This document shows, in pieces, positions 1-64,000 of a stretch of DNA of 64,000 nt. The stretch covers positions 64,001-128,000 of the forward strand of contig CAVUHW010000010.1 of NCBI GenBank assembly GCA_963741205.1, in the 5' to 3' direction. The stretch is from Nitrospirota bacterium (lineage in GTDB: Bacteria > Nitrospirota > UBA9217). The translations under genes were made by a program, and so were the position numbers. Under the pieces are notes generated by a model. It saw only the letters and a program-made list of their open reading frames with translations. It did no database searches and was not told the origin of the DNA. Positions within the stretch are counted from its first letter, which is position 1, and every line of letters starts with the position of its first letter.

Positions 1-429
1 GCGGAGCAGGAAAACAAGGCCATCGAGGACGACATCCTGGCTCTGATGGAAAAGATCGACGCCGCGGCAACGCAGATAACCGCTGCGGAGCAAAAGGCGA
101 ACGAGGAGGAAGTCTCGATCCAGGCGGAAGTGAAGCAGCATGAGGCCGCGTTCGCGAAGCTCGAGGTGGAATTGCGGGGCGTTGAACAGGCCCGTCGGGA
201 GCTTGCCGCACGCGTTGATCCCTCGGTCCTTTCCTCATATCAGAAGCTGCTTCTGACAAAAGGCGGCGTGGCCATTGCCGAGGCGCGCGGCGAGAACTGT
301 TCCGGCTGTTATATGAGCATACCGCCCCAGATTTTCGTCAACATCAAGAAAAACGAAAGCATCATCACCTGCCCCAACTGCCACCGGATACTCTACTACA
401 AGGAAGCGATCGTGCAGAAGAACAGTTAA
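1..429 (+). CDS. C4-type zinc-ribbon coiled-coil protein (COG1579/DUF164-like), 5' partial
   Basis: Coiled-coil followed by CSGC...CPNC zinc ribbon; typical neighbour of rnhA and rnpB; frame is open at the window start. Confidence 0.85.
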   Translation, partial: AEQENKAIEDDILALMEKIDAAATQITAAEQKANEEEVSIQAEVKQHEAAFAKLEVELRGVEQARRELAARVDPSVLSSYQKLLLTKGGVAIAEARGENCSGCYMSIPPQIFVNIKKNESIITCPNCHRILYYKEAIVQKNS

Positions 430-474
430 TAATGGTCTCAAAATAGTATCTCTAGAGTCGTCGACCAAGCAGCT

Positions 475-558
475 TGTCATCCCCGAATGCCTCTATCGGG
501 GATCCATCTTGACGTGATAGAAAATGGATTCCCGCTCAGAAGCATTGCGGGAATGACA
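475..558. repeat. REP/MITE-like palindromic element
   Basis: TGTCATCCCCG...GCGGGAATGACA terminal inverted repeats with internal ATCCA/TGGATTCCCGC hairpins; same family as 4768-4837. Confidence 0.7.
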
Positions 559-567
559 TTTTATAAT

Positions 568-963
568 ATGGAACTTACCATCTACACCGACGGCGCATCG
601 CGGAACAACCCGGGCGAGGCCGGCGCCGGCGTCTCTATCGTTCAGAGCGGCCGGCCCGTAGCGGAGATAGCCCGCTATCTAGGGACGACGACGAACAATA
701 TCGCCGAATACACGGCGGCGATCATCGGACTGGAAGACGCGCTCAAACGGGGTGCGACGAGCGTCAAGCTCTATGCCGATTCCGAGCTTCTTGTGAAACA
801 GTTGAACGGACAGTACCGGGTGAAGAACGAGGGGCTGAAGCCTCTCTACCAGCGGGTGCAGGAACTGATTGCAAAGATCGGCCGCGTTGAGGTACAATAC
901 ATCCCGCGGGAGATGAACAAGGAAGCGGACGCCCTTGCAAATAAGGCGATTGACGAAAAATAA
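568..963 (+). CDS. rnhA: Ribonuclease HI
   Basis: IYTDGASRNNPG, TNNIAEY, DSELLVKQ and NKEADALAN motifs; start moved to ATG 568, downstream of the palindrome. Confidence 0.92.
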   Translation: MELTIYTDGASRNNPGEAGAGVSIVQSGRPVAEIARYLGTTTNNIAEYTAAIIGLEDALKRGATSVKLYADSELLVKQLNGQYRVKNEGLKPLYQRVQELIAKIGRVEVQYIPREMNKEADALANKAIDEK

Positions 964-990
964 TTGAGAAATTGAATTGATTCTTTGATT

Positions 991-1360
991 CAGAGCGGGT
1001 GAGATGATCGCTCTCCGGCAACGGGGGGAGGAAAGTCCGAGCTCCGCAGGGCAAGGCGGTCCCGAAACGGGACAGGGGGCGACCCCATGGACAGTGCCAC
1101 AGAAAAGAAGACCGCCCCGATACAGGGGTAAGGGTGAAACGGTGGGGCAAGAGCCCACCAGATTCCCGGGCGACCGGGAGTGCTTGGAAAACCCCGCCTG
1201 GAGCAAGACCACATAGGGAAGCGTCCCCCGCAAGGGGGTAAGGACGGCCCGTCCGAGACTTCCGGGTAGGTCGCATGAGCCTTCGAGCAATCGGGGGCCT
1301 AGATAAATGATCATCACCCCGAGCGATCGGGGGACAGAACTCGGCTTACGGCCCGCTCTG
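991..1360 (+). ncRNA. rnpB: RNase P RNA (type A)
   Basis: GAGGAAAGTCCGAGCTC, AGTGCCACAGAAA, GGGTGAAACGGTG and ACAGAACTCGGCTTA conserved blocks; P1 closing helix CAGAGCGGG/CCCGCTCTG. Confidence 0.97.
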
Positions 1361-1380
1361 ATTTTTTTGTTTTCACGACT

Positions 1381-1463
1381 CCTCACCCCGGCCCTCTCCC
1401 GCATGGGCGAGGGCGACAAAGAGCATGCCCCCGCATTACGTAAGCGGGGGTGAGGGGGGACTT
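1381..1463. repeat. Palindromic intergenic repeat (CCTCACCCCGGCCCTCTCCC type)
   Basis: CCTCACCCC at 1381 and inverted GGGGTGAGG at ~1447, with internal CCCTCTCCC..GGGCGAGGG hairpin. Confidence 0.55.
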
Positions 1464-1487
1464 GCTGCAACGTCGCGAGTGTGATCC

Positions 1488-2135
1488 ATGGGCAACAAGA
1501 TCTTTGCCAACCTTCCCTTCGAAAAGCTCAATAAAAAGCTTGAGAGTAAGACTGCTGTTTCCACCCCCCCTCCCGTTCGCCAAAAGAAAAAAGAAGAGTA
1601 TACCGATGAAGAACTGTTCGGGCGGGAGATGGTTGATGTCCTCGTGATCGAGGAATTTCGTTCCCTTGCCTGCGCACCTCGGCAGCGAAAGACGAAAACA
1701 GAACCGGTGCCGCGCGATCCCGAGGAAGAGGCGTTCCAGGTCCTCTGCGAAATCACGGCGGGAGAGCGCCCGATCCATCTGCCGGACACCCAGGAATACG
1801 TCGAGTGGATCCACCCTCAATTTCGCGATGATATCATTCAGAGCCTGCACGAAGGGAAGTTTGCGGTCCAGGCCTTCCTCGATCTGCACGGCTGCACCAT
1901 CCCCGAAGCAGAAGAAGAACTCGATGAATTCATCAAGGACGCGCTCAAAAAAAGCCTGCGCTGCGTCAAGGTCATTCATGGGCGCGGTCTTCGTTCCGTC
2001 AAGGGCGCCCGGCTAAAGTACGCCGTCGTGGCAAGGCTTTCCGGCCATTTTCGCAAGGACATCATCGCCTATGTGACCGCGCGCCAGTGCGACGGCGGCC
2101 TTGGGGCGCTGTACGTTCTCTTGAGTAAGAAGTAA
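1488..2135 (+). CDS. Smr/MutS2 domain protein
   Basis: LDLHG, VIHGRG and DGGLGALYVLL Smr motifs. Confidence 0.9.
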   Translation: MGNKIFANLPFEKLNKKLESKTAVSTPPPVRQKKKEEYTDEELFGREMVDVLVIEEFRSLACAPRQRKTKTEPVPRDPEEEAFQVLCEITAGERPIHLPDTQEYVEWIHPQFRDDIIQSLHEGKFAVQAFLDLHGCTIPEAEEELDEFIKDALKKSLRCVKVIHGRGLRSVKGARLKYAVVARLSGHFRKDIIAYVTARQCDGGLGALYVLLSKK

Positions 2136-2226
2136 CCATGGCAGGGCGTCGAGTCTTGCATCAGGGGCGAAAGGCTCGTTATGCTTTACGAGAACAGCAA
2201 GTTTAACAATTTCCCCTTTATGACCT

Positions 2227-2865
2227 ATGCCGGGCATACAAACCTTTGACAAGCATGTGAACGAGTACGAGCAGTGGTTCGTCGACCACCCGCTCGCGTA
2301 TGTGTCCGAGCTTCACGCGGTCCGCGAACTGCTGCCGAACAGCGGCAGCGGGATCGAGATCGGCGTCGGAACCGGCAGGTTTGCGGCGCCCCTCGGGATC
2401 AAAAGAGGGATAGAGCCTTCAAGGCCCATGGCTGAGCTTGCGCGAAAGAAGGGGATCGAGGTCACATCCGGCGTCGCCGAGAAGCTTCCGTTCACAGACG
2501 GGGAATTCGATTTCGCGCTCATGGTGACCACGGTCTGCTTTCTCGACGACATGGACCTGGCATTCCGCGAAGCCCGTCGGGTGCTCAGGCCCGGCGGCCC
2601 GTTCATCATCGGGTTCATCGACCGGGAGAGCCCCCTCGGCAGGGAGTACCTGCAGCGCAAGGACAAAAGCGCGTTTTACAAGGACGCGACCTTCTACTCC
2701 GTAAACGAGATCGTGGAGCATCTCGCAAAGGCGGGTTTCGTTGATTTTGCCTTTCGCCAGACGCTCTTCGGAAATCCAGGCGATATGGAGAAGGCTGATC
2801 CCGTGAAAGAGGGGCACGGAGAAGGGTCTTTCGTCGCGGTGAGGGGAGTCAAAGGAACGCGGTGA
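2227..2865 (+). CDS. Class I SAM-dependent methyltransferase
   Basis: EIGVGTG motif I, LPFTDGEFD, RVLRPGG. Confidence 0.9.
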   Translation: MPGIQTFDKHVNEYEQWFVDHPLAYVSELHAVRELLPNSGSGIEIGVGTGRFAAPLGIKRGIEPSRPMAELARKKGIEVTSGVAEKLPFTDGEFDFALMVTTVCFLDDMDLAFREARRVLRPGGPFIIGFIDRESPLGREYLQRKDKSAFYKDATFYSVNEIVEHLAKAGFVDFAFRQTLFGNPGDMEKADPVKEGHGEGSFVAVRGVKGTR

Positions 2866-2869
2866 CAGA

Positions 2870-2898
2870 TTTACAAGAAGGCCAATTTTTGATACACT
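2870..2898 (+). promoter_or_regulatory. Candidate sigma70 promoter
   Basis: TTTACA-N17-TACACT with TG extension, upstream of the hairpin leader and small ORF. Confidence 0.45.
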
Positions 2899-2996
2899 CG
2901 TCGCGTCGATTCGTTATCTGGTTGGTAAGGCAGGTTGGGAAGAGGTACGCTCCAGCATGCCTACCGTGCAATTAAACATTAGGGAGGCAAGCAATA

Positions 2997-3095
2997 ATGA
3001 ACATTCTTTTTACCATCACAGCGGTGCTGGCGGCGGTTTACTGCTTCGCCGCTGTCGGCTACTACTACGGGTTCAAGAACTGGTCACCTATGTGA
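2997..3095 (+). CDS. Small 32-aa membrane peptide (not in ORF track)
   Basis: MNILFTITAVLAAVYCFAAVGYYYGFKNWSPM; GGGAGG RBS upstream; one hydrophobic helix. Confidence 0.6.
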   Translation: MNILFTITAVLAAVYCFAAVGYYYGFKNWSPM

Positions 3096-3262
3096 GGACC
3101 TCGCAAATCGCCGGCGGCGCCGGCGAACGGCATACGATGGCTCCCGACCAAGCAAAAAAGGGAAGGGAGATCGAACGGGAAATTTCTTAGGTCCGGAGGT
3201 TAGAGGGATCAGAGGGCCATCTATTGCCTTTTGAACTTCCTGTCAATCATAAGCGAGAAAAT

Positions 3263-3877
3263 ATGAACCTTACTCGTATTTCTAAGAACGATGCCCGGTA
3301 TCCTCCTGCGTTAGGTCATTATCTCGGCAATTCCGCCCCTGGAGAGGTTGCCGCTCTGGGCAACCTGGAAATCCTGAATAACAAAAAGACTGCTCTCTTC
3401 TGCTCCTCTAAGTGTCCCTGCGATCTTATCATCAAAACATCCGACTTGACGAAGAAGTGGCGCGATGAGGGGGTCACGGTGATCAGCGGATTTCACTCGC
3501 CGGTGGAGCAGGAGTGTCTGACTGTGCTTCTTCAGGGAAGGCAGCCGGTCATTCTCTGCCCGGCCCGGAGCATCGAGGGGATGAGGGTAAAGAAGGGACA
3601 GTTGAAGCCGCTTGAAGCGGGGCGATTATTGATACTGTCTCCTTTTCCGCAAAAGGAACGGCGGATGACTGCCGGCCTGGCCCGCGCGAGAAACCTCTTT
3701 GTCGCTGCGTTAGCTGACGAGATTTTCGTTTCCCATGCCTCGCGGGGCGGAAAGATAGAGCAATTCTGCCGTGAAATTGTCCCTTGGCGCAAGCCCGTAA
3801 CGACGCTTGTGAGTGATTCAAATAATAACCTCCTGGAACTCGGCGCACGTTGTGTGAAGCCGGACATGGCCGCGTAG
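3263..3877 (+). CDS. DprA/SMF-like (SLOG-fold) protein, short form
   Basis: YPPAL..GNLEIL, VISGFHS and ARNLFVAALAD motifs. Confidence 0.75.
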   Translation: MNLTRISKNDARYPPALGHYLGNSAPGEVAALGNLEILNNKKTALFCSSKCPCDLIIKTSDLTKKWRDEGVTVISGFHSPVEQECLTVLLQGRQPVILCPARSIEGMRVKKGQLKPLEAGRLLILSPFPQKERRMTAGLARARNLFVAALADEIFVSHASRGGKIEQFCREIVPWRKPVTTLVSDSNNNLLELGARCVKPDMAA

Positions 3878-3878
3878 T

Positions 3879-4742
3879 ATGGTCAAGAAAGCCCGACATT
3901 CCCGCGTAAAAGACGTCAGCGCGCCTTCCCTTGCGCCGTCAGCAGTAAGCGCCTTTCGAAAGAAAATTTATAACTACTACGCCAAGGAATCCCGCAGTCT
4001 CCCCTGGCGCCGGAACCTCAATCCCTACCGGGTCCTGGTCTCTGAAATCATGCTCCAGCAAACGCAGGTTGAGCGCGTCAGGGAGAAATACAGGGAGTTC
4101 CTTGACGCGTTTCCGGACGTCGCGACTCTCTCCAGGGCGCCGCTTCAAAAGATCCTGGCAGTCTGGCAGGGGATGGGCTACAATCGGCGTGCGCTCGCCC
4201 TTCGGGCGCTCGCGCGAAAAGTCGTGGACGAAAATCGCGGCATGCTGCCGTCAGATCCGGAACAGCTCATTGCCTTGCCGGGCATCGGAAAATATACCGC
4301 GGGAGCGATAGCCGCCTTTGCGTTCAACAAGCCCGTGGTCTTCATGGATACCAACATCCGGCGCGTATATATCCATGAATTTTTTTATGACCGAGAGCTT
4401 ATTCATGACAGGGAAATTATCCCGCTCCTTGAGCGGACCATGGACCGGGGGAACCCCCGAAAATGGTATAATGCGCTCATGGATTACGGGGCCATGCTGA
4501 AACAAGAGCAGAGGAACCCCAACCGGAAGAGCGTGCATTATGTGCGGCAAAGCCCCTTTGAAAATTCGAACCGTCAGGTGCGGGGGAAAATCCTGAAAGT
4601 CCTGGTGAAAGAAGCGGCGCTCAATACAAGCCAAATTGTTGCAAAAACGGGAATGGACGTCGAGAGGGTGAAGAAAAATCTTGTTCAGCTGGCAGACGAA
4701 GGGTTTGTGAAGAAAAGAGGGAAATTGTTTTCCATTGAATAA
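3879..4742 (+). CDS. mutY: A/G-specific adenine glycosylase, MutY-like HhH-GPD
   Basis: LPWR, SEIMLQQTQV, WQGMGYNRRA, LPGIGKYTA and DTNIRRV; no Fe-S Cys motif. Confidence 0.8.
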   Translation: MVKKARHSRVKDVSAPSLAPSAVSAFRKKIYNYYAKESRSLPWRRNLNPYRVLVSEIMLQQTQVERVREKYREFLDAFPDVATLSRAPLQKILAVWQGMGYNRRALALRALARKVVDENRGMLPSDPEQLIALPGIGKYTAGAIAAFAFNKPVVFMDTNIRRVYIHEFFYDRELIHDREIIPLLERTMDRGNPRKWYNALMDYGAMLKQEQRNPNRKSVHYVRQSPFENSNRQVRGKILKVLVKEAALNTSQIVAKTGMDVERVKKNLVQLADEGFVKKRGKLFSIE

Positions 4743-4767
4743 AGGCTGTATTGAAAAGGTTTATTTC

Positions 4768-4837
4768 GTCATGCCGGACTTGATCCGGCATCCAGAGACT
4801 TCAGATAAGGCTGGATTCCCGCCTTCACGGGAATGAC
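4768..4837. repeat. REP/MITE-like palindromic element
   Basis: GTCATGCCGGACTTGATCCGGCATCCAG...CTGGATTCCCGCCTTCACGGGAATGAC. Confidence 0.75.
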
Positions 4838-4850
4838 ACAGATTGGAGTT

Positions 4851-5819
4851 ATGCGAACCGGTCCCGACTATATACAGTTTTACCCAACGCTGCGGTGCGA
4901 CCGGTCCTGCGACTTTTGCTTCAACCGGTCTATGCCCTTCATGGAGGACATGGCCCTTCCAGATTTCATGAAGATGCTGGAAGTCCTCCGGCGGACTTCG
5001 GTGAAGACCCTCGATATCATCGGCGGCGAACCCACGATGCATCCCGACATCCTTCTGTTTGTCAGGGAGGCCGCAGCGAAGGGGCTTTCCGTCAACATCA
5101 GCACGAACGGCTCCAACCTCGCGGCTCTCGCCGAGATCATGGAGATAGGCAGGGCGGTGACGGTCGGTATTTCGGTCAACGACCGTGAAACACTGAAACA
5201 GGTCCGAAACTTCATTCAAAAGCACCGGCCCGTTGTCAAGACGGTTTACAGTCCCGGAATGGCTCTCGGAATGATCGAGGAGATCCTCTCGCTGGGGCCG
5301 AAAAGGTTCTATCTGATATACCGGGATGTACTGGATCCTCATGAACTTCAAGCAGCCGCGCCTTTTTATCAGTATAAATCGAGCGTGGAGGAGCGCTTCG
5401 ATCCGCGTCAGGTCGGAATGGTCTCCTGCTCGGGCTTTCTCCCTGACGAAGAGAATTATCCGGAATTGGCGAGCGTTCGATGTCCCGCCGGCACCACGAA
5501 ACTTGGAATAATGCCGGACGGATCGGTGTATCCCTGCAATCTCTTTTTCGGGAACAGGGAGTTTCTGCTGGGCAACATTCTGTCCGACTCCTTCGAAGGC
5601 ATCTGGAATCACCGGGTGCTTGCATTTTTTCGAGCTGCTTCCCGGAACGCCTGTCCTGTGAAGTCCTGCGAGCTCCATGACCGTTGCCATGGCGGCTGCC
5701 CGGCCCAGGCGCTGGTCCTGTCCGGAGACTTGGCTGCTTCCGATCCGCGGTGCTCCCCGATCGCAGGCCGCGGTTTTCAGAAAGACCGGCCTTCGCCTCA
5801 TACCTCCATGAGATCCTGA
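4851..5819 (+). CDS. Radical SAM / SPASM domain protein
   Basis: CDRSCDFC, GGEP and STNG; C-terminal CPAG..DGSVYPC..C..C..CHGGC SPASM cysteines. Confidence 0.9.
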   Translation: MRTGPDYIQFYPTLRCDRSCDFCFNRSMPFMEDMALPDFMKMLEVLRRTSVKTLDIIGGEPTMHPDILLFVREAAAKGLSVNISTNGSNLAALAEIMEIGRAVTVGISVNDRETLKQVRNFIQKHRPVVKTVYSPGMALGMIEEILSLGPKRFYLIYRDVLDPHELQAAAPFYQYKSSVEERFDPRQVGMVSCSGFLPDEENYPELASVRCPAGTTKLGIMPDGSVYPCNLFFGNREFLLGNILSDSFEGIWNHRVLAFFRAASRNACPVKSCELHDRCHGGCPAQALVLSGDLAASDPRCSPIAGRGFQKDRPSPHTSMRS

Positions 5820-5836
5820 ACAGGAGTTCCATTTTT

Positions 5837-6556
5837 ATGCCGATCGTCAGCAGGGACATACGCGGCCGCATATCCGGCGTTCTGTTGTTTTCTGCGTTCC
5901 TGGCTTTTCATCTCTTTTATCTGATGCGCGGATGGAGCGGCTTTAACGCCGCTGCAAAGGCGAACAGCCTGCTCATTACCGTGACCATCTTCTTTTTTCT
6001 CTCATCATACTTCTTCCGGAGAAAGCCGGTGCGGTTCCCGGAGGGTTTCAGGGAGACGCTCTTTCCCCTCTTTTGCGCCGCCCTCCCGCTCGTCATCTAT
6101 CACAACGTAGAACTGCTTCAGTATGTCCCCGCGCAGAACAGGTATTATTCCCTCTTCCATTCCCTCTTCGGACTTTATGATAACGGCCCGTTCCGCTGGA
6201 ATCTTTTGTCCATGTCCCTGGTCCTTGCCGGAAATTTCATTACGTTCCTGGGAATGGTTTCGCTGCGGCGTTCCTTCAGCATCATGGTGGAGGCCCGGTC
6301 GCCCGTATTTAGCGGGCTCTACGCGTATGTGAGGCACCCGCTCTATATCGGCGAAGTCCTTGCCGCCGCCGGCGTCCTCGTCTTCAGGTTTTCAGCGGCC
6401 AATATCTTCCTTTTCCTGCTCTTTCTTGCATGCCAGATATATCGGGCCGTTCTCGAAGAGAAAAAGCTGGTCGCCGCCTTTCCTGAATACGCGGACTACC
6501 GCGAACGAACCGGCGCCGTCTTCCCCCGTTCGCAGCGAAAAAAAATATCATTGTGA
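5837..6556 (+). CDS. Isoprenylcysteine carboxyl methyltransferase (ICMT/PEMT) family membrane protein
   Basis: GLYAYVRHPLY..G and EEKKL..FPEY..Y motifs; hydrophobic segments. Confidence 0.85.
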   Translation: MPIVSRDIRGRISGVLLFSAFLAFHLFYLMRGWSGFNAAAKANSLLITVTIFFFLSSYFFRRKPVRFPEGFRETLFPLFCAALPLVIYHNVELLQYVPAQNRYYSLFHSLFGLYDNGPFRWNLLSMSLVLAGNFITFLGMVSLRRSFSIMVEARSPVFSGLYAYVRHPLYIGEVLAAAGVLVFRFSAANIFLFLLFLACQIYRAVLEEKKLVAAFPEYADYRERTGAVFPRSQRKKISL

Positions 6557-6636
6557 AAGCCGCAAAATTAGTTTAAAATAATCGCACTTTTTTGTCGGAA
6601 CAGCAATATCCTACTTTCATACGCAGGGAGGAAGCA

Positions 6637-7989
6637 ATGAGACAGACCAAGATCGTTCTTTCTGATAAGGAGATACCGACCAAGTGGTACAATATCATGG
6701 CGGACATGCCGAACCTGCCCAAGCCGCCGCTCCATCCGGGTACGAAGCAGCCCGTCGGGCCGCAGGACCTCATCCCTATCTTTCCCATGGCGCTCATCGA
6801 ACAGGAAATGAGCCCGGCGCGCTGGATAGATATCCCGGAGGAGGTCCTCGACATCTACTCGCTCTGGAGGCCTTCTCCGATGTTCCGGGCCCACCGGCTT
6901 GAAAAGGCCCTCGGCACGCCGGCCAAGATCTACTACAAATACGAAGGCGTGAGCCCGGCCGGCAGCCACAAGCCGAACACGGCCATTCCGCAGGCATATT
7001 ACAATAAAAAGGCGGGGATCAAGCGCATCGCCACCGAGACCGGCGCGGGCCAGTGGGGTTCGTCCATGGCGCTGGCGGGCAAGCTCTTCGGGCTCGACGT
7101 TACGGTCTACATGGTGAAGGTGAGCTACGGACAGAAGCCTTACCGGAGGATCATGATGGAGACCTGGGGCGCGACCGTTCACGCGAGTCCGTCGAAGACG
7201 ACGAACTCGGGCAGGAAGTTCCTCGAACTGGACCCCAACAACCAGGGCAGTCTCGGCATCGCCATCTCCGAGGCCGTGGAGGACGCGGCCACGCACAACG
7301 ACACGAACTACGCCCTGGGATCGGTCCTGAACCATGTGTGCATGCACCAGACCGTGATCGGGCTTGAAGCGAAGAAGCAGATGGAGCTGGTCGGGGATTA
7401 TCCCGACATCGTCATCGGCTGCTGCGGAGGCGGGAGCAACCTGGCGGGCATCAGCTTCCCGTTCATCCACGACAAGATCGGCGGCAAGAAGCTGCGCGTG
7501 ATCGCGGTAGAGCCGGCGTCCTGTCCCACCCTCACGAAGGGCGAGTTCCGGTACGATTTCGGCGATGTTGCCGGTCTCACCCCGCTCATGACCATGTACA
7601 CTCTCGGCCACGACTTCATGCCGCCGGGCATCCATGCGGGAGGGCTGCGCTATCACGGCGACTCGCCGCTCGTTTCGCAGCTCTACCATGACAAGCTCAT
7701 CGAGGCCCGGGCCTACAACCAGAAGCCGGTGTTCGAGGCCGCGCTGCAGTTCGCCAACACCGAAGGCATTATCCCCGCGCCCGAGAGCGCCCACGCGATC
7801 CGCGCGGCCATCGACGAAGCGCTCCTCGCCAAAGAGGAGGGCAAGCAGAAGACCATCCTCTTCAACCTCTCCGGCCACGGGTACCTCGATCTCCAGGCTT
7901 ACGCAGATTATCACGACGGCAAGCTCCAGGACTACGAGTATCCGGCCGAGAAGATCAAAGAAGCGCTGGCAAAGCTGCCGGTGCTGTAA
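6637..7989 (+). CDS. trpB2: TrpB-like PLP enzyme (TrpB2)
   Basis: [31 protein letters not shown] and NLSGHG; GGAGG RBS. Confidence 0.95.
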
Positions 7990-8004
7990 TCGCGAAGGTT
8001 TCCG

Positions 8005-8036
8005 GGCTCCCTGTCTTACGGCGGGGGGCCTTTTTT
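8005..8036 (+). terminator. Rho-independent terminator
   Basis: GGCTCCCTGTC-TTAC-GGCGGGGGGCC hairpin followed by T6. Confidence 0.8.
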
Positions 8037-8050
8037 AATTTGGAACTCTG

Positions 8051-8234
8051 TGTCGTCCCCGAATGAACCTATGGGGGTATAGTTAGTCATTCAGGCCCCT
8101 CACGGTCATTTCGAGCATGGCGAGAAATCTTGATTTTTGAACTGGGGGTAAACTCCGCAAAGAATCTGTTTTTCCCAACACATGCCAGACCTTTCGCTTC
8201 TCTCAAAGTCTGTCCTCAGCATGTCGAGGTGACA
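8051..8234. repeat. Degenerate REP-like palindromes
   Basis: TGTCGTCCCCGAATG resembles the 475 element; GTCATTTCGAGC..GAGAAATCT ... GAGGTGACA. Confidence 0.4.
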
Positions 8235-8364
8235 ATGAATGTCTCCCAGGTGCAGGCTAGATGCAGATAGAAACTGCCATTACTGTTTACTTCCTGCAGC
8301 AAACGACGGCCGACTTTTTTGGAATATATAGCCTTCACTTGCAATTCTGGTATTTCAAGAAGTG

Positions 8365-8438
8365 TAAACCATCAACATCAACATCCTGAAGCTGTTGAGT
8401 TATCACTCTCTGAAATGCTTCAATTATCAACCCGTAGT
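8365..8438 (+). repeat. Island repeat unit (putative recombination site)
   Basis: TAAAC-CATCAACATCAA-CATCCTGAA-GCTGTTGAG; right arm aligns with the 44655 copy. Confidence 0.55.
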
Positions 8439-8937
8439 CATTGATGCCTACCCAAAAAAAACCAGTCGAAATGCTTGACGCCTCAAATCTCATAACATGA
8501 CTATCACTGAAAAAGATGTAAAAGGGATGATGAAAGATGCATAGTCCAGATGACAGCGAGATATACGGCCTTAAGGGGCTTGGTGATTCCAAGCCCCTTT
8601 TTGCGAGGCGGATCTAAACTATGTCGATTGGAATGTCTATCCCTTCGGGTTCCCCGACCCGAAGCATCGAATTATCGAGTTATTAACCTGCAAGTTGTCG
8701 GTTCAAATCACCCAGTCGTTGTGGTGTTTCCAACTTTTGCAACAGCCATCCGTATCCGACAATATCGACCTATAAGATACTGTTCTTTTATGCTTTATCT
8801 TAAGGTTAAATTCGACTATACTTTTTGTGTAAATGTTGTGCTTCGTATAGCCTGAAGCTGACGTCTCGCAGCGGGTGCCGCAGCAGGCTAAATGTCTCTT
8901 GATGCGCGGCTAATTATAGAAGCGAACTTAACAGACT

Positions 8938-9720
8938 ATGAACTTGAAAACAGTAACTGCCACGAGATATGTAACTCCATTGCGCGAAGGTGGATCGCTT
9001 CCAGCAATAGTCGAAGCCGATGATGATGGAATGTATGTCCTCAAATTCCGCGGCGCAGGTCAGGGACCCAAAGTTCTAATCGCTGAGTTGTTGGGAGGGG
9101 AGATCGCCCGCGCAGCAGGTCTGCCAGTGCCTGAAATCGTCTTCGTTGAGCTCGACGTTGATCTCGCCCGCACCGAACGCGACCCGGAAATACAAAGCCT
9201 AATAAAAGCGAGCGCTGGCCTCAATCTGGGGCTTGACTACCTGCCCGGTGCTGTCACGTTTGACCCGGTTGCAGAGAAGCTTGACGCGGATCTCGCCTCG
9301 TCGGTCGTCTGGTTTGACGCTTACGTGTCAAACGTCGACCGTACTCCACGCAATACGAACATGCTCATGTGGCACCGACGAGTCTGGCTCATCGATCACG
9401 GCTCGGCCCTCATCTTCCATCATAAATGGACCGACTACCTGGAATCCAGCCGGGACCCTTTCCATATGATAAAAGACCACGTTCTACTCCCGTTTGCCAC
9501 TTCGCTCCGAGAAGTGGACTCGAAGATAGTCGGACGGCTCACGCAAGACGTCATTGACAACATAGTTAAACTTATTCCTGATGCTTGGCTGGTTGGAGAC
9601 TCTCCGTTCAACGATATCAACCAACACCGGGACGCTTACCTTGAGTATCTAATGAGCCGGCTAGAGCCGCCGCATGTTTTCCTGGAGGAGGCGATCCATG
9701 CGCGATCACTATACGTATGA
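8938..9720 (+). CDS. HipA-like (HipA_2) kinase
   Basis: PLREGGSLP, YVLKFRGAGQG, NVDRT..N.N and LIDHG kinase motifs. Confidence 0.88.
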   Translation: MNLKTVTATRYVTPLREGGSLPAIVEADDDGMYVLKFRGAGQGPKVLIAELLGGEIARAAGLPVPEIVFVELDVDLARTERDPEIQSLIKASAGLNLGLDYLPGAVTFDPVAEKLDADLASSVVWFDAYVSNVDRTPRNTNMLMWHRRVWLIDHGSALIFHHKWTDYLESSRDPFHMIKDHVLLPFATSLREVDSKIVGRLTQDVIDNIVKLIPDAWLVGDSPFNDINQHRDAYLEYLMSRLEPPHVFLEEAIHARSLYV

Positions 9721-10108
9721 TTATGCTATAATTCGAGTCGTTCCCAAGGTCGAGCGGGAAGAATTCATCAATGTTGGAGTGATAATCTGGTGCCAGTCCA
9801 AAGAATTTCTCGATGCCTGCATTGAACTAGATGAACAGCGGCTTATGGCACTTGATTCAACATTGGATGTCGGAACAATCCGGTCCCATCTGGCGACCAT
9901 CCCCGCTATTTGTGCTGGCGGAGATCAGGGTGGACCGATTGGCCAACTATCTCAGCGGGAGCGTTTTCATTGGCTTGTTGCACCTCGAAGCACCGTCATC
10001 CAGACATCGCCCGTGCACACCGGTTATTGTAAGAACCCATCCACCGTACTCGAGCATCTGCTTAACACGATGGTGCGAACGTCGCGCGCCTCACAAGAGA
10101 ACAAATAA
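9698..10108 (+). CDS. DUF3037 domain protein
   Basis: YAIIRVVPKVEREEFINVG...RFHWLVAPRSTVIQTS; overlaps the kinase gene. Confidence 0.88.
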   Translation: MRDHYTYDYAIIRVVPKVEREEFINVGVIIWCQSKEFLDACIELDEQRLMALDSTLDVGTIRSHLATIPAICAGGDQGGPIGQLSQRERFHWLVAPRSTVIQTSPVHTGYCKNPSTVLEHLLNTMVRTSRASQENK

Positions 10109-10164
10109 CCAGCGGGTACGATTGCGACGGTGATAGCCCGTCGCACCTCACTCGAGTATTAACT
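10103..10164 (+). other. Degenerate attC-like site
   Basis: AAATAAC at the stop codon, central TGCGACGG/CCGTCGCA hairpin, ATTAACT in place of GTTRRRY. Confidence 0.45.
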
Positions 10165-10246
10165 TTTCAAAGGTTGCAAGTGTCAGTAATTGGTGCGCTA
10201 TAATTCACCTATGTATACAATCTGATGAAAAAAGGAGAATCGGCGA

Positions 10247-10462
10247 ATGAGCAACCCTCTTATGATGGACCTGGAACCGGGGACCTACTATTGGTGCACC
10301 TGCGGAAAGACCAAGACCACGCCATTCTGCGATGGAGCTCACAAGGGATCGTCGAAGCAGCCGCTGCAATTCGCCGTCGTGGAGAAAAAGAGGACGGCGT
10401 TGTGCAACTGCGGACGGACGAAGACTCTGCCCTATTGCGATGGTTCTCATCTGAAGAAATGA
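10247..10462 (+). CDS. CDGSH iron-sulfur domain protein
   Basis: Two motifs, CTCG..PFCDGAH and CNCG..PYCDGSH; GGAG RBS. Confidence 0.9.
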   Translation: MSNPLMMDLEPGTYYWCTCGKTKTTPFCDGAHKGSSKQPLQFAVVEKKRTALCNCGRTKTLPYCDGSHLKK

Positions 10463-10627
10463 TCAGAGTGGTTGGGGGCTTGTACCGGAATCGCGTGTCC
10501 GATTCATGGTTGATATCGCAGAGACTGGTTGTGTCATTGTAAATGGACTCAATCAGGCCTTTATTATGAGCAACCTGTTAAACCGTCGCGACAGTGCCGG
10601 TTCCTTAGTGAAAACGCGGAGGTGAAC

Positions 10628-10897
10628 ATGAAGACGAAGAACGGGATCATCGGGGGGGGAATGTGGGAACTGCGCTGAAACGCCGGCTGGAAGACGCGGG
10701 GTATGAAATAAAGAACTCCGGCCGGGACCCGAAGGACGTGGGGTCGTTGCCGCCTGGGGAGAAGTGATCATCCGGCCGTTCCCTTTGGCGCGATCGATGA
10801 CGCATTGCGGGTGATGGGCGATGCGGTGCAGGGAAAGGTGCTCGTCGATGTGACCAATGCCCTGTCAGCGGATTTCCAGCTTGCCGTGGGCTGCACG
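10628..10897 (+). pseudogene. NADPH-dependent F420 reductase-like fragment
   Basis: GIIG.GNVG Rossmann start, AVPFGA and GKVLVDVTN across frameshifts; 3' half missing. Confidence 0.6.
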
Positions 10898-11191
10898 AAA
10901 CGGTCTTTGCTTTGTGTTGTGAGGTGCAGGCTGACTGGAAACTGCCATCTTCATCGACATGCTGGGACCTTTTACTCAGAACCTGTTGGAATACGGTTTT
11001 GTTCTGCAGAACTTCTGGAACAAGGCAATGCTTTCAACTTCGACTCCGGGCCACTATTGACCGCTGCTCTATATCCTTGGGCATCGCAGGAAAGATGAAC
11101 AAATCAGTTTCCCGGTTCAGGGAATAGACGGCGGTTCGGTCTCGATTCTTGCGGAACAAATCGGCTAAACCAGGCACAGGGAGGGGAGGCG

Positions 11192-11758
11192 ATGTCACAG
11201 AAAAAAATAGCCGTCCTTGTAGGGAGCCTTCGCAAGGAATCATATAACCGGAAAATGGCAAAGGCGTTAATGAAGCATTCGCCTGATTCTCTAAGTCTCG
11301 AAATTATCGAGATCGGAGGGCTCCCGTTTTACAATCAGGACCTTGATGACGACCCGCTGGCTGCCTGGACCGAGTTCCGTGAACGTTTGAAGAAATTTGA
11401 CGGCGTCTTGTTCGTCACACCGGAATACAATCGATCCGTTCCCGGAGTGCTTAAGAACGCTATCGACGTGGGTTCCCGCCCCTATGGAAAAAACGCGTGG
11501 GCTGGAAAACCTGGTGCAGTTGTGAGCGTCTCGCCCGGTGCCATCGGCGGCTTTGGCGCAAACCACCATCTCAGGCAATCACTGGTATTCCTTAATGTTC
11601 CTGCAATGCAACAGCCGGAAGCATACATCGGGAAAGCCGGGGAGCTCTTCGATGAGCGAGGCGACCTGTCCAATGAGTCAACCCGGGAATTCGCGACAAA
11701 GTTCATGCATGCCTTCGCGGCGTGGGTTGAAACCAACGCGTCCGGCGGAAGGCAATAA
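11192..11758 (+). CDS. NAD(P)H-dependent FMN reductase (ChrR-like)
   Basis: GSLRKESYN, TPEYNRS and LKNAIDVGSRPYG. Confidence 0.92.
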   Translation: MSQKKIAVLVGSLRKESYNRKMAKALMKHSPDSLSLEIIEIGGLPFYNQDLDDDPLAAWTEFRERLKKFDGVLFVTPEYNRSVPGVLKNAIDVGSRPYGKNAWAGKPGAVVSVSPGAIGGFGANHHLRQSLVFLNVPAMQQPEAYIGKAGELFDERGDLSNESTREFATKFMHAFAAWVETNASGGRQ

Positions 11759-11880
11759 TCTCCGAGTGACGTTCGTATGAAAAAAACGGACAACAAGGCA
11801 TCGGTCATCTCGCAAGAATGAGTCCAACTGCGCTGACATCCTGATGAAAATAACAAGAAATGTCAAGGGGGACATACACG

Positions 11881-12781
11881 ATGGAAAACAGAAAAATCAG
11901 GAAAGTATTCAAGAGCAAGCCTACTCTCGAAGGAGCGGGAGTCCATCTCAGACGGGTATTCGGAAACAGCGAGGTCCCGCTGTTCGATCCATTCCTGATG
12001 CTCGACGATTTCCGCAATACCGACCCCTATCAGTATATCAAGGGGTTTCCCTGGCACCCCCATCGAGGCATCGAGACGATCACGTACGTGCTCAAGGGCG
12101 ACGTGGAGCACGGCGACAGCATGGGCAACAAGGGCGTTATCACGTCGGGAGACATGCAGTGGATGACCGCGGGAAGTGGCATCATCCACCAGGAGATGCC
12201 GCAGGGAGACGACAACGGGGTCATGGAGGGATTTCAGCTCTGGGCCAACCTCCCAAAAGCCGACAAGATGATGGACACCCCGGTACCGCGATATCAAAAG
12301 CTCGCAGGTGCCGGAAGTTGTGACGAAGAGCGGCGCGAAGATCAAGGTCATCTGCGGGACCGTGGAGGGCAGGCAGGGGCCGGTCAGGGACATCGTCATC
12401 GATCCCGAATATCTCGACGTTTCCCTCCCGGCCCTTTCCGAGTTTGTCCATCAGACCCCGCGCGGCCACACGGTCTTTGCCTATGTCATCGGGGGAAAGG
12501 GAGTCTTCTGCAATGAGAAGAACCCCTTCGCCTACGATGCCCTAGGGGAGAACTATTTCGACATGAAGCGCGATCCCTACATCCACAACGGGACGGCCGT
12601 GCTCTTCGGCGACGGCGATCAGGTGACGGTCTCGGCCCAGGGCGAACCCGTCCGCTTTCTGCTCATATCCGGCAAGCCAATCGGCGAGCCCGTGGCCTGG
12701 TACGGTCCGATCGTGATGAATACGGAGGAGGAACTGGAAGTCGCGTTTGAAGAGTATCAGAACGGTACGTTCATTAAGTAA
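11881..12781 (+). CDS. Pirin family protein (frameshift near 12280)
   Basis: DPFLMLD, GFPWHPHRGIETITY, MTAGSGIIHQE and GPIVMN across two frames. Confidence 0.9.
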
Positions 12782-13124
12782 GGCGTCAGTAACGCTGCAT
12801 ACAATCCGTATAGAACCTTATGAAGAGAGGGAGAGGAGAGAACAATGAAGCCATAACTTCACCGGCTTGGCATAGTTTGGGAGCCAGGCTGGCTTGAAAG
12901 TATTGCGAAGTACTACTGGAATATCGCAGTCTTATCAATCTAACGCAGCCGCATAGTTATAGATATTGTCGAGGACCGTGATGGCGCCAAAGAACAACAG
13001 ATTACATTCGTAACTTTCATCGATTCCTGCATCCTGTACGTGTTAAATCCCACTCCAAATGGAGAGCAGGTCCTTCCAGCCCACTAAAAAGCCTCCTTTA
13101 TGGAGGCTCATTGATTGGATGCTT

Positions 13125-13523
13125 CTATTTTGTATATTCTCCCCGGTAGGTAATGGCATTAATGACGGCACCCTGAGGGTCCTGAATGACGCAAAACCGT
13201 CCGACATTCGGTATGTCCTGAGGCGGCACCAATAGTCGGGCGCCAAGCTGCTCTGCTGTCCGCGCCGTCAGGTCAACATCATCGACGGTTACATAGGCGC
13301 CCCACATAGGATGCATCCCCGGGGACTCTTTTGGAATCGCCATGATTCCACCAATCCTGTTGCCTCCAGCTTTGACCTCCGTGTAAGCCATGCCGGGCAT
13401 GAACATATCCTCCACCTCCCAGCCGAACAACTTTGCGTAAAATGCCTTTGCTGCTGCGACATCTGTCGTCATCAGTTCGCACCAACTGAACGCACCGTGT
13501 TGCCTGAATTGCTCCATGTTCAT
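13125..13523 (-). CDS. VOC/glyoxalase family protein
   Basis: WCELMTTD..AKAFY..LFGW and GRFCVIQDPQGA; GGAGG RBS. Confidence 0.9.
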   Translation of the reverse strand: MNMEQFRQHGAFSWCELMTTDVAAAKAFYAKLFGWEVEDMFMPGMAYTEVKAGGNRIGGIMAIPKESPGMHPMWGAYVTVDDVDLTARTAEQLGARLLVPPQDIPNVGRFCVIQDPQGAVINAITYRGEYTK

Positions 13524-13963
13524 TTCCTCCTTATGGTGGTGCTGGATGAACAGCCCTTCTTGCCTATTGTTATTTTAGTATAGCGGATTTTTTAATCTAT
13601 TGCAGCGAGCTCTTGATCACACTTTCCATCACCTTTCCGCTCACTTCTTTGGCACCCATTTCCCGTGCGATTTATCCCGCACTGTACATCGATTCCTCCC
13701 AACTCATTAACCCTGAAAAGCCGGAACCGACAAGATTGGCGATGGTGAAGAAATAAAGCGGGCTAAGGCATGATGCCCTGGAACTCTCAGTCACCGGCAT
13801 CGCCGTCAATTGTCAGCGAAAAGAAAGAAGGGCTCCTAATATAAACAGTATAGGAGTCCTTCAGTTTGTTGTGATGTGATAGGAAAGTTACCACTGGTAT
13901 TTGTTAGAGTTTAAATCTATTGAATCTTGCGACCTTGTAGTATACGCCGCAAGTTCCAACAAA

Positions 13964-14033
13964 TGAAACTCCCGTGATAATCATTCTGTATCTGTTGACG
14001 TTGCGCTTATCCGTAAAACCCACACTTCATGTC
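13964..14033 (+). repeat. Island repeat unit; 5' exon of intron A
   Basis: TGAAAC-TCCCGTGATAA-TCATTCTGTA-TCTGTTGA...ACTTCATGTC; joins TAAC of the 20579 unit once the intron is removed. Confidence 0.6.
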
Positions 14034-14355
14034 GTCGCGCCAGGTCAAGCCTGGGAAAGGTGGTGGACCAGAAGCCGAAACCTTTCGTCGTGATTCTGTA
14101 GGTAATCAATCCTACCTGGTAAAGCCTGGTCAGCAGCCAGAAGCGAGTCTTGCATGCGCCTAGGTGACTATGTGTGTGAAGCGTAGACAGCTACTGCAAA
14201 AGCCGTGTGATTGAGCCCCGAAATAGCCTCGTGGGAGCTTTCGCCCTCGACATAGCGGGAGCAGCATCGATCGTGCAGTATTGACCTTGCACGACCGATC
14301 CTACCGGGGTCAGAGAGCAGGGCATATGCAGAAGAGGATCACCCAGGAACCTGGG

Positions 14356-16291
14356 GAAAGCGCCGGGATAAACCGGCATAGAGTAGGGAATGAAAGAGTC
14401 CTACGTGAAAGGATGAGCTGATCCATCACGGCCCCGAGTCATGCGCGGGCGGTCGCGAGGCTGCACGTGAAGCGTTGACAGGGGAAGCATAGGCCAGCCA
14501 ATGAGCTCCGAAATCACCCCTTCGGGGTGCCGACCACGTCCCAGGAACGGGAAGGCAACATGGATAACGGCGATAAACAGCCAGTCGTAGTCCGGCCCCG
14601 CGGAGTCTGAGACCCTGTGCATGTGCTTACACTCTATGTTCGAGAACCGGGAGAGCTCAGCAGTTCCTGCCGTTAAATCACATGGCGGCAGGACGGCAAG
14701 GGAAGGCCAGTGGCCGTAATCCTTGCATGCACGCTGCTGAGCAGTCTGACATCGGCGTACTACCGAAGAAGGGGCCGAACAAAATGGTGTGCTCCCATGC
14801 CATGGCGGAGGTTCTGGAGGGAAGGCTGATGACCAAGGGGAAATTCTGAAGAGTCGTCTGCGACCTGTACGCGGAGACAGGAGGAAGCATTGAACGGACT
14901 TGACAGGATACGTGAGGCAGCGGTAAGGGACAAGAAACTTCGGTTCACCAATTTGATGCATCATATCACGGATGAAATGCTCCGAGATGCCTACTCTGCG
15001 CTCAAGCGCAACGCGGCATGCCGGAGTAGACGATATGACATGGCATGAGTATGGTGAGCGCCTGGAGAGCCGGATAGCGGATCTCCATGGCCGTGTGCAG
15101 AGTGGCAGGTATCCGGGCGAAGCCCTCGAAACGGGTTTGGATACCGAAACCGGACGGTCGTCAACGGCCGATCGGCATTGCCGTGCTGGAAGATAAGATA
15201 CGTTGAACAGGCGGTGGTATGGGTACTCAATCAGATCTATGAGCAGGACTTCCTCGGTTTCAGCTACGGATTTCGACCTGAACGCAGCCAACATAACGCG
15301 TTGGATGCAATCTGGGTCGGCATCAAGCAACGGAAGGTAAAATGGGTGCTGGATGCCGACATCAAGAGCTTTTTCGACACGATAAATCATGCGTGGCTGA
15401 TGAAGTTCCTAGAGCATCGCATCGCAGACCCTCGGATGCTCCGCCTGATCCGGAAGTGGCTCAGAGCCGGGGTATCAGAGGATGGCAAGTGGTCAAGAAC
15501 AGAAGTGGGCACGCCGCAAGGGTCGGTGATATCGCCTTTGCTCAGCAACATCTACCTGCATTATGTTCTTGACGAGTGGGTACAATCTTGGCGAAAGAAC
15601 GAGGCGCACGGTGAAATGATCATCGTGCGCTACGCGGATGACTTCGTCATGGGTTTTCAGCACCTGCATGAAGCGAAACGATTTCTTGAGGAAATGAAGG
15701 AGCGATTTGCCCAATACGGCCTGGAAATCCATAGTGAAAAGACCCGACTCATCGAGTTCGGACGATTTGCGGAATCAAATCGTACTGAGCGAGGAGAGAA
15801 AAAGCCTGAAACATTTGACTTTCTTGGGTTCACGCACATTTGCAGCCGAACCCTCAAGGGCAATCATTTCACGATTCATCGTAAGACAATCGCCAAGCGT
15901 CTTCGGGCAAAGCTCAAAGAAGTGAGGGAAGAGGTCATACGCAGACGGCATGAGCCAGTACCGGTACTTGGTAAATGGCTTCGTTCAGTCGTGCAAGGTC
16001 ACCTCAACTACTTTGCGGTGCCCGGCAACACAACGGCAATTAAGGCGTTCCGCAGGGAAATCAACAAGGCATGGCTATACGCGTTGAGGCAACGCAGCCA
16101 GAAGTCCAGTTATCTACCGTGGGACCGAATCAAACTCTTAATTGCGACGTGGATACCTACAGCCATAATACTGCACCCGTACCCAAGCCAGAGGCTTCGC
16201 GTGAACTACCCGAGGTAAGAGCCGTGTGAAGTAATACTTCTCGCACGGATCCGTGCGGGGGGCGTCTGGCAACGGACGTCCCTACCGCGAT
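14356..16291 (+). mobile_element. Group II intron B nested in domain I of intron A
   Basis: Splits A's GGAACCTGGG|AGGTC motif; EBS1 CCCAGG (14540-14545) complementary to CCTGGG (14350-14355); D5 GAGCCGTGTGAA..CACGGATC; ends CTACCGCGAT. Confidence 0.9.
14829..16218 (+). CDS. Group II intron RT/maturase of intron B (several 5' frameshifts, no En domain)
   Basis: FSYGFRP, DADIKSFFDTI, GTPQGS.ISP and VRYADDF; maturase X domain. Confidence 0.88.
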
Positions 16292-16562
16292 AGGTCTTGT
16301 TACTCCGTTTCTAAATGCCGGTGGGGATGACGGAACGAATAACTCCAGGCCTCAAGCGTCTGCGCAGAGATGTTCGAGGAGGTGCGTAATGGCACGAAAC
16401 AAAACGATCAGCGCGAGAAACGGTATCGCCAACTGAAGGAAACGAAAGGCGGCGAGATGGGAAGCAAGACGTCGTAGCGCCTTCATAGTACCGATGAGGC
16501 AGGGGAACGAATCCAATCGGACCCTGCGGAGGTAAGGGGGGCGTCATGTTGTAGAACCGTTG

Positions 16563-17093
16563 ATGGGAAAGACAGAGGATGCGATGGAATCCGGAAATAC
16601 AGTCTACACGAAACAGCAACGGATAGCAGAACTCGCGAGGATTCACCCTGATGTAAGTTTCACGTCTCTCGCCCACCACATTGATTTAGTGTGGCTCTAT
16701 GAAGCATTCGGTCGAACGCGGAAGGACGGAGCGACGGGCATAGACAACGTGACAGCAGAGGAGTACGAGCAAGAGTTAAACACGAATCTGCGATCACTGT
16801 TGGAACGCGCCAAATCGGGGAAGTACTATGCGCCACCGGTACTACGGGCGCATATCCCGAAAGACCCGGCAAAGAAGGAAACCCGTCCTATCGGTATACC
16901 GACGTTCGAGGATAAGGTGCTTCAGAGGGCCTGGCAAATGGTGCTGGAGCCACTATATGAACAGGAATTTCTGGACTGCTCATACGGGTTCCGGACAGGG
17001 CGTTCCGCCCACGACGCGTTGCAATCGTTGTGGAAGCAGATGATGGATATAGGCGGATGCTGGATCATCGACCTCGATATTCGGAAGTTTTTC
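16563..17093 (+). CDS. RT/maturase of intron A, part 1 (RT0 to RT3)
   Basis: GATGIDN, RPIGIPTFEDK, CSYGFR and DLDIRKFF, then interrupted by GTGCG. Confidence 0.88.
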
Positions 17094-17749
17094 GTGCGCC
17101 AGGGTAAGCCCGGCGCTTTCAGCGGGTGCAATTCCCGCCCCGGCAAGGGGAATGAGCCGCCTCACCGGGAATCGAGTCTTGGGCTCATGAAGGCAACGAC
17201 ATGAGTTAAGCGTAGACAGAGCGATGTCCAGGCCGTAACGCAAGTGAAGCGATAGAGCCTCGTGATACATCCGGAGGCCGACAGGGTCGAAAACCTGGAA
17301 GGCTACAGTAGGCGACGAAAAAGGGCGATGGTCGTTGGAGACTCCGGCGGGGTCTGAGAGCACGGCATGGGCAGAAACGGAAGCGTCATGGAACCTGGGA
17401 GATCCACCGCCGTCTCGGTCTGGCGTACAGACCGAGTATGTCTACCGAAAGGACCATCCTGAGGGAGAGAAACGCGACGGTGGAAGTCGGACCGCTGATA
17501 GTACTCGGAGTGCGGGAAAGCCGCATACAGGGGGAAGCGGCGGGGCAGGTTGAGTTGCTGGTCCGGGGAAACATTACCTACACTCAGAGGTAGGAGCACA
17601 ATGTCTACACAACCGGATCAGATCGATGGGTATGACGTTCACCGAACGAGTGCAACCTGGGGAGCCCGTTGCGGGAAATTCGCACGGCGGGTTCTGCGAG
17701 GGGGGACAGGCACAAGAGTACAATACTCAAGGCCTGTCCCTACCCCACC
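17094..17749 (+). mobile_element. ORF-less group II intron C
   Basis: GTGCGCC start; near-identical to intron D RNA; D4 reduced to a remnant (MSTQPDQI); D5 GAGCCCGTTGCGGGAAA; ends CCCACC. Confidence 0.9.
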
Positions 17750-19676
17750 GTGCGCCAGGGTAAGCCCGGCGCTTTCAGCGGGTGCAATTCCCGCCCCGGC
17801 AAGGGGAATGAGCCGCCTCACCGGGAATCGAGTCTTGGGCTCATGAAGGCAACGACATGAGTTAAGCGTAGACAGAGCGATGTCCAGGCCGTAACGCAAG
17901 TGAAGCGATAGAGCCTCGTGATACATCCGGAGGCCGACAGGGTCGAAAACCTGGAAGGCTACAGTAGGCGACCGTAACAGGCGATGGTCGTTGGAGACTC
18001 CGGCGGGGTCTGAGAGCACGGCATGGGCAGAAATGGAAGCGTCATGGAACCTGGGAGATCCATCGCCGTCTCGGTCTGGTTGTCACAGACCGAGTATATC
18101 TACCGAAAGGACCATCCTGAGGGAGATAAACGCGACGGTGGAAGTCGGACCCGCTGATAGTACTCGGAGTGCGGGAAAGCCGCATACAGGGGGAAGCAGT
18201 GGGGCAGGTTGAGTTGCTGGTCCAGGGAAACATTCCCTTCACGCAGAGGTAGGAACCGAATGTCCACACAACTGGATCAGATCAAGGGGAAGGCAAAGTC
18301 GGACCCGAAGCTACGCTTCACATCACTGGCGCACCTGCTCACTCCAGCGTTTCTTAGGGAGACATGGAAACAGATGAACCGGCGTGGGGCGAGCGGAATC
18401 GATGGCGAGACGACGAAGGAGTTTGGGCAAGACCTGGACGCACGGGTTCAATCTCTGAGCGAACGCTTGAAGCAAGGGGCCTACAAGGCTCCACCGGTAC
18501 GCCGAGTGGAAATCCCCAAAGGACCTGGCAGGGAAGGGACAAGACCGCTCGGGATTCCGACGGTCGAAGACCGTCTGCTGCAAAGAGCGGTAGCTCGGAT
18601 ATTGGAAGCGGTGTTCGAGGCGGATTTCTTGGACTGCTCATATGGATTTCGGCCGGGGCGCAATCCCCACGATGCCCTGCGGACATTGCGCACGATCATC
18701 GTCACGAAGAAGGTAGGACACTTGTTCGAAGCTGATATCCGGGGATACTTCAACCACATCCAGCATGAATGGCTGCAAAAGATGGTTGCTCATCGAATTG
18801 CGGACCCGGTCATCCTGCGCCTGATTGGCAAATGGCTGAAAGCGGGCTACATGATGGGAGGAGTCGTTACGCGAACCGAGGAAGGATCGCCACAAGGCGG
18901 GCCGATCAGCCCGATCTTGGCTAACATCTACCTGCACTACGTGCTTGATCTCTGGTTTGAAAAGAAGGTCAAGCCGATGTGCCAGGGTGAGGCGTATCTG
19001 ACGAGATTTGCGGATGATTTTGTGGTGAACTTTCAATATGGCAGAGATGCGGAAGGGTTCAGGAACGAGCCTGACGGATCGATTCGAGAAATTCGGGCTG
19101 GAATTGGCGGAAGAAAAGACGCGGCTGCTGCGCTTCGGACGATTCGTACGTGCGGACCTCGCAAAGACCGGCGATAAGCCGGATACGTTTGACTTTCTTG
19201 GCTTCAAGCATGTCTGTGGTATAGACCAAGGTGGGAAGTTTGCCTTGGTGCGGATTCCGTGCGTCAAAAGCTGCCGAAAGTTCTTGGCCAAGACCAAGGA
19301 ATGGCTCAAGGGGCATATACATTGGAAGCGGCGTGACCAGCAAAGTCAGTTGAAGATGATGCTGCACGGCTTCTACCAATACTTTGGACTGCATCACTGC
19401 AAGCCGAAACTCGACATGGTACGCAGCGCAGTACAGCTCCAATGGATTCGGACGCTACGGAGAAAGAGCCAACGTCACCGACTATACTGGTGCTACCTTA
19501 ATAGCCGAGACTGGTTCAAATTACCGTATGCGGTATCAACACGCCACGCGACGGTTTGACTTTCATTCATCCATTGAGTGCAATCTGGGGAGCCCGTTGC
19601 GGGAAAGCCGCACGGCGGGTTCTGCGAGGGGGGACAGGCACAAGAGGACAACACTCAAGGTCTGTCTCTACCCACC
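17750..19676 (+). mobile_element. Group II intron D, in tandem directly after C
   Basis: GTGCGCC start, full RT ORF, D5 at ~19590, ends CCCACC; A's ORF resumes afterwards. Confidence 0.9.
18260..19559 (+). CDS. RT/maturase of intron D (frameshift near 19070)
   Basis: GASGIDG, RPLGIPTVEDR, DIRGYFNHI, GSPQGGPISP and RFADDF. Confidence 0.88.
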
Positions 19677-20503
19677 ATACGATGGTCCATAAACACATCA
19701 GGGAGATACTCAAGAGGCGGGTGAGTGACGGAGTAATAACGAGACTCATAGATAAGTGGTTGAAGGCCGGTGTATGGGAGGCAGGAAACATCAGTTACCC
19801 GGAAAAGGGTACTCCTCAAGGCGGCGTGATATCCCCCATGCTGAGTAATATTTATCTTCATGAGGTACTGGACCTGTGGTTTGAGAAGGAAGTAAAACCA
19901 CGCCTCCGCGGCAAAGCGTTTCTGATTCGGTATGCCGATGATGCTGTGTTGGGATTTGCAACCGAAGACGATGCCCGGAGAGTAATGGAAGTGCTTCCGA
20001 AGCGGTTTGCCCGATATGGCTTGACGATCCACCCGGAGAAGACCCGTGTGGTGAGGTTCGTAAAGCCGGAAGACATCAACTCGGGGGGCCACAGCCAGGA
20101 CAAGGATAACACGTTCAACTTTCTAGGATTCACTCACTACTGGGCAAAATCCCGTAAAGGTACAGCGGTGATCAAGCGAAGTACCGAGAAGAGCCGGTTC
20201 ATGCGAGCGCTTATGAAGATTAAGGAGTGGTGCAGAACCAATCGGCACAACCCACTGAAGGAGCAGCATAAGACGCTGAACCAGAAACTTCGAGGCCACT
20301 ACGCCTATTACGGGATCAGAGGCAACAGCCAGGCATTGGGGCACTTCTACCACAAGGTGAGACGGCTCTGGCGCAAATGGCTACAGCGAAGGTCGTGCGA
20401 TGGTAGTATCCCGTGGGATAACTTCGCACTACTTGAAAAGGTCTATCCACTTGCGCCAGCGAGAATCGTTCACTCCGCATACTTACGCAAAGCTACAGCA
20501 TGA
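19677..20503 (+). CDS. RT/maturase of intron A, part 2 (RT3 to X domain)
   Basis: TMVH..., GTPQGGVISP, IRYADDA, FNFLGF and GHYAYY; continues DIRKFF(D)T from part 1. Confidence 0.88.
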
Positions 20504-20578
20504 AGAACCGAATGCGTTAATCGCGCACGTTCGGGTCTGTGGGGGGCTGGGGCAGGTGACTGCCCTGGCCTACCTGGC

Positions 20579-20654
20579 TAACATTCAGTGCACTGATCAT
20601 CCTGAAACGAACGTTCCTAGCCTCTCGTAAAAACGTGAACTTCCTGTCGTAACT
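20579..20654 (+). repeat. Island repeat unit; 3' exon of intron A
   Basis: TAAC-A-TTCAG-N13-CTGAA...AACGTGAACTTCCTGTCGTAAC. Confidence 0.7.
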
Positions 20655-21520
20655 GGTACCCTTCATCCTCATCATCTCACAAGAAGGATCTCTTCCTCCC
20701 GATGATATTCTGCATTTCAAGATCCTCAACTTCAGCGTACCCCTAAATGTTGTCAGGAAAAAAGAAGCTAATAATCAGGGATTCCATGATTGACCAAATA
20801 CAATATTTCCGTCATATTTAATAAAAACACAATAACAGCCAATACAGTATCACAGTAGAACTTATGATGTCTTACATGAAAGTTGCGGAACGGTGCAATC
20901 GCACCCTGGCGTTCATGCTGTTAATCGCGACCCGCACGCTCAGTTTGACCATGTCGCCTGCGTTAGTCGACAGCGACAAGCGCATCGTGAGAGTCATGAC
21001 CCAGAACATGGATGCGGGAACAGATCTGCTGTTCTTTTTTGCCTCTCCTTAGAACCTCAGTTGCGCAAAGGAGTGTACGTAAAATTAAGTCGAAACAAAA
21101 AAAATCTGCATTCCATCAGCTTCCCGTCAGGCCTCAGTAGTATAAGCATGTCATACGCACCAAGCGATGGAAAACACGAATTGTATTGGTGATTGCATAC
21201 CGAGGAAAGAAGGGAGGTGGCGAAGAGATCGATAAGAACAGAGGCAACACGCAAGAGGCAGCAAGGATTTTCGGGAGAATGGTCTTTCGGTCATCGATTG
21301 AAGAAAAATGTGGAATTGATATGGATGTTACATTTTTATTGAAGGAGGGCATGTAACATGAAAGCAACATTCGGCAAGAGATGGGCATTTGTGGTTTTTT
21401 GATGGTTTTTGCGTTACTGGCACCATGCTGGACGTCGGCGGAAACGAAATGCCAGGGGCAAACCAGCATTGGGAAATTCGATCGGCATCAGATCAGCGGT
21501 TTGCAGCAGGGGTATGGATT

Positions 21521-22394
21521 ATGAAGAAAACAGCGCTTCTTCTTATTTTGATTATCCTCGATGTTCATGCCTCTTTTTACGTAAATCGTCAAACGCACGA
21601 GGTCGTATGCAGCGGACAATGAACTCAAATCAACGGCCGTGGAAATTCTCGCGGCGCAGACCGGCCAAACCGCTGATGAAAAACTCCGAGCCGATAAAAA
21701 TACATCCAATACGTTCGAGAAAGTTAAACCTCAGGACGGCAGCGCCGACGCATCTCGATCTTCCGCGTCCCCCAAGCACTTCATCGACGTCTTCTATGGA
21801 ACGGCGAAGACTTTGGACGGCGAAGTTTCAGTTACCTCATCGAGCAGCGGGGCATTTTGTTTGTTTCCCCCCTGTCCTGCCGGCTCACACACAGTCAAGC
21901 GAATCGTTCATTTCCAGCCTTCCGCGGTATACGGGATTCGCGTCGGAAAATGGTTCGAGAATTACCCTTATTTCGGATTCGCAGGAGATTTATCCTATTT
22001 GGAGGCAAACGCTCCGGGTGTGAGAATCTGGTACGCGCCGCTGTCTATTATTCTGATGGGACGATACCCATTATGCAAAACCGAAAGCGTCCCGGAGGGC
22101 CGTCTCAGGCTCTATGGCGGGGCAATGCTTTCCACGGTTATCGGCGATATGGAAGTTGATTTTACACCAGATGCCTCTTCAAAGATAAGCGGCGCCGCAG
22201 GCCGGTTTATCGGCGGCGTCGGAGGTCTGCTCGGCGTCGCATGGCACTTTCCCTCTTTCGCCTTATTCAGCGAGTACCGCTTTATGAAGATCGGCCTGGA
22301 TTTTGAGGAAAAGGGATTATTTGGGGGTTCCACATCCGCAAGCGCTGATTTGGAGTCGCGTCAGCTTGTATTCGGAGCATCTTACAAATATTGA
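21521..22394 (+). CDS. Outer-membrane beta-barrel-like protein (5' region disrupted)
   Basis: Signal-like MKKTALLL in another frame; alternating beta-strands; C-terminal FGASYKY. Confidence 0.55.
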
Positions 22395-22404
22395 ATCCGG
22401 TGAC

Positions 22405-22833
22405 ATGATGAAGATAATAACACTCGGCTTAGTAGCTCTGTTTCTTCTTTTCGCAGTTGTGGCGGCGGGATGCGGTGTTACCGCTTACGTCTCGGCCACG
22501 GATGTGACTCAGCCCGTAATGCTTGGAAACAAAATACGAGTTCATGGAGCGGCCAATGAACAGTGGCAACTCAGGGTCCCCTTTGATCTCAGTTTCAGTG
22601 ATGATAAATCCTCCGAGATTGGAGGCCCTCCGTCAGCCGGAAGCAGGGCCAACGTCGAATTACTGAAATTGGTCGAGACACCCAAAGATAAAATAGTAAT
22701 AAATGAAATACATACAGGCTCTTACAACATCTTTGTTATAGTTCCCTATGCCGCAGGATATTATGAAAAAAGCTGGGCTGACATCAAGGGTGGAATTTAT
22801 CAGAATAGGGCAGGGAAAGATGAAACCAAATAA
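22405..22833 (+). CDS. Hypothetical lipoprotein
   Basis: Signal peptide with lipobox AAGC. Confidence 0.65.
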   Translation: MMKIITLGLVALFLLFAVVAAGCGVTAYVSATDVTQPVMLGNKIRVHGAANEQWQLRVPFDLSFSDDKSSEIGGPPSAGSRANVELLKLVETPKDKIVINEIHTGSYNIFVIVPYAAGYYEKSWADIKGGIYQNRAGKDETK

Positions 22834-23782
22834 CATGCATGCCACAGCAGCGTTATGCTGCGGAATTATTATCATACTCTCCATGACTGGGTGTTATGGG
22901 GGAGCGCGAGGCATCGTGCGGTTTAATGAGCTTGATTATCCCGCTTCCATGAGTCCCTATCTATATGGTCCGAATAACGAAATATTGGTAAAGGACCGCG
23001 ATCTTTCAGTCATAAAACCGTTTCGCCTTGAGGTTATCTATACCGCAATCTTCTATTCCCTCGTGTCGCTGGCACCTGACAAAGATGTCGGTGAGCAGAT
23101 CAACGCATCGGTTGATAGCTGCGGCGGCGATGGCGTCGTCAATGTGAAAATCAGATCGAAGCCCGGGCTTACTAACTACATGCATCCTTTGACATTGCTG
23201 CCTTTCTGGCCGAGCTATACAACAGTGGTTGTGGAAGGCTATATTGTAAAGTATGAACCGTCAGTTGCGAAGAATGCTTCGAAAATGACAGCTTTCGTAA
23301 CTTCCGGCGATGTCCTGATCATAGAGCCGGCGAATGAAGACGCGACGGTTCCCTTACATGCGCGATGTCAGGTTATCAATAGGGTTGATACCTTATTTGC
23401 CGCAGATTATTTCGATCACTGGGTGTCTAACAATGGGTCATGGAGGACAGTGTACTCAGCAGACAGTAATGACTCTGAAAAAAAAATAACCATGCAGGAT
23501 CATTTAAAAATGCTGGCCCGGAGAACAGGTGCTGACGTTATTCAAATCCTGTATGTTACCTCCGATGGAAATGAAGTGAGGGCAAAATATAAAAAAGCAA
23601 AACCAGATTCAGCAGGAACACAGGATTTCACGAAATACATTCATAGCGCCCTCGGCACAAAACAATCCGACAGTCTCTCCGTGAGCAATGGCGTGACAAA
23701 GACAGAACCAGAATCTGTTCACGGCGATGTTGTCGGCGTTGCTTTGGATGTTCGGTACTGGTCTTGTCCGGCAAATCAATAG
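22820..23782 (+). CDS. Hypothetical lipoprotein
   Basis: Signal peptide with lipobox MTGC; overlaps the upstream gene. Confidence 0.65.
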   Translation: MKPNNMHATAALCCGIIIILSMTGCYGGARGIVRFNELDYPASMSPYLYGPNNEILVKDRDLSVIKPFRLEVIYTAIFYSLVSLAPDKDVGEQINASVDSCGGDGVVNVKIRSKPGLTNYMHPLTLLPFWPSYTTVVVEGYIVKYEPSVAKNASKMTAFVTSGDVLIIEPANEDATVPLHARCQVINRVDTLFAADYFDHWVSNNGSWRTVYSADSNDSEKKITMQDHLKMLARRTGADVIQILYVTSDGNEVRAKYKKAKPDSAGTQDFTKYIHSALGTKQSDSLSVSNGVTKTEPESVHGDVVGVALDVRYWSCPANQ

Positions 23783-23976
23783 CAATAATTATGTTCACAT
23801 TCTTTGGAAAACAACCATTTTAATAGAATCCGTCTGCGCCATAGCGAAAGGAGACAGCGTTGTGCGTGTCAGCAGTTTATGATAAAAAAAATTAATAAAA
23901 ATGGGCGACACCTTTCCCACGAAGTTGAAGGCCTCAACAACTTCCTCCTACATTCAGTTATGGTATAAAGAGATTA

Positions 23977-24122
23977 AGACAGGCAGGAGAACTTACTACT
24001 TCCTGGGTCCTTGAACCCTTGCTACAGTCTGTTCCCTGCCTCCCTTAACCATGATAAGTTGATTGGGCCAACGAGCCCTGGTAAAGATGGAGGATTGGTC
24101 GGGAGGCAGTTCCTGCCTATCT
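23977..24122 (+). ncRNA. Putative IS110 bridge RNA
   Basis: Closing stem AGACAGGCAGGA/TCCTGCCTATCT; two large internal loops each capped by a hairpin; stem CTGCCTCCC/GGGAGGCAG; TGnTATAAA upstream. Confidence 0.7.
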
Positions 24123-24148
24123 AAATTTTAGCACGGAGGAGGGGATTT

Positions 24149-25205
24149 ATGGAAAGCCTAATCGTTGGCGTCGATGTTTCCAAGGAGTCCTTTTCTACGG
24201 CCGGCCTTGACGGCAAAGGGACGCGTTGTTTCTCTGAAGAATACACCATGGACAGTGATGGGTTTTCGAAGTTCCTGGCCATGATAATAGCACAACGGCC
24301 GGATGTCTCCCATGTCACTGTCGGCATGGAGTCAACTGGCATCTACCACCTCAATCTCTTTTCTTATCTCACAGCACAAGGCATCCATGCCGTGGTCATT
24401 AATCCGCTGTTGATCGCGAACTTTGCCAAACTGTCACTCCGGAAGACCAAGACCGACAAAAAAGATGCCATGACGATCGCCCAGTTCCTGCTGGCACACT
24501 TGGACAAGATCTCACAGATGTCAATCAGCCAGGACATGCAGGATATGCGCGATCTCGCCCGGGAGCGAGAGTCCTTGAGCCATTTGATTTCCGCGACTAA
24601 GACCGAGATCAAGGGGGTGTTGCAAACGACCTTTCCTGAGCTTGAGCGCCTTTGCAATGTCTTTACGGGCATCATGCTTGCCTTTTTGAAGGAGTTTCCC
24701 TCCGCTCGCTTGATCAATATGGCTAAGCCGCAGGCAATAGCAAACGCCATGGAACCACGCAGTGCAGGGAGCAGGATATCTACCTTTACTGCTGACGATG
24801 TAATCAAGCTGGCCAAAAATTCGGTTGGGATGGTTAGCCCGGCCAAAGAAACCATCCTGCGGGGCAAAATATCGACGCTGCTCCATCTGGAAGATCGTCG
24901 GGACGAATTGACGGCCATGCTCACGGATTACTGCAACTCCCTGATGGTGGAAGACCTGGCAATAGTAACATCCGTGAAAGGCATCAGCAGCGGGACCGGG
25001 ACCACTTTCCTGTCCGAGATAGGGAGCATCGAGAACTACGGCACGCACAAGAACCTGATTGCATACACAGGGGTTGATCCAACGGTGTATCAATCAGGCA
25101 AGTATCAGGGGGCAAGTAAGATCTCGAAGAGAGGAAATAAGCATCTTAGGCGAGTGCTATGGCTTATGACGGCGAGTGTGATCATGCATAACAAAAACTT
25201 CCGAG
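24149..25205 (+). CDS. IS110 transposase/recombinase (C-terminus truncated)
   Basis: VGVDVSK, MESTG, KTDKKDA and YQSG..ISKRGN motifs. Confidence 0.92.
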
Positions 25206-25265
25206 TAAGCCTCCCCCGATTTGATGGACACTCCGAGTAGTTGTATAATCTGAGAGGAGGCGTCT

Positions 25266-25565
25266 ATGGGGAAGAGCGAACGTCGTCAATTCACCCAAGA
25301 GTTCAAAAGAAATGCTGTTAATCTCGTAATGGAGAAAGGTGTTCCCGTGAGGAAGGTTGCGCGTGACCTTGATATTCATCCTAATCTGGTGCATCAATGG
25401 AGGCGGATGTATATGGCAGAAGGGAACGGCGCATTTGTGGGGACAGGGAATTTAAAGCCTGAGGACGCAGAGTTGAAGCGCCTCCAGAAGGAACTGGAGG
25501 AAGTCAAAGAAGAGCGAGATATTTTAAAAAAAGCCTTGGGCGTCTTTTCCAAACGAAGCTGGTAA
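25266..25565 (+). CDS. IS3 OrfA (HTH)
   Basis: FTQEFKRNAV..VARDLDI..ERDILKKA; A7G slippery site at ~25525. Confidence 0.9.
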   Translation: MGKSERRQFTQEFKRNAVNLVMEKGVPVRKVARDLDIHPNLVHQWRRMYMAEGNGAFVGTGNLKPEDAELKRLQKELEEVKEERDILKKALGVFSKRSW

Positions 25566-25613
25566 AGTATCCTGTTCATTGAAAAGTACCGGGAAGAGTA
25601 TCGGCTTACGAAG

Positions 25614-26417
25614 ATGTGCAAGGTATTGGGAGTCTCACGAAGTGGTTATTATGCGTGGAGGAGACGAAAACCTGGCAAGCGCTGGAACGAGAACGAGCTG
25701 CTTCTGGACCGTATTCAAGAGATCTACCAGAAGAACAGACGGGTTTACGGCAGCCCGCGGATAACTGAAGAGCTCCGTGAGCAAGGCAGCAGATGCGGAA
25801 AGAACCGGATCGCCAGGATCATGAAAGATAACGGAATTCGGGCAGAGGTGAAGAGGAGGTTCAGGAAGACCACAGATTCAAGGCATAACTACGCATTGGC
25901 CGCCAATTTACTGATTCAAGACGGCTATAAAGGCCCGCTATGGGCATCTGATATTACGTTTGTCCCGACCAGTGAGGGATGGCTCTATGTATCAGCGGTC
26001 ATGAGCGTGCAGTCCAGAAAGATCATCGGGTTGTCCATGAAGGACCAGCTGACGGAGGAGCTGGCAGCTACAGCACTGAAGCAGGCCGTGACCAGGGAGA
26101 AGCCGCCAGAGGGCTTGATCCATCATTCTGATCGCGGCAGGCAATATGCGAGTTATGGATATCAGGCGATCCTGAGACGATACGGCATAACGCCCAGCAT
26201 GAGCAGAAAAGGCAATTGCTATGATAACGCCTATATGGAGTCGTTCTTCAGCACGCTAAAACGAGAGCTGGTCCACGGTGAACGGTATCGAACGCGGGAA
26301 GAAGCGAGATTAAGTATCTTTGAGTATGTGGAAGTGTTTTATAATCGCATCAGGAAACACTCGGGATTGGGATATAAGAGCCCAGAGCAGTACGAAAAGA
26401 GCCTAAAAGAAACTTAA
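25614..26417 (+). CDS. IS3 OrfB (DDE integrase core)
   Basis: WASDIT, HHSDRGRQY and DNAYMESFF. Confidence 0.92.
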   Translation: MCKVLGVSRSGYYAWRRRKPGKRWNENELLLDRIQEIYQKNRRVYGSPRITEELREQGSRCGKNRIARIMKDNGIRAEVKRRFRKTTDSRHNYALAANLLIQDGYKGPLWASDITFVPTSEGWLYVSAVMSVQSRKIIGLSMKDQLTEELAATALKQAVTREKPPEGLIHHSDRGRQYASYGYQAILRRYGITPSMSRKGNCYDNAYMESFFSTLKRELVHGERYRTREEARLSIFEYVEVFYNRIRKHSGLGYKSPEQYEKSLKET

Positions 26418-26605
26418 CTCGGTGTCCACTTTTTCGGGGGAAGATCAAGGTGAAACTCACAGTCCCGATGAGTCAATATACTCTTCCCACTTCCGATTTG
26501 TCATCTTTGGGGAGCCATGCCAGACTCGGACATATTGCGTAGTACGACCGATATTTCGCGCTTTACCAATCGTGTTTAGGGCGCCGAAGAACAACACATT
26601 CCATT

Positions 26606-26690
26606 TGTAACTTTCGTCGAGTCCTACATCCTGTAATAGTCGGGATTCCAAGAATTCCTCGCAACAATCAATAGTACATGTCGAACTTCT
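26606..26690 (+). repeat. Island repeat unit
   Basis: TGTAAC-TTTCG..CATCCTGTA..ATTCC..AACAATCAATAGT-ACATGTCGAAC; shares AACAATCAATAGT with the 47886 copy. Confidence 0.55.
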
Positions 26691-27280
26691 CATTATTGCG
26701 CGTCGTTCCAGTTGTTACCTTCGTGTACCTCCATCCTGTCCGCCGCAAATGTGATACGATAACACAAAGGGCATGATACAAGTCGTTCAGCAGCTTGGTA
26801 GAATAGATTCATGAGAGGACCCGTCACGGCATGATTGCGGAGACGCACCCTGTTAAACCGGGAGGTAAACAGCCATGTCGGCCATGCCCCTATTGCCTCT
26901 CGAGTGTGCCACTCAAGGCAACCCGTTGTTCCCAATGCACATCGGAATTAAAGGCGGTGTGAAAAAGTATGTGCAGCAGTTTCGCAGAAACTAATGAATG
27001 TGATCGCAACAGTGAGAAGAACAAGACATGAAAAGACTGGCGAATTTTATTTAGAGTTCAAGGGATTCATACTATTCGTCGAAACTCGCATGATTGTACA
27101 TGCTCACGACAGGATCAGGATTTGCTTGATGTGAAGAATATCGCTTGAATCATGCGGTGCTAGGTCCTTCCTGTACTTCGCGTGAGTTTACTTTCTGGAA
27201 ATTACAGGCTTTTCTAAGAATTGTTGCAGAGGTTAGGATCATATGCCGGGACAAATAAGACCGGCCGAGGACAGCATTTG

Positions 27281-30269
27281 ATGAAGCTATCTTTCTCACC
27301 GGCGATCATAAAAAAGGTCTTCAAGATACTCGCTCTCTTTCTGGCGGTCATCGCGGTTACGGGATTTCTCATTCTTCCCGCTGTGCTCAGACCCGTTCTT
27401 GAGAAGAAAATATCCGAGGCAATCCATCGCCCGGTCGCTATCCGTGCGGTATACATCAATCCTTTCACGCTGGCCTTCGCGCTACGGGGGGTAACGATCA
27501 GCCAGCGGGACTCCTCCGAGGTCATGCTGTCCTTCGACGAGTTCTACGTGAACGTGCAGTCTTTGTCCGTGGTCAAAGGCGGGCTTATCGTCAGCAGCAT
27601 ACGCCTGGTCAAACCGTACGTGAACGTTACGAGAAACAGGGACCTCTCCTACAATTTTAGCGACCTGCTGACGACCGGAACGACGCCGACCAAAGGGGAA
27701 AAACCGAAAGAGCCCCTCAAATTCTCGCTCAATAATATTGAAGTGGTAAACGGCAGCGCCGACTTTTTCGATGCCCCCAGGAACACCCGCCATACCGTGC
27801 GGGATGTGAATATTGCGGTGCCGTTCGTTTCAGATCTTCCCTATGACCTCTCATCCTATGTCCAGCCCGCCTTCGAGGCAACGGTCAACGGTACCGCTAT
27901 CGCGCTTAAGGGGAAGACACTGCCGTTCAACGAATCGCTCGAGACAACGCTCGACATCAACTGGAAGGGGCTGGATATCCCGCACTACCTGACGTACAGC
28001 CCGGTGCCGCTCAAAATCCAGCTCCTGTCAGGTACACTCGATGTGCAGGCGACGATCTCGTTCCGAAAGTTTAAGGACCGGCCGCCCACGGTCTCTGTCA
28101 AAGGGACCCTTGGTCTCAACAACATTCGGCTGGCAGCCACGGGGACGAAGCGGTTCCTGGAATTCCCGTCGTTCTCAATCTCCTTCCTCCCCTCCGATCT
28201 GATGAAGAAGGAAGTTCATCTATCCGAAGTGAGCCTGCGCGCGCCGAAACTGTATGTGGAGCGCGACCGCGGCGGCGAACTGGTCATCATGAAGGCGATC
28301 CTGGAGCAGCTGGGAGTGAGCCAGGACAAGCAGGAACCTGCTCCCGAGAAAGCGGGCCCCATGCCGATCATTGATATCGACGCGTTCTCGATCCAGGACG
28401 GCATGTTGCAGTTCCTTGACTGGCAGCCCGTTCCTGCTGCGGAGGACGGGGAAGGTGCCACTCAAAAGCCGGCTAAAGTGCTGATCGAAGCCATCGAACT
28501 AAAAGCCAGCTCTCTTTCGACGCGCAAAGACAGCAAGGGAAAACTGGAGCTGTCGGTTCATGTCAACAGGAAGGGCACGGTGCGGACATCGGGTTCGCTC
28601 GGACTGGTTCCTCTCGATCTAGAAACGGCGGTGAACATCAACGGGATCGAACTCGCGCCGTTCCAGCCCTATATGGCGCAAAAAGCGGATGCGTTTGTGG
28701 GCCGATGGCAGGCTTTCCACGGACGGTATCGCACGCGTCTGGGCCGGGGAGGCCGGAGTCCTTTCCGTGACATACCGCGGCAGCGCATCGATCAGCCGCC
28801 TTGCCCTGCGCGACAGCAGCAACAACGACCTTCTGACCTGGAAGCTGTTGCAGTTCTCCGGGGTCGAGATGGGGTCCAACCCGCTCTCCCTGAAGATAAA
28901 GACGGTCGCACTCAGCGACTTCGCTGCGGGCATCGTTGTCGAAGAGGACGGCACGCTGAACTTTCAAAGGATTGCGAAGGCAGAGCCGGCTGAGGGTGAA
29001 ACAGCGCAGGAAGAAACAAAACAGGGACCTTCTCCTTCAGCCGAGGTGAAGAAGGCTCCTGCACAACAGGGAACCCCTCCGGACATTGCCATCGGGCAGG
29101 TGACACTTACGAACGGAAGCGTCAACTTCACGGACAGGCACATAAAACCGATGTACACGGCAAACCTTGTTGAGATCGACGGCAAGGTGTCCGGCCTGTC
29201 CTCGAGAAAGGACATGATGGCGGACGTGAACCTGCGCTGTTCCCTGGACCGGTACGCGCCGCTTGCGATAACGGGAAAGATCCATCCCTTCGGGAACGAT
29301 CTGTCTGCCGACATAAGGGCGGATTGCAAGGACATCGAGCTAAGCCTGCTAACGCCTTATTCGGGGACGTACATCGGCCACGCCATCGAGAAGGGCAAGC
29401 TTTCCTTCAGCCTGGAATATCACATCGTGAATAAGAAGCTTGAGGCAAAGAATGACATCTTTATCGATCAGCTGACGCTGGGAGAAAAGATCGACAGTCC
29501 GAAGGCGACCAATTTGCCGGTCGGCCTTGCCATATCGCTGCTCAAGGACAGGAAGGGCGAGATCAGGCTCGACATCCCGGTGACCGGAGAGATCGACAAT
29601 CCCGAGTTCCGCGTCTGGAAGGTGGTCCTGCAGGTGCTGAAAAACCTGCTCGTGAAGGTCGCTACCTCGCCGTTCGCTCTACTCGCCAGCATGATGGGAG
29701 GGGAAGAGCTGGGATATGTGGAGTTCGACTATGGCGCGGTCGAGGTCACAGAACAGAACCTGAAAAAACTGGACAGTTTGGTTGATGCCCTCTATAACAG
29801 ACCGTCGTTGAAACTGGAGATAGCGGGATATGTTGATCCGACTAACGACCGCGAGGGGCTGAGAGCCGGGCGCAAGAAGAACATGATCCTTGCCGAGAAA
29901 ATGAAGGATCTGTCCCGAAGGAACGAGCAACCGGTCTCGCCGGAATCGGTCCAGATCAGCGCCGCTGAATACCCGATCTATCTGAAGCAGGCGTACAAAA
30001 GCGGAAAATTCTCCAAGCCGAGGAACATGCTCGGCATTGCTAAAGACATTCCCGATGCGGAGATGGAAAAACTGCTCCTGGGGAGCATTCAGATAAATGA
30101 CGACGATCTGCGGCAACTTGCTTTAGAGAGGGCGCGTACGATCAGGGACGTGATCCTGAAGTCTCAAAAGATCGAGCCTGAACGCATATTCCTTATTGAG
30201 CCAAAGTCATTTCTGCCGGAACAAAAGGATAAGCTCAAGAACAGCCGAGTAGACTTCTCGCTTAAATGA
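27281..30269 (+). CDS. DUF748 (AsmA-like) envelope protein, frameshift near 28690
   Basis: N-terminal TM anchor, repeated DUF748 beta segments, LAISLLKD..IRLDIPV.G, C-terminal OmpA-like region. Confidence 0.85.
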
Positions 30270-30346
30270 GGCTCCTCCTGTTCGTTGTACAAAGCAACGG
30301 CATCATCGAGTTCCTGACGGGCAGGGGTAAGAAAAAGAGTTTTCAT
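30270..30346 (-). pseudogene. ParE/RelE toxin N-terminal fragment
   Basis: MKTLFLTPARQELDDAVALYNEQ then runs into the DUF748 3' end. Confidence 0.6.
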
Positions 30347-30564
30347 GGGCGCCGGTACCTATTCATGACTTCCTGATAGGATACGGTAGGAATACGACCT
30401 GCCTTGTAGGCAGCCCAACGCTTACGAGCTTCTTCTACCCAAACACGGTCAATCTCCGGGTCTGGCTTGTCGAGGTCGGTGAGTATAACGTCCACCAGCT
30501 GCAGCTTTTCGATGTCCGACAAGGAATGGATCTCCGATGCAATTTTATCGACGGTTTTAGTCAT
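30343..30564 (-). CDS. Putative addiction-module antitoxin (TIGR02574-like)
   Basis: LSDIEKLQLVD.IL..LD..DPEIDRVW.EEARKRW..Y pattern; GGAGG RBS. Confidence 0.8.
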   Translation of the reverse strand: MTKTVDKIASEIHSLSDIEKLQLVDVILTDLDKPDPEIDRVWVEEARKRWAAYKAGRIPTVSYQEVMNRYRRP

Positions 30565-31140
30565 ACCAACCCTCCTTTGATTTTCTCTCAGCAGCATTTA
30601 TTATTTTAGCCTTTTCAAACATCCATCGCAACACCCTTTCCATGCTGTGTGGGGAGGCAGGGCTTATCAACCACTTAATCCGGATACCCTACAAAAAGAG
30701 AGCGCCTGGTTTATTTTTATGGCCCCGATCGGATCCTGATGGACCTCACACAGTATCCCGAAGAAGGATAATAGGACCAAACGATCATCATTACCGAGCG
30801 TAATACTTTGCGCAACGATCATGGCGAACCTGATGAATCATCCCCTCGGTTTTGGCCGTCCGCCGGGCTGTGCCCAAGGTGGAAAGAACCACAGCGAAAA
30901 TCCATGCAGTATGCTTCACAAGAAGAAAACATTGATGGCACAGCCTAAGCTGCGGAAAATTTCCTATTCTCAAAACTGTTAACATTACTTGAATTCATTG
31001 ATTTTGTGCTTTATTTTATCGTTTGAAAGTCTTATACTTTTCATAGCTTTCCGTATTCGTTATTTTCAAAATCAATCAACCCGCAGCCTTATTCTGGATG
31101 CCATCACAGATTTCGTCATCATCGAGTAAACGTTACGCAT

Positions 31141-32760
31141 ATGACGGATCAAGCCAAGACAAAAAAACAACTCATTGACGAACTGAAAGCCCTTCGCCGC
31201 GAGCTTCGGGAGGTACAAGCTCGCCCGGAAGACCCAGAAGGCAGATATCGCACGTTTTTCGAGACCACGATCGCCGGCAACATGATCAGCGATGAAGACG
31301 CGACGATGCTTTTGGTCAACAAGGGATTCGAAAAGCTGACCGGATTCTCCAGGGAAGAAATGGAAGGCCGGAAAAAATGGACCGATTTTTTTATGGCCCC
31401 CGACCTGGAAAGAATGATGACCTATCACCGGCAAAGGAGAATCGATCCTGGCTCGGCTCCGATGAGCTACGAAACCCGATTTATCGACAAACAGGGTCAG
31501 ATAAAGGACATCTTCCTGACGGTCGGCCTCATTCCCGGGACGAGGCAGAGCGCTATCTCCTGCATAAACATCACGGAGAGCAAGAAACTTGAGAAGCAGC
31601 TCCACCAGGCGCAGAAAATGGAGGCCATCGGCACCCTGGCCGGCGGGATAGCCCATGACTTCAACAATATTCTGGGCGCCATCATCACCAACGCCGAGAT
31701 GGCCCTCGAGGACGCCTGCGAAGGACGCGTCGACAAGGACCTTCTGGAAACCGTGCTCAAGGCCGCGCATCGGGGCAGGAGCCTGGTCAAGCAGCTGCTC
31801 ACCATCAGCCGGCGGAGTGAAAAGGAGAGGCAGACTGTCCGTGTTGAAAGCATTCTGCACGAAGTTCTCAAGCTGCTCCGCGCTTCCATTCCCGCCTTTA
31901 TCGAAATCAGGCAGGATATTTCCGGCGACGTGGGAACTATTCTTGCCGACCCGACGCAAATCCACCAGGTCATCGTGAATCTCTGCACCAACGCCGCCCA
32001 GGCCATGCGCGAAGGCGGTGGGGCGCTGAACATTGCCCTGTCGAACATCGAAGCCGACGAACGGCTCACCTCTTTTGTTCATGACCTCAAGGCCGGTCCC
32101 TATGTGAGACTGACGGTGAAAGACACGGGCTATGGAATGGAACCTGACGTCATGGAGCGGATCTTCGATCCTTTTTTCACCACACGAAAGGGCGAAGGAA
32201 CCGGTCTGGGCCTGTCCGTCGTCCACGGAATTGTCAAGAACCACGGCGGAGCGATCTCGGTCGAAAGCAGGCCGGGGCACGGGACCACTTTTCACGTTTA
32301 TTTTCCGCGGCAGACTGCGGCGCAGGAGCAGGCAGAAGCCGTCACACCGGCGCCGGCCCCGGGGGGAAAGGAACGAATTCTGCTTGTGGATGATGAAGAA
32401 GACCTGGCTTTTTCGGTGGAGAAAATGCTCCGGCGGCTCGGTTATGACGTAGTCGTCAGAACGAACAGCGAGGAGGCCTTAGGGGAATTCCTTTCCTGGC
32501 CCGACCGGTTTGATCTGGTTATCACGGACCAGACCATGCCGCACCTCACCGGGACCGCTCTGGCGAAAAAGCTCCTCCTTATCCGCCCTGATATTCCTAT
32601 CATTCTCTGCTCGGGGTTCGGTCCGGACTCGCCCGGCAGTATGGCTCCCGAGGAGCTCAAGGCTACCGGCATACGTGAATTTCTTCCGAAGCCGGCCGAC
32701 CGGTTGGAAATGGACAGGGCGATCCGGCGGGTGCTGGATGAAAAAAGAAAGACCCGGTAA
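31141..32760 (+). CDS. PAS hybrid sensor histidine kinase
   Basis: PAS domain, AHDFNN H-box, NLCTNA, DTGYG, GTGLGL and C-terminal receiver domain. Confidence 0.93.
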   Translation: MTDQAKTKKQLIDELKALRRELREVQARPEDPEGRYRTFFETTIAGNMISDEDATMLLVNKGFEKLTGFSREEMEGRKKWTDFFMAPDLERMMTYHRQRRIDPGSAPMSYETRFIDKQGQIKDIFLTVGLIPGTRQSAISCINITESKKLEKQLHQAQKMEAIGTLAGGIAHDFNNILGAIITNAEMALEDACEGRVDKDLLETVLKAAHRGRSLVKQLLTISRRSEKERQTVRVESILHEVLKLLRASIPAFIEIRQDISGDVGTILADPTQIHQVIVNLCTNAAQAMREGGGALNIALSNIEADERLTSFVHDLKAGPYVRLTVKDTGYGMEPDVMERIFDPFFTTRKGEGTGLGLSVVHGIVKNHGGAISVESRPGHGTTFHVYFPRQTAAQEQAEAVTPAPAPGGKERILLVDDEEDLAFSVEKMLRRLGYDVVVRTNSEEALGEFLSWPDRFDLVITDQTMPHLTGTALAKKLLLIRPDIPIILCSGFGPDSPGSMAPEELKATGIREFLPKPADRLEMDRAIRRVLDEKRKTR

Positions 32761-32771
32761 CGGGGGCATGC

Positions 32772-34166
32772 ATGGCGAATATTCTCATCGTCGATGACGA
32801 CAACCTCATGCGTTCGACCTTGTCGACAATGGTCACCCGTATGGGCCATGAGGCCGTAAGCGCGGCCACACTCAAGGAAGGGACGAGCCTCGCTTTTTCC
32901 CGGCCCTTTGATGTCGTCTTTCTCGATGTCCGCATGCCCGACGGCAGCGGCCTCGAGGCCTTGCCGCACATTCAGCAGGCGCCATCGGCGCCGGAGGTGA
33001 TCATCCTCACCGGCTACGGCGACCCCGATGCCGCCGAGCTTGCCATCAAGAGCGGCGCCTGGGACTACATTGAGAAGGGCTCGGCCCTCAAGGAAATGAC
33101 GCTTCCTCTTGTGCGCGCGCTCCAGTACCGGCAGGAAAAGAAGGCCGCGGGCCGGGAAAAGGCCGTGATAGCCCTGAAGCGGGAGGAGATTGCCGGCAAC
33201 CACATAAAGCTGAAGGCCTGCCTGGATCTTGTGGCCAGGGCAGCCGAGAGCGACGCGAGCGTGCTCGTTACCGGCGAAACCGGCACGGGCAAGGAGCTTT
33301 TTGCCCGCGCCATCCACGACAACAGCAGGCGGAGCGGTCGCAATTTCGTGGTCGTCGACTGCGCTGCGCTGCCGGAGACCCTCGTGGAGAGCCTTCTGTT
33401 CGGGCATGAAAAGGGCGCCTTTACGAGCGCGGAAAAGGCCAGGGAAGGCCTGATCCAGCAGGCGCACGGGGGCACGCTTTTTCTGGATGAAGTCGGCGAG
33501 CTCCCCCTGAATGTTCAGAAAAGTTTTCTGCGCGTGCTCCAGGAGCACCGGGTCCGGCCCCTCGGGGGGAGCCGGGAGTTAGAATGCGACTTCCGACTCA
33601 TAGCGGCCACCAACCGAGACCTCGAAGGCATGGTGAAAAACGGCCAGTTCAGGGAAGACCTTTTGTTCCGCATCAGATCATTTCTCATTGAATTGCCTCC
33701 GTTGAGACAGCGTCCCGACGATATCAAAGACCTGGTCCGGCATCACATGGACAGACTTTGCGAACGGTACCATCTGTCGCCGAAAGGATTTTCTCCGGAG
33801 TTCCTGCAAACGCTCGTAGAGTATCCGTGGCCCGGCAATGTGAGGGAGTTGATCAACACCCTGGAACAGGTTTTGACGGCCGCAAAGTATGAACCGACGC
33901 TGTTTCCCAAGCACCTGCCGGCCGCTATCCGGGTGCAGGTGGTTCGAGCGGCTCTGGCCCCCAAGACCCCTGCAGCTGACCCCTCAAAGGCACCGACAAC
34001 GCTGCCCAAATTCAGCGTTTTCCGCAAGGACGTTAACGAACAGGCGGAAAAAGACTATGTCCGCAATCTGATGTCTCTTGCCGACGGCGACATCAAGGAA
34101 GCCTGCCGCATATCCGGCCTGTCACAATCCCGCTTATACGCCCTCATCAATAAATGCAAAGACTGA
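32772..34166 (+). CDS. Sigma54-dependent response regulator (NtrC family)
   Basis: Receiver domain, GETGTGKE, GAFTSA, FLDEVG, WPGNVREL and Fis-type HTH. Confidence 0.93.
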   Translation: MANILIVDDDNLMRSTLSTMVTRMGHEAVSAATLKEGTSLAFSRPFDVVFLDVRMPDGSGLEALPHIQQAPSAPEVIILTGYGDPDAAELAIKSGAWDYIEKGSALKEMTLPLVRALQYRQEKKAAGREKAVIALKREEIAGNHIKLKACLDLVARAAESDASVLVTGETGTGKELFARAIHDNSRRSGRNFVVVDCAALPETLVESLLFGHEKGAFTSAEKAREGLIQQAHGGTLFLDEVGELPLNVQKSFLRVLQEHRVRPLGGSRELECDFRLIAATNRDLEGMVKNGQFREDLLFRIRSFLIELPPLRQRPDDIKDLVRHHMDRLCERYHLSPKGFSPEFLQTLVEYPWPGNVRELINTLEQVLTAAKYEPTLFPKHLPAAIRVQVVRAALAPKTPAADPSKAPTTLPKFSVFRKDVNEQAEKDYVRNLMSLADGDIKEACRISGLSQSRLYALINKCKD

Positions 34167-34318
34167 ACTCTGCAGCTTTGACCGGTATTCCTGCCAGACA
34201 AGAAAAAATTCCCGCCATTCAGGAATGATGAGCCTGCGCAGGAAAGAACTCCATCCTTTGTCACCCGCCTGATAACATAATTCATTGCAAATAAAGTGAT
34301 TTTGAATCCCTGCCGTTT

Positions 34319-34334
34319 TGGTACGGGGTATGCA
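34319..34334 (+). promoter_or_regulatory. Sigma54 -24/-12 promoter
   Basis: TGGTAC-GGGGT-ATGCA; candidate enhancer palindromes TTCC..GGAA at ~34188-34225 and an AT-rich spacer. Confidence 0.65.
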
Positions 34335-34383
34335 GCAGTCAAGTTACAACAACGAAAGATCTCTTCGGAGGTATTGGCTAGGA

Positions 34384-34812
34384 ATGCAACGAATGATCAT
34401 GTATGCAAAAGAAGAGGCCGGCAAAGAGCTTCAGGCGTTTATTGTCCGGCAGTTCCCGGGAGTTGAAATATCCCGGACCATTAAATCGCTGAACGAAAGA
34501 CTTCGTCAGACAATAAATAATGGCGAAGTCGCCGTGCTTATCGCCGCAACCGGGGCGGAGTTGGATAATTTTCTAACGCTCCGGGATTTGCTACACGACC
34601 TTAAGCTGATCCTCATCCTGCCGGACAGGGAACCCGAGACGATTGCCAAGGGCCATGTTTTGCGCCCGCGACTTCTCTGTTGCCTGGACTATGACGAGAA
34701 CGAGATAATGGCGGTTCTGGCAAAAATGCTGACGGTCGCGGCTTGCAAAAGTACTGCTCCGTGCGCTGACTTCAGGACGACAACGACAAAAAATGAAAGG
34801 AGAACAACATGA
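34384..34812 (+). CDS. Hypothetical protein (degenerate receiver-like)
   Basis: 142-aa ORF downstream of the sigma54 promoter. Confidence 0.6.
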   Translation: MQRMIMYAKEEAGKELQAFIVRQFPGVEISRTIKSLNERLRQTINNGEVAVLIAATGAELDNFLTLRDLLHDLKLILILPDREPETIAKGHVLRPRLLCCLDYDENEIMAVLAKMLTVAACKSTAPCADFRTTTTKNERRTT

Positions 34813-34940
34813 GGAACAGAAAATTTAACCTGCTTGTTATCGTTTTACTGACGGCCTTGCTGTCCTTGTTCATCGCCTTCGACTGCTATAAGACGGGAAT
34901 AGGGTCTAAACTCGCGTCCCACAGCCTGGTACTCAAATAG
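34809..34940 (+). CDS. Small 43-aa membrane protein
   Basis: MRNRKFNLLVIVLLTALLSLFIAF..; AAGGAG RBS; ATGA overlap with the upstream stop. Confidence 0.55.
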   Translation: MRNRKFNLLVIVLLTALLSLFIAFDCYKTGIGSKLASHSLVLK

Positions 34941-35090
34941 ATTTGAGATCGGGACAACAATCCCGATAAATATATCGGCGGCCCATTTGCCGACAAGAGC
35001 GGCGTCTTAATATATTTTGAAGCTCCGGGCATTGCAGAGGCTGCCGCTACCATCGAATGTTACTGCAATTGAATCATTTGGGAGTCAGAG

Positions 35091-36881
35091 ATGAAAAACA
35101 TGTTTGTGAGCATAGCAGCAGGCGTTTGTATCTCACTATTTTGCGAAGTTCCCGCACAAGGAGAAGATGTTTACTGGCGTATTGATCCAAGTGTTAAATC
35201 GTGTTCGATGGACATCAGTCCCGATCTCACACAAGATCAATTTCACCGGTATATTAGGCAGCTTGCCCTAATTGCTTCATTAAAATAACCGCGGACATTG
35301 GACAGAAACTCGTCCTGCGTGTGCGCTCGCCTCCGTCCGACAGCATTACTTTTAACGTCCTGGTTCAACATCTCATCCGGATTAAGCTCCGGACTATAGG
35401 ACGGCAAATAGAACAGACGAATTTGCTTTTCATTCTCGGCAAGCCATTTCTTTACGGTACGGGAACGGTGACAGGATGTTGATCGACGACCAAAAAGACC
35501 TTTCGTGTGGACTGGCGAACCATGCGCTTCAGGAAACCGGTGAACACATCGTCACGGAACCGCTTCCGAAACACCATGAACGCAAGATGCCCTTTGTTCG
35601 TAATGGCAGAGACCATGTTGCATCCGAATCTCTGCCCCGTTCCTGGAATGACAGGGGTTTCACCTTGAGGGCTGTAGGTCCGGCCGGTAGCGTGGTCGGA
35701 CCGCAACCCCATCTCGTCTCCCCAATAGATCTCGGCTTTTTCTTGCTTTGCCTGCGCACGTATCCGGGGATACTCATGCGTAAGCCAGCGCTGCACTTCT
35801 GCAGAGTTCTGCTCAAAGGCCCGACGCACCGGCTTCTGCGGGGTAAAACCCCACTGGGCCAAGTAGCGGCCAACCGTCCAGACCGAAAGCTCGATATCGA
35901 ACTTCTTAGCAATCAGCTGGGCGACGGCTTCGCGAGTCCACAGGTAAAACGGCAGTTTCAACTGGTCAGGCAGACGATCCTGAATGGTTTTGCTGACCTT
36001 ATCCGCCTGCCATGGCTTCAGCGAACCGCCCGTCGGTCGGCCTCGTCGCTTGGCTGCAAGCGCTTTCGCGCCCTCTGCTCGGTGTGCTACGATCCATTTT
36101 CCGACGGCATGACGGGTAACACCGAATATCTGTGCAACTTCGACCTGTTTCTTACCACCAATGACAGCCTTAACCGCTTTCTGGCGGATGGCTTCTTGCG
36201 CTTCAGGGGAAGACGACCGGGCATCACGTTTTTTCATGCCCAAGTTATACCATGTTAAGATATAGAATGCAAACTATTTATTGCTCTAGTAAATCTGCCG
36301 AGCCGGCCGAAACACTTGGGAAAAACCACTTTAGTATAAACGTTGATTACTCCTCTACTCCTATTGACCAGCACGATCCTGCATGGATAAATACCTTTGT
36401 TCATCCAGATGCAGGTTGCCCATTGGGAGACGCAATTATACTGCCAGTTCTTCGCGCAGAATATGGGATTACTGATCGTGTAGATGTGGGCGTGCTTTAT
36501 ACGCAAGCGCCAGACGCTAATTATGGTTTGTTTGGTGCAGAAGTAAAATATGCGTTCGTCGATGGATCTGAAACAGGCACCACCATTGCTGCCAGAGCCA
36601 CTATTACGAGGCTTCTTGGCGTAGCAGATTATAACTTTGATATGGTAAGCCTCGATGTCCTGGCTAGCAAAAAAATGCTCATAACGCCCTATGCGGGACT
36701 CAGGGTGAGTTATGCCAGAGCAAAAGAAACAACTGATGAAGTAAACCTCTCAAATGAAAATATTATTAATATGCAACCCTTTCTTGGTCTTGAGTATGCT
36801 TATCGCAAGTTCAGGATGGCAGTTGAGTATGATATAGGAGAAGTATCTACTTTAGTTTTGAGTGTTGGGGGTCGTTTTTAA
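35091..36881 (+). pseudogene. Outer-membrane beta-barrel protein interrupted by IS630
   Basis: Signal peptide at 35091; reading resumes KSAEPAETLG after 36290; C-terminal VGGRF. Confidence 0.7.
35283..36289 (-). mobile_element. IS630-family element, 3'-truncated (transposase start ~36237)
   Basis: HTH, WGDEMG and LPSYSPELNPDE motifs; TA dinucleotide on both sides. Confidence 0.88.
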
Positions 36882-36925
36882 ACATACAATTTGATTTTAT
36901 TGCCCGGCAAAGAAGGAGGAGATCT

Positions 36926-37995
36926 ATGAGACACACGCGCATCATCGTCACTCACTACGGCGGGCCCGATGCACTTCGGGTGGTTGAAGAAGAGTGCCCC
37001 GAGCCGAAGGATGGTGAAGTGCGGGTGAGAGTGCTGGCCGCAGGCGTCTCCTTGCCCGACGTCATGGCGCGCGAGGGCATTCATCCCGAGACGCCCCCGG
37101 TGCCCTTCACGCCGGGGTGGGATCTGGTTGGCGTGGTGGATCGGCTCGGCGACGGTGTCTCTGGAATCGAACCAGGCCAGATAGTTGCCGCGATGCCGAT
37201 CCACGGTGCGTACGCGGAGTTCGTCTGCCTGCCGCAACGTGAACTGGTTCCGGTGCCATCCGGGTTGGACGCCGCCGAGGCTGTCAGCCTCGTGCTGAAC
37301 TACATCACGGCGTACCAGATGCTGCATCGTTCCGCTAAGGTCAGACCGGGCCAGCGCGTGTTGATTCACGGCGCGGCAGGCGGGGTCGGCACGGCACTCT
37401 TGCAGCTTGGGCGCCTCGCCGGGCTGGAGATGTACGGAACCTGTTCATCGCGAGGGGCGTCGGCCGTTTCCGACCTGGGCGGTATCCCGATTGATTACCA
37501 GCATCAGGACTTCGTGAAAGAAATTCACCGCCTCACGGGCGAGGGCGTGGACGTCGTCTTCGACCCTATCGGTGGTGCTCACCTCTGGCATTCCCGCAAG
37601 GCTCTCCGTCCTGGCGGGAGGGTGGTGGGCTATGGCGCTCATTAGCTCGATTCGTGGGGAGGGATTGACTTCAAGTCGTCCAGGTCGTCGTCAACGCTTT
37701 CGTGGAATCGCCATCTTCGCGTTGTACATCGCCGGCGGCTGGCTTCTCCCGGGCCGGAAACGGGTGGTCCCCTACAGCATCCAGACGCTCAAACGGCTGA
37801 AACCGGAATGGTTTCGACAGGATTTGATCGCCCTGCTCGACCTCCTTCAGACAGCAGAAGATCAAGCCGCTCATCGCGCAGCGATTTCCTCTTGCCGAGG
37901 CAAGACAGGCGCAGGAGTTGCTCGGGAAGGGAGGCGTGACAGGCAAGATCGTGCTCGTGCGCAACGGGTCATCGCTTGAATCAGGAGCGGCGTAA
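36926..37995 (+). CDS. MDR-family NADPH:quinone reductase-like protein (frameshifts near 37640 and 37850)
   Basis: GGPDAL, PFTPGWD, LIHGAAGGVG and GKIVL. Confidence 0.88.
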
Positions 37996-38139
37996 CAACG
38001 GCATGCAGCGGACTCCGCAATGAGCTTGGATGATACTTTCTTGCTTGCATTTTCAAGCCGAATAAAACAGATTTGACGTTTATCGAATCTGTTTAGTAGT
38101 AGGTGCATTCATCAGGCGCCGGGATGCTGAAGATTAACA
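37990..38139 (+). other. Degenerate long attC-like site
   Basis: CGTAAC-AACGGCATGCAGCGGAC left arm at the stop codon; CGCCGGGATGCTGAAG-ATTAACA right arm. Confidence 0.45.
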
Positions 38140-38251
38140 AATTCCGGTCGTAATGCTACAAACAGACTTCTTTTGGAAAACAACAACGACGAAAATCAGC
38201 ATAAAATCAGAATGCTACCCCAGAGGCGGTTGTAATTTTCAGAGCCGGCAC

Positions 38252-39091
38252 CTATTTCCCGTGCAACACATCCATCCAGCGGATGGCTTCCGAGTCATCG
38301 ACCTTGCCCAGATATACCTGCGTGGTTTTCAAATCGTGATGCCTCAGAAGCACCTTGGAGATTATTTCCAGGGGCACGCCGTTTCGACTTGCATACGTCG
38401 CCGAGTGTCTCCTTAAATCGTGGGGAGATACCTTCACATTAAACTTCTCGCCGAGCCTTTTGATAAGCGCCCGCACCGTCGTATAACAAACAGGAAACAG
38501 GCGGTCGTCAGGACCGATTTTGTCTTCCGTTATATATTCGGCCAGCCGCTTCGCTATCTGCTCCGGCATGAAGGCTGTTTCGCTTTCTTTCCCTGACTTC
38601 GGCTCCCGAATGAGAAGCTTCCTGTCCGTCACGTCATCTGCTCTGAGCTTAAGCACCTCCCCGATCCTGAGCCCGCAGCGCGCCTGCAGCTCCAGAATCA
38701 ACCTGTCCATGGTAGATGATGTGCTGTAGATCAGCTCATCGACCAGTTCCTTGTCCAGGATCTTTCTTGCCGCCGGCTTCGGGTTCTTGTACTGTTTCAT
38801 CAATAGCGAGTGCGCGCAGGGGTTCTTGATATCCAGGCCGCATTCGTTAATGACGAAGCTGAAGAACGCCTTGGTCTGGGCATACCGTAAGTGACGCGTC
38901 CCTCTGGCGACGCCGGCGGTGAAGGACTCGAGAAATTTGCCGATTTCCTCAACCGTTATCGATTCCACAGCTCGATCCGGGAAAAACGTTTTAAGGCTAT
39001 TGAAGAACAGCTGATACCCCGTGTTCGTGCTTCGTTTGAGCGTCGACAAGTGATGGTTCCTCACAAATTCAATGGCTTCCGGAATATTCAT
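38252..39091 (-). CDS. Tyrosine recombinase (XerC/D-like, 279 aa)
   Basis: GLRIGE (R), K, HDLRR (HxxR) and LRH..LKTTQVY (H, Y) catalytic residues; GGAGG RBS; no IntI-type insertion evident. Confidence 0.92.
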   Translation of the reverse strand: MNIPEAIEFVRNHHLSTLKRSTNTGYQLFFNSLKTFFPDRAVESITVEEIGKFLESFTAGVARGTRHLRYAQTKAFFSFVINECGLDIKNPCAHSLLMKQYKNPKPAARKILDKELVDELIYSTSSTMDRLILELQARCGLRIGEVLKLRADDVTDRKLLIREPKSGKESETAFMPEQIAKRLAEYITEDKIGPDDRLFPVCYTTVRALIKRLGEKFNVKVSPHDLRRHSATYASRNGVPLEIISKVLLRHHDLKTTQVYLGKVDDSEAIRWMDVLHGK

Positions 39092-39118
39092 GGTGACCTC
39101 CTTTCGTTGCCTCTGGGG

Positions 39119-39190
39119 TGAAAGCCCGTAATATCCCTGTATTCAAAGTGACTAAATATATTATGGAGCACTTCCGACTTCCGGACCAAC
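39119..39190 (+). repeat. Island repeat unit directly upstream of the recombinase
   Basis: TGAAAGCCCGTAATATCCCTGTA..ACTTCCGGACCAAC; aligns with 13964 TGAAACTCCCGTGATAATCATTCTGTA. Confidence 0.55.
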
Positions 39191-39232
39191 ATTTCTCTTG
39201 AAAGTATAGCAATAATGCTATATATTTAATCA

Positions 39233-39589
39233 ATGGAATGGTCGATAGAATACTATGTGGCTGATAATGGCAAATCACCGGCCAGAGATTTCATCGACTC
39301 TCTTTCTGCTGAAAGTAAAGCTAAATTCATTTTCATTGCTGATTTGCTCACAGAGTATGGCTTGAACGTCAGAGAACCCTATGTTAAACCGATAACGGGA
39401 ACGAAGAAGCTTTTTGAGATCAGGATAAAAGACCGGCAGAACATTCATCGGGTATTCTACTTCGCCTATACCGGCCGGAAATTGATTCTTTTACACGGTT
39501 TCACGAAGAAGACCGATAAGACACCTTCACGGGAAATAGAGATTGCAGAAGCCAGAATGATAGATTATATGGCAAGAAGGGGATTATGA
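39233..39589 (+). CDS. RelE/HigB (Gp49-like) toxin
   Basis: EPYVKPI..LFEIR..RVFYF..ILLHGFTKKT.KTP.REI. Confidence 0.9.
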   Translation: MEWSIEYYVADNGKSPARDFIDSLSAESKAKFIFIADLLTEYGLNVREPYVKPITGTKKLFEIRIKDRQNIHRVFYFAYTGRKLILLHGFTKKTDKTPSREIEIAEARMIDYMARRGL

Positions 39590-39879
39590 TTATGAATTAT
39601 AAAGAGCACAGAAAAGAGTTACTGAAGAACAAAGCAGTCAAGGCGGAGTACGAAAAGCTTCTGCCTGAATATGAGCTTGCCCGTAGCATCATAGAACAAC
39701 GGCTCAGGAAAAAAATGACTCAACTCGATGTGGCGAAAAAGACCGGCATGCCACAATCTTCAGTTGCGAGAATTGAGGGGCTGACCCACGGGCTGCCCCG
39801 CCTATCGACGCTTAAAAAGATTGCGCAAGCTCTCGATGCGGAGCTTGTCATCACGCTCAAGGCAAAGAAAACGGCATAA
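39586..39879 (+). CDS. XRE-HTH antitoxin (HigA-like)
   Basis: MTQLDVAKKTGMPQSSVARIE HTH; toxin-first operon with overlap. Confidence 0.9.
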   Translation: MIMNYKEHRKELLKNKAVKAEYEKLLPEYELARSIIEQRLRKKMTQLDVAKKTGMPQSSVARIEGLTHGLPRLSTLKKIAQALDAELVITLKAKKTA

Positions 39880-39940
39880 AACTTCGAGGAATAAACGCAG
39901 ATGATGTACTCTGCACTCCAAACTATCATTCGGAGGCCAA

Positions 39941-40201
39941 ATGGGTGCCCACTTCAAACCTCATCTTCGGGACGCAATTTTAAAAGCAGTTGAGAATCAA
40001 CTCGCCAATGATAACCCACCTGAGACAAAGCAAACTTACGATCGCCTGGTACGCGAAGGGTATTCCGAAAACGACGCAAAAATTCTCATCGCAAACGTCG
40101 TTGCTGTCGAAATATTTGAAGTTGTAAATCGACGAGAACCTTTCAATCATCAGAGGTTTGTTAAAGCTTTGAATCGGTTGCCAACTATTCCTGAAGCATA
40201 G
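39941..40201 (+). CDS. Conserved hypothetical protein
   Basis: VENQL..DPPETKQTYDRL..GYS pattern; GGAGG RBS. Confidence 0.75.
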   Translation: MGAHFKPHLRDAILKAVENQLANDNPPETKQTYDRLVREGYSENDAKILIANVVAVEIFEVVNRREPFNHQRFVKALNRLPTIPEA

Positions 40202-40204
40202 ATA

Positions 40205-40268
40205 TTCGAGCTATATTCTGGATCTGTGATTGATGATAGACAGCCGAGCGTTTACTTCAGAGCGTAAC
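40205..40268 (+). repeat. Island repeat unit
   Basis: ATATTCTGGATCTGTGA..ACTTCAGAGCGTAACATTC versus ACTTCATGTC-TAACATTC at the intron A site. Confidence 0.5.
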
Positions 40269-40689
40269 ATTCTACGAGACTTTAGGCACTCATTCGATTC
40301 ATCGTTCAGTGCATGATACTGGTTTTTTTACACCCTTGTCACAACATTGACATTCCATACTTGTTGTCGATGACCACGAGAATGTCGAAGAACGACAAAA
40401 CCATTCAAAATAAAAGATAAATTTGATTCGAAAATGGATGAGAAAATCGAGAAGAAGCGCGCATAAGCGGCACATCCACCCATTGCCGTTAATACGGCAA
40501 ATCCTGAAGAGGGGCCCTCGAGGGGATAAGTAAGTCCTCTATGAATCCTCCGATCTGCAGAATTAAGCAAGGAGAGTAAAACCTGCTGTCTCAAATCGAC
40601 TCACGATTACCGCGATTACTGCGTGTGCCGCTCGCAATACCATCGAGAAAGATGTATTCTGCGCTGCCCTTGTCCCACGTCGCGGTGAT

Positions 40690-42820
40690 TTAATCAAGGG
40701 CGTCCCAGGGAGCCGAGATTGTTCCGTCGACCGTCCCGTCACCGTTCGTATCCACTGCTGAAACGGCCACGCCATTCGTCACGGTGACGGTCAGTTGGCT
40801 ATCGTCGGTCGAATTACCTTGAATACTCCGGAGGTTGGCGCAGTGACCGATGCCCCTCCTTGAAGCGGCTGTGCTATTGTCACTGCGAGCGGCCCCAGCC
40901 CGGAGTCCACTGTCAGCGTATCAGTTGTCGAACCAAGGCTGAAGCTCGTGTTTGTAACAGTTGCACTGACAGTGAATGGTCCGATGACGTGCGTGCGGTT
41001 TATCGTTGCACTGCTCTCGCTCCATGTGAACGCCTGCTGCACCGGCGTATCAATGGACTGTGCGAGCTCGGTGAACGTGCCGCCTGCCGCCACTCGCTGG
41101 AAATGCATCCCGCCAGCCATGGTGCTCGTCCCGACGGAATCGACGATCGTTAGGTTGATCGAGGTCAGCGTCGTCTGAAGGGTATAGTTCTCCGACTGCG
41201 GATCCCCGATGACCCCATCAAGCGTGACGGTGAGGCCGCCGTTGATCGTGGCCTGACCCGTGATACATCCAGTGAACGTCAACTCGAAAGAAGTCCCGGT
41301 ATGCAACGGAATCGGCGGCAAGGGATTGAAGGTGTAGGTACCGGCGCTGCAGAAGTCCGTGACCGGATCGTTCCGAGTCTGGCGATCAGCAGATCGAGCG
41401 CCGTCGAGCCGAGTTGACGCGGTTTGGTAAGACCCGACACCGCGGCAGCTGCCACCTCGATGGCGTTGTCGAACTTGATAGTGCCCGTCGTGGCGGGAAC
41501 GCTGATGGTCAGGTCGGTCTCACCGAGGTTGATGGTGTCGCCGTACTTGTCGAGCTTGGCGAGGAGCACGTTACCATCGCTGCTGCCGGTGACGGCATAT
41601 CCTCCGTCTGATACTGCGCAGATGGCGCCGCCGTGGTCGCTCACCGTCGGCCGATTGCCCTTGACCTTCTGCCAGAGCGTATTGCCGTTCGTATCCACCT
41701 TGATCAGGAACAGATCCTCCAATTGAAAGTCGCCGTTAGCATTCGCACTAATTTGTCCTCCATAGGACTGCGTTGTTCCGAAAATCATGTAATTGCCGTC
41801 TTGGGTCAGTATTACTCCCTGGGCTTCGTCCCGTCCAGCGCCGCCGTAAGTCCGGCGCCAGATCTCGTTGCCGCTCCCGTCGGTTTTGATAACAAGCGCG
41901 TCGAGCGGCCCCGTGACCGGCGGTTGCCCGCTTACCAGACCGTGAGAACCCGCCAACACAAACCCGTCAGGAAGCGCAGCAATCGAGGAGATGGTTTCAA
42001 AGTCTGTCGAGGAGGTATTGTAGGCTTTTTGCCAGAGTTTATTCCCCTGGGTGTCAATCTTGAGAAGGAATCCCTTCCACCCAAAACAGCCGGTGTAACC
42101 GGCAATCACAATGTTGCCGTCAGACGTGGCAGCAATGTCACGACCGAAGTCGCTGCCCGCGGCGCAGGAACTTGCATAGTCGAATTTTTCCCACACAACA
42201 GCGCCTGCCAAGTCCGTACGAATGACATAGACGTTTACCGAGGACCCCCCATTTCTGGCTCCCGCTATGATGTAACCGTCACTTACCGGCAATACTGCAT
42301 ACCCGACATCGTCTCCCGTTCCGCCGTAGGTCTTCGGCCAACCCGCAACGGTGTTTCCTGAAGCGTCAATTTTGAGCAGGTACACATCGTCATCGCCTGC
42401 AGCCGTCTTTGCCCGACCTGCGGCGATATAGCCGCCGTCACTGGTTTCTCTTATGGCATTTGCTGTCGCGCTTCCTGTCTCTGCAATACGCTTCTTCCAC
42501 TGGGTTGCGCCCTTAGCGTCGGTCTTCATAAGGAATACGTCAAGAGGGGAGGAAAAATTCGAGGACTGGGATCCGGCTACGACGAAGCCATGGTCGCTAG
42601 TCTCCTGAACCGAGGTTCCCGCACCGACGGCGATGTTGGCGTCATACGGGTACCAGAAGATCGTGGCGCTGTCCGCGCCGGTTCCAACACCACTTGGCGG
42701 TCCCTGATCTACGGCAATGTCATTTCCACCACCGCCTCCGCCCCCGCATGATGCGATATACAGGGAAGCCAATGCACCCAAGAGAATACCTGCCATGATT
42801 ATCAACGGGAGTCTCCTCAT
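40690..42820 (-). CDS. Large lipoprotein with beta-propeller-like repeats (two or more frameshifts)
   Basis: Lipobox IASC-GGGGG; repeated D..G...W.K.YG / T.DGGY..AG units. Confidence 0.75.
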
Positions 42821-43465
42821 GACTTTGCACCTCCTCCACTGGTTTCTGGATGAAAAGGGACCACATGACATTGAAACGAGACTGTTCGCTCGTATTGTTC
42901 AAGAATAAGCCGGTCTTGTTTTCTTTCTCGGCAGCCCGGCTGTATTACGTTTTCAAGACGCTCAGTTCCACTTTACCTTTTGCGAATAGTTTGGCATTAT
43001 CGGGGACAACTACATTTAATCACTGGTATGATAAATCGTCAATTTCAAGCTTGCGCAACTATTCACTTTATTACAGATATTATGTCCGGAGAAAAAACAG
43101 AGGGATTAACAGCGGGATTAAACTGAATGATGATAATCAAGATAAACGTTACATGAGTGAGCGGTGCATAAATGTTTTAAACAACGAAAGTAGTATGAAA
43201 GGATTGTGTCGCAGTATAAAAGAGCCCCGTCTGCTACTTTATCGAGACCTGCCAAAGGTTGCCTGACTTCGTCTCCGACCCTATCTCATAGCCAGGCAAT
43301 GACTGTTCACGCTAAGAGTTTATGCTGCCAGAACCAGGATAAACTGGGTGACATTTTCAACCCGAGGTTCGACCCGAAATTCGCATTTTTTTAATCGCGC
43401 TAAGGCGAGAGTTAGTAAGTGGCATTGATGCCGACCGAGAAAAGGCAGTCCGATCTATTCTGGTC

Positions 43466-43543
43466 GAAACGTTCAGTAACGACGTCATCCTGAAGGTGTT
43501 GTTTTTGACTGATACACTGAGATGCATGTTTCCTGTCGAATTT
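43466..43543 (+). repeat. Island repeat unit
   Basis: GAAAC-G-TTCAG-N13-CTGAA-GGTGTTG..TTCCTGTCGAATTT. Confidence 0.7.
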
Positions 43544-43730
43544 CTTGTGAAGGATATTTGTTCGAGTCCACTATGGGGAGCCAGACATTCCCAAAACTGG
43601 ACACGCATCCGCTCATAGCGAGAAGGTGCCAGTTTTATTTTTTCAATATCCGCAGCCCTCGTCGCATGACTTCCCTGTCGTATACCCTGTTGCCGTCGCC
43701 CCTGATTTCATCCGCCAGAACCTTTAGCTT

Positions 43731-43820
43731 TATTATTTGACACGATAATTGGAGAAGCCTAAAATCGATTTAATCCGTAGCCAAGTATTTTCCGACCCCC
43801 GTGTCACTTGACAAGGGGGC
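43731..43820 (+). repeat. ~90-bp repeat with terminal hairpin (copy 1)
   Basis: TATTATTTGACA..AGCCTAAAATCG..GTATTTTC..CCCCGTGT; second copy at 50965-51052. Confidence 0.65.
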
Positions 43821-43857
43821 TATAGGATGTCCCCAAAGTCACCATTTGGAGGAAGTG

Positions 43858-44535
43858 ATGAAGCTACCTTTCACTGTTGAGCAGTTCTTTGATACGCTCG
43901 CAAGATACAACCTGAGTGTCTGGCCTATGCAGATCATCCTGATTGTGCTGGCGATCGCGGTTATCATTTTGCTATTCAGAGTCCGTCATTACAACAGCCG
44001 CCTTATCGCAGCCGTTCTGTCGTTCTTCTGGGCGTGGATGGCCATCGCTTACCATTTCACATTCTTCACCGCCATCAATCCTGCTGCATTGTTCTTTGGT
44101 GGATTCTTCTTGGTGGGTGCTCTTTGGTTTGCATGGATTGGCGTTCTCAAGAGCAAGCTCCAGTTTTCTCTTCATGGAGGCATTCGAGCTTGGCTCGGTG
44201 GTTTGCTCATAGTGTTCTCCCTTATCATCTACCCGCTAATCGGCTTCCTCTTCGGTCATCGCTATCCCGCAACGCCTAACTTTGGTCTGCCGTGCCCCAC
44301 AACGATTTTCACGCTTGGTATATTGTTATTTGGGGTGGTACCATTCCCACGGTCTGTTTTTATTGTCCCAGTGCTTTGGAGCGCGATAGGCTCTTTTGCT
44401 GCCTTCCAACTCAGAGTCCCTCAAGATTATGGGCTGCTAATCGCGGGATTGATCGGGCTAATTGCTGCTATTTTGCCGGCAAGAACTGCTAACCATGCCA
44501 TGCACCGGATCGCGGATAAATCCGGCTCCCGGTGA
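43858..44535 (+). CDS. DUF6064-like membrane protein
   Basis: MKLPFTVEQF..YN..VWP.Q and FGLPCPTTIFT; multi-TM; stop codon lies inside the attC. Confidence 0.75.
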   Translation: MKLPFTVEQFFDTLARYNLSVWPMQIILIVLAIAVIILLFRVRHYNSRLIAAVLSFFWAWMAIAYHFTFFTAINPAALFFGGFFLVGALWFAWIGVLKSKLQFSLHGGIRAWLGGLLIVFSLIIYPLIGFLFGHRYPATPNFGLPCPTTIFTLGILLFGVVPFPRSVFIVPVLWSAIGSFAAFQLRVPQDYGLLIAGLIGLIAAILPARTANHAMHRIADKSGSR

Positions 44536-44550
44536 TGACAACGTTATAGC
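44487..44550 (+). other. Integron attC site (orphan)
   Basis: TGCTAAC inverse core, ATGCACCGG/CCGGTGAT L boxes, GTTATAG core; 64 bp. Confidence 0.75.
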
Positions 44551-44626
44551 GATATAAATTCTTTCGATTGCCCTGGATTCGTCTTTTTCGGGGAGCCGTG
44601 CCAGCCTCGAGCATCAATTCCGATTG

Positions 44627-44703
44627 TAAACTTCAGTGCGACTATCATCCTGAAGGTATTGATTAAGCGACTCCTCAAAACTCCAATACTACACTTCGAA
44701 TTT
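44627..44703 (+). repeat. Island repeat unit
   Basis: TAAAC-TTCAG-N13-CTGAA-GGTATTG..CTTCGAATTT; TCGAATTT starts 42 nt after CTGAA, as in the 43466 copy. Confidence 0.7.
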
Positions 44704-44915
44704 ACTACCGACTAACCGTAGAATGCCTGTTCAATAGCGTTGACATATCGCGGCATCAAGCTTATATTTAGTTTCGTCAGATCATATGATTTGTCGGCTC
44801 GAAGGCGAGGTGACATGGATGTTACTCGGGGGCTGAAGCGCTACTGCGCGGCCGCATCAACAGCCTGACCTATGATTTTATGCAGTGATTAAACCAGACT
44901 GGGTGAGCGCTGGAC

Positions 44916-46219
44916 ATGAAACCCCGAATCCTTCTCATTAATCCCTGGATACATGACTTCGCCGCCTATAACCTCTGGGCAAGGCCCCTCGGCCTGCACA
45001 AAGTCGCGGAGTTCCTGAGTGCATTTGACGCCGAACTTCTTCTTATAGACTGCACGAATTCATTCGAGTGGAACAAGCACGGCGTCGGCAAATACCGAAG
45101 TGAGATAATCCAAAAACCTGATCTGCTCCGCGGGGTGCCGAGATATTACAAGCGCTACGGCATGTCCGTCAATGAATTCCGGCTTCGGCTCAAATCACTC
45201 CTGCCAATAGACATCGTCCTCATGACAGGGGTCATGACATACTGGTACCCGGGGGTGCAGGAGGCTATTTGGCATGTGCGCGACGTTTCTGGCAAGGTTC
45301 CCGTTGTCATCGGCGGCATTTATCCAACGCTATACCCCGATCACGCGCTCAAAAACACCGGCGCGAGCGGTATTCACATGGGAAGGGTAGATGAGGGCCT
45401 CATCAGGATTTTTCATGATTTTGGGATAGTCATCGATCGCCGGCGCGGCCCTGTTTCACACCATACCTTGGGGTTTCATGCTGATCAAGCATTTGCGCCG
45501 CTTCTTACGTCATCGGGATGCCCTTTTCACTGCTCCTACTGCGCATCGAATCTGCTTTATCCTGTTTACGAAAAACGATCCGCAACGGATATCTTAAACG
45601 AGATTCGGCGACTGGCCGCTCTCGGGGTAAGCGACTTCGCGTTTTACGATGATGCGTTGCTATACCGGTCCAGTGAGCATATCAAGCCCCTCCTTGAGGG
45701 TATAATCCGGTCCGGCCTCTGCGTCCGGCTTCACGCCCCGAATGGCCTGCACGCCCGCTTCATAGATCCCGATCTGGCATATTTGATGAGAGAGTCCGGC
45801 TTTGCGACCATACGGCTTGGTCTCGAGACCGTAGATTCCTCAAGGCAGGGAAAAACCGGTGGGAAGGTGGCGAATGCAGATTTCGAAAGGGCGGTCATAC
45901 ATTTGAAACGGGCTGGATTCACAAGGGTCCAAATCGGCGCATATCTGCTGTATCGGATTGCCTGATCAGGGACTGGAAGAGGTCGAGAGGGGAGTAGAAT
46001 TCCTGGAAGGGCAGGATGTGCACATCCATTTAGCGGAATTTTCTCCGATAAGGGGTACGGCCTCCTGGGATGATCTGGTAACGCTGGCGCGTCATTACTG
46101 ACGATCTCGACCCGCTTCTTACGAACAACACTGCTTTTTCGTACCTGTATTCCGGGTATGATTGGGACATGGTGAACAAGCTGAAGATCAGGGTAAAGGC
46201 CCATAACCAGGCCATCTGA
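44916..46219 (+). CDS. B12-binding radical SAM protein (frameshift near 45955)
   Basis: PLGL, GGIYPT, TSSGCPFHCSYC, FYDD and GLET. Confidence 0.85.
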
Positions 46220-46308
46220 TTATTTCTGAATAAATCTCCGGCACCCCCTATGATGTGTCCTTAGTGCCCTGTGAGTAATCGTGGACTTGGCTTCCCAGTG
46301 AGGGTTAA

Positions 46309-46602
46309 ATGGATACCGATGATTTGACAGAAATGGCTTATGCTACTATCTCAATTGCCAACGAAGTCCTTGACGCACTCCGCTTGGAAATTGGCGCTTC
46401 CGCAAAAGATTACTTGTCAGAGGATGATTTTTTGACAGGCACACTTTCAAATCTAAAAGATATTCTCGCTGATCCTGAGAGCTACTTGGATTCGTGGAAT
46501 TACATGGATACAGTAAACTCGAAACGCTTTGCAAAGGGGATTGAGAAAATAATTCGCCTAGTCGAGATAGAGAAGGCTGCCCTGTTCGGGATGAAATGTT
46601 GA
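46309..46602 (+). CDS. Hypothetical protein
   Basis: 97-aa ORF with GAGG RBS; its 3' end runs into a repeat unit. Confidence 0.65.
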   Translation: MDTDDLTEMAYATISIANEVLDALRLEIGASAKDYLSEDDFLTGTLSNLKDILADPESYLDSWNYMDTVNSKRFAKGIEKIIRLVEIEKAALFGMKC

Positions 46603-46669
46603 ACCACAACGTCATCCTGAAATAAACGGCAGCATCAGGTCTCAGAAACGAGAACTTCATTTCGAATTT
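46592..46669 (+). repeat. Island repeat unit
   Basis: TGAAATGTTGAACCACAACG-TCATCCTGAA-ATAAACG..AAACGAGAACTTCATTTCGAATTT; right arm aligns with the 20579 copy. Confidence 0.65.
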
Positions 46670-46765
46670 AATATACCCATTCGAGTCCGGCATGGGGACG
46701 GCAGTCGTTTCACGGATTGGAGAGGAGACTTTATCGTGGCGTAATCCGGAAGTTCTGTTAACTCC

Positions 46766-47578
46766 CTAACGCCGGGGCACCTTCCCCGGATCATCAGGCG
46801 CAACCATCATGTTCCGGACGTCGATCATCGATTGTTCGCTTACATCGAGCAAACCTTCCTGCGGAAGGTCTAGATCGGCAATCAGCAGGATGATAAGCGA
46901 AAAAGTCAGCGCGAGCGATAGGATAATGGGGGACCTTTTCGATCCGGACAGCCCGGCATGATACCCCATTCCTCCCATTGCCAGCGACGAAATGAGATAA
47001 AGCGCCATCCAGATGCTGCCGGGAATATGGTTTCGCGTAACCAGCATGACGCGTTTTGCATGGAGATCCATCAGGCTGTTCAACGACTGGATGAAAAGTC
47101 CGACAACCGATTCCCGCGGATACTTTCTCCCGAGGACCTCGGTCTGGGCCCAGAGCTGGCGTTGGAGCTTCTCTGATCTTGTGATAGTCTGTTCGTAAGT
47201 CCGCCGTTGAACACCCGCCACGCGCATGTCGACGTACTCGCGCAGGATGCTGCGAACTTGCGAGCGATGCGGCTCTTCCAGCAGGCCAGCGCGCTGATAA
47301 GTCGTCCCGATTGCATTGGCCTCTTCGAGCACCGCCATTTTCCTTGCATCGAAGCGAGTAGCGGCAAGCCCGAAGGTAAAGGCAAGCATGAATGCCAAGA
47401 GTCCGAGCATTGCCCCCACCACCGCACCAACCGGCGTTTCTTTTTCCTGGTCCGAGCGTTGACGACGCCTGGACCCGAGCTGATAGCCGCCCTCAATCGA
47501 CACCAGAACGATCGCAACAGTAGCTGCAAACAACGCCCAGAGCGGCAAGCTAGCAAGCGCCCCTTCGATGGTCTTCAT
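46766..47578 (-). CDS. DUF4239 / bestrophin-like membrane protein
   Basis: LGLLAFMLAFTF..RFDARK..EANAIGT and DLDLP..G. Confidence 0.8.
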   Translation of the reverse strand: MKTIEGALASLPLWALFAATVAIVLVSIEGGYQLGSRRRQRSDQEKETPVGAVVGAMLGLLAFMLAFTFGLAATRFDARKMAVLEEANAIGTTYQRAGLLEEPHRSQVRSILREYVDMRVAGVQRRTYEQTITRSEKLQRQLWAQTEVLGRKYPRESVVGLFIQSLNSLMDLHAKRVMLVTRNHIPGSIWMALYLISSLAMGGMGYHAGLSGSKRSPIILSLALTFSLIILLIADLDLPQEGLLDVSEQSMIDVRNMMVAPDDPGKVPRR

Positions 47579-47885
47579 CTATAATCCTCATGAACTGCCC
47601 TGATCGCATACGTTGACCGCGGCCTTCTTTCGGCCACATCAATGTCTTCACATCGCCGGACATGCCGATAAGGAAACAATGAATATACCTTAGCAGATTT
47701 TGGACGTTCGTCAAGCCAGTGTGGCGGGGCCTATGCGGGTAAAAATCCATGCCCGCTCGGCACAGAAAACACGAAGGAAGTACCTTTAGGAGGAGTTCAT
47801 GTGTAAGATACAACTGCCATCCTTCATCTTCGCGTCATTGTTCGCCAGTGCGCACTACGAGATAAAGTCCGTATTATCAAAAAAG

Positions 47886-47956
47886 TGAAACTCTCATGAA
47901 GTACCTTCCTGAAACAGTATTGTTTCCATTCCTATAAACAATCAATAGTTCGTACT
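47886..47956 (+). repeat. Island repeat unit (degenerate)
   Basis: TGAAAC..TTCCTGAA..TTCCATTCCT..AACAATCAATAGTTCGTACT. Confidence 0.5.
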
Positions 47957-48158
47957 GTAATCTCGGTTATAAAGCCCGCTATTTCTTGTTTATCCAATGC
48001 AATACCCCCAAATTCCCGTCTCATCTTGTGCTAGAATTTAAGAGTCTTTAAACTGTTAAAATGTGGTATCTTGCGCGGTCTCGCTCCAGCCGGGGCAGTG
48101 AGTCATGCTGCTGAGTTTGAATATTAGGCACACAAAGAGTGGCTTTGGAGGTCAGCAC

Positions 48159-48936
48159 ATGAAGAAAGTCACAGCGTTCGTCGGCACTGCTCGCAAGAAG
48201 CACACCTATTACGCGGTTCGCCAGTTCCTGGATAACCTGCAAGTCGCTCGGTGACGTCGAATACGAGATCGTCGCTCTCACTGACTACCGGGTGGAGATG
48301 TGCCGGGGTTGCAAGAACTGCTTTCGCAAGGGCGAGGAGTTCTGCCCGCTGAAGGACGACCGGGACGTGCTCATCGAGAAGATGATGACGTCGGACGGGG
48401 TGGTCTTCGCAACCCCGAACTACTCGTACCAGGTCTCAGCGATCATGAAGATGTTTCTCGACAGGCTCGGCTTTGTGTTCCATCGTCCGCGCTTCTTCGG
48501 CAAGACCTTTACCAGCATCGTGGCCCAGGGTATCTACGGCGGGTCGAAGATAGTGAAGTACCTGGACTTCGTGGGCATGGGCCTTGGTTTCAACGTGGTC
48601 AAGGGAAGTTGTACTACAGCCCTCGACCCGATGAGTGAGAAGGAACGAGAAAAGATCGACAGCATCGTTGCAGGGCACAGCAAGAGGTTCCACGCCGGAC
48701 TGTCGCAGCCACAGTATCCCGTCCCGGCGCTTTTCAAGCTCTGGGCCTTCAGGGCGGCCCGGACGAGTATGCGGGTGATGCTCGACGAAACCTCTCGCGA
48801 CTTTACGTACTACCGGGACAAGGGCTGGTTCGAAGCCGACTACTTCTATCCCACGCGCTTAGGCGTGCTGAAGAAGGCGACAGGCAGTCTCGTCGACTCG
48901 ATAACAGCGCGCATGACGAGTAACAGGGAAAGTTAG
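48159..48936 (+). CDS. Flavodoxin-like iron-sulfur flavoprotein / FMN reductase (frameshift near 48240)
   Basis: CRGCKNC..CPLKDD, ATPNY and MKMFLDR; GGAGG RBS. Confidence 0.85.
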
Positions 48937-48993
48937 CCGGCGCTGTCACGTGAGCCTAGAAATGATCTTGTCAGGCCGCTAGAGGAGAACATC

Positions 48994-49920
48994 ATGACGA
49001 CCATCAATGCTTTCATCAAGAGACATCCGGTGCTGACCTATTTCGCCCTAGCGTTCGCCATCTCATGGGGCGGTGTACTCCTGGTCATCGGCGGACCTGG
49101 CGCAATCCCGGGCACCGAGAAGCAAGTCGAGACGCTGTTCCCGTTCGTGATGCTGGCGTGGTTCGCCGGCCCCAGCGTAGCAGGCATCCTGTTGACCGGC
49201 CTCGTCGATGGGAGGGCGGGCTTTCGCAACCTCCTTCACGGAATGACGAGGTGGCGGGTGGGCGCACGCTGGTACGCGGTCGCGCTCCTGACCGCCCCGC
49301 TCTTCTACACGGCGGTACTCTTTGCGCTCTCGCTAACCTCCCCTGAGTTCCTCCCCGGCATACTCACCACGAGCGACAAGGCGTCCCTGCTGCTGTTCGG
49401 TATCGCGTATGGGCTTATAGGCGGCGGCCTCCTGGAGGAACTCGGCTGGACGGGGTTCGCCGTGCCCAGGCTGAGGCTGCGTTACGGTGTCCTCGTCACC
49501 GGGCTCATCGTGGGGGTGCTGTGGGGAGCGCTGCACTTCTCGGTGATCTTCTGGCTCAGCCGCAGTACCATCGGAGGGCTCCCGCTGGCCCTCTTCCTGA
49601 CCGTGAGAGGCTTCGATCTTCTTGTCGGGGGACTGCCGGCCTTCAGGGTGCTCATGGTGTGGGTCTACGACCGTACGGGAAGCCTGCTCGTGGCGATGCT
49701 CATGCACGCGAGTCTCTCAGCCAGCATGCTGATCCTCGGTCCTCCGGCGATATCAGGGGTGCCCTTCTTGACCTACTGCCTCGTATCGTCCGTCGCGATG
49801 TGGGTCGTCGTCGCCGCGGTCGCTGTGGTCAACCGCTGGCAGCTCTCGCGACAACCGCTCTCGGGGCCAAGGGAAATGCGTGACAAACACATTGTTCCGG
49901 GGGCTGATGATGCGGGATGA
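48994..49920 (+). CDS. CPBP (CAAX/Abi) intramembrane metalloprotease
   Basis: EELGW.G, WGALH and AMLMH motifs. Confidence 0.88.
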   Translation: MTTINAFIKRHPVLTYFALAFAISWGGVLLVIGGPGAIPGTEKQVETLFPFVMLAWFAGPSVAGILLTGLVDGRAGFRNLLHGMTRWRVGARWYAVALLTAPLFYTAVLFALSLTSPEFLPGILTTSDKASLLLFGIAYGLIGGGLLEELGWTGFAVPRLRLRYGVLVTGLIVGVLWGALHFSVIFWLSRSTIGGLPLALFLTVRGFDLLVGGLPAFRVLMVWVYDRTGSLLVAMLMHASLSASMLILGPPAISGVPFLTYCLVSSVAMWVVVAAVAVVNRWQLSRQPLSGPREMRDKHIVPGADDAG

Positions 49921-49951
49921 ATGATGACTTGTAAAACAAGTAGGATAGAGA

Positions 49952-50623
49952 ATGAAAACGACAATTTTAAGCTCAACAGGTTTTTCAGGAAATATCTCGT
50001 TGGGAAAAGGCTTGCTCATCTGCGGCATCCTCACTTCACTGCTGTATGTAGCTTCCGACATCGTCGCGGCCATGAGCTGGGAAGGCTACAGCTACACTGC
50101 ACAAACCGTCAGCGAGTTGAGGGCTATCGGGGCGCCGACAAGACCTTTCCTGGTTCCGGTTCTTATAATCTATGCTTTGCTTGAAATCGCATTCGGATGG
50201 GGCGTCCGGGGAGCGGCCGGACAAAAGCGCGCTCTGCGTATTGCGGGAGTTCTGCTGATTGGACTCGGGGTTGTCGACTTAGCGGCGCCATTTTTCCCGA
50301 TGCACCTTCGCGGAACTGAGTCAACGCTGACCGATACGATGCACATCATTCTCACGGTTGTGACCGTGCTCTTGATTCTGCTGATTATCGGTTTCGGATC
50401 TGCCGCGGACGGAAAGCAGTTCCGCGTCTACTCGATCGCGACTATCTTGATACTATTCGCGTGCGGATCTTGGGCATTTTGGGATGCTCCCCGGATTGGA
50501 GCCAACCTGCCGACGCCGTGGGTCGGGGTGAGGGAGCGCATCAACATCTACGGGTACATGCTCTGGATGGCGGTGCTGGCTATTGTCCTCTTGCGCGCCC
50601 GAAATTCCACAGCCCACAGATGA
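49952..50623 (+). CDS. DUF998 membrane protein
   Basis: GYSYTAQTVSEL.AIGAP and GVRERI. Confidence 0.8.
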   Translation: MKTTILSSTGFSGNISLGKGLLICGILTSLLYVASDIVAAMSWEGYSYTAQTVSELRAIGAPTRPFLVPVLIIYALLEIAFGWGVRGAAGQKRALRIAGVLLIGLGVVDLAAPFFPMHLRGTESTLTDTMHIILTVVTVLLILLIIGFGSAADGKQFRVYSIATILILFACGSWAFWDAPRIGANLPTPWVGVRERINIYGYMLWMAVLAIVLLRARNSTAHR

Positions 50624-50964
50624 CCTTGGTAAAGAATTGCTTCTGGCTGGATTGGGCCAGGTTGGAGCTGCCTTGGTTTCGCAGACGGTCCGTTCTTCTT
50701 AGATAAAATTGCGATAATAATTTCCTTAACGAGTCCATCGAGCCGTTGAAAACTTCGCAACTCGTTGTAAAGTGATTTGCGTTCTTTCAACTGCCCTGTT
50801 TCGTCATCCCTGGGGAGCCAATAACCACGTAACGGGGCATCCCGCACTAGGTGCGGAATCGATTTCCTTGCGTTTTACTTTTCGACTTTGCCGGACTATA
50901 ACTAGGGTCTGGCATCGACCCTCCGCATTCCCCCTCAACTCCGTTGTATGTTTTACTATACCGA

Positions 50965-51052
50965 TATTATTTGACATGGCCATCGAACGAGCCTAAAATC
51001 GTTCATCAAATCGCAGTGTATTTTCAGGCCCCCGTGTTACAGAAACGGGGCC
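50965..51052 (+). repeat. ~90-bp repeat with terminal hairpin (copy 2)
   Basis: Homologous to 43731-43820; hairpin GGCCCC..GGGGCC. Confidence 0.65.
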
Positions 51053-51185
51053 ATCTCGTCCCACTAATACGGGACTTCGGGAAAAGTAGTGACGGTTATC
51101 GTCCTTATAACAGTGATATTCCCAAAATCCGTTGCTATCTATCCATTATCATTATTACCTTGTTAATGATAAGGAGAATGTATGT

Positions 51186-51425
51186 ATGAGTAAAAAGCCG
51201 GTTGCTGCTGGGAAAAGCAGCTTTGATTTAATTAACCCATCAGATTTTTACTCAAATATCAAAATCCATCCAAGCGCTCAAGTACTTGATGTGGCCTGTG
51301 GGGTTGGACGATATAGTATCGAAATTTCAAAGTTCTTAGATGAAAAAGGCTTGATCCATGCCGTAGATTTATGGGAGGAGGGAATTGAGAGTCTAAAAAA
51401 CTCGATACGAGAAAAAGGCATATCA
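51186..51425 (+). CDS. Class I SAM methyltransferase, truncated at the junction
   Basis: VLDVACGVG and AVDLW; ends where base composition switches. Confidence 0.75.
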
Positions 51426-51430
51426 GCCGG
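51420..51430. other. Abrupt compositional junction (probable chimeric join)
   Basis: AT-rich coding sequence abuts very high-GC sequence; genes cut on both sides. Confidence 0.85.
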
Positions 51431-51597
51431 TCCTCGGGCTCCTCCTCGAAGCCGATGCGCACGATGCCCTCGGCGCCCTGGACGACCAGCAGGCGCCCGA
51501 TCGGCGTGCTCAACCGCGTGAACACGGCGTCGGCGAGCCCCTCGCGCACGGCGGCCGAGGCGAGCGAATCCAGGAACTTCTCGGAGAGCGGGGTCAT
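51426..51597 (-). CDS. Methylated-DNA-protein-cysteine methyltransferase (Ogt-like), N-terminal part only
   Basis: STPIGRLLV..GIVRIGF; coupled to an ECF sigma factor. Confidence 0.7.
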
Positions 51598-52067
51598 GAC
51601 GGGAGCCTCTCGCGGAGGGAGCGGACGGCGGTGGATACGCGCTGGCGCGCGGCGACGGGCGAGCAGTCCAGCGCGGCGCCGATCGCGTCGTAGTCGAGGT
51701 CCTCGACGAAGCGCAGGATCAGCGCCGTGCGCGCCGCCTCGGGCAGCGGCGCGATCAGCGCCTCGAAGCCGCCGTCGTCGTGGTCGTCCTCGACCGAGAC
51801 GACCGGCGGCTCGTCGGTGACCACCTCGCGCTTGCGCGAGCGGTGCAGGTCGAAGGCGGTCGTGGTGGTGATGCGATAGAGCCAGGCGCGCAGGTGCCGG
51901 GCGTGGCGCAGGCGCGGGTAGGCGCGCAGCGCGCGCAGGAACGCCTCTTGGAGCACGTCCTCGGCGTGCTGCTCGCCGGCCAGCTTGCGGGCGTGGACGA
52001 GCAGCTCGTCGCCGTGGTCCTCCACCAGCGACCAGAACGGGGGCAGCGCCACGGCGATCGCGATCAC
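51594..52067 (-). CDS. ECF RNA polymerase sigma factor
   Basis: AEDVLQEAFLRA and AWLYRI; region 4 HTH. Confidence 0.88.
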   Translation of the reverse strand: MIAIAVALPPFWSLVEDHGDELLVHARKLAGEQHAEDVLQEAFLRALRAYPRLRHARHLRAWLYRITTTTAFDLHRSRKREVVTDEPPVVSVEDDHDDGGFEALIAPLPEAARTALILRFVEDLDYDAIGAALDCSPVAARQRVSTAVRSLRERLPS

Positions 52068-52101
52068 ACCCCTACAACGGGCGAGGGCCCGACGTTGTGA
52101 G

Positions 52102-52722
52102 TCAGCGTCTCGAGCTGCCCTGCGGCGTCGCGGCCCGCTCGCGCGCACGTCTCTGCCTGCGCCGCCCGACGAACGCGAGCACGCCGAGCGCCGCGGCCAC
52201 CAGCAGGAAGCCCCAGAACCACGCCACGGCGCCGATGCCGCCGAACGGCAGCGCGATCAGCTTGACGATGCCGTAGCCGAGCGCGAGCAGCACGATGACC
52301 GCCAGGATCAGCAGCAGGACGCCGCGGGCCCGCAGGTACCACGGCGAGCCCGGGGGAGGCGCGATCAGCCCGAGCACGCGCAGCATCAGCAGCTGGCGGT
52401 TCGTCGGCGGCGTCTGGCCGAGCTTCTCGGCCGCCACCTTGAGGTCGCCGGCGCGGCGCTCGGCCAGCGCCAGCGAGGCCTCGGCCATCTGGCGCAGCTT
52501 CAGGCGGTCCTGCGGCCGGGCGGCGGCGATCGCGGCGCGGAAGTGCTCGCGGGATTTCTTCGCGTCCATCCGCTCGGCGGCACGGGCGCCCAGCAGCGCC
52601 TGAGCGGCGGCCTTCTGGCGGGTCTCCTGCTCGAGCTCCTCGTCGGACAGGGTCTGAAGCCGCTCCATCGCGGCGAGCGCGGACTTGGACTCGATGCGAA
52701 CCTGGCGCGGCTTCGGAGGCAT
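52102..52722 (-). CDS. Hypothetical membrane protein
   Basis: Helical N-terminus, two C-terminal TM helices, GC3-rich frame. Confidence 0.7.
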   Translation of the reverse strand: MPPKPRQVRIESKSALAAMERLQTLSDEELEQETRQKAAAQALLGARAAERMDAKKSREHFRAAIAAARPQDRLKLRQMAEASLALAERRAGDLKVAAEKLGQTPPTNRQLLMLRVLGLIAPPPGSPWYLRARGVLLLILAVIVLLALGYGIVKLIALPFGGIGAVAWFWGFLLVAAALGVLAFVGRRRQRRARERAATPQGSSRR

Positions 52723-52731
52723 GAATGAAGT

Positions 52732-53793
52732 CTAGGCCCGGCGGCGAAAACCGGCGTCGTCGAAGGCCGGATCGAGCGGGCTGGGCGCGAGGCCGGTCTC
52801 GGGGAACTCGAGCCAGTCCCAGCCCGACGGCGCGATGTCGTTCGGCGTGTCGGGATGGAACAGCGCGGCCAGGCACTGGATCTGGCCGCGGCCGACGCCG
52901 AGCTCGGACTGCCCGCCGCCGTAGAGCGCGATCCCGCCGGCCTCGCAGTGGTCGTAGAAGTCCAGCAGCGCGCGCAGCGGCCCGAAGCGCGACGGCTTGC
53001 AGTTCAGCGTGCGCGGCGCGAACGGCAGCTTCTCGACATCGGCGACCGAGTGGATCGGCGCGTCCCAGGTGATGCGGTCGCGGTACGGGGCGAGCACGGC
53101 CGCGGCGTCGGGCGGTCCGAGATCCGGATCCTCCAGCCAGGCCTCGGGGAACGCCTGGGCAACCCGCTGGTACAGACCCGCGTCCGTCGGGACGTCGACC
53201 GGCGTGCCCTTGTAGGCGCCCTTGAAGTCGATCGAGGCGACCGCGCCGGTGCCGGCCAGGTGCTCGAGCAGCACCTCGTCCCAGTCGGGCGTCGCGTCGA
53301 GCTTGAAGCGCGTCCCGGGGTAGCGGGCCAGGCGGCGGTCGACGCCGTCGGTGCTCGGCGGCTCGCCGAGCCGCAGCGACACGACGAACGTGACCGGCTC
53401 CGGCGGGCGGCCGAGCGCCTCGTCGAGCGAGCGGCCCGCCTGGCGCAGCGCGAGATCGAGCGCCGCGCTCTCCACGCCCCAGCGGCGGTAGTTGCGGTAG
53501 ACCTCGAAGCCGGGCGCGCCGGCCGGGAACAGGTCGAGCTCGTCGAGGTGGCGCGAGAAGGAGTCGAGCGTCCACGATCCGGCGAGCGGCAGCTCCGGCC
53601 CGAGCTGGAGCTGGGCGGCCTGGACCTCCGGGTCGTAGACGACGTCCTCGCCCAGGCCCTCGTGCCCGGCGCCGTGCAGGTGGAAGATCGTCGTGCGGCG
53701 CTCGAACTCCGCGCTGAACCGCCGGCTGAGGCCCTCCAGCTCGTAGCGCTCGATCTCGAGCGGAAGGTCGGCGACGCGCTCGTAGGTGCCCAT
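52732..53793 (-). CDS. Enolase-superfamily protein
   Basis: GLGE, ESAALDLAL, FKLD, LEDP, WDAP and NCKPSRFG. Confidence 0.7.
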   Translation of the reverse strand: MGTYERVADLPLEIERYELEGLSRRFSAEFERRTTIFHLHGAGHEGLGEDVVYDPEVQAAQLQLGPELPLAGSWTLDSFSRHLDELDLFPAGAPGFEVYRNYRRWGVESAALDLALRQAGRSLDEALGRPPEPVTFVVSLRLGEPPSTDGVDRRLARYPGTRFKLDATPDWDEVLLEHLAGTGAVASIDFKGAYKGTPVDVPTDAGLYQRVAQAFPEAWLEDPDLGPPDAAAVLAPYRDRITWDAPIHSVADVEKLPFAPRTLNCKPSRFGPLRALLDFYDHCEAGGIALYGGGQSELGVGRGQIQCLAALFHPDTPNDIAPSGWDWLEFPETGLAPSPLDPAFDDAGFRRRA

Positions 53794-53846
53794 CCGGCGC
53801 CGCAGTGTACGCACCGCCGCCGCCCGGCCAGCCACCATGTCGCGTC

Positions 53847-56067
53847 GTGACCGAGGCCCTGCGCTTCCTGGCGATCGCCGAGCTGATCGGGCTGGCGGCG
53901 CTGCCGCTGGCGGCCACCGTGCTCGGGCGCCTGCCCGGCGCGGGGCTCGGCTTCGCCAAGCCGCTCGGCCTGCTGCTCGTGACGTGGCTGGTGTGGATCG
54001 GCGGCAGCCTCGACGTCGTCCCGTACACCACGGCCTCGGCGATCGTGGCGATCGTCGTCGTGGCCGGCGCCGGCCTGGTCTGCGCGCTGGGGCTGCGGCG
54101 CGGGCCGCCGAGGCAGCGCTGGTGGCGCGCACCGCGCCCGGCGCCCGAGCCGCCCGCGCCCGACCCGTTCCGGTGGTCGCTGCTGATCGGCGCCGAGGTC
54201 GTCTTCGTCGTGACGTTCTGCGCGATGGCGCTGCTCGTCGCCTACTCGCCCGACGTCTGGAACACCGAGAAGCCGATGGACATGGGCTTCGTCAACGCGC
54301 TCAACCAGAGCCGCTCGTTCCCGCCGCACGACCCGTGGCTGGCCGGCGCCGACCTCAACTACTACTACTTCGGCCACCTGGTGATGGCGATCCTCGTGCG
54401 CCTCACCGACGTCGAGCCCAGCCGCGGCTACAACGTCTCGATCGCGCTGCTGTTCGCGCTCACCGCGTCGGCGGTGTTCACGCTCGCCGGCACGCTGTGG
54501 GCGGCGCTGCGCGGGGCGCTCGAGCAGTTGCGGCGCTCGCCGGTGATCGTCGGCCTGGTGGCGGTCGTGGCGGTGCTCGTGCTCGGCAACCTGGCGGGCG
54601 GGCGCGAGCTGCTCCAGACGGCCGACCCGCCGCACGGCTACGACTGGTTCGCCCCGTCGCGCGTCGTGCCGGGGACGATCAACGAGTTCCCCTGGTTCTC
54701 GTTCCTGCTCGCCGACCTGCACGCGCACGTGCTGGCGCTGCCGTTCACGCTGCTGGCCACGGCGTTCTCCGTCCAGGTCGCGTTGTTCGGGCCGCGCGCC
54801 CGGCCGCGGCTGCGGGCGCTGCTGGAGACGCTCGTCGCCGGCATCTCGCTCGGGACGCTCTACGCGATCAACTCGTGGTCGTATCCGGTGATGGCGGGCG
54901 TGTTCGCGGCCGCGCTCGTCCTCTGGCTGCGTGATCCGGCCGCGGAGGGGGAGGAGCTGCGCTCGGTGCGCTGGGGGCTGCTCGTGCTCGCGTTGAGCAT
55001 CGTCCTCGTGCTTCCGTTCCACCTCTCGTTCGATCCGGCGGCCGACGGCCTCGGGCTCGTCTCGGACCGCCGCGCGCTGGGCGACTTCGTGTCGGACCAG
55101 GCGCTGCTCTACGGGCTGTTCGCGGCGCTCGTGGCGATCGCCTACGCCGGCCGGGTGGCCGGCAGCGCGAAGCCGTGGCGCAACGTGATCTGGCTCGGCG
55201 TGCTGCTGATCGTCGGCGGCTCGCTGCTGGCGCCGGTCGACGACCTGGCCGGCGTGTGGGGGCTGGCGCTCCTGCTCGCGGTGGCGATCCACGCCGCGCT
55301 GAGCCGCCGCCTGACCGGGGCCGAGCGCGTGCTGTGGCTGCTCATCGCCTGCGGGCTGGGCTGCGTGCTGCTGCCCGAGGTCGTCTACGTCCGCGACGCG
55401 TTCGACGGCTCCGACCTCGAGCGCATGAACACGGTCTTCAAGTTCGGCTACCACGCCTGGCTGTTCCTCGGGGTGGCCGGCACGCTGGCCCTGTTCGCCG
55501 CGGTCGCCTGGGTGCCGCGCTGGCTGCGGCTGGGCTGGCGGATCGCGCTCGTGCCGCTCGTGCTGCTGGCGCTCGCGTATCCCTGGGCGGGGACCTACGC
55601 GCGCAAGGACGGCTTCAAGGCCTCGCCGACGCTCGACGGCCTGGGCTGGCTGCGGACGACCGCGCCGGGCGACGTCGGAGGCGATCGCCTGGCTGCGCGC
55701 GAACGCGCCGGGCGACGCGGTGGTGCTCGAGGCCGCGGGACCCGACTACTCGCCGTTCGGCCACGCCCGGATCTCGACGTTCACGGGACTGCAGACCGTG
55801 ATCGGCTGGGGCGGCCACGAGGTGCAGTGGGAGCACAACCCGGGCGACCGCATGCAGCAGGTCGCCGCCGCCTACAAGACGACCGATCCGCAGGCCGCGC
55901 GGGCGTTCATCGACAAGTACGGCGTCGACTACGTGGTCGTCGGGCCGCTCGAGCGCACCGAGTACGGCGACGCCGGCGTCGCCAAGTGGGACACGCTGGG
56001 CCGGCGCGTGTTCGACCGCGACGGCACGATCGTCTGGGACGTTCGTCAGGCGCCCGGGCGCTCGTAG
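53847..56067 (+). CDS. DUF2298 / Chlor_Arch_YYY membrane protein (frameshift near 55680)
   Basis: EKPMD, PPHDPW.AG..NYYYFGH, INEFP.FSF...DLHAH and RMNTVFKF. Confidence 0.85.
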
Positions 56068-57645
56068 AGCCACTCGGGCATGCCGCCCGTGGGGTTCCAC
56101 ACTTCCCGCTTGAGCAGCCAGCGGGCCCAGTTGCCCGGCGACATGGCGCCGTAGTCGCGCACCCACCAGACGCGGAACGGGAACTCGCGCGCCGCGCAGA
56201 CCCTGGAGCGCCGTGGTCTGGGCCTGGCGCGAGGCGTCGGTGAGGATGACGCGCGGCCGTCTGGGGCGTGATCGCGGTCCCGGGGGCGCTCAGGTCCACG
56301 TAGCTGGCCTGGAGGTGGCGGAAGTACCAGGCCCACGGGAACGTCGCCCCGTCCGCGGTGTCGATGACGATCGGGAACGGCCGCCCGTCGCGCCCGGCGG
56401 CCTTGGCCTGGGCCTCGACGTGCTGGGCGACGCGCTTGACCTCCTCCGAGGACTGCGTGGAGACGAGCAGCTCGCGCGGGTCGGCGCGGTGCAGCGCGTT
56501 GACGTTGAGGCTGGCGAAGATCACGTAGGCCGCGCACGCCGCCGCGGCGGCGAGCCCGAGCTTTCCGCCGAGCCGGTCGCGCGCGTCCCAGATCGTCTGG
56601 AAGCCGAGGCCCGCCAGCAGGATCAGCGGCAGCAGCGGGTGCATCACCAGCCAGGCGAACTTCTCGCTCGCCCACGAGTAGACGGCCAGCGAGAGCACGA
56701 ACGCCCAGATCAGGAACACGCGCAGCGGCGTCGGGCGCCGGAGCGCGAACACGGCCCCGATCGCCCCGAGCAGGAGCACGGGCCACTCCACGCCGAAGAG
56801 CACGACGACGTAGAAGCCCCGCGGCTCGCCGCCGCGCCCGACGTCCTGCTGGCCGAGCCAGTAGCTCAGGCCGTCGTGGATGCCGTCCCAGAGCCCCGCC
56901 GGGTGCGTGAGGAACGTGGTGAAGAGGATCGTGAAGACGGCGGCGAACGCCGCGAGCGCCCACGCCCACGCTTCCCAGCCGACGCTCGTGACCGGCCGCA
57001 GCAGCTTCGGGCGCTGCTTCGGGATCGCCAGCCAGCCGAGGAAGAACGTGCCGGCCACGAATACGGTGATGAACGTCGACTCCTTGGTGGCGAAGGAGAG
57101 CGCGAGCAGCCCGCCGATCAGCGCCGGCTGATGGCGGCGCGGGCGGTCGAGGAAGCGGAATACCACCACCAGCAGCGCGAGCGTGATGCACGCGATGTAG
57201 ATGTCCTCACGGGCGAAGCGGCTGAAGTACAGGTACGTCGGCCCGACGGCGAGCAGCGCGCCGGCCGTGAACGCGGCGACGCGGCCGAGCACGCCGCGCA
57301 GCAGCCAGCAGAGCGCGACCATCCCGGTGCCCATCAGCGCCGGCGCCAGGCGCGCCGTGAAGTCCGAGTCGCCGAACAGCACGTACATCAGCGCGGTCAG
57401 GTAGAAGCGGAACGGGCCGTGCAGGAGCGGCATGTAGTGGTAGTCGCCGGCGCGGAAGATCCAGGAGAAGTAGGCGTCCTGGCTCTCGTCGTGGTGGAAC
57501 GGGCGGTCGCCGAGGTCGATCAGGCGCAGCGCCAGCGCGAGCGCGACCAGCGCGACCCACGCGAGGACCTCCCAGCGGGTGCTGCGCGCGCGCTGCGCTC
57601 GTGCGGCGGTCGCCGCCGGCGGCGGGGCGACCCGGCCGCGCTCAC
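56046..57645 (-). CDS. TIGR03663-family GT-C-like membrane protein (frameshifts)
   Basis: RPFHHDES, LHGP, DFTARL, YFSRFARED and ATKE. Confidence 0.8.
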
Positions 57646-58665
57646 GCGCGGGCCTCCGTGCGCGCGGCCCGCAGCCGGGCGAGGCCGCCGTAGCGGGCGG
57701 CGAGCAGCACGAAGCCGAGCAGCGTGATCGGGACGACGATGACGAAGCGGAGCAGCACGATGTAGGAGACCGCGACGCTGCCGGAACCGCCGAGCGCCTT
57801 GATGCCGACGGCGACGGCCGTGTCCTGGGTCCCCGCGTAGCCGGGGCCCGACGGAATCATGGAGAAGATGCTGGCCAGCGCGACGAGGTAGAGGCCCTCG
57901 ACGAAGTCCATGCGGGAAGCCGGCGGCGCCGCCGACGGCGATCCAGACGCCGGCCTCGGTGGCCCAGACGAGCACGCGTCATGGCGAGCAGCAGCAGGCC
58001 GTGGTGCGCGCGGCGCAGCCCGAGCGTGGCCGACGCGAGCGGCGCGACGAAGGCGTGCAGGCGCTCGTTGCGGCGCACCAGCAGGTAGGCGCCGAACGCC
58101 CCGGCGATCAGCACGACGGTGACGATGCCGATCGACCTCGACGCTGCCGTTGCCGACCTCGCCGAGCACCGCGTAGCCGACGATCACGAAGATCGCCAGG
58201 ATGACCGTCACGTCGAGCACGCGCTCGGCGACCAGCGTGCCGACGACCGTGCGCGTGCTCGTCTCGGCCCGCGGCGCCATCAGCACGGCACGGAACGCGT
58301 CGCCCGCGCGCGCCGGCAGCACGTTGTTGCCCATGTAGCCGACGACGTTGAGGCACTGCGAGTCGGCTCGGTGCGGGCGGGCGCCCTCGTCCTCGAGCAG
58401 CCGCTGCCAGCGCTCGCCGCGCACGAGGGTGGCGAACGCGTAGAGCAGCGACCGCAGCCCGAGGTCGGCCACATTCGCCCACCGTGTCCGGGAACTTCGG
58501 CGGCTCCTGGTGCAGCGCCCACCAGACCACTCCGGCGAGCGCGACCGCCGAGACCGCGAGGCCCAGCCAGGTGGCGCGTGGGAGCGCGCGCAGGCCGGGG
58601 CCGGCCGGCGGGCGCTCGGGCGGGAGGTCAGGCGTCGGCGTCGGAGTGCTGGTCGGTGTCGCCAA
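57642..58665 (-). CDS. Lysylphosphatidylglycerol-synthase TM / flippase-like protein (frameshifts)
   Basis: NNVLPARAGD..R, ERVLD and PSGPGYAGT. Confidence 0.8.
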
Positions 58666-58924
58666 GCGGGGAGTCGTCGTCCTTGTCGGGCGTGGGCGGC
58701 GGCGAGTCCTTGGAGCCGCCGGAGCCGCCTTCGGCCCCGGTCTCGTCGGACTCGTCCTCGCGCGGGTCGCTCTCGCTCACGTGTGGGGCTCCTTCTCGGG
58801 GTCGGCCGAGACAGCGTAGGAGACGGAGGTGCGGCGCCGCTTCGCTCCGCCCGGCCCCTCGGCCTCGCCCCCGCCCGGCCCCTCAGCTTCGCGCCCGCCC
58901 GGCCCGGGTAGGCGCCGCTTTCGG

Positions 58925-60134
58925 ATGGAGCCCCACCACCACGAGCCTCCCGTTCCGCTCGCCGTCGCGCTGAGCTTCGTCGTCGGCGTGGGCGTCGCCG
59001 TGCAGGCGTTCTGCAACGGGCGGCTGGCCAAGGAGCTCGGCTCGCTGGAGATCGCGGGCCTGGCCAACATGGTCACGGGCGGCGCTCTGCTCGTGACGCT
59101 CGCGGCAGCGGGCGGCGCCCTGCGACGGGCGCTGCTCCGGGTCCGGGCAGGCGCGCGGGTTGCGCTGGTGGATGTTCGTCGGCGGCTTCTCGGGCGCGCT
59201 GGTGGTGATCGTGACGACGAAGGCCGCGCCGGAGATCGGCGTGGCGCTGATGACGGTCGCGATCGTCTGCGGCCAGTCCGGCGGCTCGCTGCTCGTCGAC
59301 CGGGTCGGGCTCAGCCCGGCCGGGCACCAGCCGGTCTCCGCGCCGCGGCTGGTCGGGGTCGCGCTGGCGATCGCCGCCGTCGTCGTCGGCGGGCTCTCCG
59401 CCCGCACCGAGCCGAAGCCGGTCCTGCTCGGGCTCCTCGTGTTCGCGGGCTTCTGCTTCGCCGGCCAGCAGGCGGTCAACGCGCGGTTGGGCCGCACGAC
59501 CGGGGAGCCGCTGGTCGCGGCCACCGTGAACTTCGCCGTCGGCGGGGCCGTGCTGACCGCCGTCACGCTGATCGTGGTCGGCGGCGGGCCGCCCAACGGC
59601 TGGGGCGCGCCGCCGCTGGACTGGATCGGCGGCCTGCTGGGCGCGGCGTTCGTGATCGTCTCGGCGCTGGTGGTGCCGGTGATCGGGGTGCTGCGGCTGA
59701 CCTTGGCCGCGGTCGCGGGCCAGTCGGCGGGGGCGCTGGTGCTGGATGTGGTCTCGCCGGCGCCGGGGGAGGCTGTGACGGTGGGCACCGTGGTGGGGGT
59801 GGGGTTGGCTCTGGCCGCTGTGGCGGTGAGTGGGCGGTCGTCCGTGCTGCCGCGGTGGCTGCGCCGGCGTCAACGGCGGCTGGGTAAGGAGGGCGTCCCG
59901 GAACGCGGAGTCACTCCACCGCGGTACGCTAGGGGCCCTATTTGGACCCCTATCGACCGCAGTGCCGCCAAAGCGGTGGGCTGGAGCGTTCCAACCGGGT
60001 TCGAACCCTCCCGCGGGGACCGGCGGCTGGACGGATGCCGGAACCTGCTGTACCTTCGAACGAGATGGCCTACCGCTCCGACTTCCGGCGTACCCTCAAG
60101 CCCGCCCTCGCTGCGGGTTTCGCGTCGCACGTGA
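58925..60134 (+). CDS. DMT (YdcZ/DUF606-like) transporter (frameshift near 59160; 3' end uncertain)
   Basis: Two repeats of Q...N.RL..., W..GG..GA and GQS.G.L..D. Confidence 0.75.
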
Positions 60135-60207
60135 TGGAGCGGGAGCTCATGGGCCAGACGACGATCGCCGTCAACCCGCCCGGCGCCTAGCGGACAGGAC
60201 CAGAGCC

Positions 60208-61248
60208 ATGGCCCCGTCCGCGCAGACCGCGGGCGGGCGCCGGATCAGGCGCTGGACCCGCGACACCATCATCGACAAGATCCGCGAGTGGGAGGCCCGC
60301 TACGGCGAGCCCCCGTGCTCGGCCGACTGGAACCCCTCGCTGGCGCGCTGGCGTGCCCAGGAGTGGCGCATCGAGCGCTACCAGGAGGGTGTCTGGCCGT
60401 CGACCAACGCGGTGAAGCGCCCGTTCGGCGGGAGCTTCGACGCGGCCGTGCGCGAGGCCGGCTTCGTGCCCGCGCGCCCCGGCCCGCGGCGCGCCGCCGG
60501 GCTGGCCCGGCCCGCCGTGGACCAGCGCGAGCCGCTGGCGCCGCGCGAGCCGGGCGACGAGCCCGGGGCCGAGCAGGCTCGGCTCGCCGAGGCGCGCGTC
60601 GCCGCGCTGGAGCGCCGCCTGGCCGCGGCCGAGCGCCGCGCCGAGCGCGCCGAGGCACAGGTCGCCGACGCTCGCCGCCGCGCGCGCCGGGCCAACGAGC
60701 AGGCCGGCCGGGCCCGCCGGGCGCGCGAGCGCAGCCGGGCGACCGAGCGCGAGCTGCGGGCGACCACAACCGAAGCGATCGAGCGCATCGCGATCGACGC
60801 CGAGGCGCGCGTGCGCGCCACGACCGACCAGGCCGAGGCGGCCTCCCGCGACGCGACCGAGGCCCGCCGGGCCGCCCGCTCCGCCGAGGCGCGCGCGGCC
60901 GAGGCCGAGGTGCGCGCCGAGGCGGCCGAGCGGCTGGAGGCGGTGGCGCGCGCGGAGCTGGCGTCCGAGGGCGCAGGCGCGGCGCAGGCCGCGGCGAAGG
61001 CCGCCGAGCGGCGTGCCGCGACCGCGGAGCGCACCGCGCGCGAGCTGGCGACGCTGGTGTGCGGCGAGCCGCGCCGGCTGACGCCCGACGAGCTCGACGT
61101 GCTGCGCGTCGGCGGTCCCTCGGGGCCGGCGGTCCTGGCGCGAGCGCTCAAGGAGCTCGGGCGGGCGCGCGCGGTCGGCAACGGCGAGCTCGTCGCCGCG
61201 CTGACCGAGGTCGCGTCGGCCGCGATCAGGTGGCGGGACCGGCTGTAG
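60208..61248 (+). CDS. Hypothetical protein: HNH-associated-repeat-like N-terminus plus coiled coil
   Basis: WTRDTII..I..W...YGEPP..DW, WPS...V...FG.SF..A...AG; Ala/Arg/Glu-rich coil. Confidence 0.6.
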   Translation: MAPSAQTAGGRRIRRWTRDTIIDKIREWEARYGEPPCSADWNPSLARWRAQEWRIERYQEGVWPSTNAVKRPFGGSFDAAVREAGFVPARPGPRRAAGLARPAVDQREPLAPREPGDEPGAEQARLAEARVAALERRLAAAERRAERAEAQVADARRRARRANEQAGRARRARERSRATERELRATTTEAIERIAIDAEARVRATTDQAEAASRDATEARRAARSAEARAAEAEVRAEAAERLEAVARAELASEGAGAAQAAAKAAERRAATAERTARELATLVCGEPRRLTPDELDVLRVGGPSGPAVLARALKELGRARAVGNGELVAALTEVASAAIRWRDRL

Positions 61249-61348
61249 CGGCCGGTCCCGCTCGCCGCACGGCCGCGGACTGTGCGGCCTCACGGGCGAT
61301 GGCCCCAGCGTCGCGGGACTGTGCGGCCCCGCGGCCGCACGGGACTGA

Positions 61349-63866
61349 TCAGACCTTCACGGTGAGGCGCTTGGTGCGCTTGGCGCCCTTGGAGTCGCGC
61401 AGCGTCAGCGTCAGCCGGTAGCGGCCGCGCGCCAGCCGGCGCACGAGCTTGAGCGTGACGCGCCCGGTGCGCGGCAGCTTGCCGCTCGCGCGCGCATACA
61501 GGCGGCTGGACCTGGTCAGCCGGGCGCTGACGCGGCGGACGGCCGTCGCCCGGCGCAGCGTGCAGCGCACGGTCCGCTTGCGCCCGCTTCCGGTCCGCTT
61601 GCAGCTCACCGTGACGTCCTTGAGCGTCAGCGGCTTCGGCTGGCCCGGATTCACCGGCGGCTGCTGCGCCGGCGGCGCCGTCGTGAACGCGCGGTCCGGG
61701 CCCGGCCAGCCGCGCGCCGCCGCGGATCGTGACGAGCCGGTAGTGGTAGGTCGTGCCGGGCGCCAGGCCGCTGAGCGCCGAGCTGGCACCGACCGCCGCG
61801 TTGCCCGCCCCGATCGAGGCGGCCGGGGTCGCCGAGCCGTACGCCGCGGTCGTGCCGTACTCGAACTGGTAGGAGCTCGCAGTCCCGCACGGGTCTGAGG
61901 CGCCGTGGAGCGTCGCGCCGGTCGTCGTCACGCCGTCGGCGACGCCGGTGTCCGCGGGGGGCGTCGCCGAGCGGTTGCCCGCGACCGCCGCCGCGGCGTC
62001 GAGCCGGCGGCCCGTCACCGTCACGCCGCTCAGGCTCGCCAGCTGGCGCGCCGTTCCCCAAGAGGTCGCACCGTACTGAGGCGACGCTGGCGTTCGGGCG
62101 CGCCGCCCAGATCAGCGCGGCAGTGCCGGCGACGTGCGGCGCCGCCATCGACGTGCCGTCGAGCGCCTCGTAGCCTCGCCGCCGGGCTTGAAGCAGCGGA
62201 TGTCCACGTCGTCGACGTAGCGCCGTCGGCGACCTTCGGCGCCGTAGCTCGACCGAGCCAGACGGAGTTGGCGAGCAGGTTGAAGCGCAGGTGCGGCCTG
62301 CAGCCGTCGGCGTCGAGGTAGGTGCGCAGGGGCACGAAGGCTCGTGCCGCCCGTAGCGTCTTGCCGCGCCACGTGTCCTGCTCGTAGTAGGTGAAGCCGG
62401 CGCCGAATCGGTCATCACGCGCAGCAGATCCCCGCGGTCGTTTGGCTTGCCGCTGGTCGGTCCGACGGTGTCGAGCTTCAGCTGGTAGTCGACGGTGCAG
62501 CCGAGCCCTGCCGCTGAAGTCGAACTTGGCGAGCATCCGGCGGGGTGATCAGGTCGTTGTTCTGCGTTCGCGGGATAGGGGACGGGTTGCCGATGGAGTC
62601 GATGTCGGGCGAATCCGGTGGCCGAGCGGCCGTTGGGCTCCACCGACAGCCGGTGGTCGCTGCAGCTCCCAGATCGTCGTGTCTCCAGTCGGCGAGCGGG
62701 TTGGCGCCCTCGAAGTTCCAGTAGGCGGCGTGAGCCGGTTGCGGGACGATCTCGACGTCGGGCGGTACGCGCTCTCGCCGGGCTGGGTGGAGAGGATCGC
62801 CTGCCCGGGCGCGCCGAGATCGACGGAGGTGGCGCCGAAGTTCGAGAAGCCCGGCGAGCCGCTCGGTCGTCGTGCGTGGCGGCCACGCAGATCAGGTTCG
62901 GGGCGTCGACGTTGCACGGGCGCCTGGGGGTCGGCGGTCGTTGTCGCTCGCGCCGTTGCCGGCCGCGACGACGTAGAGCGTGCCGGGTGCGACGTGATCG
63001 CCTGCGCGACCGCCGGATCGACGCCCGCGCCGCTGATCGACACGTTGGCCACCTGGGCGCCGATGTCGCCTGCGTAGTCCAGGCCGTCGGCGAGGTCGTC
63101 GGAGGTGCCCTCGCCGTGGCCGTCGAGGACACGCACCGAGCACGAGCTTGCTGTGCCAGGCTCACGCCCGCGACGCCGATATCGTTGTTGCCCTCGGCAG
63201 CGATGGTGCCCGCCACGTGCGTTCCGTGGCCGTCGAGGTCGCGCGGCTCGTCGATCGGGTCGAAGCCGTCGGCCGTCGGGATCGCCGTCGAGGAAGCCTC
63301 ATTGACGAAGTCGCGGCCGCGCTGCGGTGTCGATGTTGGCGGCCGAGGTCGGGATGGTCGTACGCGATCCCGGTGTCGACGACCGCGACGGTGACGGACG
63401 GGGAGCCGGTCGTGTGCGCCCACGCCGCAGGCGCGCCGATCTTCGCGAGTCCCCAGAGCTGACCGCGTGAGCGGGTCCGGGCGCCACGGCGGCCGCCCGG
63501 TAGATGATGTTCGGCTGCGCGAATCGGACGTCCGGGTCGGCCTCCAGCCGGCGGATGGCCTCGTCGACGGTGGTGCCGGGCTCGACGCTCAGCCGCTGCA
63601 GGCCCGGCTGGCGCAGCGCCTCCTCGACGCGCGTTCCGGCGGCGTCGCGCACGTCGGCGCGCTCGGCGCCGCTCGTTCCGGAGTCGAACTGCACGATGAC
63701 CTCGCCGGGCACGGTGTCGGTCCGCAGGCTGCTGCAACTGTGCGGGCGCGGAGGCGGCTCCGATCAGCGACACCGCGGCGGCTGCGAGCACGGCGACGCC
63801 CGCGCGCCTTGCGCGCGCGTAATCGTGGTGCCGTTTGCGCACCGCCGTCGCCGTCATCGGAATCAT
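61349..63866 (-). CDS. Secreted S8 subtilase with C-terminal Fn3-like domains (many frameshifts)
   Basis: VAVVDTG (Asp), GHGTHVAG (His), VVAAGN and DGTSMAAPHVAG (Ser) in successive frames. Confidence 0.85.
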
Positions 63867-64000
63867 CACCGAGCCAGAGCCACCGTAATGGGAACACGGT
63901 GGCCCGGCAAGCGGACCGGTAAGCCGCGTCTCACTGGTTGGTATACCCGACCGGCGGGCGGCCGTTCCGCGCAGCACCGAGGCTTTACGGTTCGCATATG

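Follow-up and report, generated by a model that had tools for sequence, protein, structure and literature searches.

Candidate site-specific recombination sites bound putative mobile cassettes in a large array of a soil Nitrospirota genome and are linked to an Xer-like recombinase

The pdif modules of Acinetobacter plasmids are accessory and toxin-antitoxin modules with short sites and are attributed to an Xer-type tyrosine recombinase. In tandem accretion, as in tRNA or tmRNA islands and SCC composite islands, modules are stacked at one attachment site with direct repeats of the att core between them. The locus reported here shares traits with both. It lies in the window, i.e. the whole stretch of 64,000 nucleotides analysed (contig CAVUHW010000010.1 of assembly GCA_963741205.1, positions 64,001 to 128,000). 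A preliminary description had taken repeated units in this window as cassette borders on which a tyrosine recombinase acts, the site being different from attC, and this idea is supported by the missing hairpin, the exchange within the core, the missing link to IntI and the link to a recombinase family. With a probability of roughly 60%, the units act as site-specific recombination sites of the double-strand type and delimit the mobile cassettes of a very large array in the chromosome, with an Xer-like recombinase.

The repeat family is real. An iterated nhmmer profile, built and scanned against the genome as had been proposed, finds 79 copies at E ≤ 1e-2 over 21 contigs of the 4.27 Mb soil Nitrospirota MAG (G000; 84% complete, 4.9% contamination, with a probable chimeric join in contig C10), and the spans of the 79 sites total ~222 kb. 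By the same profile the orientation of the units is constant throughout each of the 13 contigs with at least two copies, and a covariance model independent of the profile gives 78 matches. Eight of the ten copies originally listed for the window are family members; those at 39119 and 40205 have no match at E ≤ 1 with the R1 profile. Copies 20579, 26606, 43466, 44627 and 46592 were part of the profile training set and match by construction; dozens of independent copies from other parts of the genome are related to them, with E-values of 1e-9 to 1e-15. Unit 8365 has its right side in common with C9:29871. The copy at 47886 has no match in the iterated profile or R1 at E ≤ 1, and its right module is 90% identical to unit C45:4883 over 30 nt. 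No copies had been noticed earlier in the core region or the high-GC block, and R1 gives none at 27.3–38 kb or past 48 kb at E ≤ 0.1. Five further copies had gone unnoticed, namely 12992–13053 (an 88% repeat of 26580–26635), ~23913–23945, the weak 8258 and 27134 and the degenerate 38132–38214.

Table 1. Positions of array features in the window.
Feature	Position	Strand	Evidence or remark
Weak first array junction	8258..8346	+	pseudo-core CTTCCTGCAG at ~8291; R1 E=0.0056
Unit, core CATCCTGAA at 8382	8365..8455	+	iterated nhmmer E=1.6e-5; R1 E=0.0018
Left module and core (13030), right block absent	12992..13053	+	R1 E=9.7e-8, model positions 2-63
Unit, core variant CATTCTGTA at 13982	13964..14034	+	iterated profile E=7e-4; R1 E=1.8e-4
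Group II intron nest	14040..20578	+	four RF02005 and one RF00029 matches; three RT/maturase ORFs; junction sequences
Unit, core at 20598	20579..20669	+	sequence, profiles (training set)
Left unit half ending CTTCC, split by IS110-family element	23913..23945	+	sequence
IS110-family element, transposase 24149-25240	23946..26417	+	Pfam DEDD_Tnp_IS110 and Transposase_20; copy on C45
IS3-type element inside IS110-family element	25266-26417		HTH_Tnp_1 and rve
Unit, core at 26627	26589..26701	+	sequence, profiles (training set)
Weak unit, core CTTCCTGTA at 27167	27134..27209	+	R1 E=0.016
Degenerate site 3' of recombinase	38132..38214	-	core-like CATTCTGAT 38206-38214; right-block-like CATTACGACCGGAATTTGTTAATC 38132-38155
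Inverted repeat CCTCTGGGGT, 3' partner	38217..38226	-	sequence
279-aa Xer-like tyrosine recombinase	38252..39091	-	Phage_integrase 72 bits
Inverted repeat CCTCTGGGGT, 5' partner	39110..39119	+	between recombinase start and first cassette
Unit, core at 43486	43450..43551	+	sequence, profiles (training set)
Unit, core at 44646	44613..44717	+	sequence, profiles (training set)
Unit, core at 46613	46578..46680	+	sequence, profiles (training set)
Probable last unit, core CTTCCTGAA at 47905	47886..47970	+	weakest of eight supported copies

In each unit a left module of variable sequence is followed by the 9-bp core CATCCTGWA, which is invariant, then by another variable stretch and finally by the right block, ACTTCATGTCGAATTT. 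On its left side the site reads TTCC..T.GWAAC.TTCAGCG, followed by 5–8 variable nt and the core; in the right part ~30 variable nt separate the core from the right block. Conserved inverted binding arms around the core were not found, which is unusual for the sites of Xer-like enzymes, and the site appears to be unlike dif as judged from this feature only. The three exact TTCAG-N13-CTGAA dyads noted earlier are present in the sequence and are explained by two conserved motifs rather than by a covarying stem. In 10 of 66 units an exact TTGACA stands 90–119 nt past the core, compared with 0–4 in the other 30-nt bins, and many cassettes seem to carry their own promoter.

The mixed combinations of left and right arms described for the window are borne out genome-wide, 41 of 2,485 unit pairs being discordant, i.e. 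alike to 80% or more on one side and to 45% or less on the other. Among the 23 left-alike pairs, 21 stay identical to +5 or further; of the 18 right-alike pairs, 11 show identity beginning at 0 to −16 (10 at 0 to −3), and the remaining seven differ at +5/+6 only. Within the window, the unit at 43450..43551 has the right side of C5:20780 behind a different left side, and the unit at 46578..46680 has the right side of C14:27176. Corresponding junctions are found in Logan contigs of the metagenome runs X1, X2 and X3, whose word shares are small (0.05–0.07). In contigs of X1 and X3 the window cassette, from 46613 on, is preceded by two other left modules of the typical kind, an X3 contig departs from the window at 44657 into a different right module, and contigs of X1 and X2 run past 40399 into a left module absent from the window. 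Both within the genome and in these independent soil metagenome contigs, the aligned sequences place the exchange point inside the 7–9-bp core. Neither an excised circle nor a deletion junction was seen in the contigs, which come from other samples with word shares of 0.05–0.07.

The recombinase gene, present in one copy in the genome, is oriented against the array, and its own 3' site is degenerate. The encoded 279-aa Xer-like protein is devoid of an arm-binding domain. Its best NCBIfam match is XerA_Arch (114.8 bits, below the cut-off) and in the PDB it matches the XerA-type 4a8e (E=2.6e-15), whereas it reaches only 53.8 and 56.4 bits on the XerC and XerD models (cut-offs 335 and 330) and 42.5 bits on the IntI model (cut-off 265). 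Other tyrosine recombinases of this genome are few, namely an Xer-type gene, a broken one, IntI and fragments. Among 41 genomes, intact full-length genes are present only in G000, G003 and G016, and homology of the window to the latter two loci is limited to 38135–39119.

Members of this recombinase family are present in several phyla with the core ~100–125 nt past the stop codon; the same core and right block follow the stop in Thermodesulfobacteriota, Nitrospirota and others, and a GTCTTTGGGGT-type motif is found on both flanks of the gene throughout the family. Co-occurrence of sites and recombinase family is seen in 21 of 53 loci with [CT][AT]TCCTG[AT]A on the coding strand 40–240 nt past the stop, compared with ~1.6 expected (Poisson p ~1e-16, calculated with n=52), and near-variants of the core occur in additional loci. 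A profile from the recombinase-side sites finds 80 sites in 59 loci, 69 of them on the recombinase strand (48 of 59 sites after removal of the 21 seeds), including arrays of 4–7 sites, e.g. in L084, L079, L080, L082 and L078. In L078 versus L080, and in L087, L088 and L109, the same left flank on the recombinase side continues at the core into different right sides. The copy claimed at 39119, just upstream of the recombinase, is not supported, as besides escaping detection it lies in a stretch that lacks conservation 5' of orthologous recombinase genes. With the right-block profile at ≥8 bits, 0 of 45 such upstream regions matched, against 0 of 225 shuffled controls. Among the genomes compared, which are related and therefore non-independent samples, a recombinase match is present in 6 of 19 unit-bearing genomes (with 78, 27, 14, 14, 14 and 5 units) versus 1 of 22 unit-less ones; in G001 (27 units) it is a 108-aa fragment only. 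The other 13 unit-bearing genomes, including the complete-looking G002 (7 units), are without a match at E ≤ 1e-20. We infer that the 279-aa recombinase acts on the units.

The sites also harbor parasitic elements. In at least four different units the core is interrupted at its CT by one of two IS110-family elements, the first of which has only 3–4 copies in the genome, and an IS-end junction after CTTCC is also found 3' of the recombinase fragment in L119. Unit C5:7602 contains a 5-nt remnant, CATCC-TTTTA-TGTAG, which resembles an IS scar. IS1111 members are described as inserting at attC sites likewise (PMC11187229), and IS110 enzymes as recombining at a CT core dinucleotide (PMC11208160). 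Group II introns occupy one locus only in this genome, where the nest fills the interval from the right block of 13964 to the left module of 20579, the latter being truncated by the 3' end of the nest.

Two of the alternative readings concern the nature of the unit itself. In one, the units are atypical attC sites that belong to a chromosomal integron or CALIN and are acted on by the true IntI of contig C18, which scores above the curated cut-off (TIGR02249, 367.5 versus 265 bits); a same-orientation array with toxin-antitoxin cargo and with IS110 and group II intron parasites is indeed integron-like. This is nevertheless very improbable, as no unit lies within ~12 kb of intI, the exchange point is located mid-unit and not at a GTT box, and the units have no attC-like fold. 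Single-strand folding of 55 units gives a mean z of −0.5, the consensus folds at 0 kcal/mol (top strand) and −0.05 kcal/mol (bottom strand) with DNA parameters and at 0 with RNA parameters, and unit-specific complementarity is absent (own −5.56 versus cross −5.54 kcal/mol). Furthermore, the presence of units does not track IntI among 40 relatives, the IntI match being absent in 11 of 19 unit-bearing and present in 4 of 22 unit-less genomes. Hardly any credence is given to the units being decayed pieces of a small minus-strand protein-coding gene family, as might be read from short minus-strand ORFs that overlap many units with a recurring L-Q-D translation. Stops break the frames in most copies, the residue after Q-D is D, V, A or G, so that only the first codon base is kept, the spacing of the two conserved blocks changes by non-multiples of three, the core does not vary even where wobble positions would fall, and no coding signal was found in the units.

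The foremost alternative, though still unlikely, regards the units as a passive conserved intergenic element, such as a promoter or terminator module or a protein-binding site at operon borders, which served as landing pad for IS110 elements and introns; mosaics would arise by homologous recombination between IS copies in the cores with precise IS loss, or by gene conversion, and the recombinase would be cargo. The insertions exactly at the core CT, the known CT preference of IS110 enzymes, the scar-like remnant and the positioned TTGACA are in line with it, as are the units persisting in many relatives without the recombinase. It leaves unexplained, however, why the same core and right block follow the recombinase stop across phyla and why same-strand site arrays surround the recombinase gene; the few copies of the first IS contrast with 41 discordant pairs, and a consensus RNA or DNA structure was not found. 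Also doubtful is that the array consists of independent small integrative or mobilisable islands stacked at one attB, one of them encoding the integrase, with no fixed entry site; this differs from the cassette reading mainly in where new modules enter. The recombinase gene is situated at a module edge beside a site, as integrase genes are beside attP, and many cassettes seem to come with a promoter. Moreover, the PALP-family gene 6592–7989, ~300 nt before the first array junction, is kept in 14 of 14 genomes of the genus and in five relatives neighbors the counterpart of C5:31.2–36 kb; no unit occurs in the 96.6 kb of matching regions of these five, and the whole array is an insertion between two genes adjacent there, in line with the cassette reading too. 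The empty site of G001 has a core-like TTTCCTGCAA at the place matching the 8258..8346 junction. On the other hand, no tRNA or tmRNA gene supplying the core was found, most of the dozens of 0.4–3 kb modules are without a mobility gene, and the recombinase has no arm-binding domain.

If the units are recombination sites, a cassette would comprise the right part of one site, often an outward promoter, one to few genes and the left part of the next site. Strand exchange would take place within the invariant core; recombination of two direct cores would excise the cassette as a circle with one complete site, and the reverse reaction would insert it. The enzyme would be the 279-aa Xer-like tyrosine recombinase, with its own gene carried beside a site, and arrays in genomes lacking this gene may be inactive or served in trans.

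A literature search returned no description of such a system. With IS1111-attC elements and group IIC-attC introns it shares an IS110-family element at a fixed core point and an intron nest adjoining the blocks; the target, however, is the CATCCTGWA core instead of attC, and, with a single intron locus, intron homing into the unit would be putative. The resemblance to tandem accretion lies in stacked modules with direct core repeats, all at one locus, one of which encodes an integrase by a site; contrary to such islands, there is no tRNA or tmRNA target, the modules are far smaller and far more numerous (79 sites, ~222 kb) and the enzyme is a simple Xer-like one. Like pdif modules, accessory and toxin-antitoxin modules are bounded by short sites with an Xer-type enzyme, whereas the sites are direct repeats without conserved inverted arms at the core, a dedicated recombinase gene travels with them, and this recombinase fails both the XerC and the XerD model.

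Integrons likewise line up small cassettes in long arrays of one orientation, with accessory and toxin-antitoxin genes as cargo; site halves move with the cassette, such that one site would be restored in a circle, a tyrosine recombinase is linked to the array, and IS110/IS1111-type elements and group II introns act as parasites of the sites, as described in PMC11187229 and PMC3001079. Unlike in integrons, the site has no hairpin fold, exchange occurs in a 9-bp core mid-unit, the enzyme is Xer-like and far below the IntI cut-off, its gene lies inside the array beside a same-strand site and not divergent at one end, and individual promoters seem to be present in many cassettes. As a small Xer-like recombinase, not an integron integrase, apparently serves the arrays, the system looks like a second, previously undescribed kind of bacterial gene-capture array beside integrons.

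A real but diverged repeat family emerged when the ten places named in the preliminary description were read and aligned against the Nitrospirota assembly G000 (a MAG of 4.27 Mb in 50 contigs, 84% complete with 4.9% contamination). A profile built from eight copies and iterated twice over the genome returned 79 copies on 21 contigs at E<=1e-2; the orientation is uniform inside each of the 13 contigs with at least two copies, and the copies are clustered (13 on contig C5, ten on C41, eight on C45, eight on C10, whose positions 64001-128000 are the window, and seven on C9). The sequence-only covariance model R1, built from 25 copies, has 78 matches in G000. With filters off, R1 supports the copies at window positions 46578, 44613, 43450, 26589 and 20579, all of which are training copies, and further those at 12992 (left half, E=1e-7), 13973 (E=1.8e-4), 8371 (E=0.0018), 8258 (E=0.0056) and 27134 (E=0.016), while 39119, 40205 and 47886 gave no match at E<=1. 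The copy at 47886 has its core at 47905, and over 30 nt its right module reaches 90% identity with a unit on another contig (C45:4883); it is a probable family member. From the profiles, R1 and this comparison, eight of the ten originally described copies therefore stand, those at 39119 and 40205 fall, and several others had been missed.

Column counts over 66 anchored units reveal a left block, TTCC..T.GWAAC.TTCAGCG, at positions -29 to -10, which is separated by 5-8 variable bases from a nearly invariant core, C-A-T-C-C-T-G-W-A. To the right of the core follow about 30 variable nucleotides and then the block ACTTCATGTCGAATTT, often with GTTAA next to it. Positions -9 to -2 and +8 to +20 around the core carry little information, and the same counts contain no conserved inverted arms flanking the core, which leaves the left and right blocks as putative accessory or binding sites. 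The units are located in intergenic gaps of about 500 bp; the ORF groups on either side count one to five members, mostly on the unit strand.

Two of the main rival explanations concern the nature of the unit itself. Short minus-strand ORFs overlap the units with a recurrent L-Q-D translation, as would be expected if the units were gene remnants. This coding reading was rejected, since the frames are stop-broken in most copies, the two conserved blocks are displaced against each other by lengths not divisible by three and the core is invariant even at would-be wobble positions; moreover, the residue following Q-D varies between D, V, A and G, so that one base only is kept, which argues against coding. 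If the units were instead atypical attC sites, a hairpin should be seen, yet single-strand DNA folds of 55 units gave a mean z of -0.5, and consensus folding with DNA parameters gave 0 kcal/mol for the top and -0.05 for the bottom strand; with RNA parameters the value is 0. Pairing of the post-core stretch with its own right block (-5.56 kcal/mol) does not differ from that with the right blocks of other units (-5.54 kcal/mol, p=0.27; shuffled -5.11), nothing resembling attC emerged when six intergenic regions were scanned for inverted repeats, and Rfam 15 at gathering score matched the RNase P and group II intron families alone in the window, with none for the units. The three exact TTCAG-N13-CTGAA dyads noted initially are present but without covariation, and are therefore two conserved motifs rather than a stem. 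Dispersed repeats of the REP or MITE type are palindromic or TIR-bounded and occur in both orientations; this identity was rejected as well, given the uniform orientation per contig, the clustering of the units and the lack of a palindrome.

Left and right module families are freely combined among the units, which had been interpreted as a sign of crossover. The 71 anchored units form 2,485 pairs, of which 41 combine an identity of 80% or more on one side with 45% or less on the other. The first rightward mismatch of the 23 left-alike pairs is found at +5 to +13 in 21 cases and at 0 in two. Of the 18 right-alike pairs, ten have their last leftward mismatch at 0 to -3, one has it at -16 and seven have it at the W position (+5/+6). 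These positions place the switch inside CATCCTG. Larger duplications at C5:12822 and C24:23312 both begin one base past a core, and those at C9:11241, C32:23759 and C9:4804 end 2-4 bases or less from one.

Window positions 39100-48100 were also compared with contigs of four public soil/metagenome runs (word shares 0.05-0.07, contigs only), and this metagenome evidence rests on k-mer contigs of the independent runs X1-X3. In X1 and X3 two other typical left modules precede the window sequence, which sets in at 46613 with the C of the core; X3 agrees up to 44657 and then continues with another right-module family; and X1 and X2, which originate from two different studies, lead past 40399 into a unit left module missing from the window. 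The latter suggests, as far as the contig sequences go, that a unit was lost or replaced beside the 40.4-43.4-kb block. This block harbors a 530-aa beta-propeller-like gene on the minus strand. Because the bases beside the 9-bp core differ between units, a repeat-induced misjoin behind these joints is unlikely. No core-to-core excision joint was found among the contigs of the four runs, and one contig joint runs back from 46698 to 43673 (side 55), off-core. The discordant pairs and the contigs agree on mixed combinations that switch within the core.

The window recombinase, encoded against the orientation of the array, is a simple Xer-like enzyme that matches Phage_integrase with 72 bits and lies below the curated Xer cut-offs, with 114.8 bits for XerA_Arch as the best (cut-off 220), 56.4 for XerD (329.6) and 53.8 for XerC (335.15). 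On the IntI model TIGR02249, whose cut-off of 265 bits reflects an IntI-specific insertion, it scores 42.5. Its best solved relatives by PDB sequence match are XerA-type, in keeping with a Xer-like fold class, and the translation displays the catalytic R, H-x-x-R, H and Y. The gene is single-copy in G000, where other tyrosine recombinases are few. The recombinase ORF and its ribosome-binding site are framed, in almost every member of the family (window and loci L065-L122), by a 10-11-bp inverted repeat of the form CCTCTGGGGT or GTCTTTGGGGT. In the window the two partners, at 38217-38226 and 39110-39119, have the sequence ACCCCAGAGG, and the GTCTTTGGGGT type is found elsewhere. These repeats may act as binding sites, as an inversion switch or in mRNA end pairing. 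Comparison with the closest relatives, in genomes G003 and G016, depicts homology confined to 38135-39119, and the recombinase module is therefore itself a bounded unit. Its downstream site in the window is degenerate, with a core-like CATTCTGAT at 38206-38214 and a block-like stretch at 38132-38155. The copy formerly placed just upstream of the gene, at 39119, was considered as an attI-like half site on account of a right-block-like stretch after the inverted repeat, recognized by eye only. It was rejected, as the right-block profile performed no better than on shuffled sequence (0/45 vs 0/225 shuffled controls) and the stretch is not conserved at orthologous recombinase loci.

A scan of species-representative genomes for the recombinase family resulted in 59 loci from Nitrospirota, Thermodesulfobacteriota (Syntrophales, Smithella, Syntrophorhabdus), Ignavibacteria, Fibrobacter and Anaerolineae. 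In their 648,793 bases the pattern [CT][AT]TCCTG[AT]A has 101 matches on the recombinase strand and 68 on the opposite one, compared to 25 and 32 for the reversed control pattern. In 21 of 53 loci it is positioned 40-240 nt past the stop codon, mostly at about 100-125 nt, where about 1.6 would be expected, and CTTCCTCAA, CCTCCTGAA and CATTCTGAG are near-variants at the same position in other loci. About 34-56 nt past these recombinase-linked cores lies a block, AACATTTCAAnnnGTAATC, that resembles the right block of G000. At the core a common recombinase-side flank joins different right sides (L078 vs L080; L087, L088 and L109). The profile of recombinase-linked sites recognizes 80 sites in the loci, 69 of them on the recombinase strand; without the 21 seeds these numbers become 48 of 59 (z ~4.8 by normal approximation, arrays not being independent draws). 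Runs comprise 4-7 sites with 0.6-3-kb spacing on both sides of the gene. The co-occurrence of motif and recombinase family that the preliminary description had left to be checked is supported by these loci.

Units were detected in 19 of 41 genomes (13/14 genus relatives, 5/10 genera elsewhere in the family, 0/16 in other families), whereby counted genomes are, by kinship, not independent samples; since G000 or recombinase-linked copies served to build the two profiles, their sensitivity drops with distance. Recombinase homologues at E<=1e-20 are present in seven of the 41, namely six of the 19 with units (78, 27, 14, 14, 14 and 5 units) and one of the 22 without, and intact ones in G000, G003 and G016 only. 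IntI does not co-distribute with the units: a match is absent in 11 of the 19 unit-bearing genomes, including G001 (27 units) and the two-contig G002 (7 units), and present in four of the 22 unit-less ones. G000 itself possesses a true IntI at C18:131988-132923, in a 498-aa long open frame (367.5 bits, cut-off 265), with no units within about 12 kb.

The array begins about 300 nt past a PALP-family gene which is kept in 14 of 14 genus relatives at 84-91% identity. In five of them (G001, G002, G003, G006 and G014) the DNA beside this gene matches C5 from 31.2 kb on, and C5 starts with a plus-strand array extending to about 29.4 kb; the array start at 8.3 kb of the window and the array end on C5 therefore belong to one insertion between neighbouring genes. 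The C5-like DNA of these five relatives contains no unit matches in 96,655 bases with filters off, and the empty site of G001 reads TTTCCTGCAA where G000 has CTTCCTGCAG at ~8291. The remaining array contigs probably belong between the two ends; the spans of contigs with at least three units total 222 kb, roughly 5% of the assembly. No clear terminal unit was found beside the conserved gene on C5, at the right end of this mega-array. The 27-38-kb stretch, initially termed core region, lacks conserved synteny, the relatives of its DUF748 gene being only 45-56% identical and located elsewhere in those genomes. The DUF748/AsmA-like gene consists of two overlapping ORFs of 590 and 526 aa, and because its relatives are single frames of about 1,005 aa it is probably frameshifted. 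In the conserved left flank lies a class A RNase P RNA of bacterial type (274.7 bits), and ARAGORN detected no tRNA or tmRNA in the window. The GC content rises from ~0.5-0.57 to 0.72-0.79 at window 52000-64000 and is kept for about 44 kb to the contig end (C10:116-160 kb; DUF2298 and subtilase are among the genes). This high-GC stretch is probably not G000 sequence, the window contig carrying a probable chimeric join of assembly or binning.

The cargo genes of the window are given in the table. An exact TTGACA is found 90-119 nt past the core in 10 of 66 units, with 0-4 in other 30-nt bins and no peak on the opposite strand, and promoter-like sequences, two in number and each matching at 11 of 12 positions, stand ahead of the DUF6064 ORF and the radical-SAM ORF. 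On these sequence matches, many cassettes may bring their own promoter. The zinc alcohol-dehydrogenase and B12/radical-SAM ORFs end inside Pfam domains and are therefore truncated genes; both are located in the variable region. The interior of cassette C32:3908-5821, from 105 nt past one core to 133 nt short of the next, is 91% identical to a unit-free locus of the same genome, C26:277721-279636, which hints at how genes get recruited into cassettes.

Coordinates of array cargo, inserted elements and flanking features (window positions unless a contig of G000 is given)
Feature	Position	Remark
RNase P RNA	992-1363	
PALP-family gene	6592-7989	
HipA-like kinase	8938-9720	
FMN reductase	11192-11758	
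Pirin	11860-12516	
Glyoxalase	13125-13523	minus strand
Group II intron nest	14040-20578	
IS110-family elements at CT of core	C5:5094-6735, C41:13750-15379, C9:13169-14796; window 23946-25197	window transposase 24149-25240
DUF748/AsmA-like gene	27221-30269	
Zinc alcohol-dehydrogenase ORF	36926-37645	truncated
Window recombinase	38252-39091	minus strand
Gp49/HigB-like + HTH pair	39233-39879	
DUF1841-like	39941-40201	
DUF6064	43801-44535	
B12/radical-SAM gene	44916-45965	truncated
Bestrophin-like gene	46766-47578	minus strand

The cores are also targets of mobile elements. Three different units carry a 1.64-kb element with a 356-aa DEDD/IS110 transposase, in the arrangement CATC-CT-[element]-CT-GAAG, and altogether two different IS110-family elements occupy the CT of a unit core in G000. 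The second one, in the window, comes after CTTCC of a split unit, as it does at a recombinase-linked site in locus L119, and an element of the DEDD/IS110 kind also resides in the core downstream of the recombinase homologue at L104. Unit C5:7602 carries at the IS110 insertion point 5 nt, TTTTA, that may be an IS scar. The intron nest, the sole copy in G000, is bordered on one side by the right block of unit 13964 and on the other by unit 20579, whose left module is truncated. It comprises four D1-D4 matches, one domain V-VI match and three RT/maturase ORFs, and internal repeats (98%) are present at 17093 and 17749. The literature describes CT as a core dinucleotide used by IS110 recombinases (PMC11208160) and attC sites as targets of IS1111 members (PMC11187229).

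Taken together, we assign a probability of about 0.6 to the reading that the unit is a duplex, core-type recombination site, where exchange inside CATCCTG between direct repeats would excise or insert cassettes, with the window-type Xer-like recombinase as the inferred catalyst. Two further main rivals are considered less likely. The unit might be a passive conserved intergenic element serving as IS110 landing pad, with IS-mediated mosaics; the occupied cores speak for such a role, and set beside it are the discordant pairs switching within CATCCTG and the site runs accompanying the recombinase family. Alternatively, plain tandem accretion of small islands at a single attB would agree with the one insertion beside the PALP-family gene and with cores following the recombinase stop codon, to be weighed against the lack of a tRNA or tmRNA gene providing the core. 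Beyond recombination at a duplex core, a wider reading is given slightly less than an even chance: a second, independent and widespread gene-capture system, in which a cassette-borne, repeat-bracketed small Xer-like recombinase would shuffle promoter-bearing cassettes at a duplex YWTCCTGWA with a block at fixed distance, forming mega-arrays with their own IS110 elements and introns in Nitrospirota, Thermodesulfobacteriota and other anaerobe phyla.

Arrays of such units are invisible to attC-based finders, and would be one reason why MAG assemblies shatter there; the units would offer a means to delimit a large accessory-gene pool in metagenomes. Should a Xer-like enzyme take on this role at a plain duplex core, gene capture by cassettes has evolved more than once and would also be at work in lineages abundant in soil, sediment and groundwater (Nitrospirota, Syntrophales and relatives), and the short defined core and the 279-aa enzyme are a candidate recombination tool. 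Full-text literature searches returned work on integrons, pdif and IS110 only, with no account of such arrays.

Integrons are the textbook platform for stockpiling and reshuffling gene cassettes, their reach being set by IntI and the folded attC site. The latter folds as a single strand into an imperfect hairpin by pairing of R''/L'' with L'/R', and carries a RYYYAAC box at its 5' end and a 3' GTTRRRY box in which the crossover occurs at G|TT. In contrast, the units show no hairpin in folds, consensus or duplex energies, and their exchange point maps to CATCCTG, about 25 nt past a GTAAC-like motif; together with the distribution of IntI this upholds the original view of a site unlike attC. As in integron platforms, a same-orientation array lies beside a recombinase, but with units on both sides of the gene, and as in integrons IS110 elements and group II introns are found at the sites. 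Unlike integron integrases, the window recombinase stays below the TIGR02249 cut-off; in a tyrosine-recombinase survey, integron integrases form their own subgroup of simple recombinases and the IntDes group is a different, arm-binding family (PMC8138268). With Xer/dif and pdif systems the enzyme shares the Xer-like fold class, while remaining below the curated XerC, XerD and XerA cut-offs. A dif or pdif site is a roughly 28-bp sequence in which a 6-8-bp centre is flanked on each side by a conserved inverted arm, and such arms are lacking in the units, judged from the information around the core alone. In tandem tRNA/tmRNA islands the repeat core equals the 3' end of the gene, in contrast to the window with its lack of tRNA and tmRNA, whereas an integrase at the element edge by the att site has its counterpart in the cores 40-240 nt past the stop codon (21/53 loci). 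The array is thus integron-like in its working, yet fails the tested defining features of attC, IntI, Xer/dif-pdif and tRNA-borne tandem islands, and belongs among the site-specific-recombination cassette platforms.

Follow-up and report, generated by a model that had tools for sequence, protein, structure and literature searches.

A group II intron lineage that has probably settled in an oriented, gene-separating repeat of a Nitrospirota family

The window, i.e. the whole stretch of DNA that was analysed, comprises 64,000 nucleotides (G000:C10:64001-128000) of the MAG G000, which spans 4.27 Mb in 50 contigs and is 84% complete. Rfam places four D1-D4 matches of family RF02005 in the window (14106-14319, 14395-14615, 17129-17362 and 17785-18018) together with one above-threshold D5-D6 match (17660-17748), to which the whole-genome Rfam search adds a second D5-D6 match ending at window position 20578. 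A large group II intron, designated intron A, holds three other introns, namely intron B and, twice and head-to-tail, intron C. Intron A is flanked on both sides by units of a ~95-nt repeat, further units of which occur elsewhere in the window. The features are the following:

13000 to 13053, plus strand: partial repeat unit, start box only (profile match)
13973 to 14034, plus strand: repeat unit U1, variant type, whose end box CACTTCATGTCG provides the 5' exon (profile positions 25-87, 15.3 bits, E 2e-5 on the rejoined sequence, nhmmer)
14029 to 14034, plus strand: IBS1 ATGTCG, complement of EBS1 and final six bases of the 5' exon
14035 to 20578, plus strand: intron A, group II intron without endonuclease domain, 6544 nt, 5' UCGCG ... 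GC 3'
14106 to 14319, plus strand: D1-D3 of intron A (RF02005, 141.4 bits)
14248 to 14253, plus strand: EBS1 CGACAU, in a 9-nt terminal loop (cmscan alignment)
14356 to 16291, plus strand: intron B, after D3 of intron A (RF02005, 171.1 bits), with the boundaries GAAAGCG...GAU, reverse-transcriptase frame split
16560 to 17094, plus strand: reverse-transcriptase ORF of intron A, part 1, ending ...DIRKFF plus a G
17095 to 17749, plus strand: intron C, copy 1, an ORF-less derivative (RF02005 124.5 bits, RF00029 45.4 bits), D1-D4 repeated
17751 to 19676, plus strand: intron C, copy 2, full length, reverse-transcriptase frame split
19677 to 20503, plus strand: reverse-transcriptase/maturase ORF of intron A, part 2
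20503 to 20578, plus strand: D5-D6 of intron A (RF00029 alignment), AAC where the D5 consensus is AGC
20579 to 20660, plus strand: repeat unit U2, which together with TCG 14032-14034 gives start box, core CATCCTG and end box; the 3' exon starts TA
26596 to 26696, plus strand: unoccupied repeat unit, with ATGTCGAAC at 26678 in its end box
43455 to 43547, plus strand: unoccupied repeat unit (profile match)
44614 to 44709, plus strand: unoccupied repeat unit (profile match)
46585 to 46676, plus strand: unoccupied repeat unit (profile match)

Intron A carries the ribozyme domains of a group II intron, D1-D4 by RF02005 and D5-D6 by RF00029. Its D5-D6 segment scores 33.2 bits (E 4.7e-5), which is below the gathering score of 40, and covers the whole model up to an end at 20578. 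The reverse transcriptase/maturase encoded in D4 matches group II reverse transcriptases of the PDB (6me0 at 1.4e-12, 7uim at 3.6e-11, 5g2x and 6ar1), and these matches do not discriminate between classes (IIB TeI4h 1.4e-12 versus IIC 3.6e-11 and 2.1e-8). Three full relatives free of introns B and C were found in two other Nitrospirota MAGs, at loci L008, L009 and L010. They share 88-91% identity with intron A over the 5' 320 nt and ~90% in the protein, and the L008 copy is uninterrupted, with 2028 nt and an intact ORF of 461 aa. The L010 copy (G039:C1) is 4284 nt long and contains an insertion at ~1600-3800, the 562-aa ORF of which resembles a large serine recombinase on a by-eye reading of the sequence.

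The similarity of intron A to these three ~90%-identical introns extends from 14034 to 20578 plus TA, and all full A-type copies end in ...CCUACCUGGC, followed by TA. The 3' splice site therefore lies at 20578, where the preliminary description of this DNA had placed it, and the ends common to L008, L009 and L010 bear this out. At the 5' end, all four full copies (window and L008-L010) read G-UCGCGCC; the base preceding UCGCGCC is G in five copies, C in two (L046, L051) and A in one (L048), copies from the same order included. In L046 the exon ends in AACTAC, against an EBS1 loop of GUAGUU, the C at position -1 being paired with the G at EBS1 position 1. Because the -1 base covaries with EBS1 in this copy, G 14034 is exonic. 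A model in which intron A starts with G, favoured by homology to the GUGCG of L011, was ruled out by the same covariation. The rejoined flanks of intron A read CTTCATGTCG^TAACATTCAG (the caret marks the insertion point here and below) and not ...ATGTC^TAAC. The rejoined 19-mer is found unoccupied at G000 C5:5065-5083 (19/19), and C41:7359-7393 matches in 31/35 bases. By eye, EBS1 takes up loop positions 3-8 in introns A, B and C alike. Three independent lines agree with this boundary, i.e. the empty 19-mer on C5, the position of EBS1 in its loop and the logic of intron C.

Intron A departs from the group II consensus, with UCGCG ... GC instead of 5' GUGYG ... AY 3' and without the AGC triad in D5. 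In all four full A-type copies D5 reads AAC, and the partner U is changed to G. The canonical relatives L011 and L013 (57-61% protein identity) have GUGCG, an AC or AU end, and AGC. The non-consensus A-type copies nonetheless possess retargeted EBS1 loops, and one of them has an intact ORF. The A-type lineage is mobile despite its first base U, its GC 3' end and its AAC triad, which bears on the question of which ribozyme positions, at the boundaries and in D5, are truly required.

Near-identical intron A contigs in public metagenome runs, from soil and other sources, confirm that introns B and C are removable units; segments that no contig covers do not count in this comparison. Contigs from three runs (three studies) join 14355 directly to 16292, and the empty intron B site CCTGGG^AGGTC is present in L009 and L010. 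Contigs of two runs (two studies) join 17094 to 19677, and this joint skips TG..CC. In L008 and L010, where the reverse-transcriptase gene is uninterrupted, the intron C site reads TTTTTCGATACG, and intron C is therefore inserted between G and A. A lone extra G (17750) separates the tandem copies of C in the FFD motif; simple repeated insertion with a U start does not explain this G. As assembled, the reverse-transcriptase frames of both B and C are split. The window copy of intron A was subsequently invaded by B and, twice at one site, by C. Dai and Zimmerly are said to have described, in 2003, nested introns of Methanosarcina acetivorans that home into related intron ORFs. The arrangement in the window is similar in that C interrupts the conserved FFD motif in the reverse-transcriptase gene of intron A, and that B lies within the RNA of intron A. 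It differs by its bacterial host, by two tandem copies at one site, and by the membership of A, B and C in a single Rfam D1-D4 family.

In each repeat unit the start box, TTCnnGTCGWAACATTCAGCGCG, is followed by the invariant CATCCTG(A/T)A, and ~35 variable bases lead on to the end box, (GCG)CACTTCATGTCGAATTTGTTAA. A profile search of G000 (nhmmer) yields 96 matches at E<=1, in arrays that are one-oriented per contig and many of which lie on small contigs; contig C5 has 15 matches, C41 13, C45 10+1, and C9, C14 and C10 seven each. With the sequence-only model R1 the family was found in 28/64 genomes of the order and in 11/14 other genomes of the genus, numbers which are lower bounds, with 63 candidates scored per genome. 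The repeat is common in one Nitrospirota family. Neighbouring units are separated by one or a few short genes, among them those for glyoxalase, CAP-domain, HU-like, OmpA-like, DUF6064 and radical-SAM proteins, and the longest inter-unit ORF has the orientation of the units in 34/48 intervals. On contig C1 of G039 (=G001), a near-complete relative, ~19 listed unit matches between 27,954 and 336,625 (~310 kb) are all on the minus strand, and the three beyond 1.04 Mb are on the plus strand; the orientation of the units may follow the direction of replication.

A consensus fold was absent from 26 units (RNAalifold 0.0), and single-strand DNA folds are weak and inconsistent (-2.8 to -16.7 kcal/mol). 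No Rfam family was matched at E<=1 in the 19.7-kb array of C41, and a reading of the repeat as a decayed intron relic was dropped on the same search. A protein-coding segment was likewise considered and rejected: translations in both orientations contain recurring peptide words and no consistently open frame. The 78-aa antisense ORF at 26460-26693 has no Pfam match. A limited literature search found no description of the repeat.

On the rejoined sequence, U2 matches the profile from position 12 to 95 (43.0 bits, E 5e-14), and its genome-wide nhmmer match has an E of 4e-9; the genome-wide match of U1 is weak (E 0.1). The junction of intron A falls between profile positions 14 and 15 of U2 and between positions 85 and 86 of U1, in the overlap of the end box of one unit with the start box of the next. 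Comparable head-to-tail overlaps are found unoccupied at C41:7192-7451 and C5:~5000-5098. A precise insertion at the junction of two repeat units, as proposed in the preliminary description, is confirmed by this layout, except that the 5' boundary was one base off (14035, not 14034). The unoccupied similar sites named there (ATGTCGAAC at 26678, CTGTCG near 20645 and 43534) exist, and all three are unit end boxes. The 9-mer ATGTCTAAC of the junction as drawn there is not enriched; with one mismatch allowed, 6 were found versus 6.4 expected.

An EBS1 of GACAT at 14249-14253 had been said to pair with ATGTC. This is right, and the pairing extends to CGACAT at 14248-14253. Wherever EBS1 and IBS1 are both available (6/6 copies) they are fully complementary, and up to five of the six positions show compensatory changes. 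The pairs (IBS1/EBS1) are ATGTCG/CGACAU in the window, ATCCTG/CAGGAU in L008, ATTCTG/CAGAAU in L009, AATCTG/CAGAUU in L010, AACTAC/GUAGUU in L046 and TTCCTG/CAGGAA in L060. The 3' exon starts with TA in 9/9 distinct sites. For EBS2, a manual comparison of the variable D1 segment with exon positions -7 to -14 gave no consistent pairing, and the sequences upstream of 8 A-type sites share no common hairpin (60-nt DNA folds of -1.1 to -5.2 kcal/mol). Recognition is by base pairing, in contrast to the hairpin recognition of IIC-attC introns. The 8-mer ATGTCGTA occurs 101 times in G000, so that pairing alone cannot account for the choice of site. The 10-mer TCATGTCGTA occurs 9 times in 4.27 Mb, and 3 of these occurrences are on the array contigs C5 and C41 in array orientation. 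Intron A is single-copy in G000, though perfect ATGTCG^TA targets in units remain empty.

The flanks of the whole A-type lineage were compared with the repeat at 13 distinct sites, namely the window, L008, L009, L010, L046, L048, L049, L051, L060, L059=L062, L061, L063 and L064=L065; beside these stand the 5'-truncated L047, with EBS1 only, and in addition the contig X1. The metagenome loci are short and have no assigned host. About six of the 13 sites lie in the repeat, at two similar words, CATCCTG^TA and CATGTCG^TA, and the rest do not detectably do so. In a register-locked scoring, each 3' exon was compared with the 32 bases that follow the core in 64 units of G000. Four of the 8 other distinct sites with a 3' exon match the sequence after CATCCTG in exact register. 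Their scores out of 32 (L008 20, L059/L062 18, L061 20, L063 24) each exceed all 76 shifted registers; random 32-mers reached at least 18 in 3/300 and at least 20 in 0/300 cases, in a control without the TA start, which is worth up to 2 matches. L009 (16), L010 (12), L060 (14) and L064 (15) score no better than shifted registers. L063 is identical to C20:356798-356816 in 19/19 bases, with the same 8-nt offset from CATCCTG in the G000 unit, and the L008 junction lies between profile positions 40 and 41, directly after CATCCTG (9.8 bits, E 0.001). With the G000 profile, the junction scores only for the window and, weakly, for L008, the profile being mostly too weak on foreign flanks to decide. 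The 5' exons minus the core word are not significant (best 14/25, with at least 14 in 11/300 random 25-mers). Repeat similarity was not significant at L009, L010, L064/L065 and L060 (3' exon), nor at L046, L048, L049 and L051 (5' exon only).

Co-oriented units, clear or probable, are present in the same contigs as the introns of L062 (E 2e-6), L061 (E 0.0014), L047 (E 0.0023) and L051 (E 0.0044). Nine of nine matches at E<=1 in L059-L065 are on the strand of the intron, and every repeat-profile match near A-type copies shares the direction of the intron. X1, from a soil run, has a copy of intron A that departs from the window by a single letter over 14023-14355. Its upstream sequence reads ...GGATCTGCGCACTTCATGTCG, with CAAATCACGGATCTGCG just before, in a layout of ...GGATCTGCG plus CACTTCATGTCG^intron. 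This 5' flank is the canonical end-box context of another unit, as in the units of C41 and C9, and not the upstream sequence of the window. Most repeat-borne copies are at CATCCTG^TA, and the window copy is at a different box, ATGTCG^TA.

A comparison of the flanks of homologues with the repeat had been named beforehand as the way to refute a specialisation of intron A on this site. The result is divided: 4/8 3' exons and X1 are in the repeat, but other copies have flanks without detectable similarity to it. The proposed specialisation is partly supported. About half of the readable 3' flanks belong to the family; against it, EBS1 changes with the target, and most repeat-borne copies use a different box from that of the window copy.

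Intron A could also be a generalist that retargets by mutation of EBS1 and is found in the repeat only through survival in non-coding, gene-poor arrays, without any preference. EBS1 indeed differs at every site, at least 7/13 distinct sites lack significant repeat similarity, and the B-type introns (25 matches in 10/64 genomes) are mostly outside units, with only the copy on C9 in a clear unit. We nevertheless consider a lineage without preference unlikely. Units make up ~0.2% of G000 (96 x ~95 nt in 4.27 Mb) versus 6/13 of the A-type sites, four sites share one exact position after CATCCTG, and the IBS1 words are near variants of two conserved words of the repeat. Part of the enrichment could stem from survivorship in non-coding DNA. 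The B-type intron on C9 is ORF-less, and the halves of its unit score 27.9 and 21.4 bits on either side. B-type sites with CAACCTGAATTCGT directly before the insertion point in L142, L150 and L154 appeared core-like by eye; they are unsupported by the model and were dropped.

We propose that intron A is a retrohoming group II intron and that its lineage has probably settled in a lineage-specific, oriented ~95-nt repeat separating the accessory genes of a Nitrospirota family. As the covariation shows, the target is chosen by 6-7-bp pairing of EBS1, in its 9-nt D1 loop, with the last bases of the 5' exon, in addition to the TA that opens the 3' exon. The repeat offers two conserved words that fit the pattern CAT-NNN-G^(T/A)A, i.e. 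CATCCTG in its centre and CATGTCG in end box and start box. Most relatives, with an EBS1 of CAGGAU or a near variant, sit after CATCCTG, and the window copy, with CGACAU, after CATGTCG in a head-to-tail overlap of two units. We infer that insertions are tolerated and that many further targets are on offer, because the repeat is non-coding, exists in ~100 copies and has one orientation per array. Relatives are found in the same repeat family, and the repeat would therefore be a preferred landing pad of the lineage. A lineage which is outside class C by every feature testable here would rely on simple base pairing to colonise an oriented, non-coding repeat of many copies, and would gain in it a safe niche where each genome offers about a hundred targets.

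The repeat has further occupants. An IS110-family element splits units at CATCC^TTTTATG (C41:13753-15368 and C5:5098-6713), and a second IS110-family element starts right after CATCC on C45:1161-2416, with a copy in the window at 23943-25197. The repeat may be a programmed target of IS110-family elements. In addition, a group II intron on contig C14 of G000 (39883-41850; 5' GUGUG, RF02005 53 bits) is located ~120 nt upstream of a unit start box, with a 5' exon similar to what precedes the window unit at 44614.

The preliminary description went further and took the unit junction for a site-specific recombination site that intron A recognises as such, in the way that IIC-attC introns recognise folded attC. 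Several observations are in line with this claim. The overlapping units form an imperfect palindrome, GCGCACTTCATG-TCGTAA-CATTCAGCGCGC, with arms matching at 9/12 positions on a by-eye reading and with intron A in the middle of the 6-nt centre; duplicated gene segments shared by arrays end inside units; an integron-type integrase is encoded on another contig (367.5 bits, cut-off 265), and a tyrosine recombinase in the window at 38255-39091. However, the 26 units share no consensus fold and fold weakly as single strands, 8 A-type sites lack an upstream hairpin, most relatives are at another box, the duplications between arrays break off close to the CATCCTG core and away from the proposed centre, and no recombinase gene is consistently found beside arrays. 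The claim in its full form appears improbable. Nor does the landing of intron A support a function of the repeat as a recombination site, as had been argued.

The identity of the repeat with integron attC sites, and of intron A with a group IIC-attC intron, was suggested by the one-oriented arrays of short accessory genes and by the presence of an integron integrase gene in the genome, and was dropped after the folds and the orientation count. The repeat is conserved in sequence but has no palindromic fold, and EBS1 is 6-7 nt long with no stem-loop upstream. The intron is co-oriented with the units, as are the longest inter-unit ORFs in 34/48 intervals, versus the opposed orientation of IIC-attC introns in the accessible part of their description (PMC3001079). 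The integrase match (TIGR02249, 367.5 bits) is at C18:131988-132923; this contig of the fragmented assembly shows no repeat-profile match, and the neighbouring ORFs are not array-like. We regard the attC identity as hardly credible.

A further possibility, which we consider rather doubtful, is that the ~95-nt repeat is the attachment site of an undescribed, hairpin-free cassette system on which the intron and the IS110 parasites have specialised in parallel. End box and start box would flank each gene block, and the loss of a block would leave TTCATG-TCGWAA-CATTCAG. Near-palindromic boxes of this kind occur at the insertion site of intron A as well as at C41:7357 and C5:5065. The parallel specialists would be a non-IIC intron lineage with first base U and IS110-family elements cutting the CATCC^TG core. 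A search for cassette boundaries in other genomes of the genus gave just radical-SAM coding similarity, which is uninformative on boundaries. IS1111-attC elements are IS110-family elements in the attC niche. The sharing of a niche with IS110-family elements is a likeness of the repeat of intron A to attC, and if the cassette system is real, the two parasites on the repeat would be the counterparts of the IIC-attC introns and IS1111-attC elements found on integrons.

With regard to known systems, the available part of a 2015 review distinguishes homing sites, terminators and attC as the three target habits of group II introns in bacteria (PMC4424553). IIC-attC introns occupy the bottom strand of attC and run against the cassette genes, as far as the accessible text of their description goes (PMC3001079). 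As is the case for S.ma.I2 and related IIC-attC introns in the same partial sources (PMC3001079, PMC4424553), the lineage of intron A is recurrent in a short, gene-separating array repeat. According to those portions, however, IIC-attC introns read a folded stem-loop and are opposed to the cassettes, on the bottom strand, whereas intron A reads conserved words of the repeat by 6-7-bp EBS1 pairing without a hairpin and is co-oriented with the repeat. Its boundaries and D5 depart from the consensus, unlike those of IIC-attC introns. Neither an upstream stem-loop nor a bottom-strand, opposed orientation is present at intron A. Intron A fails every testable IIC-attC feature, and the analogy is ecological only.

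RmInt1 in ISRm2011-2 is an example of ordinary group II retrohoming. Intron A resembles ordinary retrohoming introns, as outlined in the accessible sections of the review (PMC4424553), in that the target is set by pairing of intron RNA with DNA and that the protein lacks an endonuclease domain. It is unlike them, within the same limits of the source, in that it homes into a non-coding repeat of many copies rather than into one gene or insertion sequence; the elements shown for target recognition are EBS1 and TA only.

The nearest published case compared is UHB.I2, a IIB1/CL1 intron from a soda-lake metagenome cassette array, which is located directly after a canonical attC (PMC7923331, available part). 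In that part of the report it is co-oriented with the cassettes, has the boundaries 5' UUGCG..GU 3', and has exon flanks that are poorly conserved among its relatives except for the first two bases of the 3' exon (PMC7923331). Both UHB.I2, so far as described there, and intron A are non-IIC introns with non-consensus boundaries, placed in an array and in array orientation, and in both the relatives share little exon sequence beyond those two bases. The two differ in that UHB.I2 follows an attC, whereas the repeat at intron A is not attC-like, and in that several independent A-type copies share the position in the repeat.

Two other observations concern other parts of the window. G+C content rises from ~0.45-0.63 to 0.71-0.79 over the last 12 kb (~52000-64000), and this jump could be a chimeric MAG-contig join or a foreign block; a group II intron on contig C12 is likewise in very GC-rich DNA. 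Finally, a DUF748/AsmA-like gene at 27221-30269 is present as two overlapping frames (27221-28993 and 28689-30269), and this split is a frameshift or assembly error.

Follow-up and report, generated by a model that had tools for sequence, protein, structure and literature searches.

Four nested group II introns at a non-coding site of a Nitrospirota genome: a probable homing-site nest including introns of a lineage habitually found in the reverse transcriptase genes of other introns

Nested group II introns have reportedly been known since 2003, when Dai and Zimmerly (RNA 9:14) are said to have described those of Methanosarcina acetivorans. The passages of PMC4424553 on this archaeon describe nests of as many as five introns, which arose as introns homed time after time and site-specifically into other introns and which have no coding exons around them, and the same nests are mentioned in a passage of PMC2882425. 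In a 64,000-nt stretch of DNA from a Nitrospirota bacterium (the window), the first-pass annotation described four nested group II introns and, noting that twintrons and nested introns are already established from Methanosarcina and cyanobacteria, proposed that the locus is either an ordered splicing cascade or an intron sink. This raises the question of how four such elements came to be stacked at one spot and whether anything depends on their removal. We favour the sink, understood as a homing-site nest: four mobile group II introns very probably accumulated at a non-coding site through one round of site-specific retrohoming after another. The reason for four introns being nested at one spot would be that a pair of them comes from a lineage specialised in invading the reverse transcriptase (RT) genes of other introns.

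Rfam searches and comparison with homologues show that one non-coding spot holds a nest of four bacterial group II introns, with the anatomy and boundaries given in Table 1. One model, RF02005 (group-II-D1D4-6; gathering score 49), matches the ribozyme 5' parts of all four at 124-171 bits, and each of them has the domain I-IV ribozyme architecture as well as the catalytic domain V and branch-site domain VI. These matches bear out the four nested introns, and the four D5/D6 sets, of the first-pass annotation; the gathering score of RF00029 (40) is reached by C and D and not by B and A, whose E-values in an 8-kb search are 4e-4 and 1.2e-3, respectively. The 5'-end consensus of group II introns is GUGYG, and C and D begin with GUGCG; A has its GUCGCG in all four of its copies, and B begins with the non-canonical GAAAGCG, which recurs in 14 of the 16 B-type copies of the family, the other two differing by one base (AAAAGCG and GAAAACG). 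A separate relative in genome G004 begins with GUGCG.

Table 1. Coordinates of the four introns and their parts in the window
Feature	Position	Strand	Model matches	Description
IBS1 of A (AUGUC)	14029-14033	+		non-coding 5' flank; pairs with GACAU of A's EBS1 loop, 14249-14253
Intron A, outer	14034-20578	+		split into three segments by B and by C+D
A, 5' segment	14034-14355	+	RF02005 14106-14319, 141 bits	domain I to closing strand; 5' end GUCGCG
Intron B	14356-16291	+	RF02005 14395-14615, 171 bits; RF00029 16217-16291, 35.3 bits	full length, 1936 nt; RT remnants 14887-16218
A, middle segment	16292-17093	+	TIGR04416 positions 5-134	domains II-III, DIVa, RT N-terminal 186 codons (16536/16563-17093, ...DIRKFF)
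Intron C	17094-17749	+	RF02005 17129-17362, 124.5 bits; RF00029 17660-17748, 45.4 bits	ORF-less, 656 nt; DI-DIII and D5/D6 kept
Intron D	17750-19676	+	RF02005 17785-18018, 124.2 bits; RF00029 19588-19676, 40.0 bits	full length, 1927 nt; RT 18260-19559
A, 3' segment	19677-20578	+	RF00029 20503-20578, 33.2 bits	RT C-terminal part (19679-20503, TMVH... to stop), D5/D6 (20503-20578)

The outer intron can be read against an uninterrupted homologue of 2029 nt in the genome of a sister species (G001), which is 90% identical to it and contiguous across both insertion points. The 5' segment is 91% identical to G001:C1:834548-834869, with homology beginning exactly at 14034. At the site of B the homologue reads GGAACCTGGG|AGATC, unbroken, and at the site of C and D it reads TTTTTCGATACG (FFDT); judged by it, the earlier claim that removal of the inner introns restores GGAACCTGGG-AGGTC and DIRKFF-x-TMVH is right, x being Asp. 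The EBS1-IBS1 pair of A has covaried, with GACAU/AUGUC (5 bp) in the window versus AGGAUG/CAUCCU at the equivalent positions of G001. D5 of A has AAC versus the consensus AGC, as does that of the G001 homologue. Since the end ...CCTACCTGGC is followed by TA in all four A copies, the 3' end of A is certain only within about 2 nt. Across the empty site of A no open frame exceeds 82 aa, the longest, of 82 aa, being on the minus strand, and hence nothing in the host requires splicing; by this measure, open-frame length at the empty site, the flanking exons of the nest are devoid of host coding sequence.

In all four introns the EBS1 loop is complementary to the 5' flank of that intron. B does lie within A, as had been claimed, but its site is the 3' base of domain I, adjoining domain II, and not deep inside domain I. 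Its EBS1, CCCAGG at 14540-14545, pairs at six of six positions with CCUGGG at 14350-14355. C and D were correctly assigned to the RT gene of A, to which can be added that they stand in perfect tandem at the FF|D codon and that C derives from D and is ORF-less, approximately 1.29 kb of DIV and ORF having been deleted. In blastn alignments C 1-537 matches D 1-540 at 95% and C 555-652 (its last 98 nt) matches at 93%, and the first 223 nt of C are identical to D. In C the EBS1 loop is GUCGAAAAC, which forms 5 bp with UUUUC(G) in the RT gene of A, or 6 when a missing G is counted, and the EBS1-IBS1 pairing of D forms only once C is removed. The 3' junction of D, CCCACC|ATACG, has the form common to its relatives.

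As assembled, no RT gene of the nest is intact. The annotation of three distinct endonuclease-less RTs is borne out, in that they share 39-47% amino-acid identity and all end after the maturase domain, with no Pfam match to an endonuclease domain in any of the three; all are disrupted as assembled. The cut-off of TIGR04416 is 300 bits, and every piece from A, B and D falls below it, since each of these genes has been split or frameshifted: the RT of A gives two partial matches (136.5 and 195.1 bits), its 3' part covering positions 138-352 and also matching Pfam GIIM; the 346-aa ORF of B matches positions 71-352 at 281.8 bits; and D matches positions 4-232 (277.5 bits) and 232-352 (58.4 bits) in two frames. 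A 442-aa RT of G001 aligns to B at 14887-16215 with 72% identity, three frameshifts being read from the sequence near 15022, 15113 and 15197, and the RT of D has a single frameshift near 19066/19067. The RT of A aligns to that of its G001 homologue at 92% over residues 1-186 and at 90% over residues 188-461, and dN/dS values of 0.14 for the N-terminal part and 0.19 for the C-terminal part indicate selection until recently. Excision of C and D would remove 2583 nt (3 x 861), yet the two halves of A's RT are one frame apart. At the A/C 5' junction the relatives of C and D read ...TTCG|GTGCG and the window has a single G, so that excision leaves the frame unrestored (-1) as assembled; the claimed restoration of A thus stands for the sequence, contiguous with G001 at both sites, and falls one G short at A/C, where the frame is shifted. 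Clean retrohoming does not predict the missing G.

The assembly may, though, carry indel errors, and the frameshifts may be such errors. Against the window, X1 contigs have exactly three gaps in 14713-15242 and one at 19067, which are the stretches of the RT frame breaks, and contigs of both X1 and X20 are without one base at 19067/19066. Elsewhere, a pirin-like gene of the window is also shifted by +1 versus its G001 orthologue.

These observations bear on whether the locus could be a working ordered cascade, in which a transcribed nest would lose B, C and D first, with C leaving before D since the IBS1 of D adjoins D only after C is gone, whereupon A would fold, make its RT, splice and move. 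The ribozyme core and D5/D6 end can be recognised in each of the four introns, the EBS1-IBS1 pairs of A, B and C are intact, both halves of A's RT have been under purifying selection, and if the frame breaks are assembly errors, as the pirin-like gene and the X1 gaps suggest they may be, a cascade could still operate. C might even leave UUUUUCG behind, should cleavage follow the end of the IBS1 helix, and the relevant passages of PMC4649490 document sequential twintron splicing in Trichodesmium. We nevertheless regard a working cascade as unlikely: the assembled locus has no intact RT and excision puts that of A out of frame, no host gene depends on splicing, and no promoter-like site was found upstream on the + strand, which is a weak test. 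The earlier proposal that A becomes functional only after three inner splicings is sound in its inner-first logic for A's RT, whose ORF is split at codon 187 such that a full-length protein requires the prior removal of both C and D from the RNA.

In other samples A without B and A without C and D are present as DNA, naked A being found in X2 and D in a different context in X1; these forms of A are empty sites and not spliced RNA. Relatives with 90-95% identity occur in the RNA runs X19 and X20. A B-less joint in X19 was considered as a splice product and rejected, as the same joint occurs in the DNA runs X1 and X2 and represents an empty site, which likewise counts against the cascade. The displaced D of X1 and the naked A of X2 could also be taken to mean that the nest is a false join of repeated intron copies originating from separate places or strains. 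The source genome is a metagenome bin of 50 contigs, 84% complete with 4.9% contamination, and the identity of C and D over their first 223 nt, with about 8% difference over the rest, could reflect repeat collapse. Such an artefact is highly improbable, given that at each insertion both ends meet at one and the same position of the outer intron beside a matching IBS1, which repeat-mediated joins would not do, that the flanks of C and D continue one RT gene at one codon, and that host RTs at other loci repeatedly carry a D-type intron at FF|D. The 3' junction of B is crossed by an X1 DNA contig covering 16253-16514, which also speaks against an artefact; among the matches listed, no contig independently spans the A/C, C/D or D/A junctions. 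The nest is genuine and of the kind known from Methanosarcina, and it was very probably made by site-specific homing.

The recurrence of D-type introns at this codon was surveyed among 80 retained loci, 50 of them with a defined 5' end, of which 27 belong to the FF|D lineage; the loci counted are non-independent, with several per genome. At 17 of the 27, residue 186 is exactly where the upstream RT match stops, and at four more only a downstream match is seen, starting at residue 188 or 191, giving 21 relatives that occupy the FF|D codon in the RT gene of a different intron and six that are not at this codon. The lineage is spread over several phyla, and its guides covary with their exons, EBS1 CGAA... 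going with ...TTCG and CAAA... with ...TTTG. To judge from these comparisons, C and D are members of a widespread lineage habitually located at one RT codon of other introns, which is new. The 32 RTs reading YFNH at the FF|D motif all show 75% or greater identity to D, and every FF|D-homing locus is included among them; the lineage's own RT thus reads YFN/YFNH, leaving its own gene without its target. One sister lineage targets ...YLHY| of RT genes and another an IS transposase.

Tentatively, C and D may represent a dedicated, self-protected hyperparasite lineage, almost confined to the RT genes of other introns, with sister lineages behaving alike elsewhere. Under this reading entry across phyla might occur at the Asp codon of D-I-x-x-F-F-D, Asn (YFN) at the lineage's own codon might shield its RT gene from self-invasion, and the sister lineage with the target ...YLHY| would do likewise, its own RT reading YLHF. 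If this is true, knockout of host RTs by such introns could brake intron spread, nests being the visible outcome.

D is 99.9% identical to its X1 copy, which has different flanks, encoding ...VDLEKFF|DRVNHDIL in our reading of 30-letter loose ends. With only one substitution and one gap in 1657 nt, D appears to be a recent insertion, an observation at odds with the possibility that all four elements are dead relics in a nest without present activity as a homing site or intron source. The three RT genes broken as assembled, the other RT-like genes of the bin (contigs C14 and C45), which are likewise matched in multiple frames, and the missing ORF of C would all suit such a graveyard. It is rather unlikely in view of the ribozyme cores, which score on par with relatives, of frameshifts that may be errors, and of targets of the D lineage and its sister lineage that, in our reading, stand unoccupied in the RT of B (TTTTTCG|AC, about 15371-15379) and in that of D (CTGCACTACG|TG, about 18936-18947).

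B behaves differently, repeated use of one intron-internal site being seen for the C/D lineage (21/27) and not for B (1/16). Its lineage, present in 7 of the 64 genomes of the family, has seven different EBS1/IBS1 pairs among 16 copies and retargets freely by changing EBS1. The site of B in the nest is used by one of these 16 copies and had no exact match in the metagenome scan, indicating a one-off retargeting and not habitual homing.

For the homing-site nest we infer the order of insertion, reinsertion as the source of the tandem pair, and any splicing. A would have inserted first, guided by pairing of GACAU with AUGUC. A D-type intron would next have homed into A's RT gene between bases 1 and 2 of the Asp codon of D-I-x-x-F-F-D, its target UUUUCG|A (EBS1 CGAAAA) being the habitual target of the lineage in many bacteria. 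Since an occupied site retains the 5' exon bearing IBS1, a second copy could then have entered at the upstream junction, producing the C-D tandem; the exact search of the metagenome collection returned no tandem end-to-start junction of this lineage and so gives no indication that occupied sites are commonly re-entered. C, having lost its ORF, would depend on the RT of D or on another RT in trans, and B would have entered after CCUGGG, the strand closing domain I of A. Production of A's RT would require prior splicing of C and D from the RNA, and B should leave first for normal closure of domain I in A's ribozyme. The outcome would be a safe homing site for introns and not a host gene in need of splicing. 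On the earlier alternative of cascade or sink, the targeting of FF|D by 21 of 27 relatives, the lack of a host frame, the broken RTs and the empty-site DNA forms all favour the sink.

Several known systems resemble the nest. As described in the passages cited above, Methanosarcina shares multiple nested introns from repeated homing (up to five there, four here) with no coding exon around them, some insertions in RT ORFs, a mixture of ORF-less and ORF-bearing copies, and a nest that serves as a lasting homing site. Compared by description, the present nest has a bacterial and not an archaeal host, it combines three RT lineages of one ribozyme type, its targets are the FF|D RT codon and the domain I closing strand, and two of its members are in tandem instead of nested. 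For Thermosynechococcus elongatus, Mohr, Ghanem and Lambowitz (2010, PMC2882425) describe TeI3 (F3) within TeI4 (F1); shared features are ORF-less inner introns mobilised by a related RT and recognition mostly by EBS/IBS pairing. There the insertion falls between the first and second ATG of the ORF and still permits synthesis of the RT, whereas here the RT is split in a catalytic-domain motif; that nest is one level deep in a lineage within one genome, and the D lineage extends over several phyla. Trichodesmium erythraeum has a likewise multi-kilobase bacterial twintron, for which Pfreundt and Hess (2015, PMC4649490) report inner-first sequential splicing in vivo; it lies in a conserved protein-coding host gene whose splicing yields a putatively functional mRNA, in contrast to the non-coding flanks of the present nest, which is known from DNA.

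Nested group II introns illustrate how selfish RNA elements can persist with the host unharmed, by finding landing sites in one another. To this the locus adds a bacterial four-intron case mixing three intron lineages, and it points to a widespread soil-bacterial lineage that appears to have a catalytic-domain RT motif as its fixed target and its own gene free of it. Should this be borne out, the lineage would offer a simple plasmid-testable system for parasite-on-parasite dynamics and target-site immunity in retroelements. PMC8919778 notes that annotation pipelines overlook their outer introns, and the present nest is a further warning in this regard. The missing endonuclease domain of its RTs fits the bacterial intron classes without one that are listed in the relevant part of PMC3552965.

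The four group II introns that the first-pass annotation placed at this locus were recovered in an Rfam search as four plus-strand matches to the ribozyme family RF02005, scoring 124-171 bits (cut-off 49), and four matches to the D5/D6 family RF00029 (cut-off 40). These pair up as intron A, the outermost, and introns B, C and D inserted within it, with C being ORF-less and C and D lying head to tail with zero bases in between. A DNA search for homologues of A among 40 related genomes identified an uninterrupted copy of 2029 nt and ~90% identity in a sister species (G001:C1:834548-836581), and one further copy each in G001 and in another genome, G002. In pairwise alignment, homology to the uninterrupted copy begins exactly at 14034, and this copy is continuous over both the site of B (GGAACCTGGG/AGATC; here and below a slash marks a junction or insertion point) and that of C and D (TTTTTCGATACG, coding for F-F-D-T). 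Since it is unbroken at both sites, the two junctions that had been restored by removing the inner introns are correct, and the residue left as x in DIRKFF-x-TMVH is Asp. The alignment stops at ...CCTACCTGGC and, because TA follows all four A copies, the 3' end of A is fixed only to ~2 nt. Domain V of A has AAC at 20506-20508, the catalytic triad position, which is AGC in the Rfam consensus; the AAC-bearing domain V sequence is identical in the G001 homologue (L011), and the A lineage has reached new sites.

Introns of the nest and the Rfam matches that delimit them
Feature	Coordinates	Strand	Intron or basis	Bits
RF02005 match 1	14106-14319	+	intron A	
RF02005 match 2	14395-14615	+	intron B	
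RF02005 match 3	17129-17362	+	intron C	
RF02005 match 4	17785-18018	+	intron D	
RF00029 match	16217-16291	+	intron B	35.3
RF00029 match	17660-17748	+	intron C	45.4
RF00029 match	19588-19676	+	intron D	40.0
RF00029 match	20503-20578	+	intron A	33.2
Intron A	14034-20578	+	RF02005 + RF00029 ends	
Intron B	14356-16291	+	RF02005 + RF00029 ends	
Intron C	17094-17749	+	RF02005 + RF00029 ends	
Intron D	17750-19676	+	RF02005 + RF00029 ends	

EBS1, the intron loop that pairs with the last bases of the 5' exon (IBS1), belongs to the penultimate RF02005 hairpin in all four introns, and is complementary to the bases immediately 5' of the intron: GACAU with AUGUC in A, CCCAGG with CCUGGG in B, and (C)GAAAA with UUUUC(G) in C and D. 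These pairings covary. The G001 copy of A has AGGAUG with CAUCCU, the B lineage displays seven distinct EBS1/IBS1 pairs across 16 copies (L105-L120) from 7 of 64 family genomes, and D-type introns have a CAAA... loop where the exon ends in ...TTTG. The covariation thus fixes the 5' boundaries and implies that the unusual start of B, GAAAGCG, is genuine for its lineage. The last RF02005 hairpin, in which C and D differ (GACGAAAAAGGGC versus GACCGTAACAGGC), was also considered as EBS1; it was set aside, as A, B, B' (an ORF-less B-type copy on contig C9) and the G001 copies all pair via the preceding hairpin. Candidate complementarities for EBS2/IBS2 and EBS3/IBS3 sit in predicted stems or lack covariation, and none is named here.

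Group II introns usually begin with GUGYG. GAAAGCG is found in 14 of the 16 copies of the B lineage (see 14356-14362 in the window and G000:C9:7310, minus), with the remaining two being one base off, and a separate relative in the genome G004, outside these 16, starts with GUGCG. Copies with an intact 442-aa intron-encoded reverse transcriptase/maturase (RT) at several sites suggest that the GAAAGCG end would be functional. As for the position of B, the motif GGAACCUGGGAG occurs ~30 nt past the end of the RF02005 match, immediately 5' of a long hairpin that we take to be domain II. In the minimum-energy fold of the G001 copy of A, AACCUGG pairs with CCAGGUU (positions 7-13), and D-type relatives with the 5' end GCGUCAGG, rather than GCGCCAGG, have CCUGAG in place of CCUGGG, which amounts to one compensatory change. 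As the same 5' bases can pair locally too, the support for a pairing with the intron 5' end that closes domain I is moderate. On this reading, B would interrupt A where domain I has its 3' base, and the IBS1 of B would be the very strand that closes this domain, so that splicing of B and folding of A would compete for it. The exact A/B junction had no match in a scan of metagenome contigs. An ORF-less, 664-nt relative of B, with a ribozyme 84% identical to it, lies at a different site (G000:C9:6647-7310, minus) and has the IBS1 AGUUCA with the EBS1 UGAACU. The genus has a further kind of intron-in-intron insertion: at L109 (G001:C1:964512), a B-type intron with the 5' flank ...GGGTGCAAGTCCACTATATGAGGATAAGCTGA/ lies within the apparent domain I of another B-type intron.

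Public runs, seen as contigs, contain forms of A that lack the inner introns. B is skipped exactly (14355 to 16292) in contigs listed from one RNA library and from two DNA runs, each belonging to a different study. A skip of C and D that retains the G (17094 to 19677) is present in contigs listed from the DNA run X2, in which the pieces of A match the window at ~99.7% identity. That these skips are splice products is ruled out by the presence of the same joints in DNA runs, and they therefore represent empty sites of other strains. A contig of the DNA run X1 covers the 3' junction of B (16253-16514); no piece among those listed spans the A/C, C/D or D/A junctions, and gaps in cover carry no meaning. 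The RNA runs X19 and X20 mostly contain relatives of 90-95% identity and were not counted as expression of the locus. No open frame of more than 82 aa crosses the empty site of A, and a search of the plus strand upstream, itself a weak test, found no promoter-like or terminator-like site.

C is equivalent to D minus ~1.29 kb of ORF. Their first 223 nt are identical, and the 26 mismatches and 3 gapped bases that separate them all lie in the rest of a 537-nt segment, a mosaic that fits either gene conversion or collapse of a repeat in assembly. As IBS1 is kept in the 5' exon of an occupied site, the tandem pair is most simply explained by a second intron entering at the upstream junction. An exact scan of public metagenome contigs for a D-end/D-start junction found no other tandem, which speaks neither for nor against reinsertion.

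The pair splits the RT gene of A, with TIGR04416 positions 5-134 matched before C and 138-352 after D, and with the 461-aa A RT of G001 aligning in two parts (residues 1-186 and 188-461). The insertion point falls in the last Asp codon of the motif D-I-x-x-F-F-D (hereinafter FF/D). Scanning the D RT against one genome per species yielded 351 relatives, from which 80 loci were kept, mostly in Acidobacteriota bins and also in Paraburkholderia, Ralstonia, Bradyrhizobium and others. The 5' end could be placed for 50 of the 80 and, upon comparison of their flanks with the G001 A RT, these loci, which are not independent as some bins contribute several, fell into three groups. In the FF/D group (27 of 50), the 5' part of the ribozyme is at least 85% identical to that of D. 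The upstream RT match ends exactly at residue 186 in 17 of these, and four more have a downstream match alone, starting at residue 188 or 191; in all, 21 of 27 lie at the identical codon of another intron's RT gene. The exceptions are five loci elsewhere and one (L084) at a different RT-gene site. Members of a sister group (18 loci, RT identity 69-73%) are inserted after ...YLHY, with the RT match ending at residue 248 in 15 and a downstream match alone in two. The third group, of five loci, is inserted after ...LGGLHHQY, and its host gene is an integrase-core (rve_3) transposase in both loci tested. A near-identical copy of D in X1 has the flanks ...VDLEKFF and (D)RVNHDIL which, by our reading of 30-letter loose ends, belong to a different host RT. 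No description of a bacterial lineage homing to the FF/D codon was found in the literature searched. The D-type introns at L033, L061-L063, L067, L068 and L072 are 3.5-4.2 kb long, versus the usual ~1.9 kb, a length implying that they carry further insertions, and they may be deeper nests; at L061-L063 the RT match first stops near residue 218-225, near the YLHY site.

The RTs of the FF/D lineage themselves have YFN (AAC) at this motif, with YFNH found at 32 loci, all at least 75% identical to D. Those of the sister groups have YFT at the same motif, those of the YLHY-homing group have YLHF in place of YLHY, and FFD is kept in most relatives at 52% identity or below. The missing target in the intron's own gene looks like avoidance of self-insertion, with a single change per lineage in each case. 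By our reading of the sequence, unoccupied targets are present in the RT genes of B (TTTTTCG/AC) and D (CTGCACTACG/TG), and the nest thus still offers landing sites.

The three RTs (A, B and D) share 39-47% mutual identity, and a family search gave no match to an endonuclease domain in any RT of the locus. The dN/dS of the A RT relative to G001 is 0.14 for the N-terminal and 0.19 for the C-terminal part, indicating that selection acted on it through most of its history. C and D together measure 2583 nt, a multiple of three; nevertheless, the halves of the A RT are one frame apart. Relatives of C and D invariably have ...TTCG/GTGCG at the 5' junction and CCCACC/AY at the 3' junction; the A/C junction in the window has a single G, one short of this pattern, and the 3' junction of D is normal. 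The B RT, matched by an intact 442-aa protein of G001 over 14887-16215, contains by our reading three frameshifts (near 15022, 15113 and 15197) that cancel out, and at 19066/67 the D RT contains a single additional base. These shifts reflect either indel errors in the bin or decay of the nested copies. A B-like contig of X1 differs from the window by nine substitutions and exactly three gaps within 14713-15242, and an X1 contig of D by one substitution and one gap, at 19067, over 1657 nt. Other RT-like genes of the bin likewise match in more than one frame. A pirin-like gene (11860-12781) is in two overlapping frames; compared with the G001 orthologue, it has a +1 shift at ~12277. The gene is a pseudogene or else the shift is an assembly indel, and the case bears on the trust to be placed in frameshifts of this bin. 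When the window was compared with 40 kb of G001 around this orthologue, the pirin gene alone aligned.

We conclude that the nest is real, was built by homing and is of a known kind. According to published reports, nests in Methanosarcina acetivorans contain as many as five introns, arose as introns repeatedly homed to specific sites in other introns, lack coding exons and serve as a perpetual homing site (PMC4424553); Thermosynechococcus has introns that evolved insertion at a conserved site within another intron or an IS element (PMC2882425); and a Trichodesmium twintron is spliced sequentially (PMC4649490). The locus described here is a bacterial example of the same kind, to which it adds the FF/D target, two sister targets and an own gene devoid of the target, as well as a single nest mixing three intron lineages, including a tandem pair.

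Other insertions were observed in relatives and surroundings. The second A copy of G001 (L012, 1819-4062, on G001:C1) has a 2.2-kb element in its RT gene at T-P-Q/G-G, which was considered as another intron and rejected, as it codes for a 555-aa large serine recombinase with Resolvase, Recombinase and Zn_ribbon_recom domains; at that position, the A copy of G002 carries an insert of 353 nt (L013, 1833-2185). Another group II intron, at G000:C12:14313-16188 (minus) in a stretch more GC-rich than the locus in the window, apparently splits, as judged by eye, a sensor histidine kinase gene near the phospho-acceptor box (flanks ...ERLRSA/ and /LLTSLSHDLRTPL). A few kb downstream of the nest, the ORFs 24149-25240 and 25614-26417 are IS transposase-like by eye, and mobile elements may be abundant in this region. 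The window also contains a bacterial class A RNase P RNA at 992-1363 (274.7 bits).
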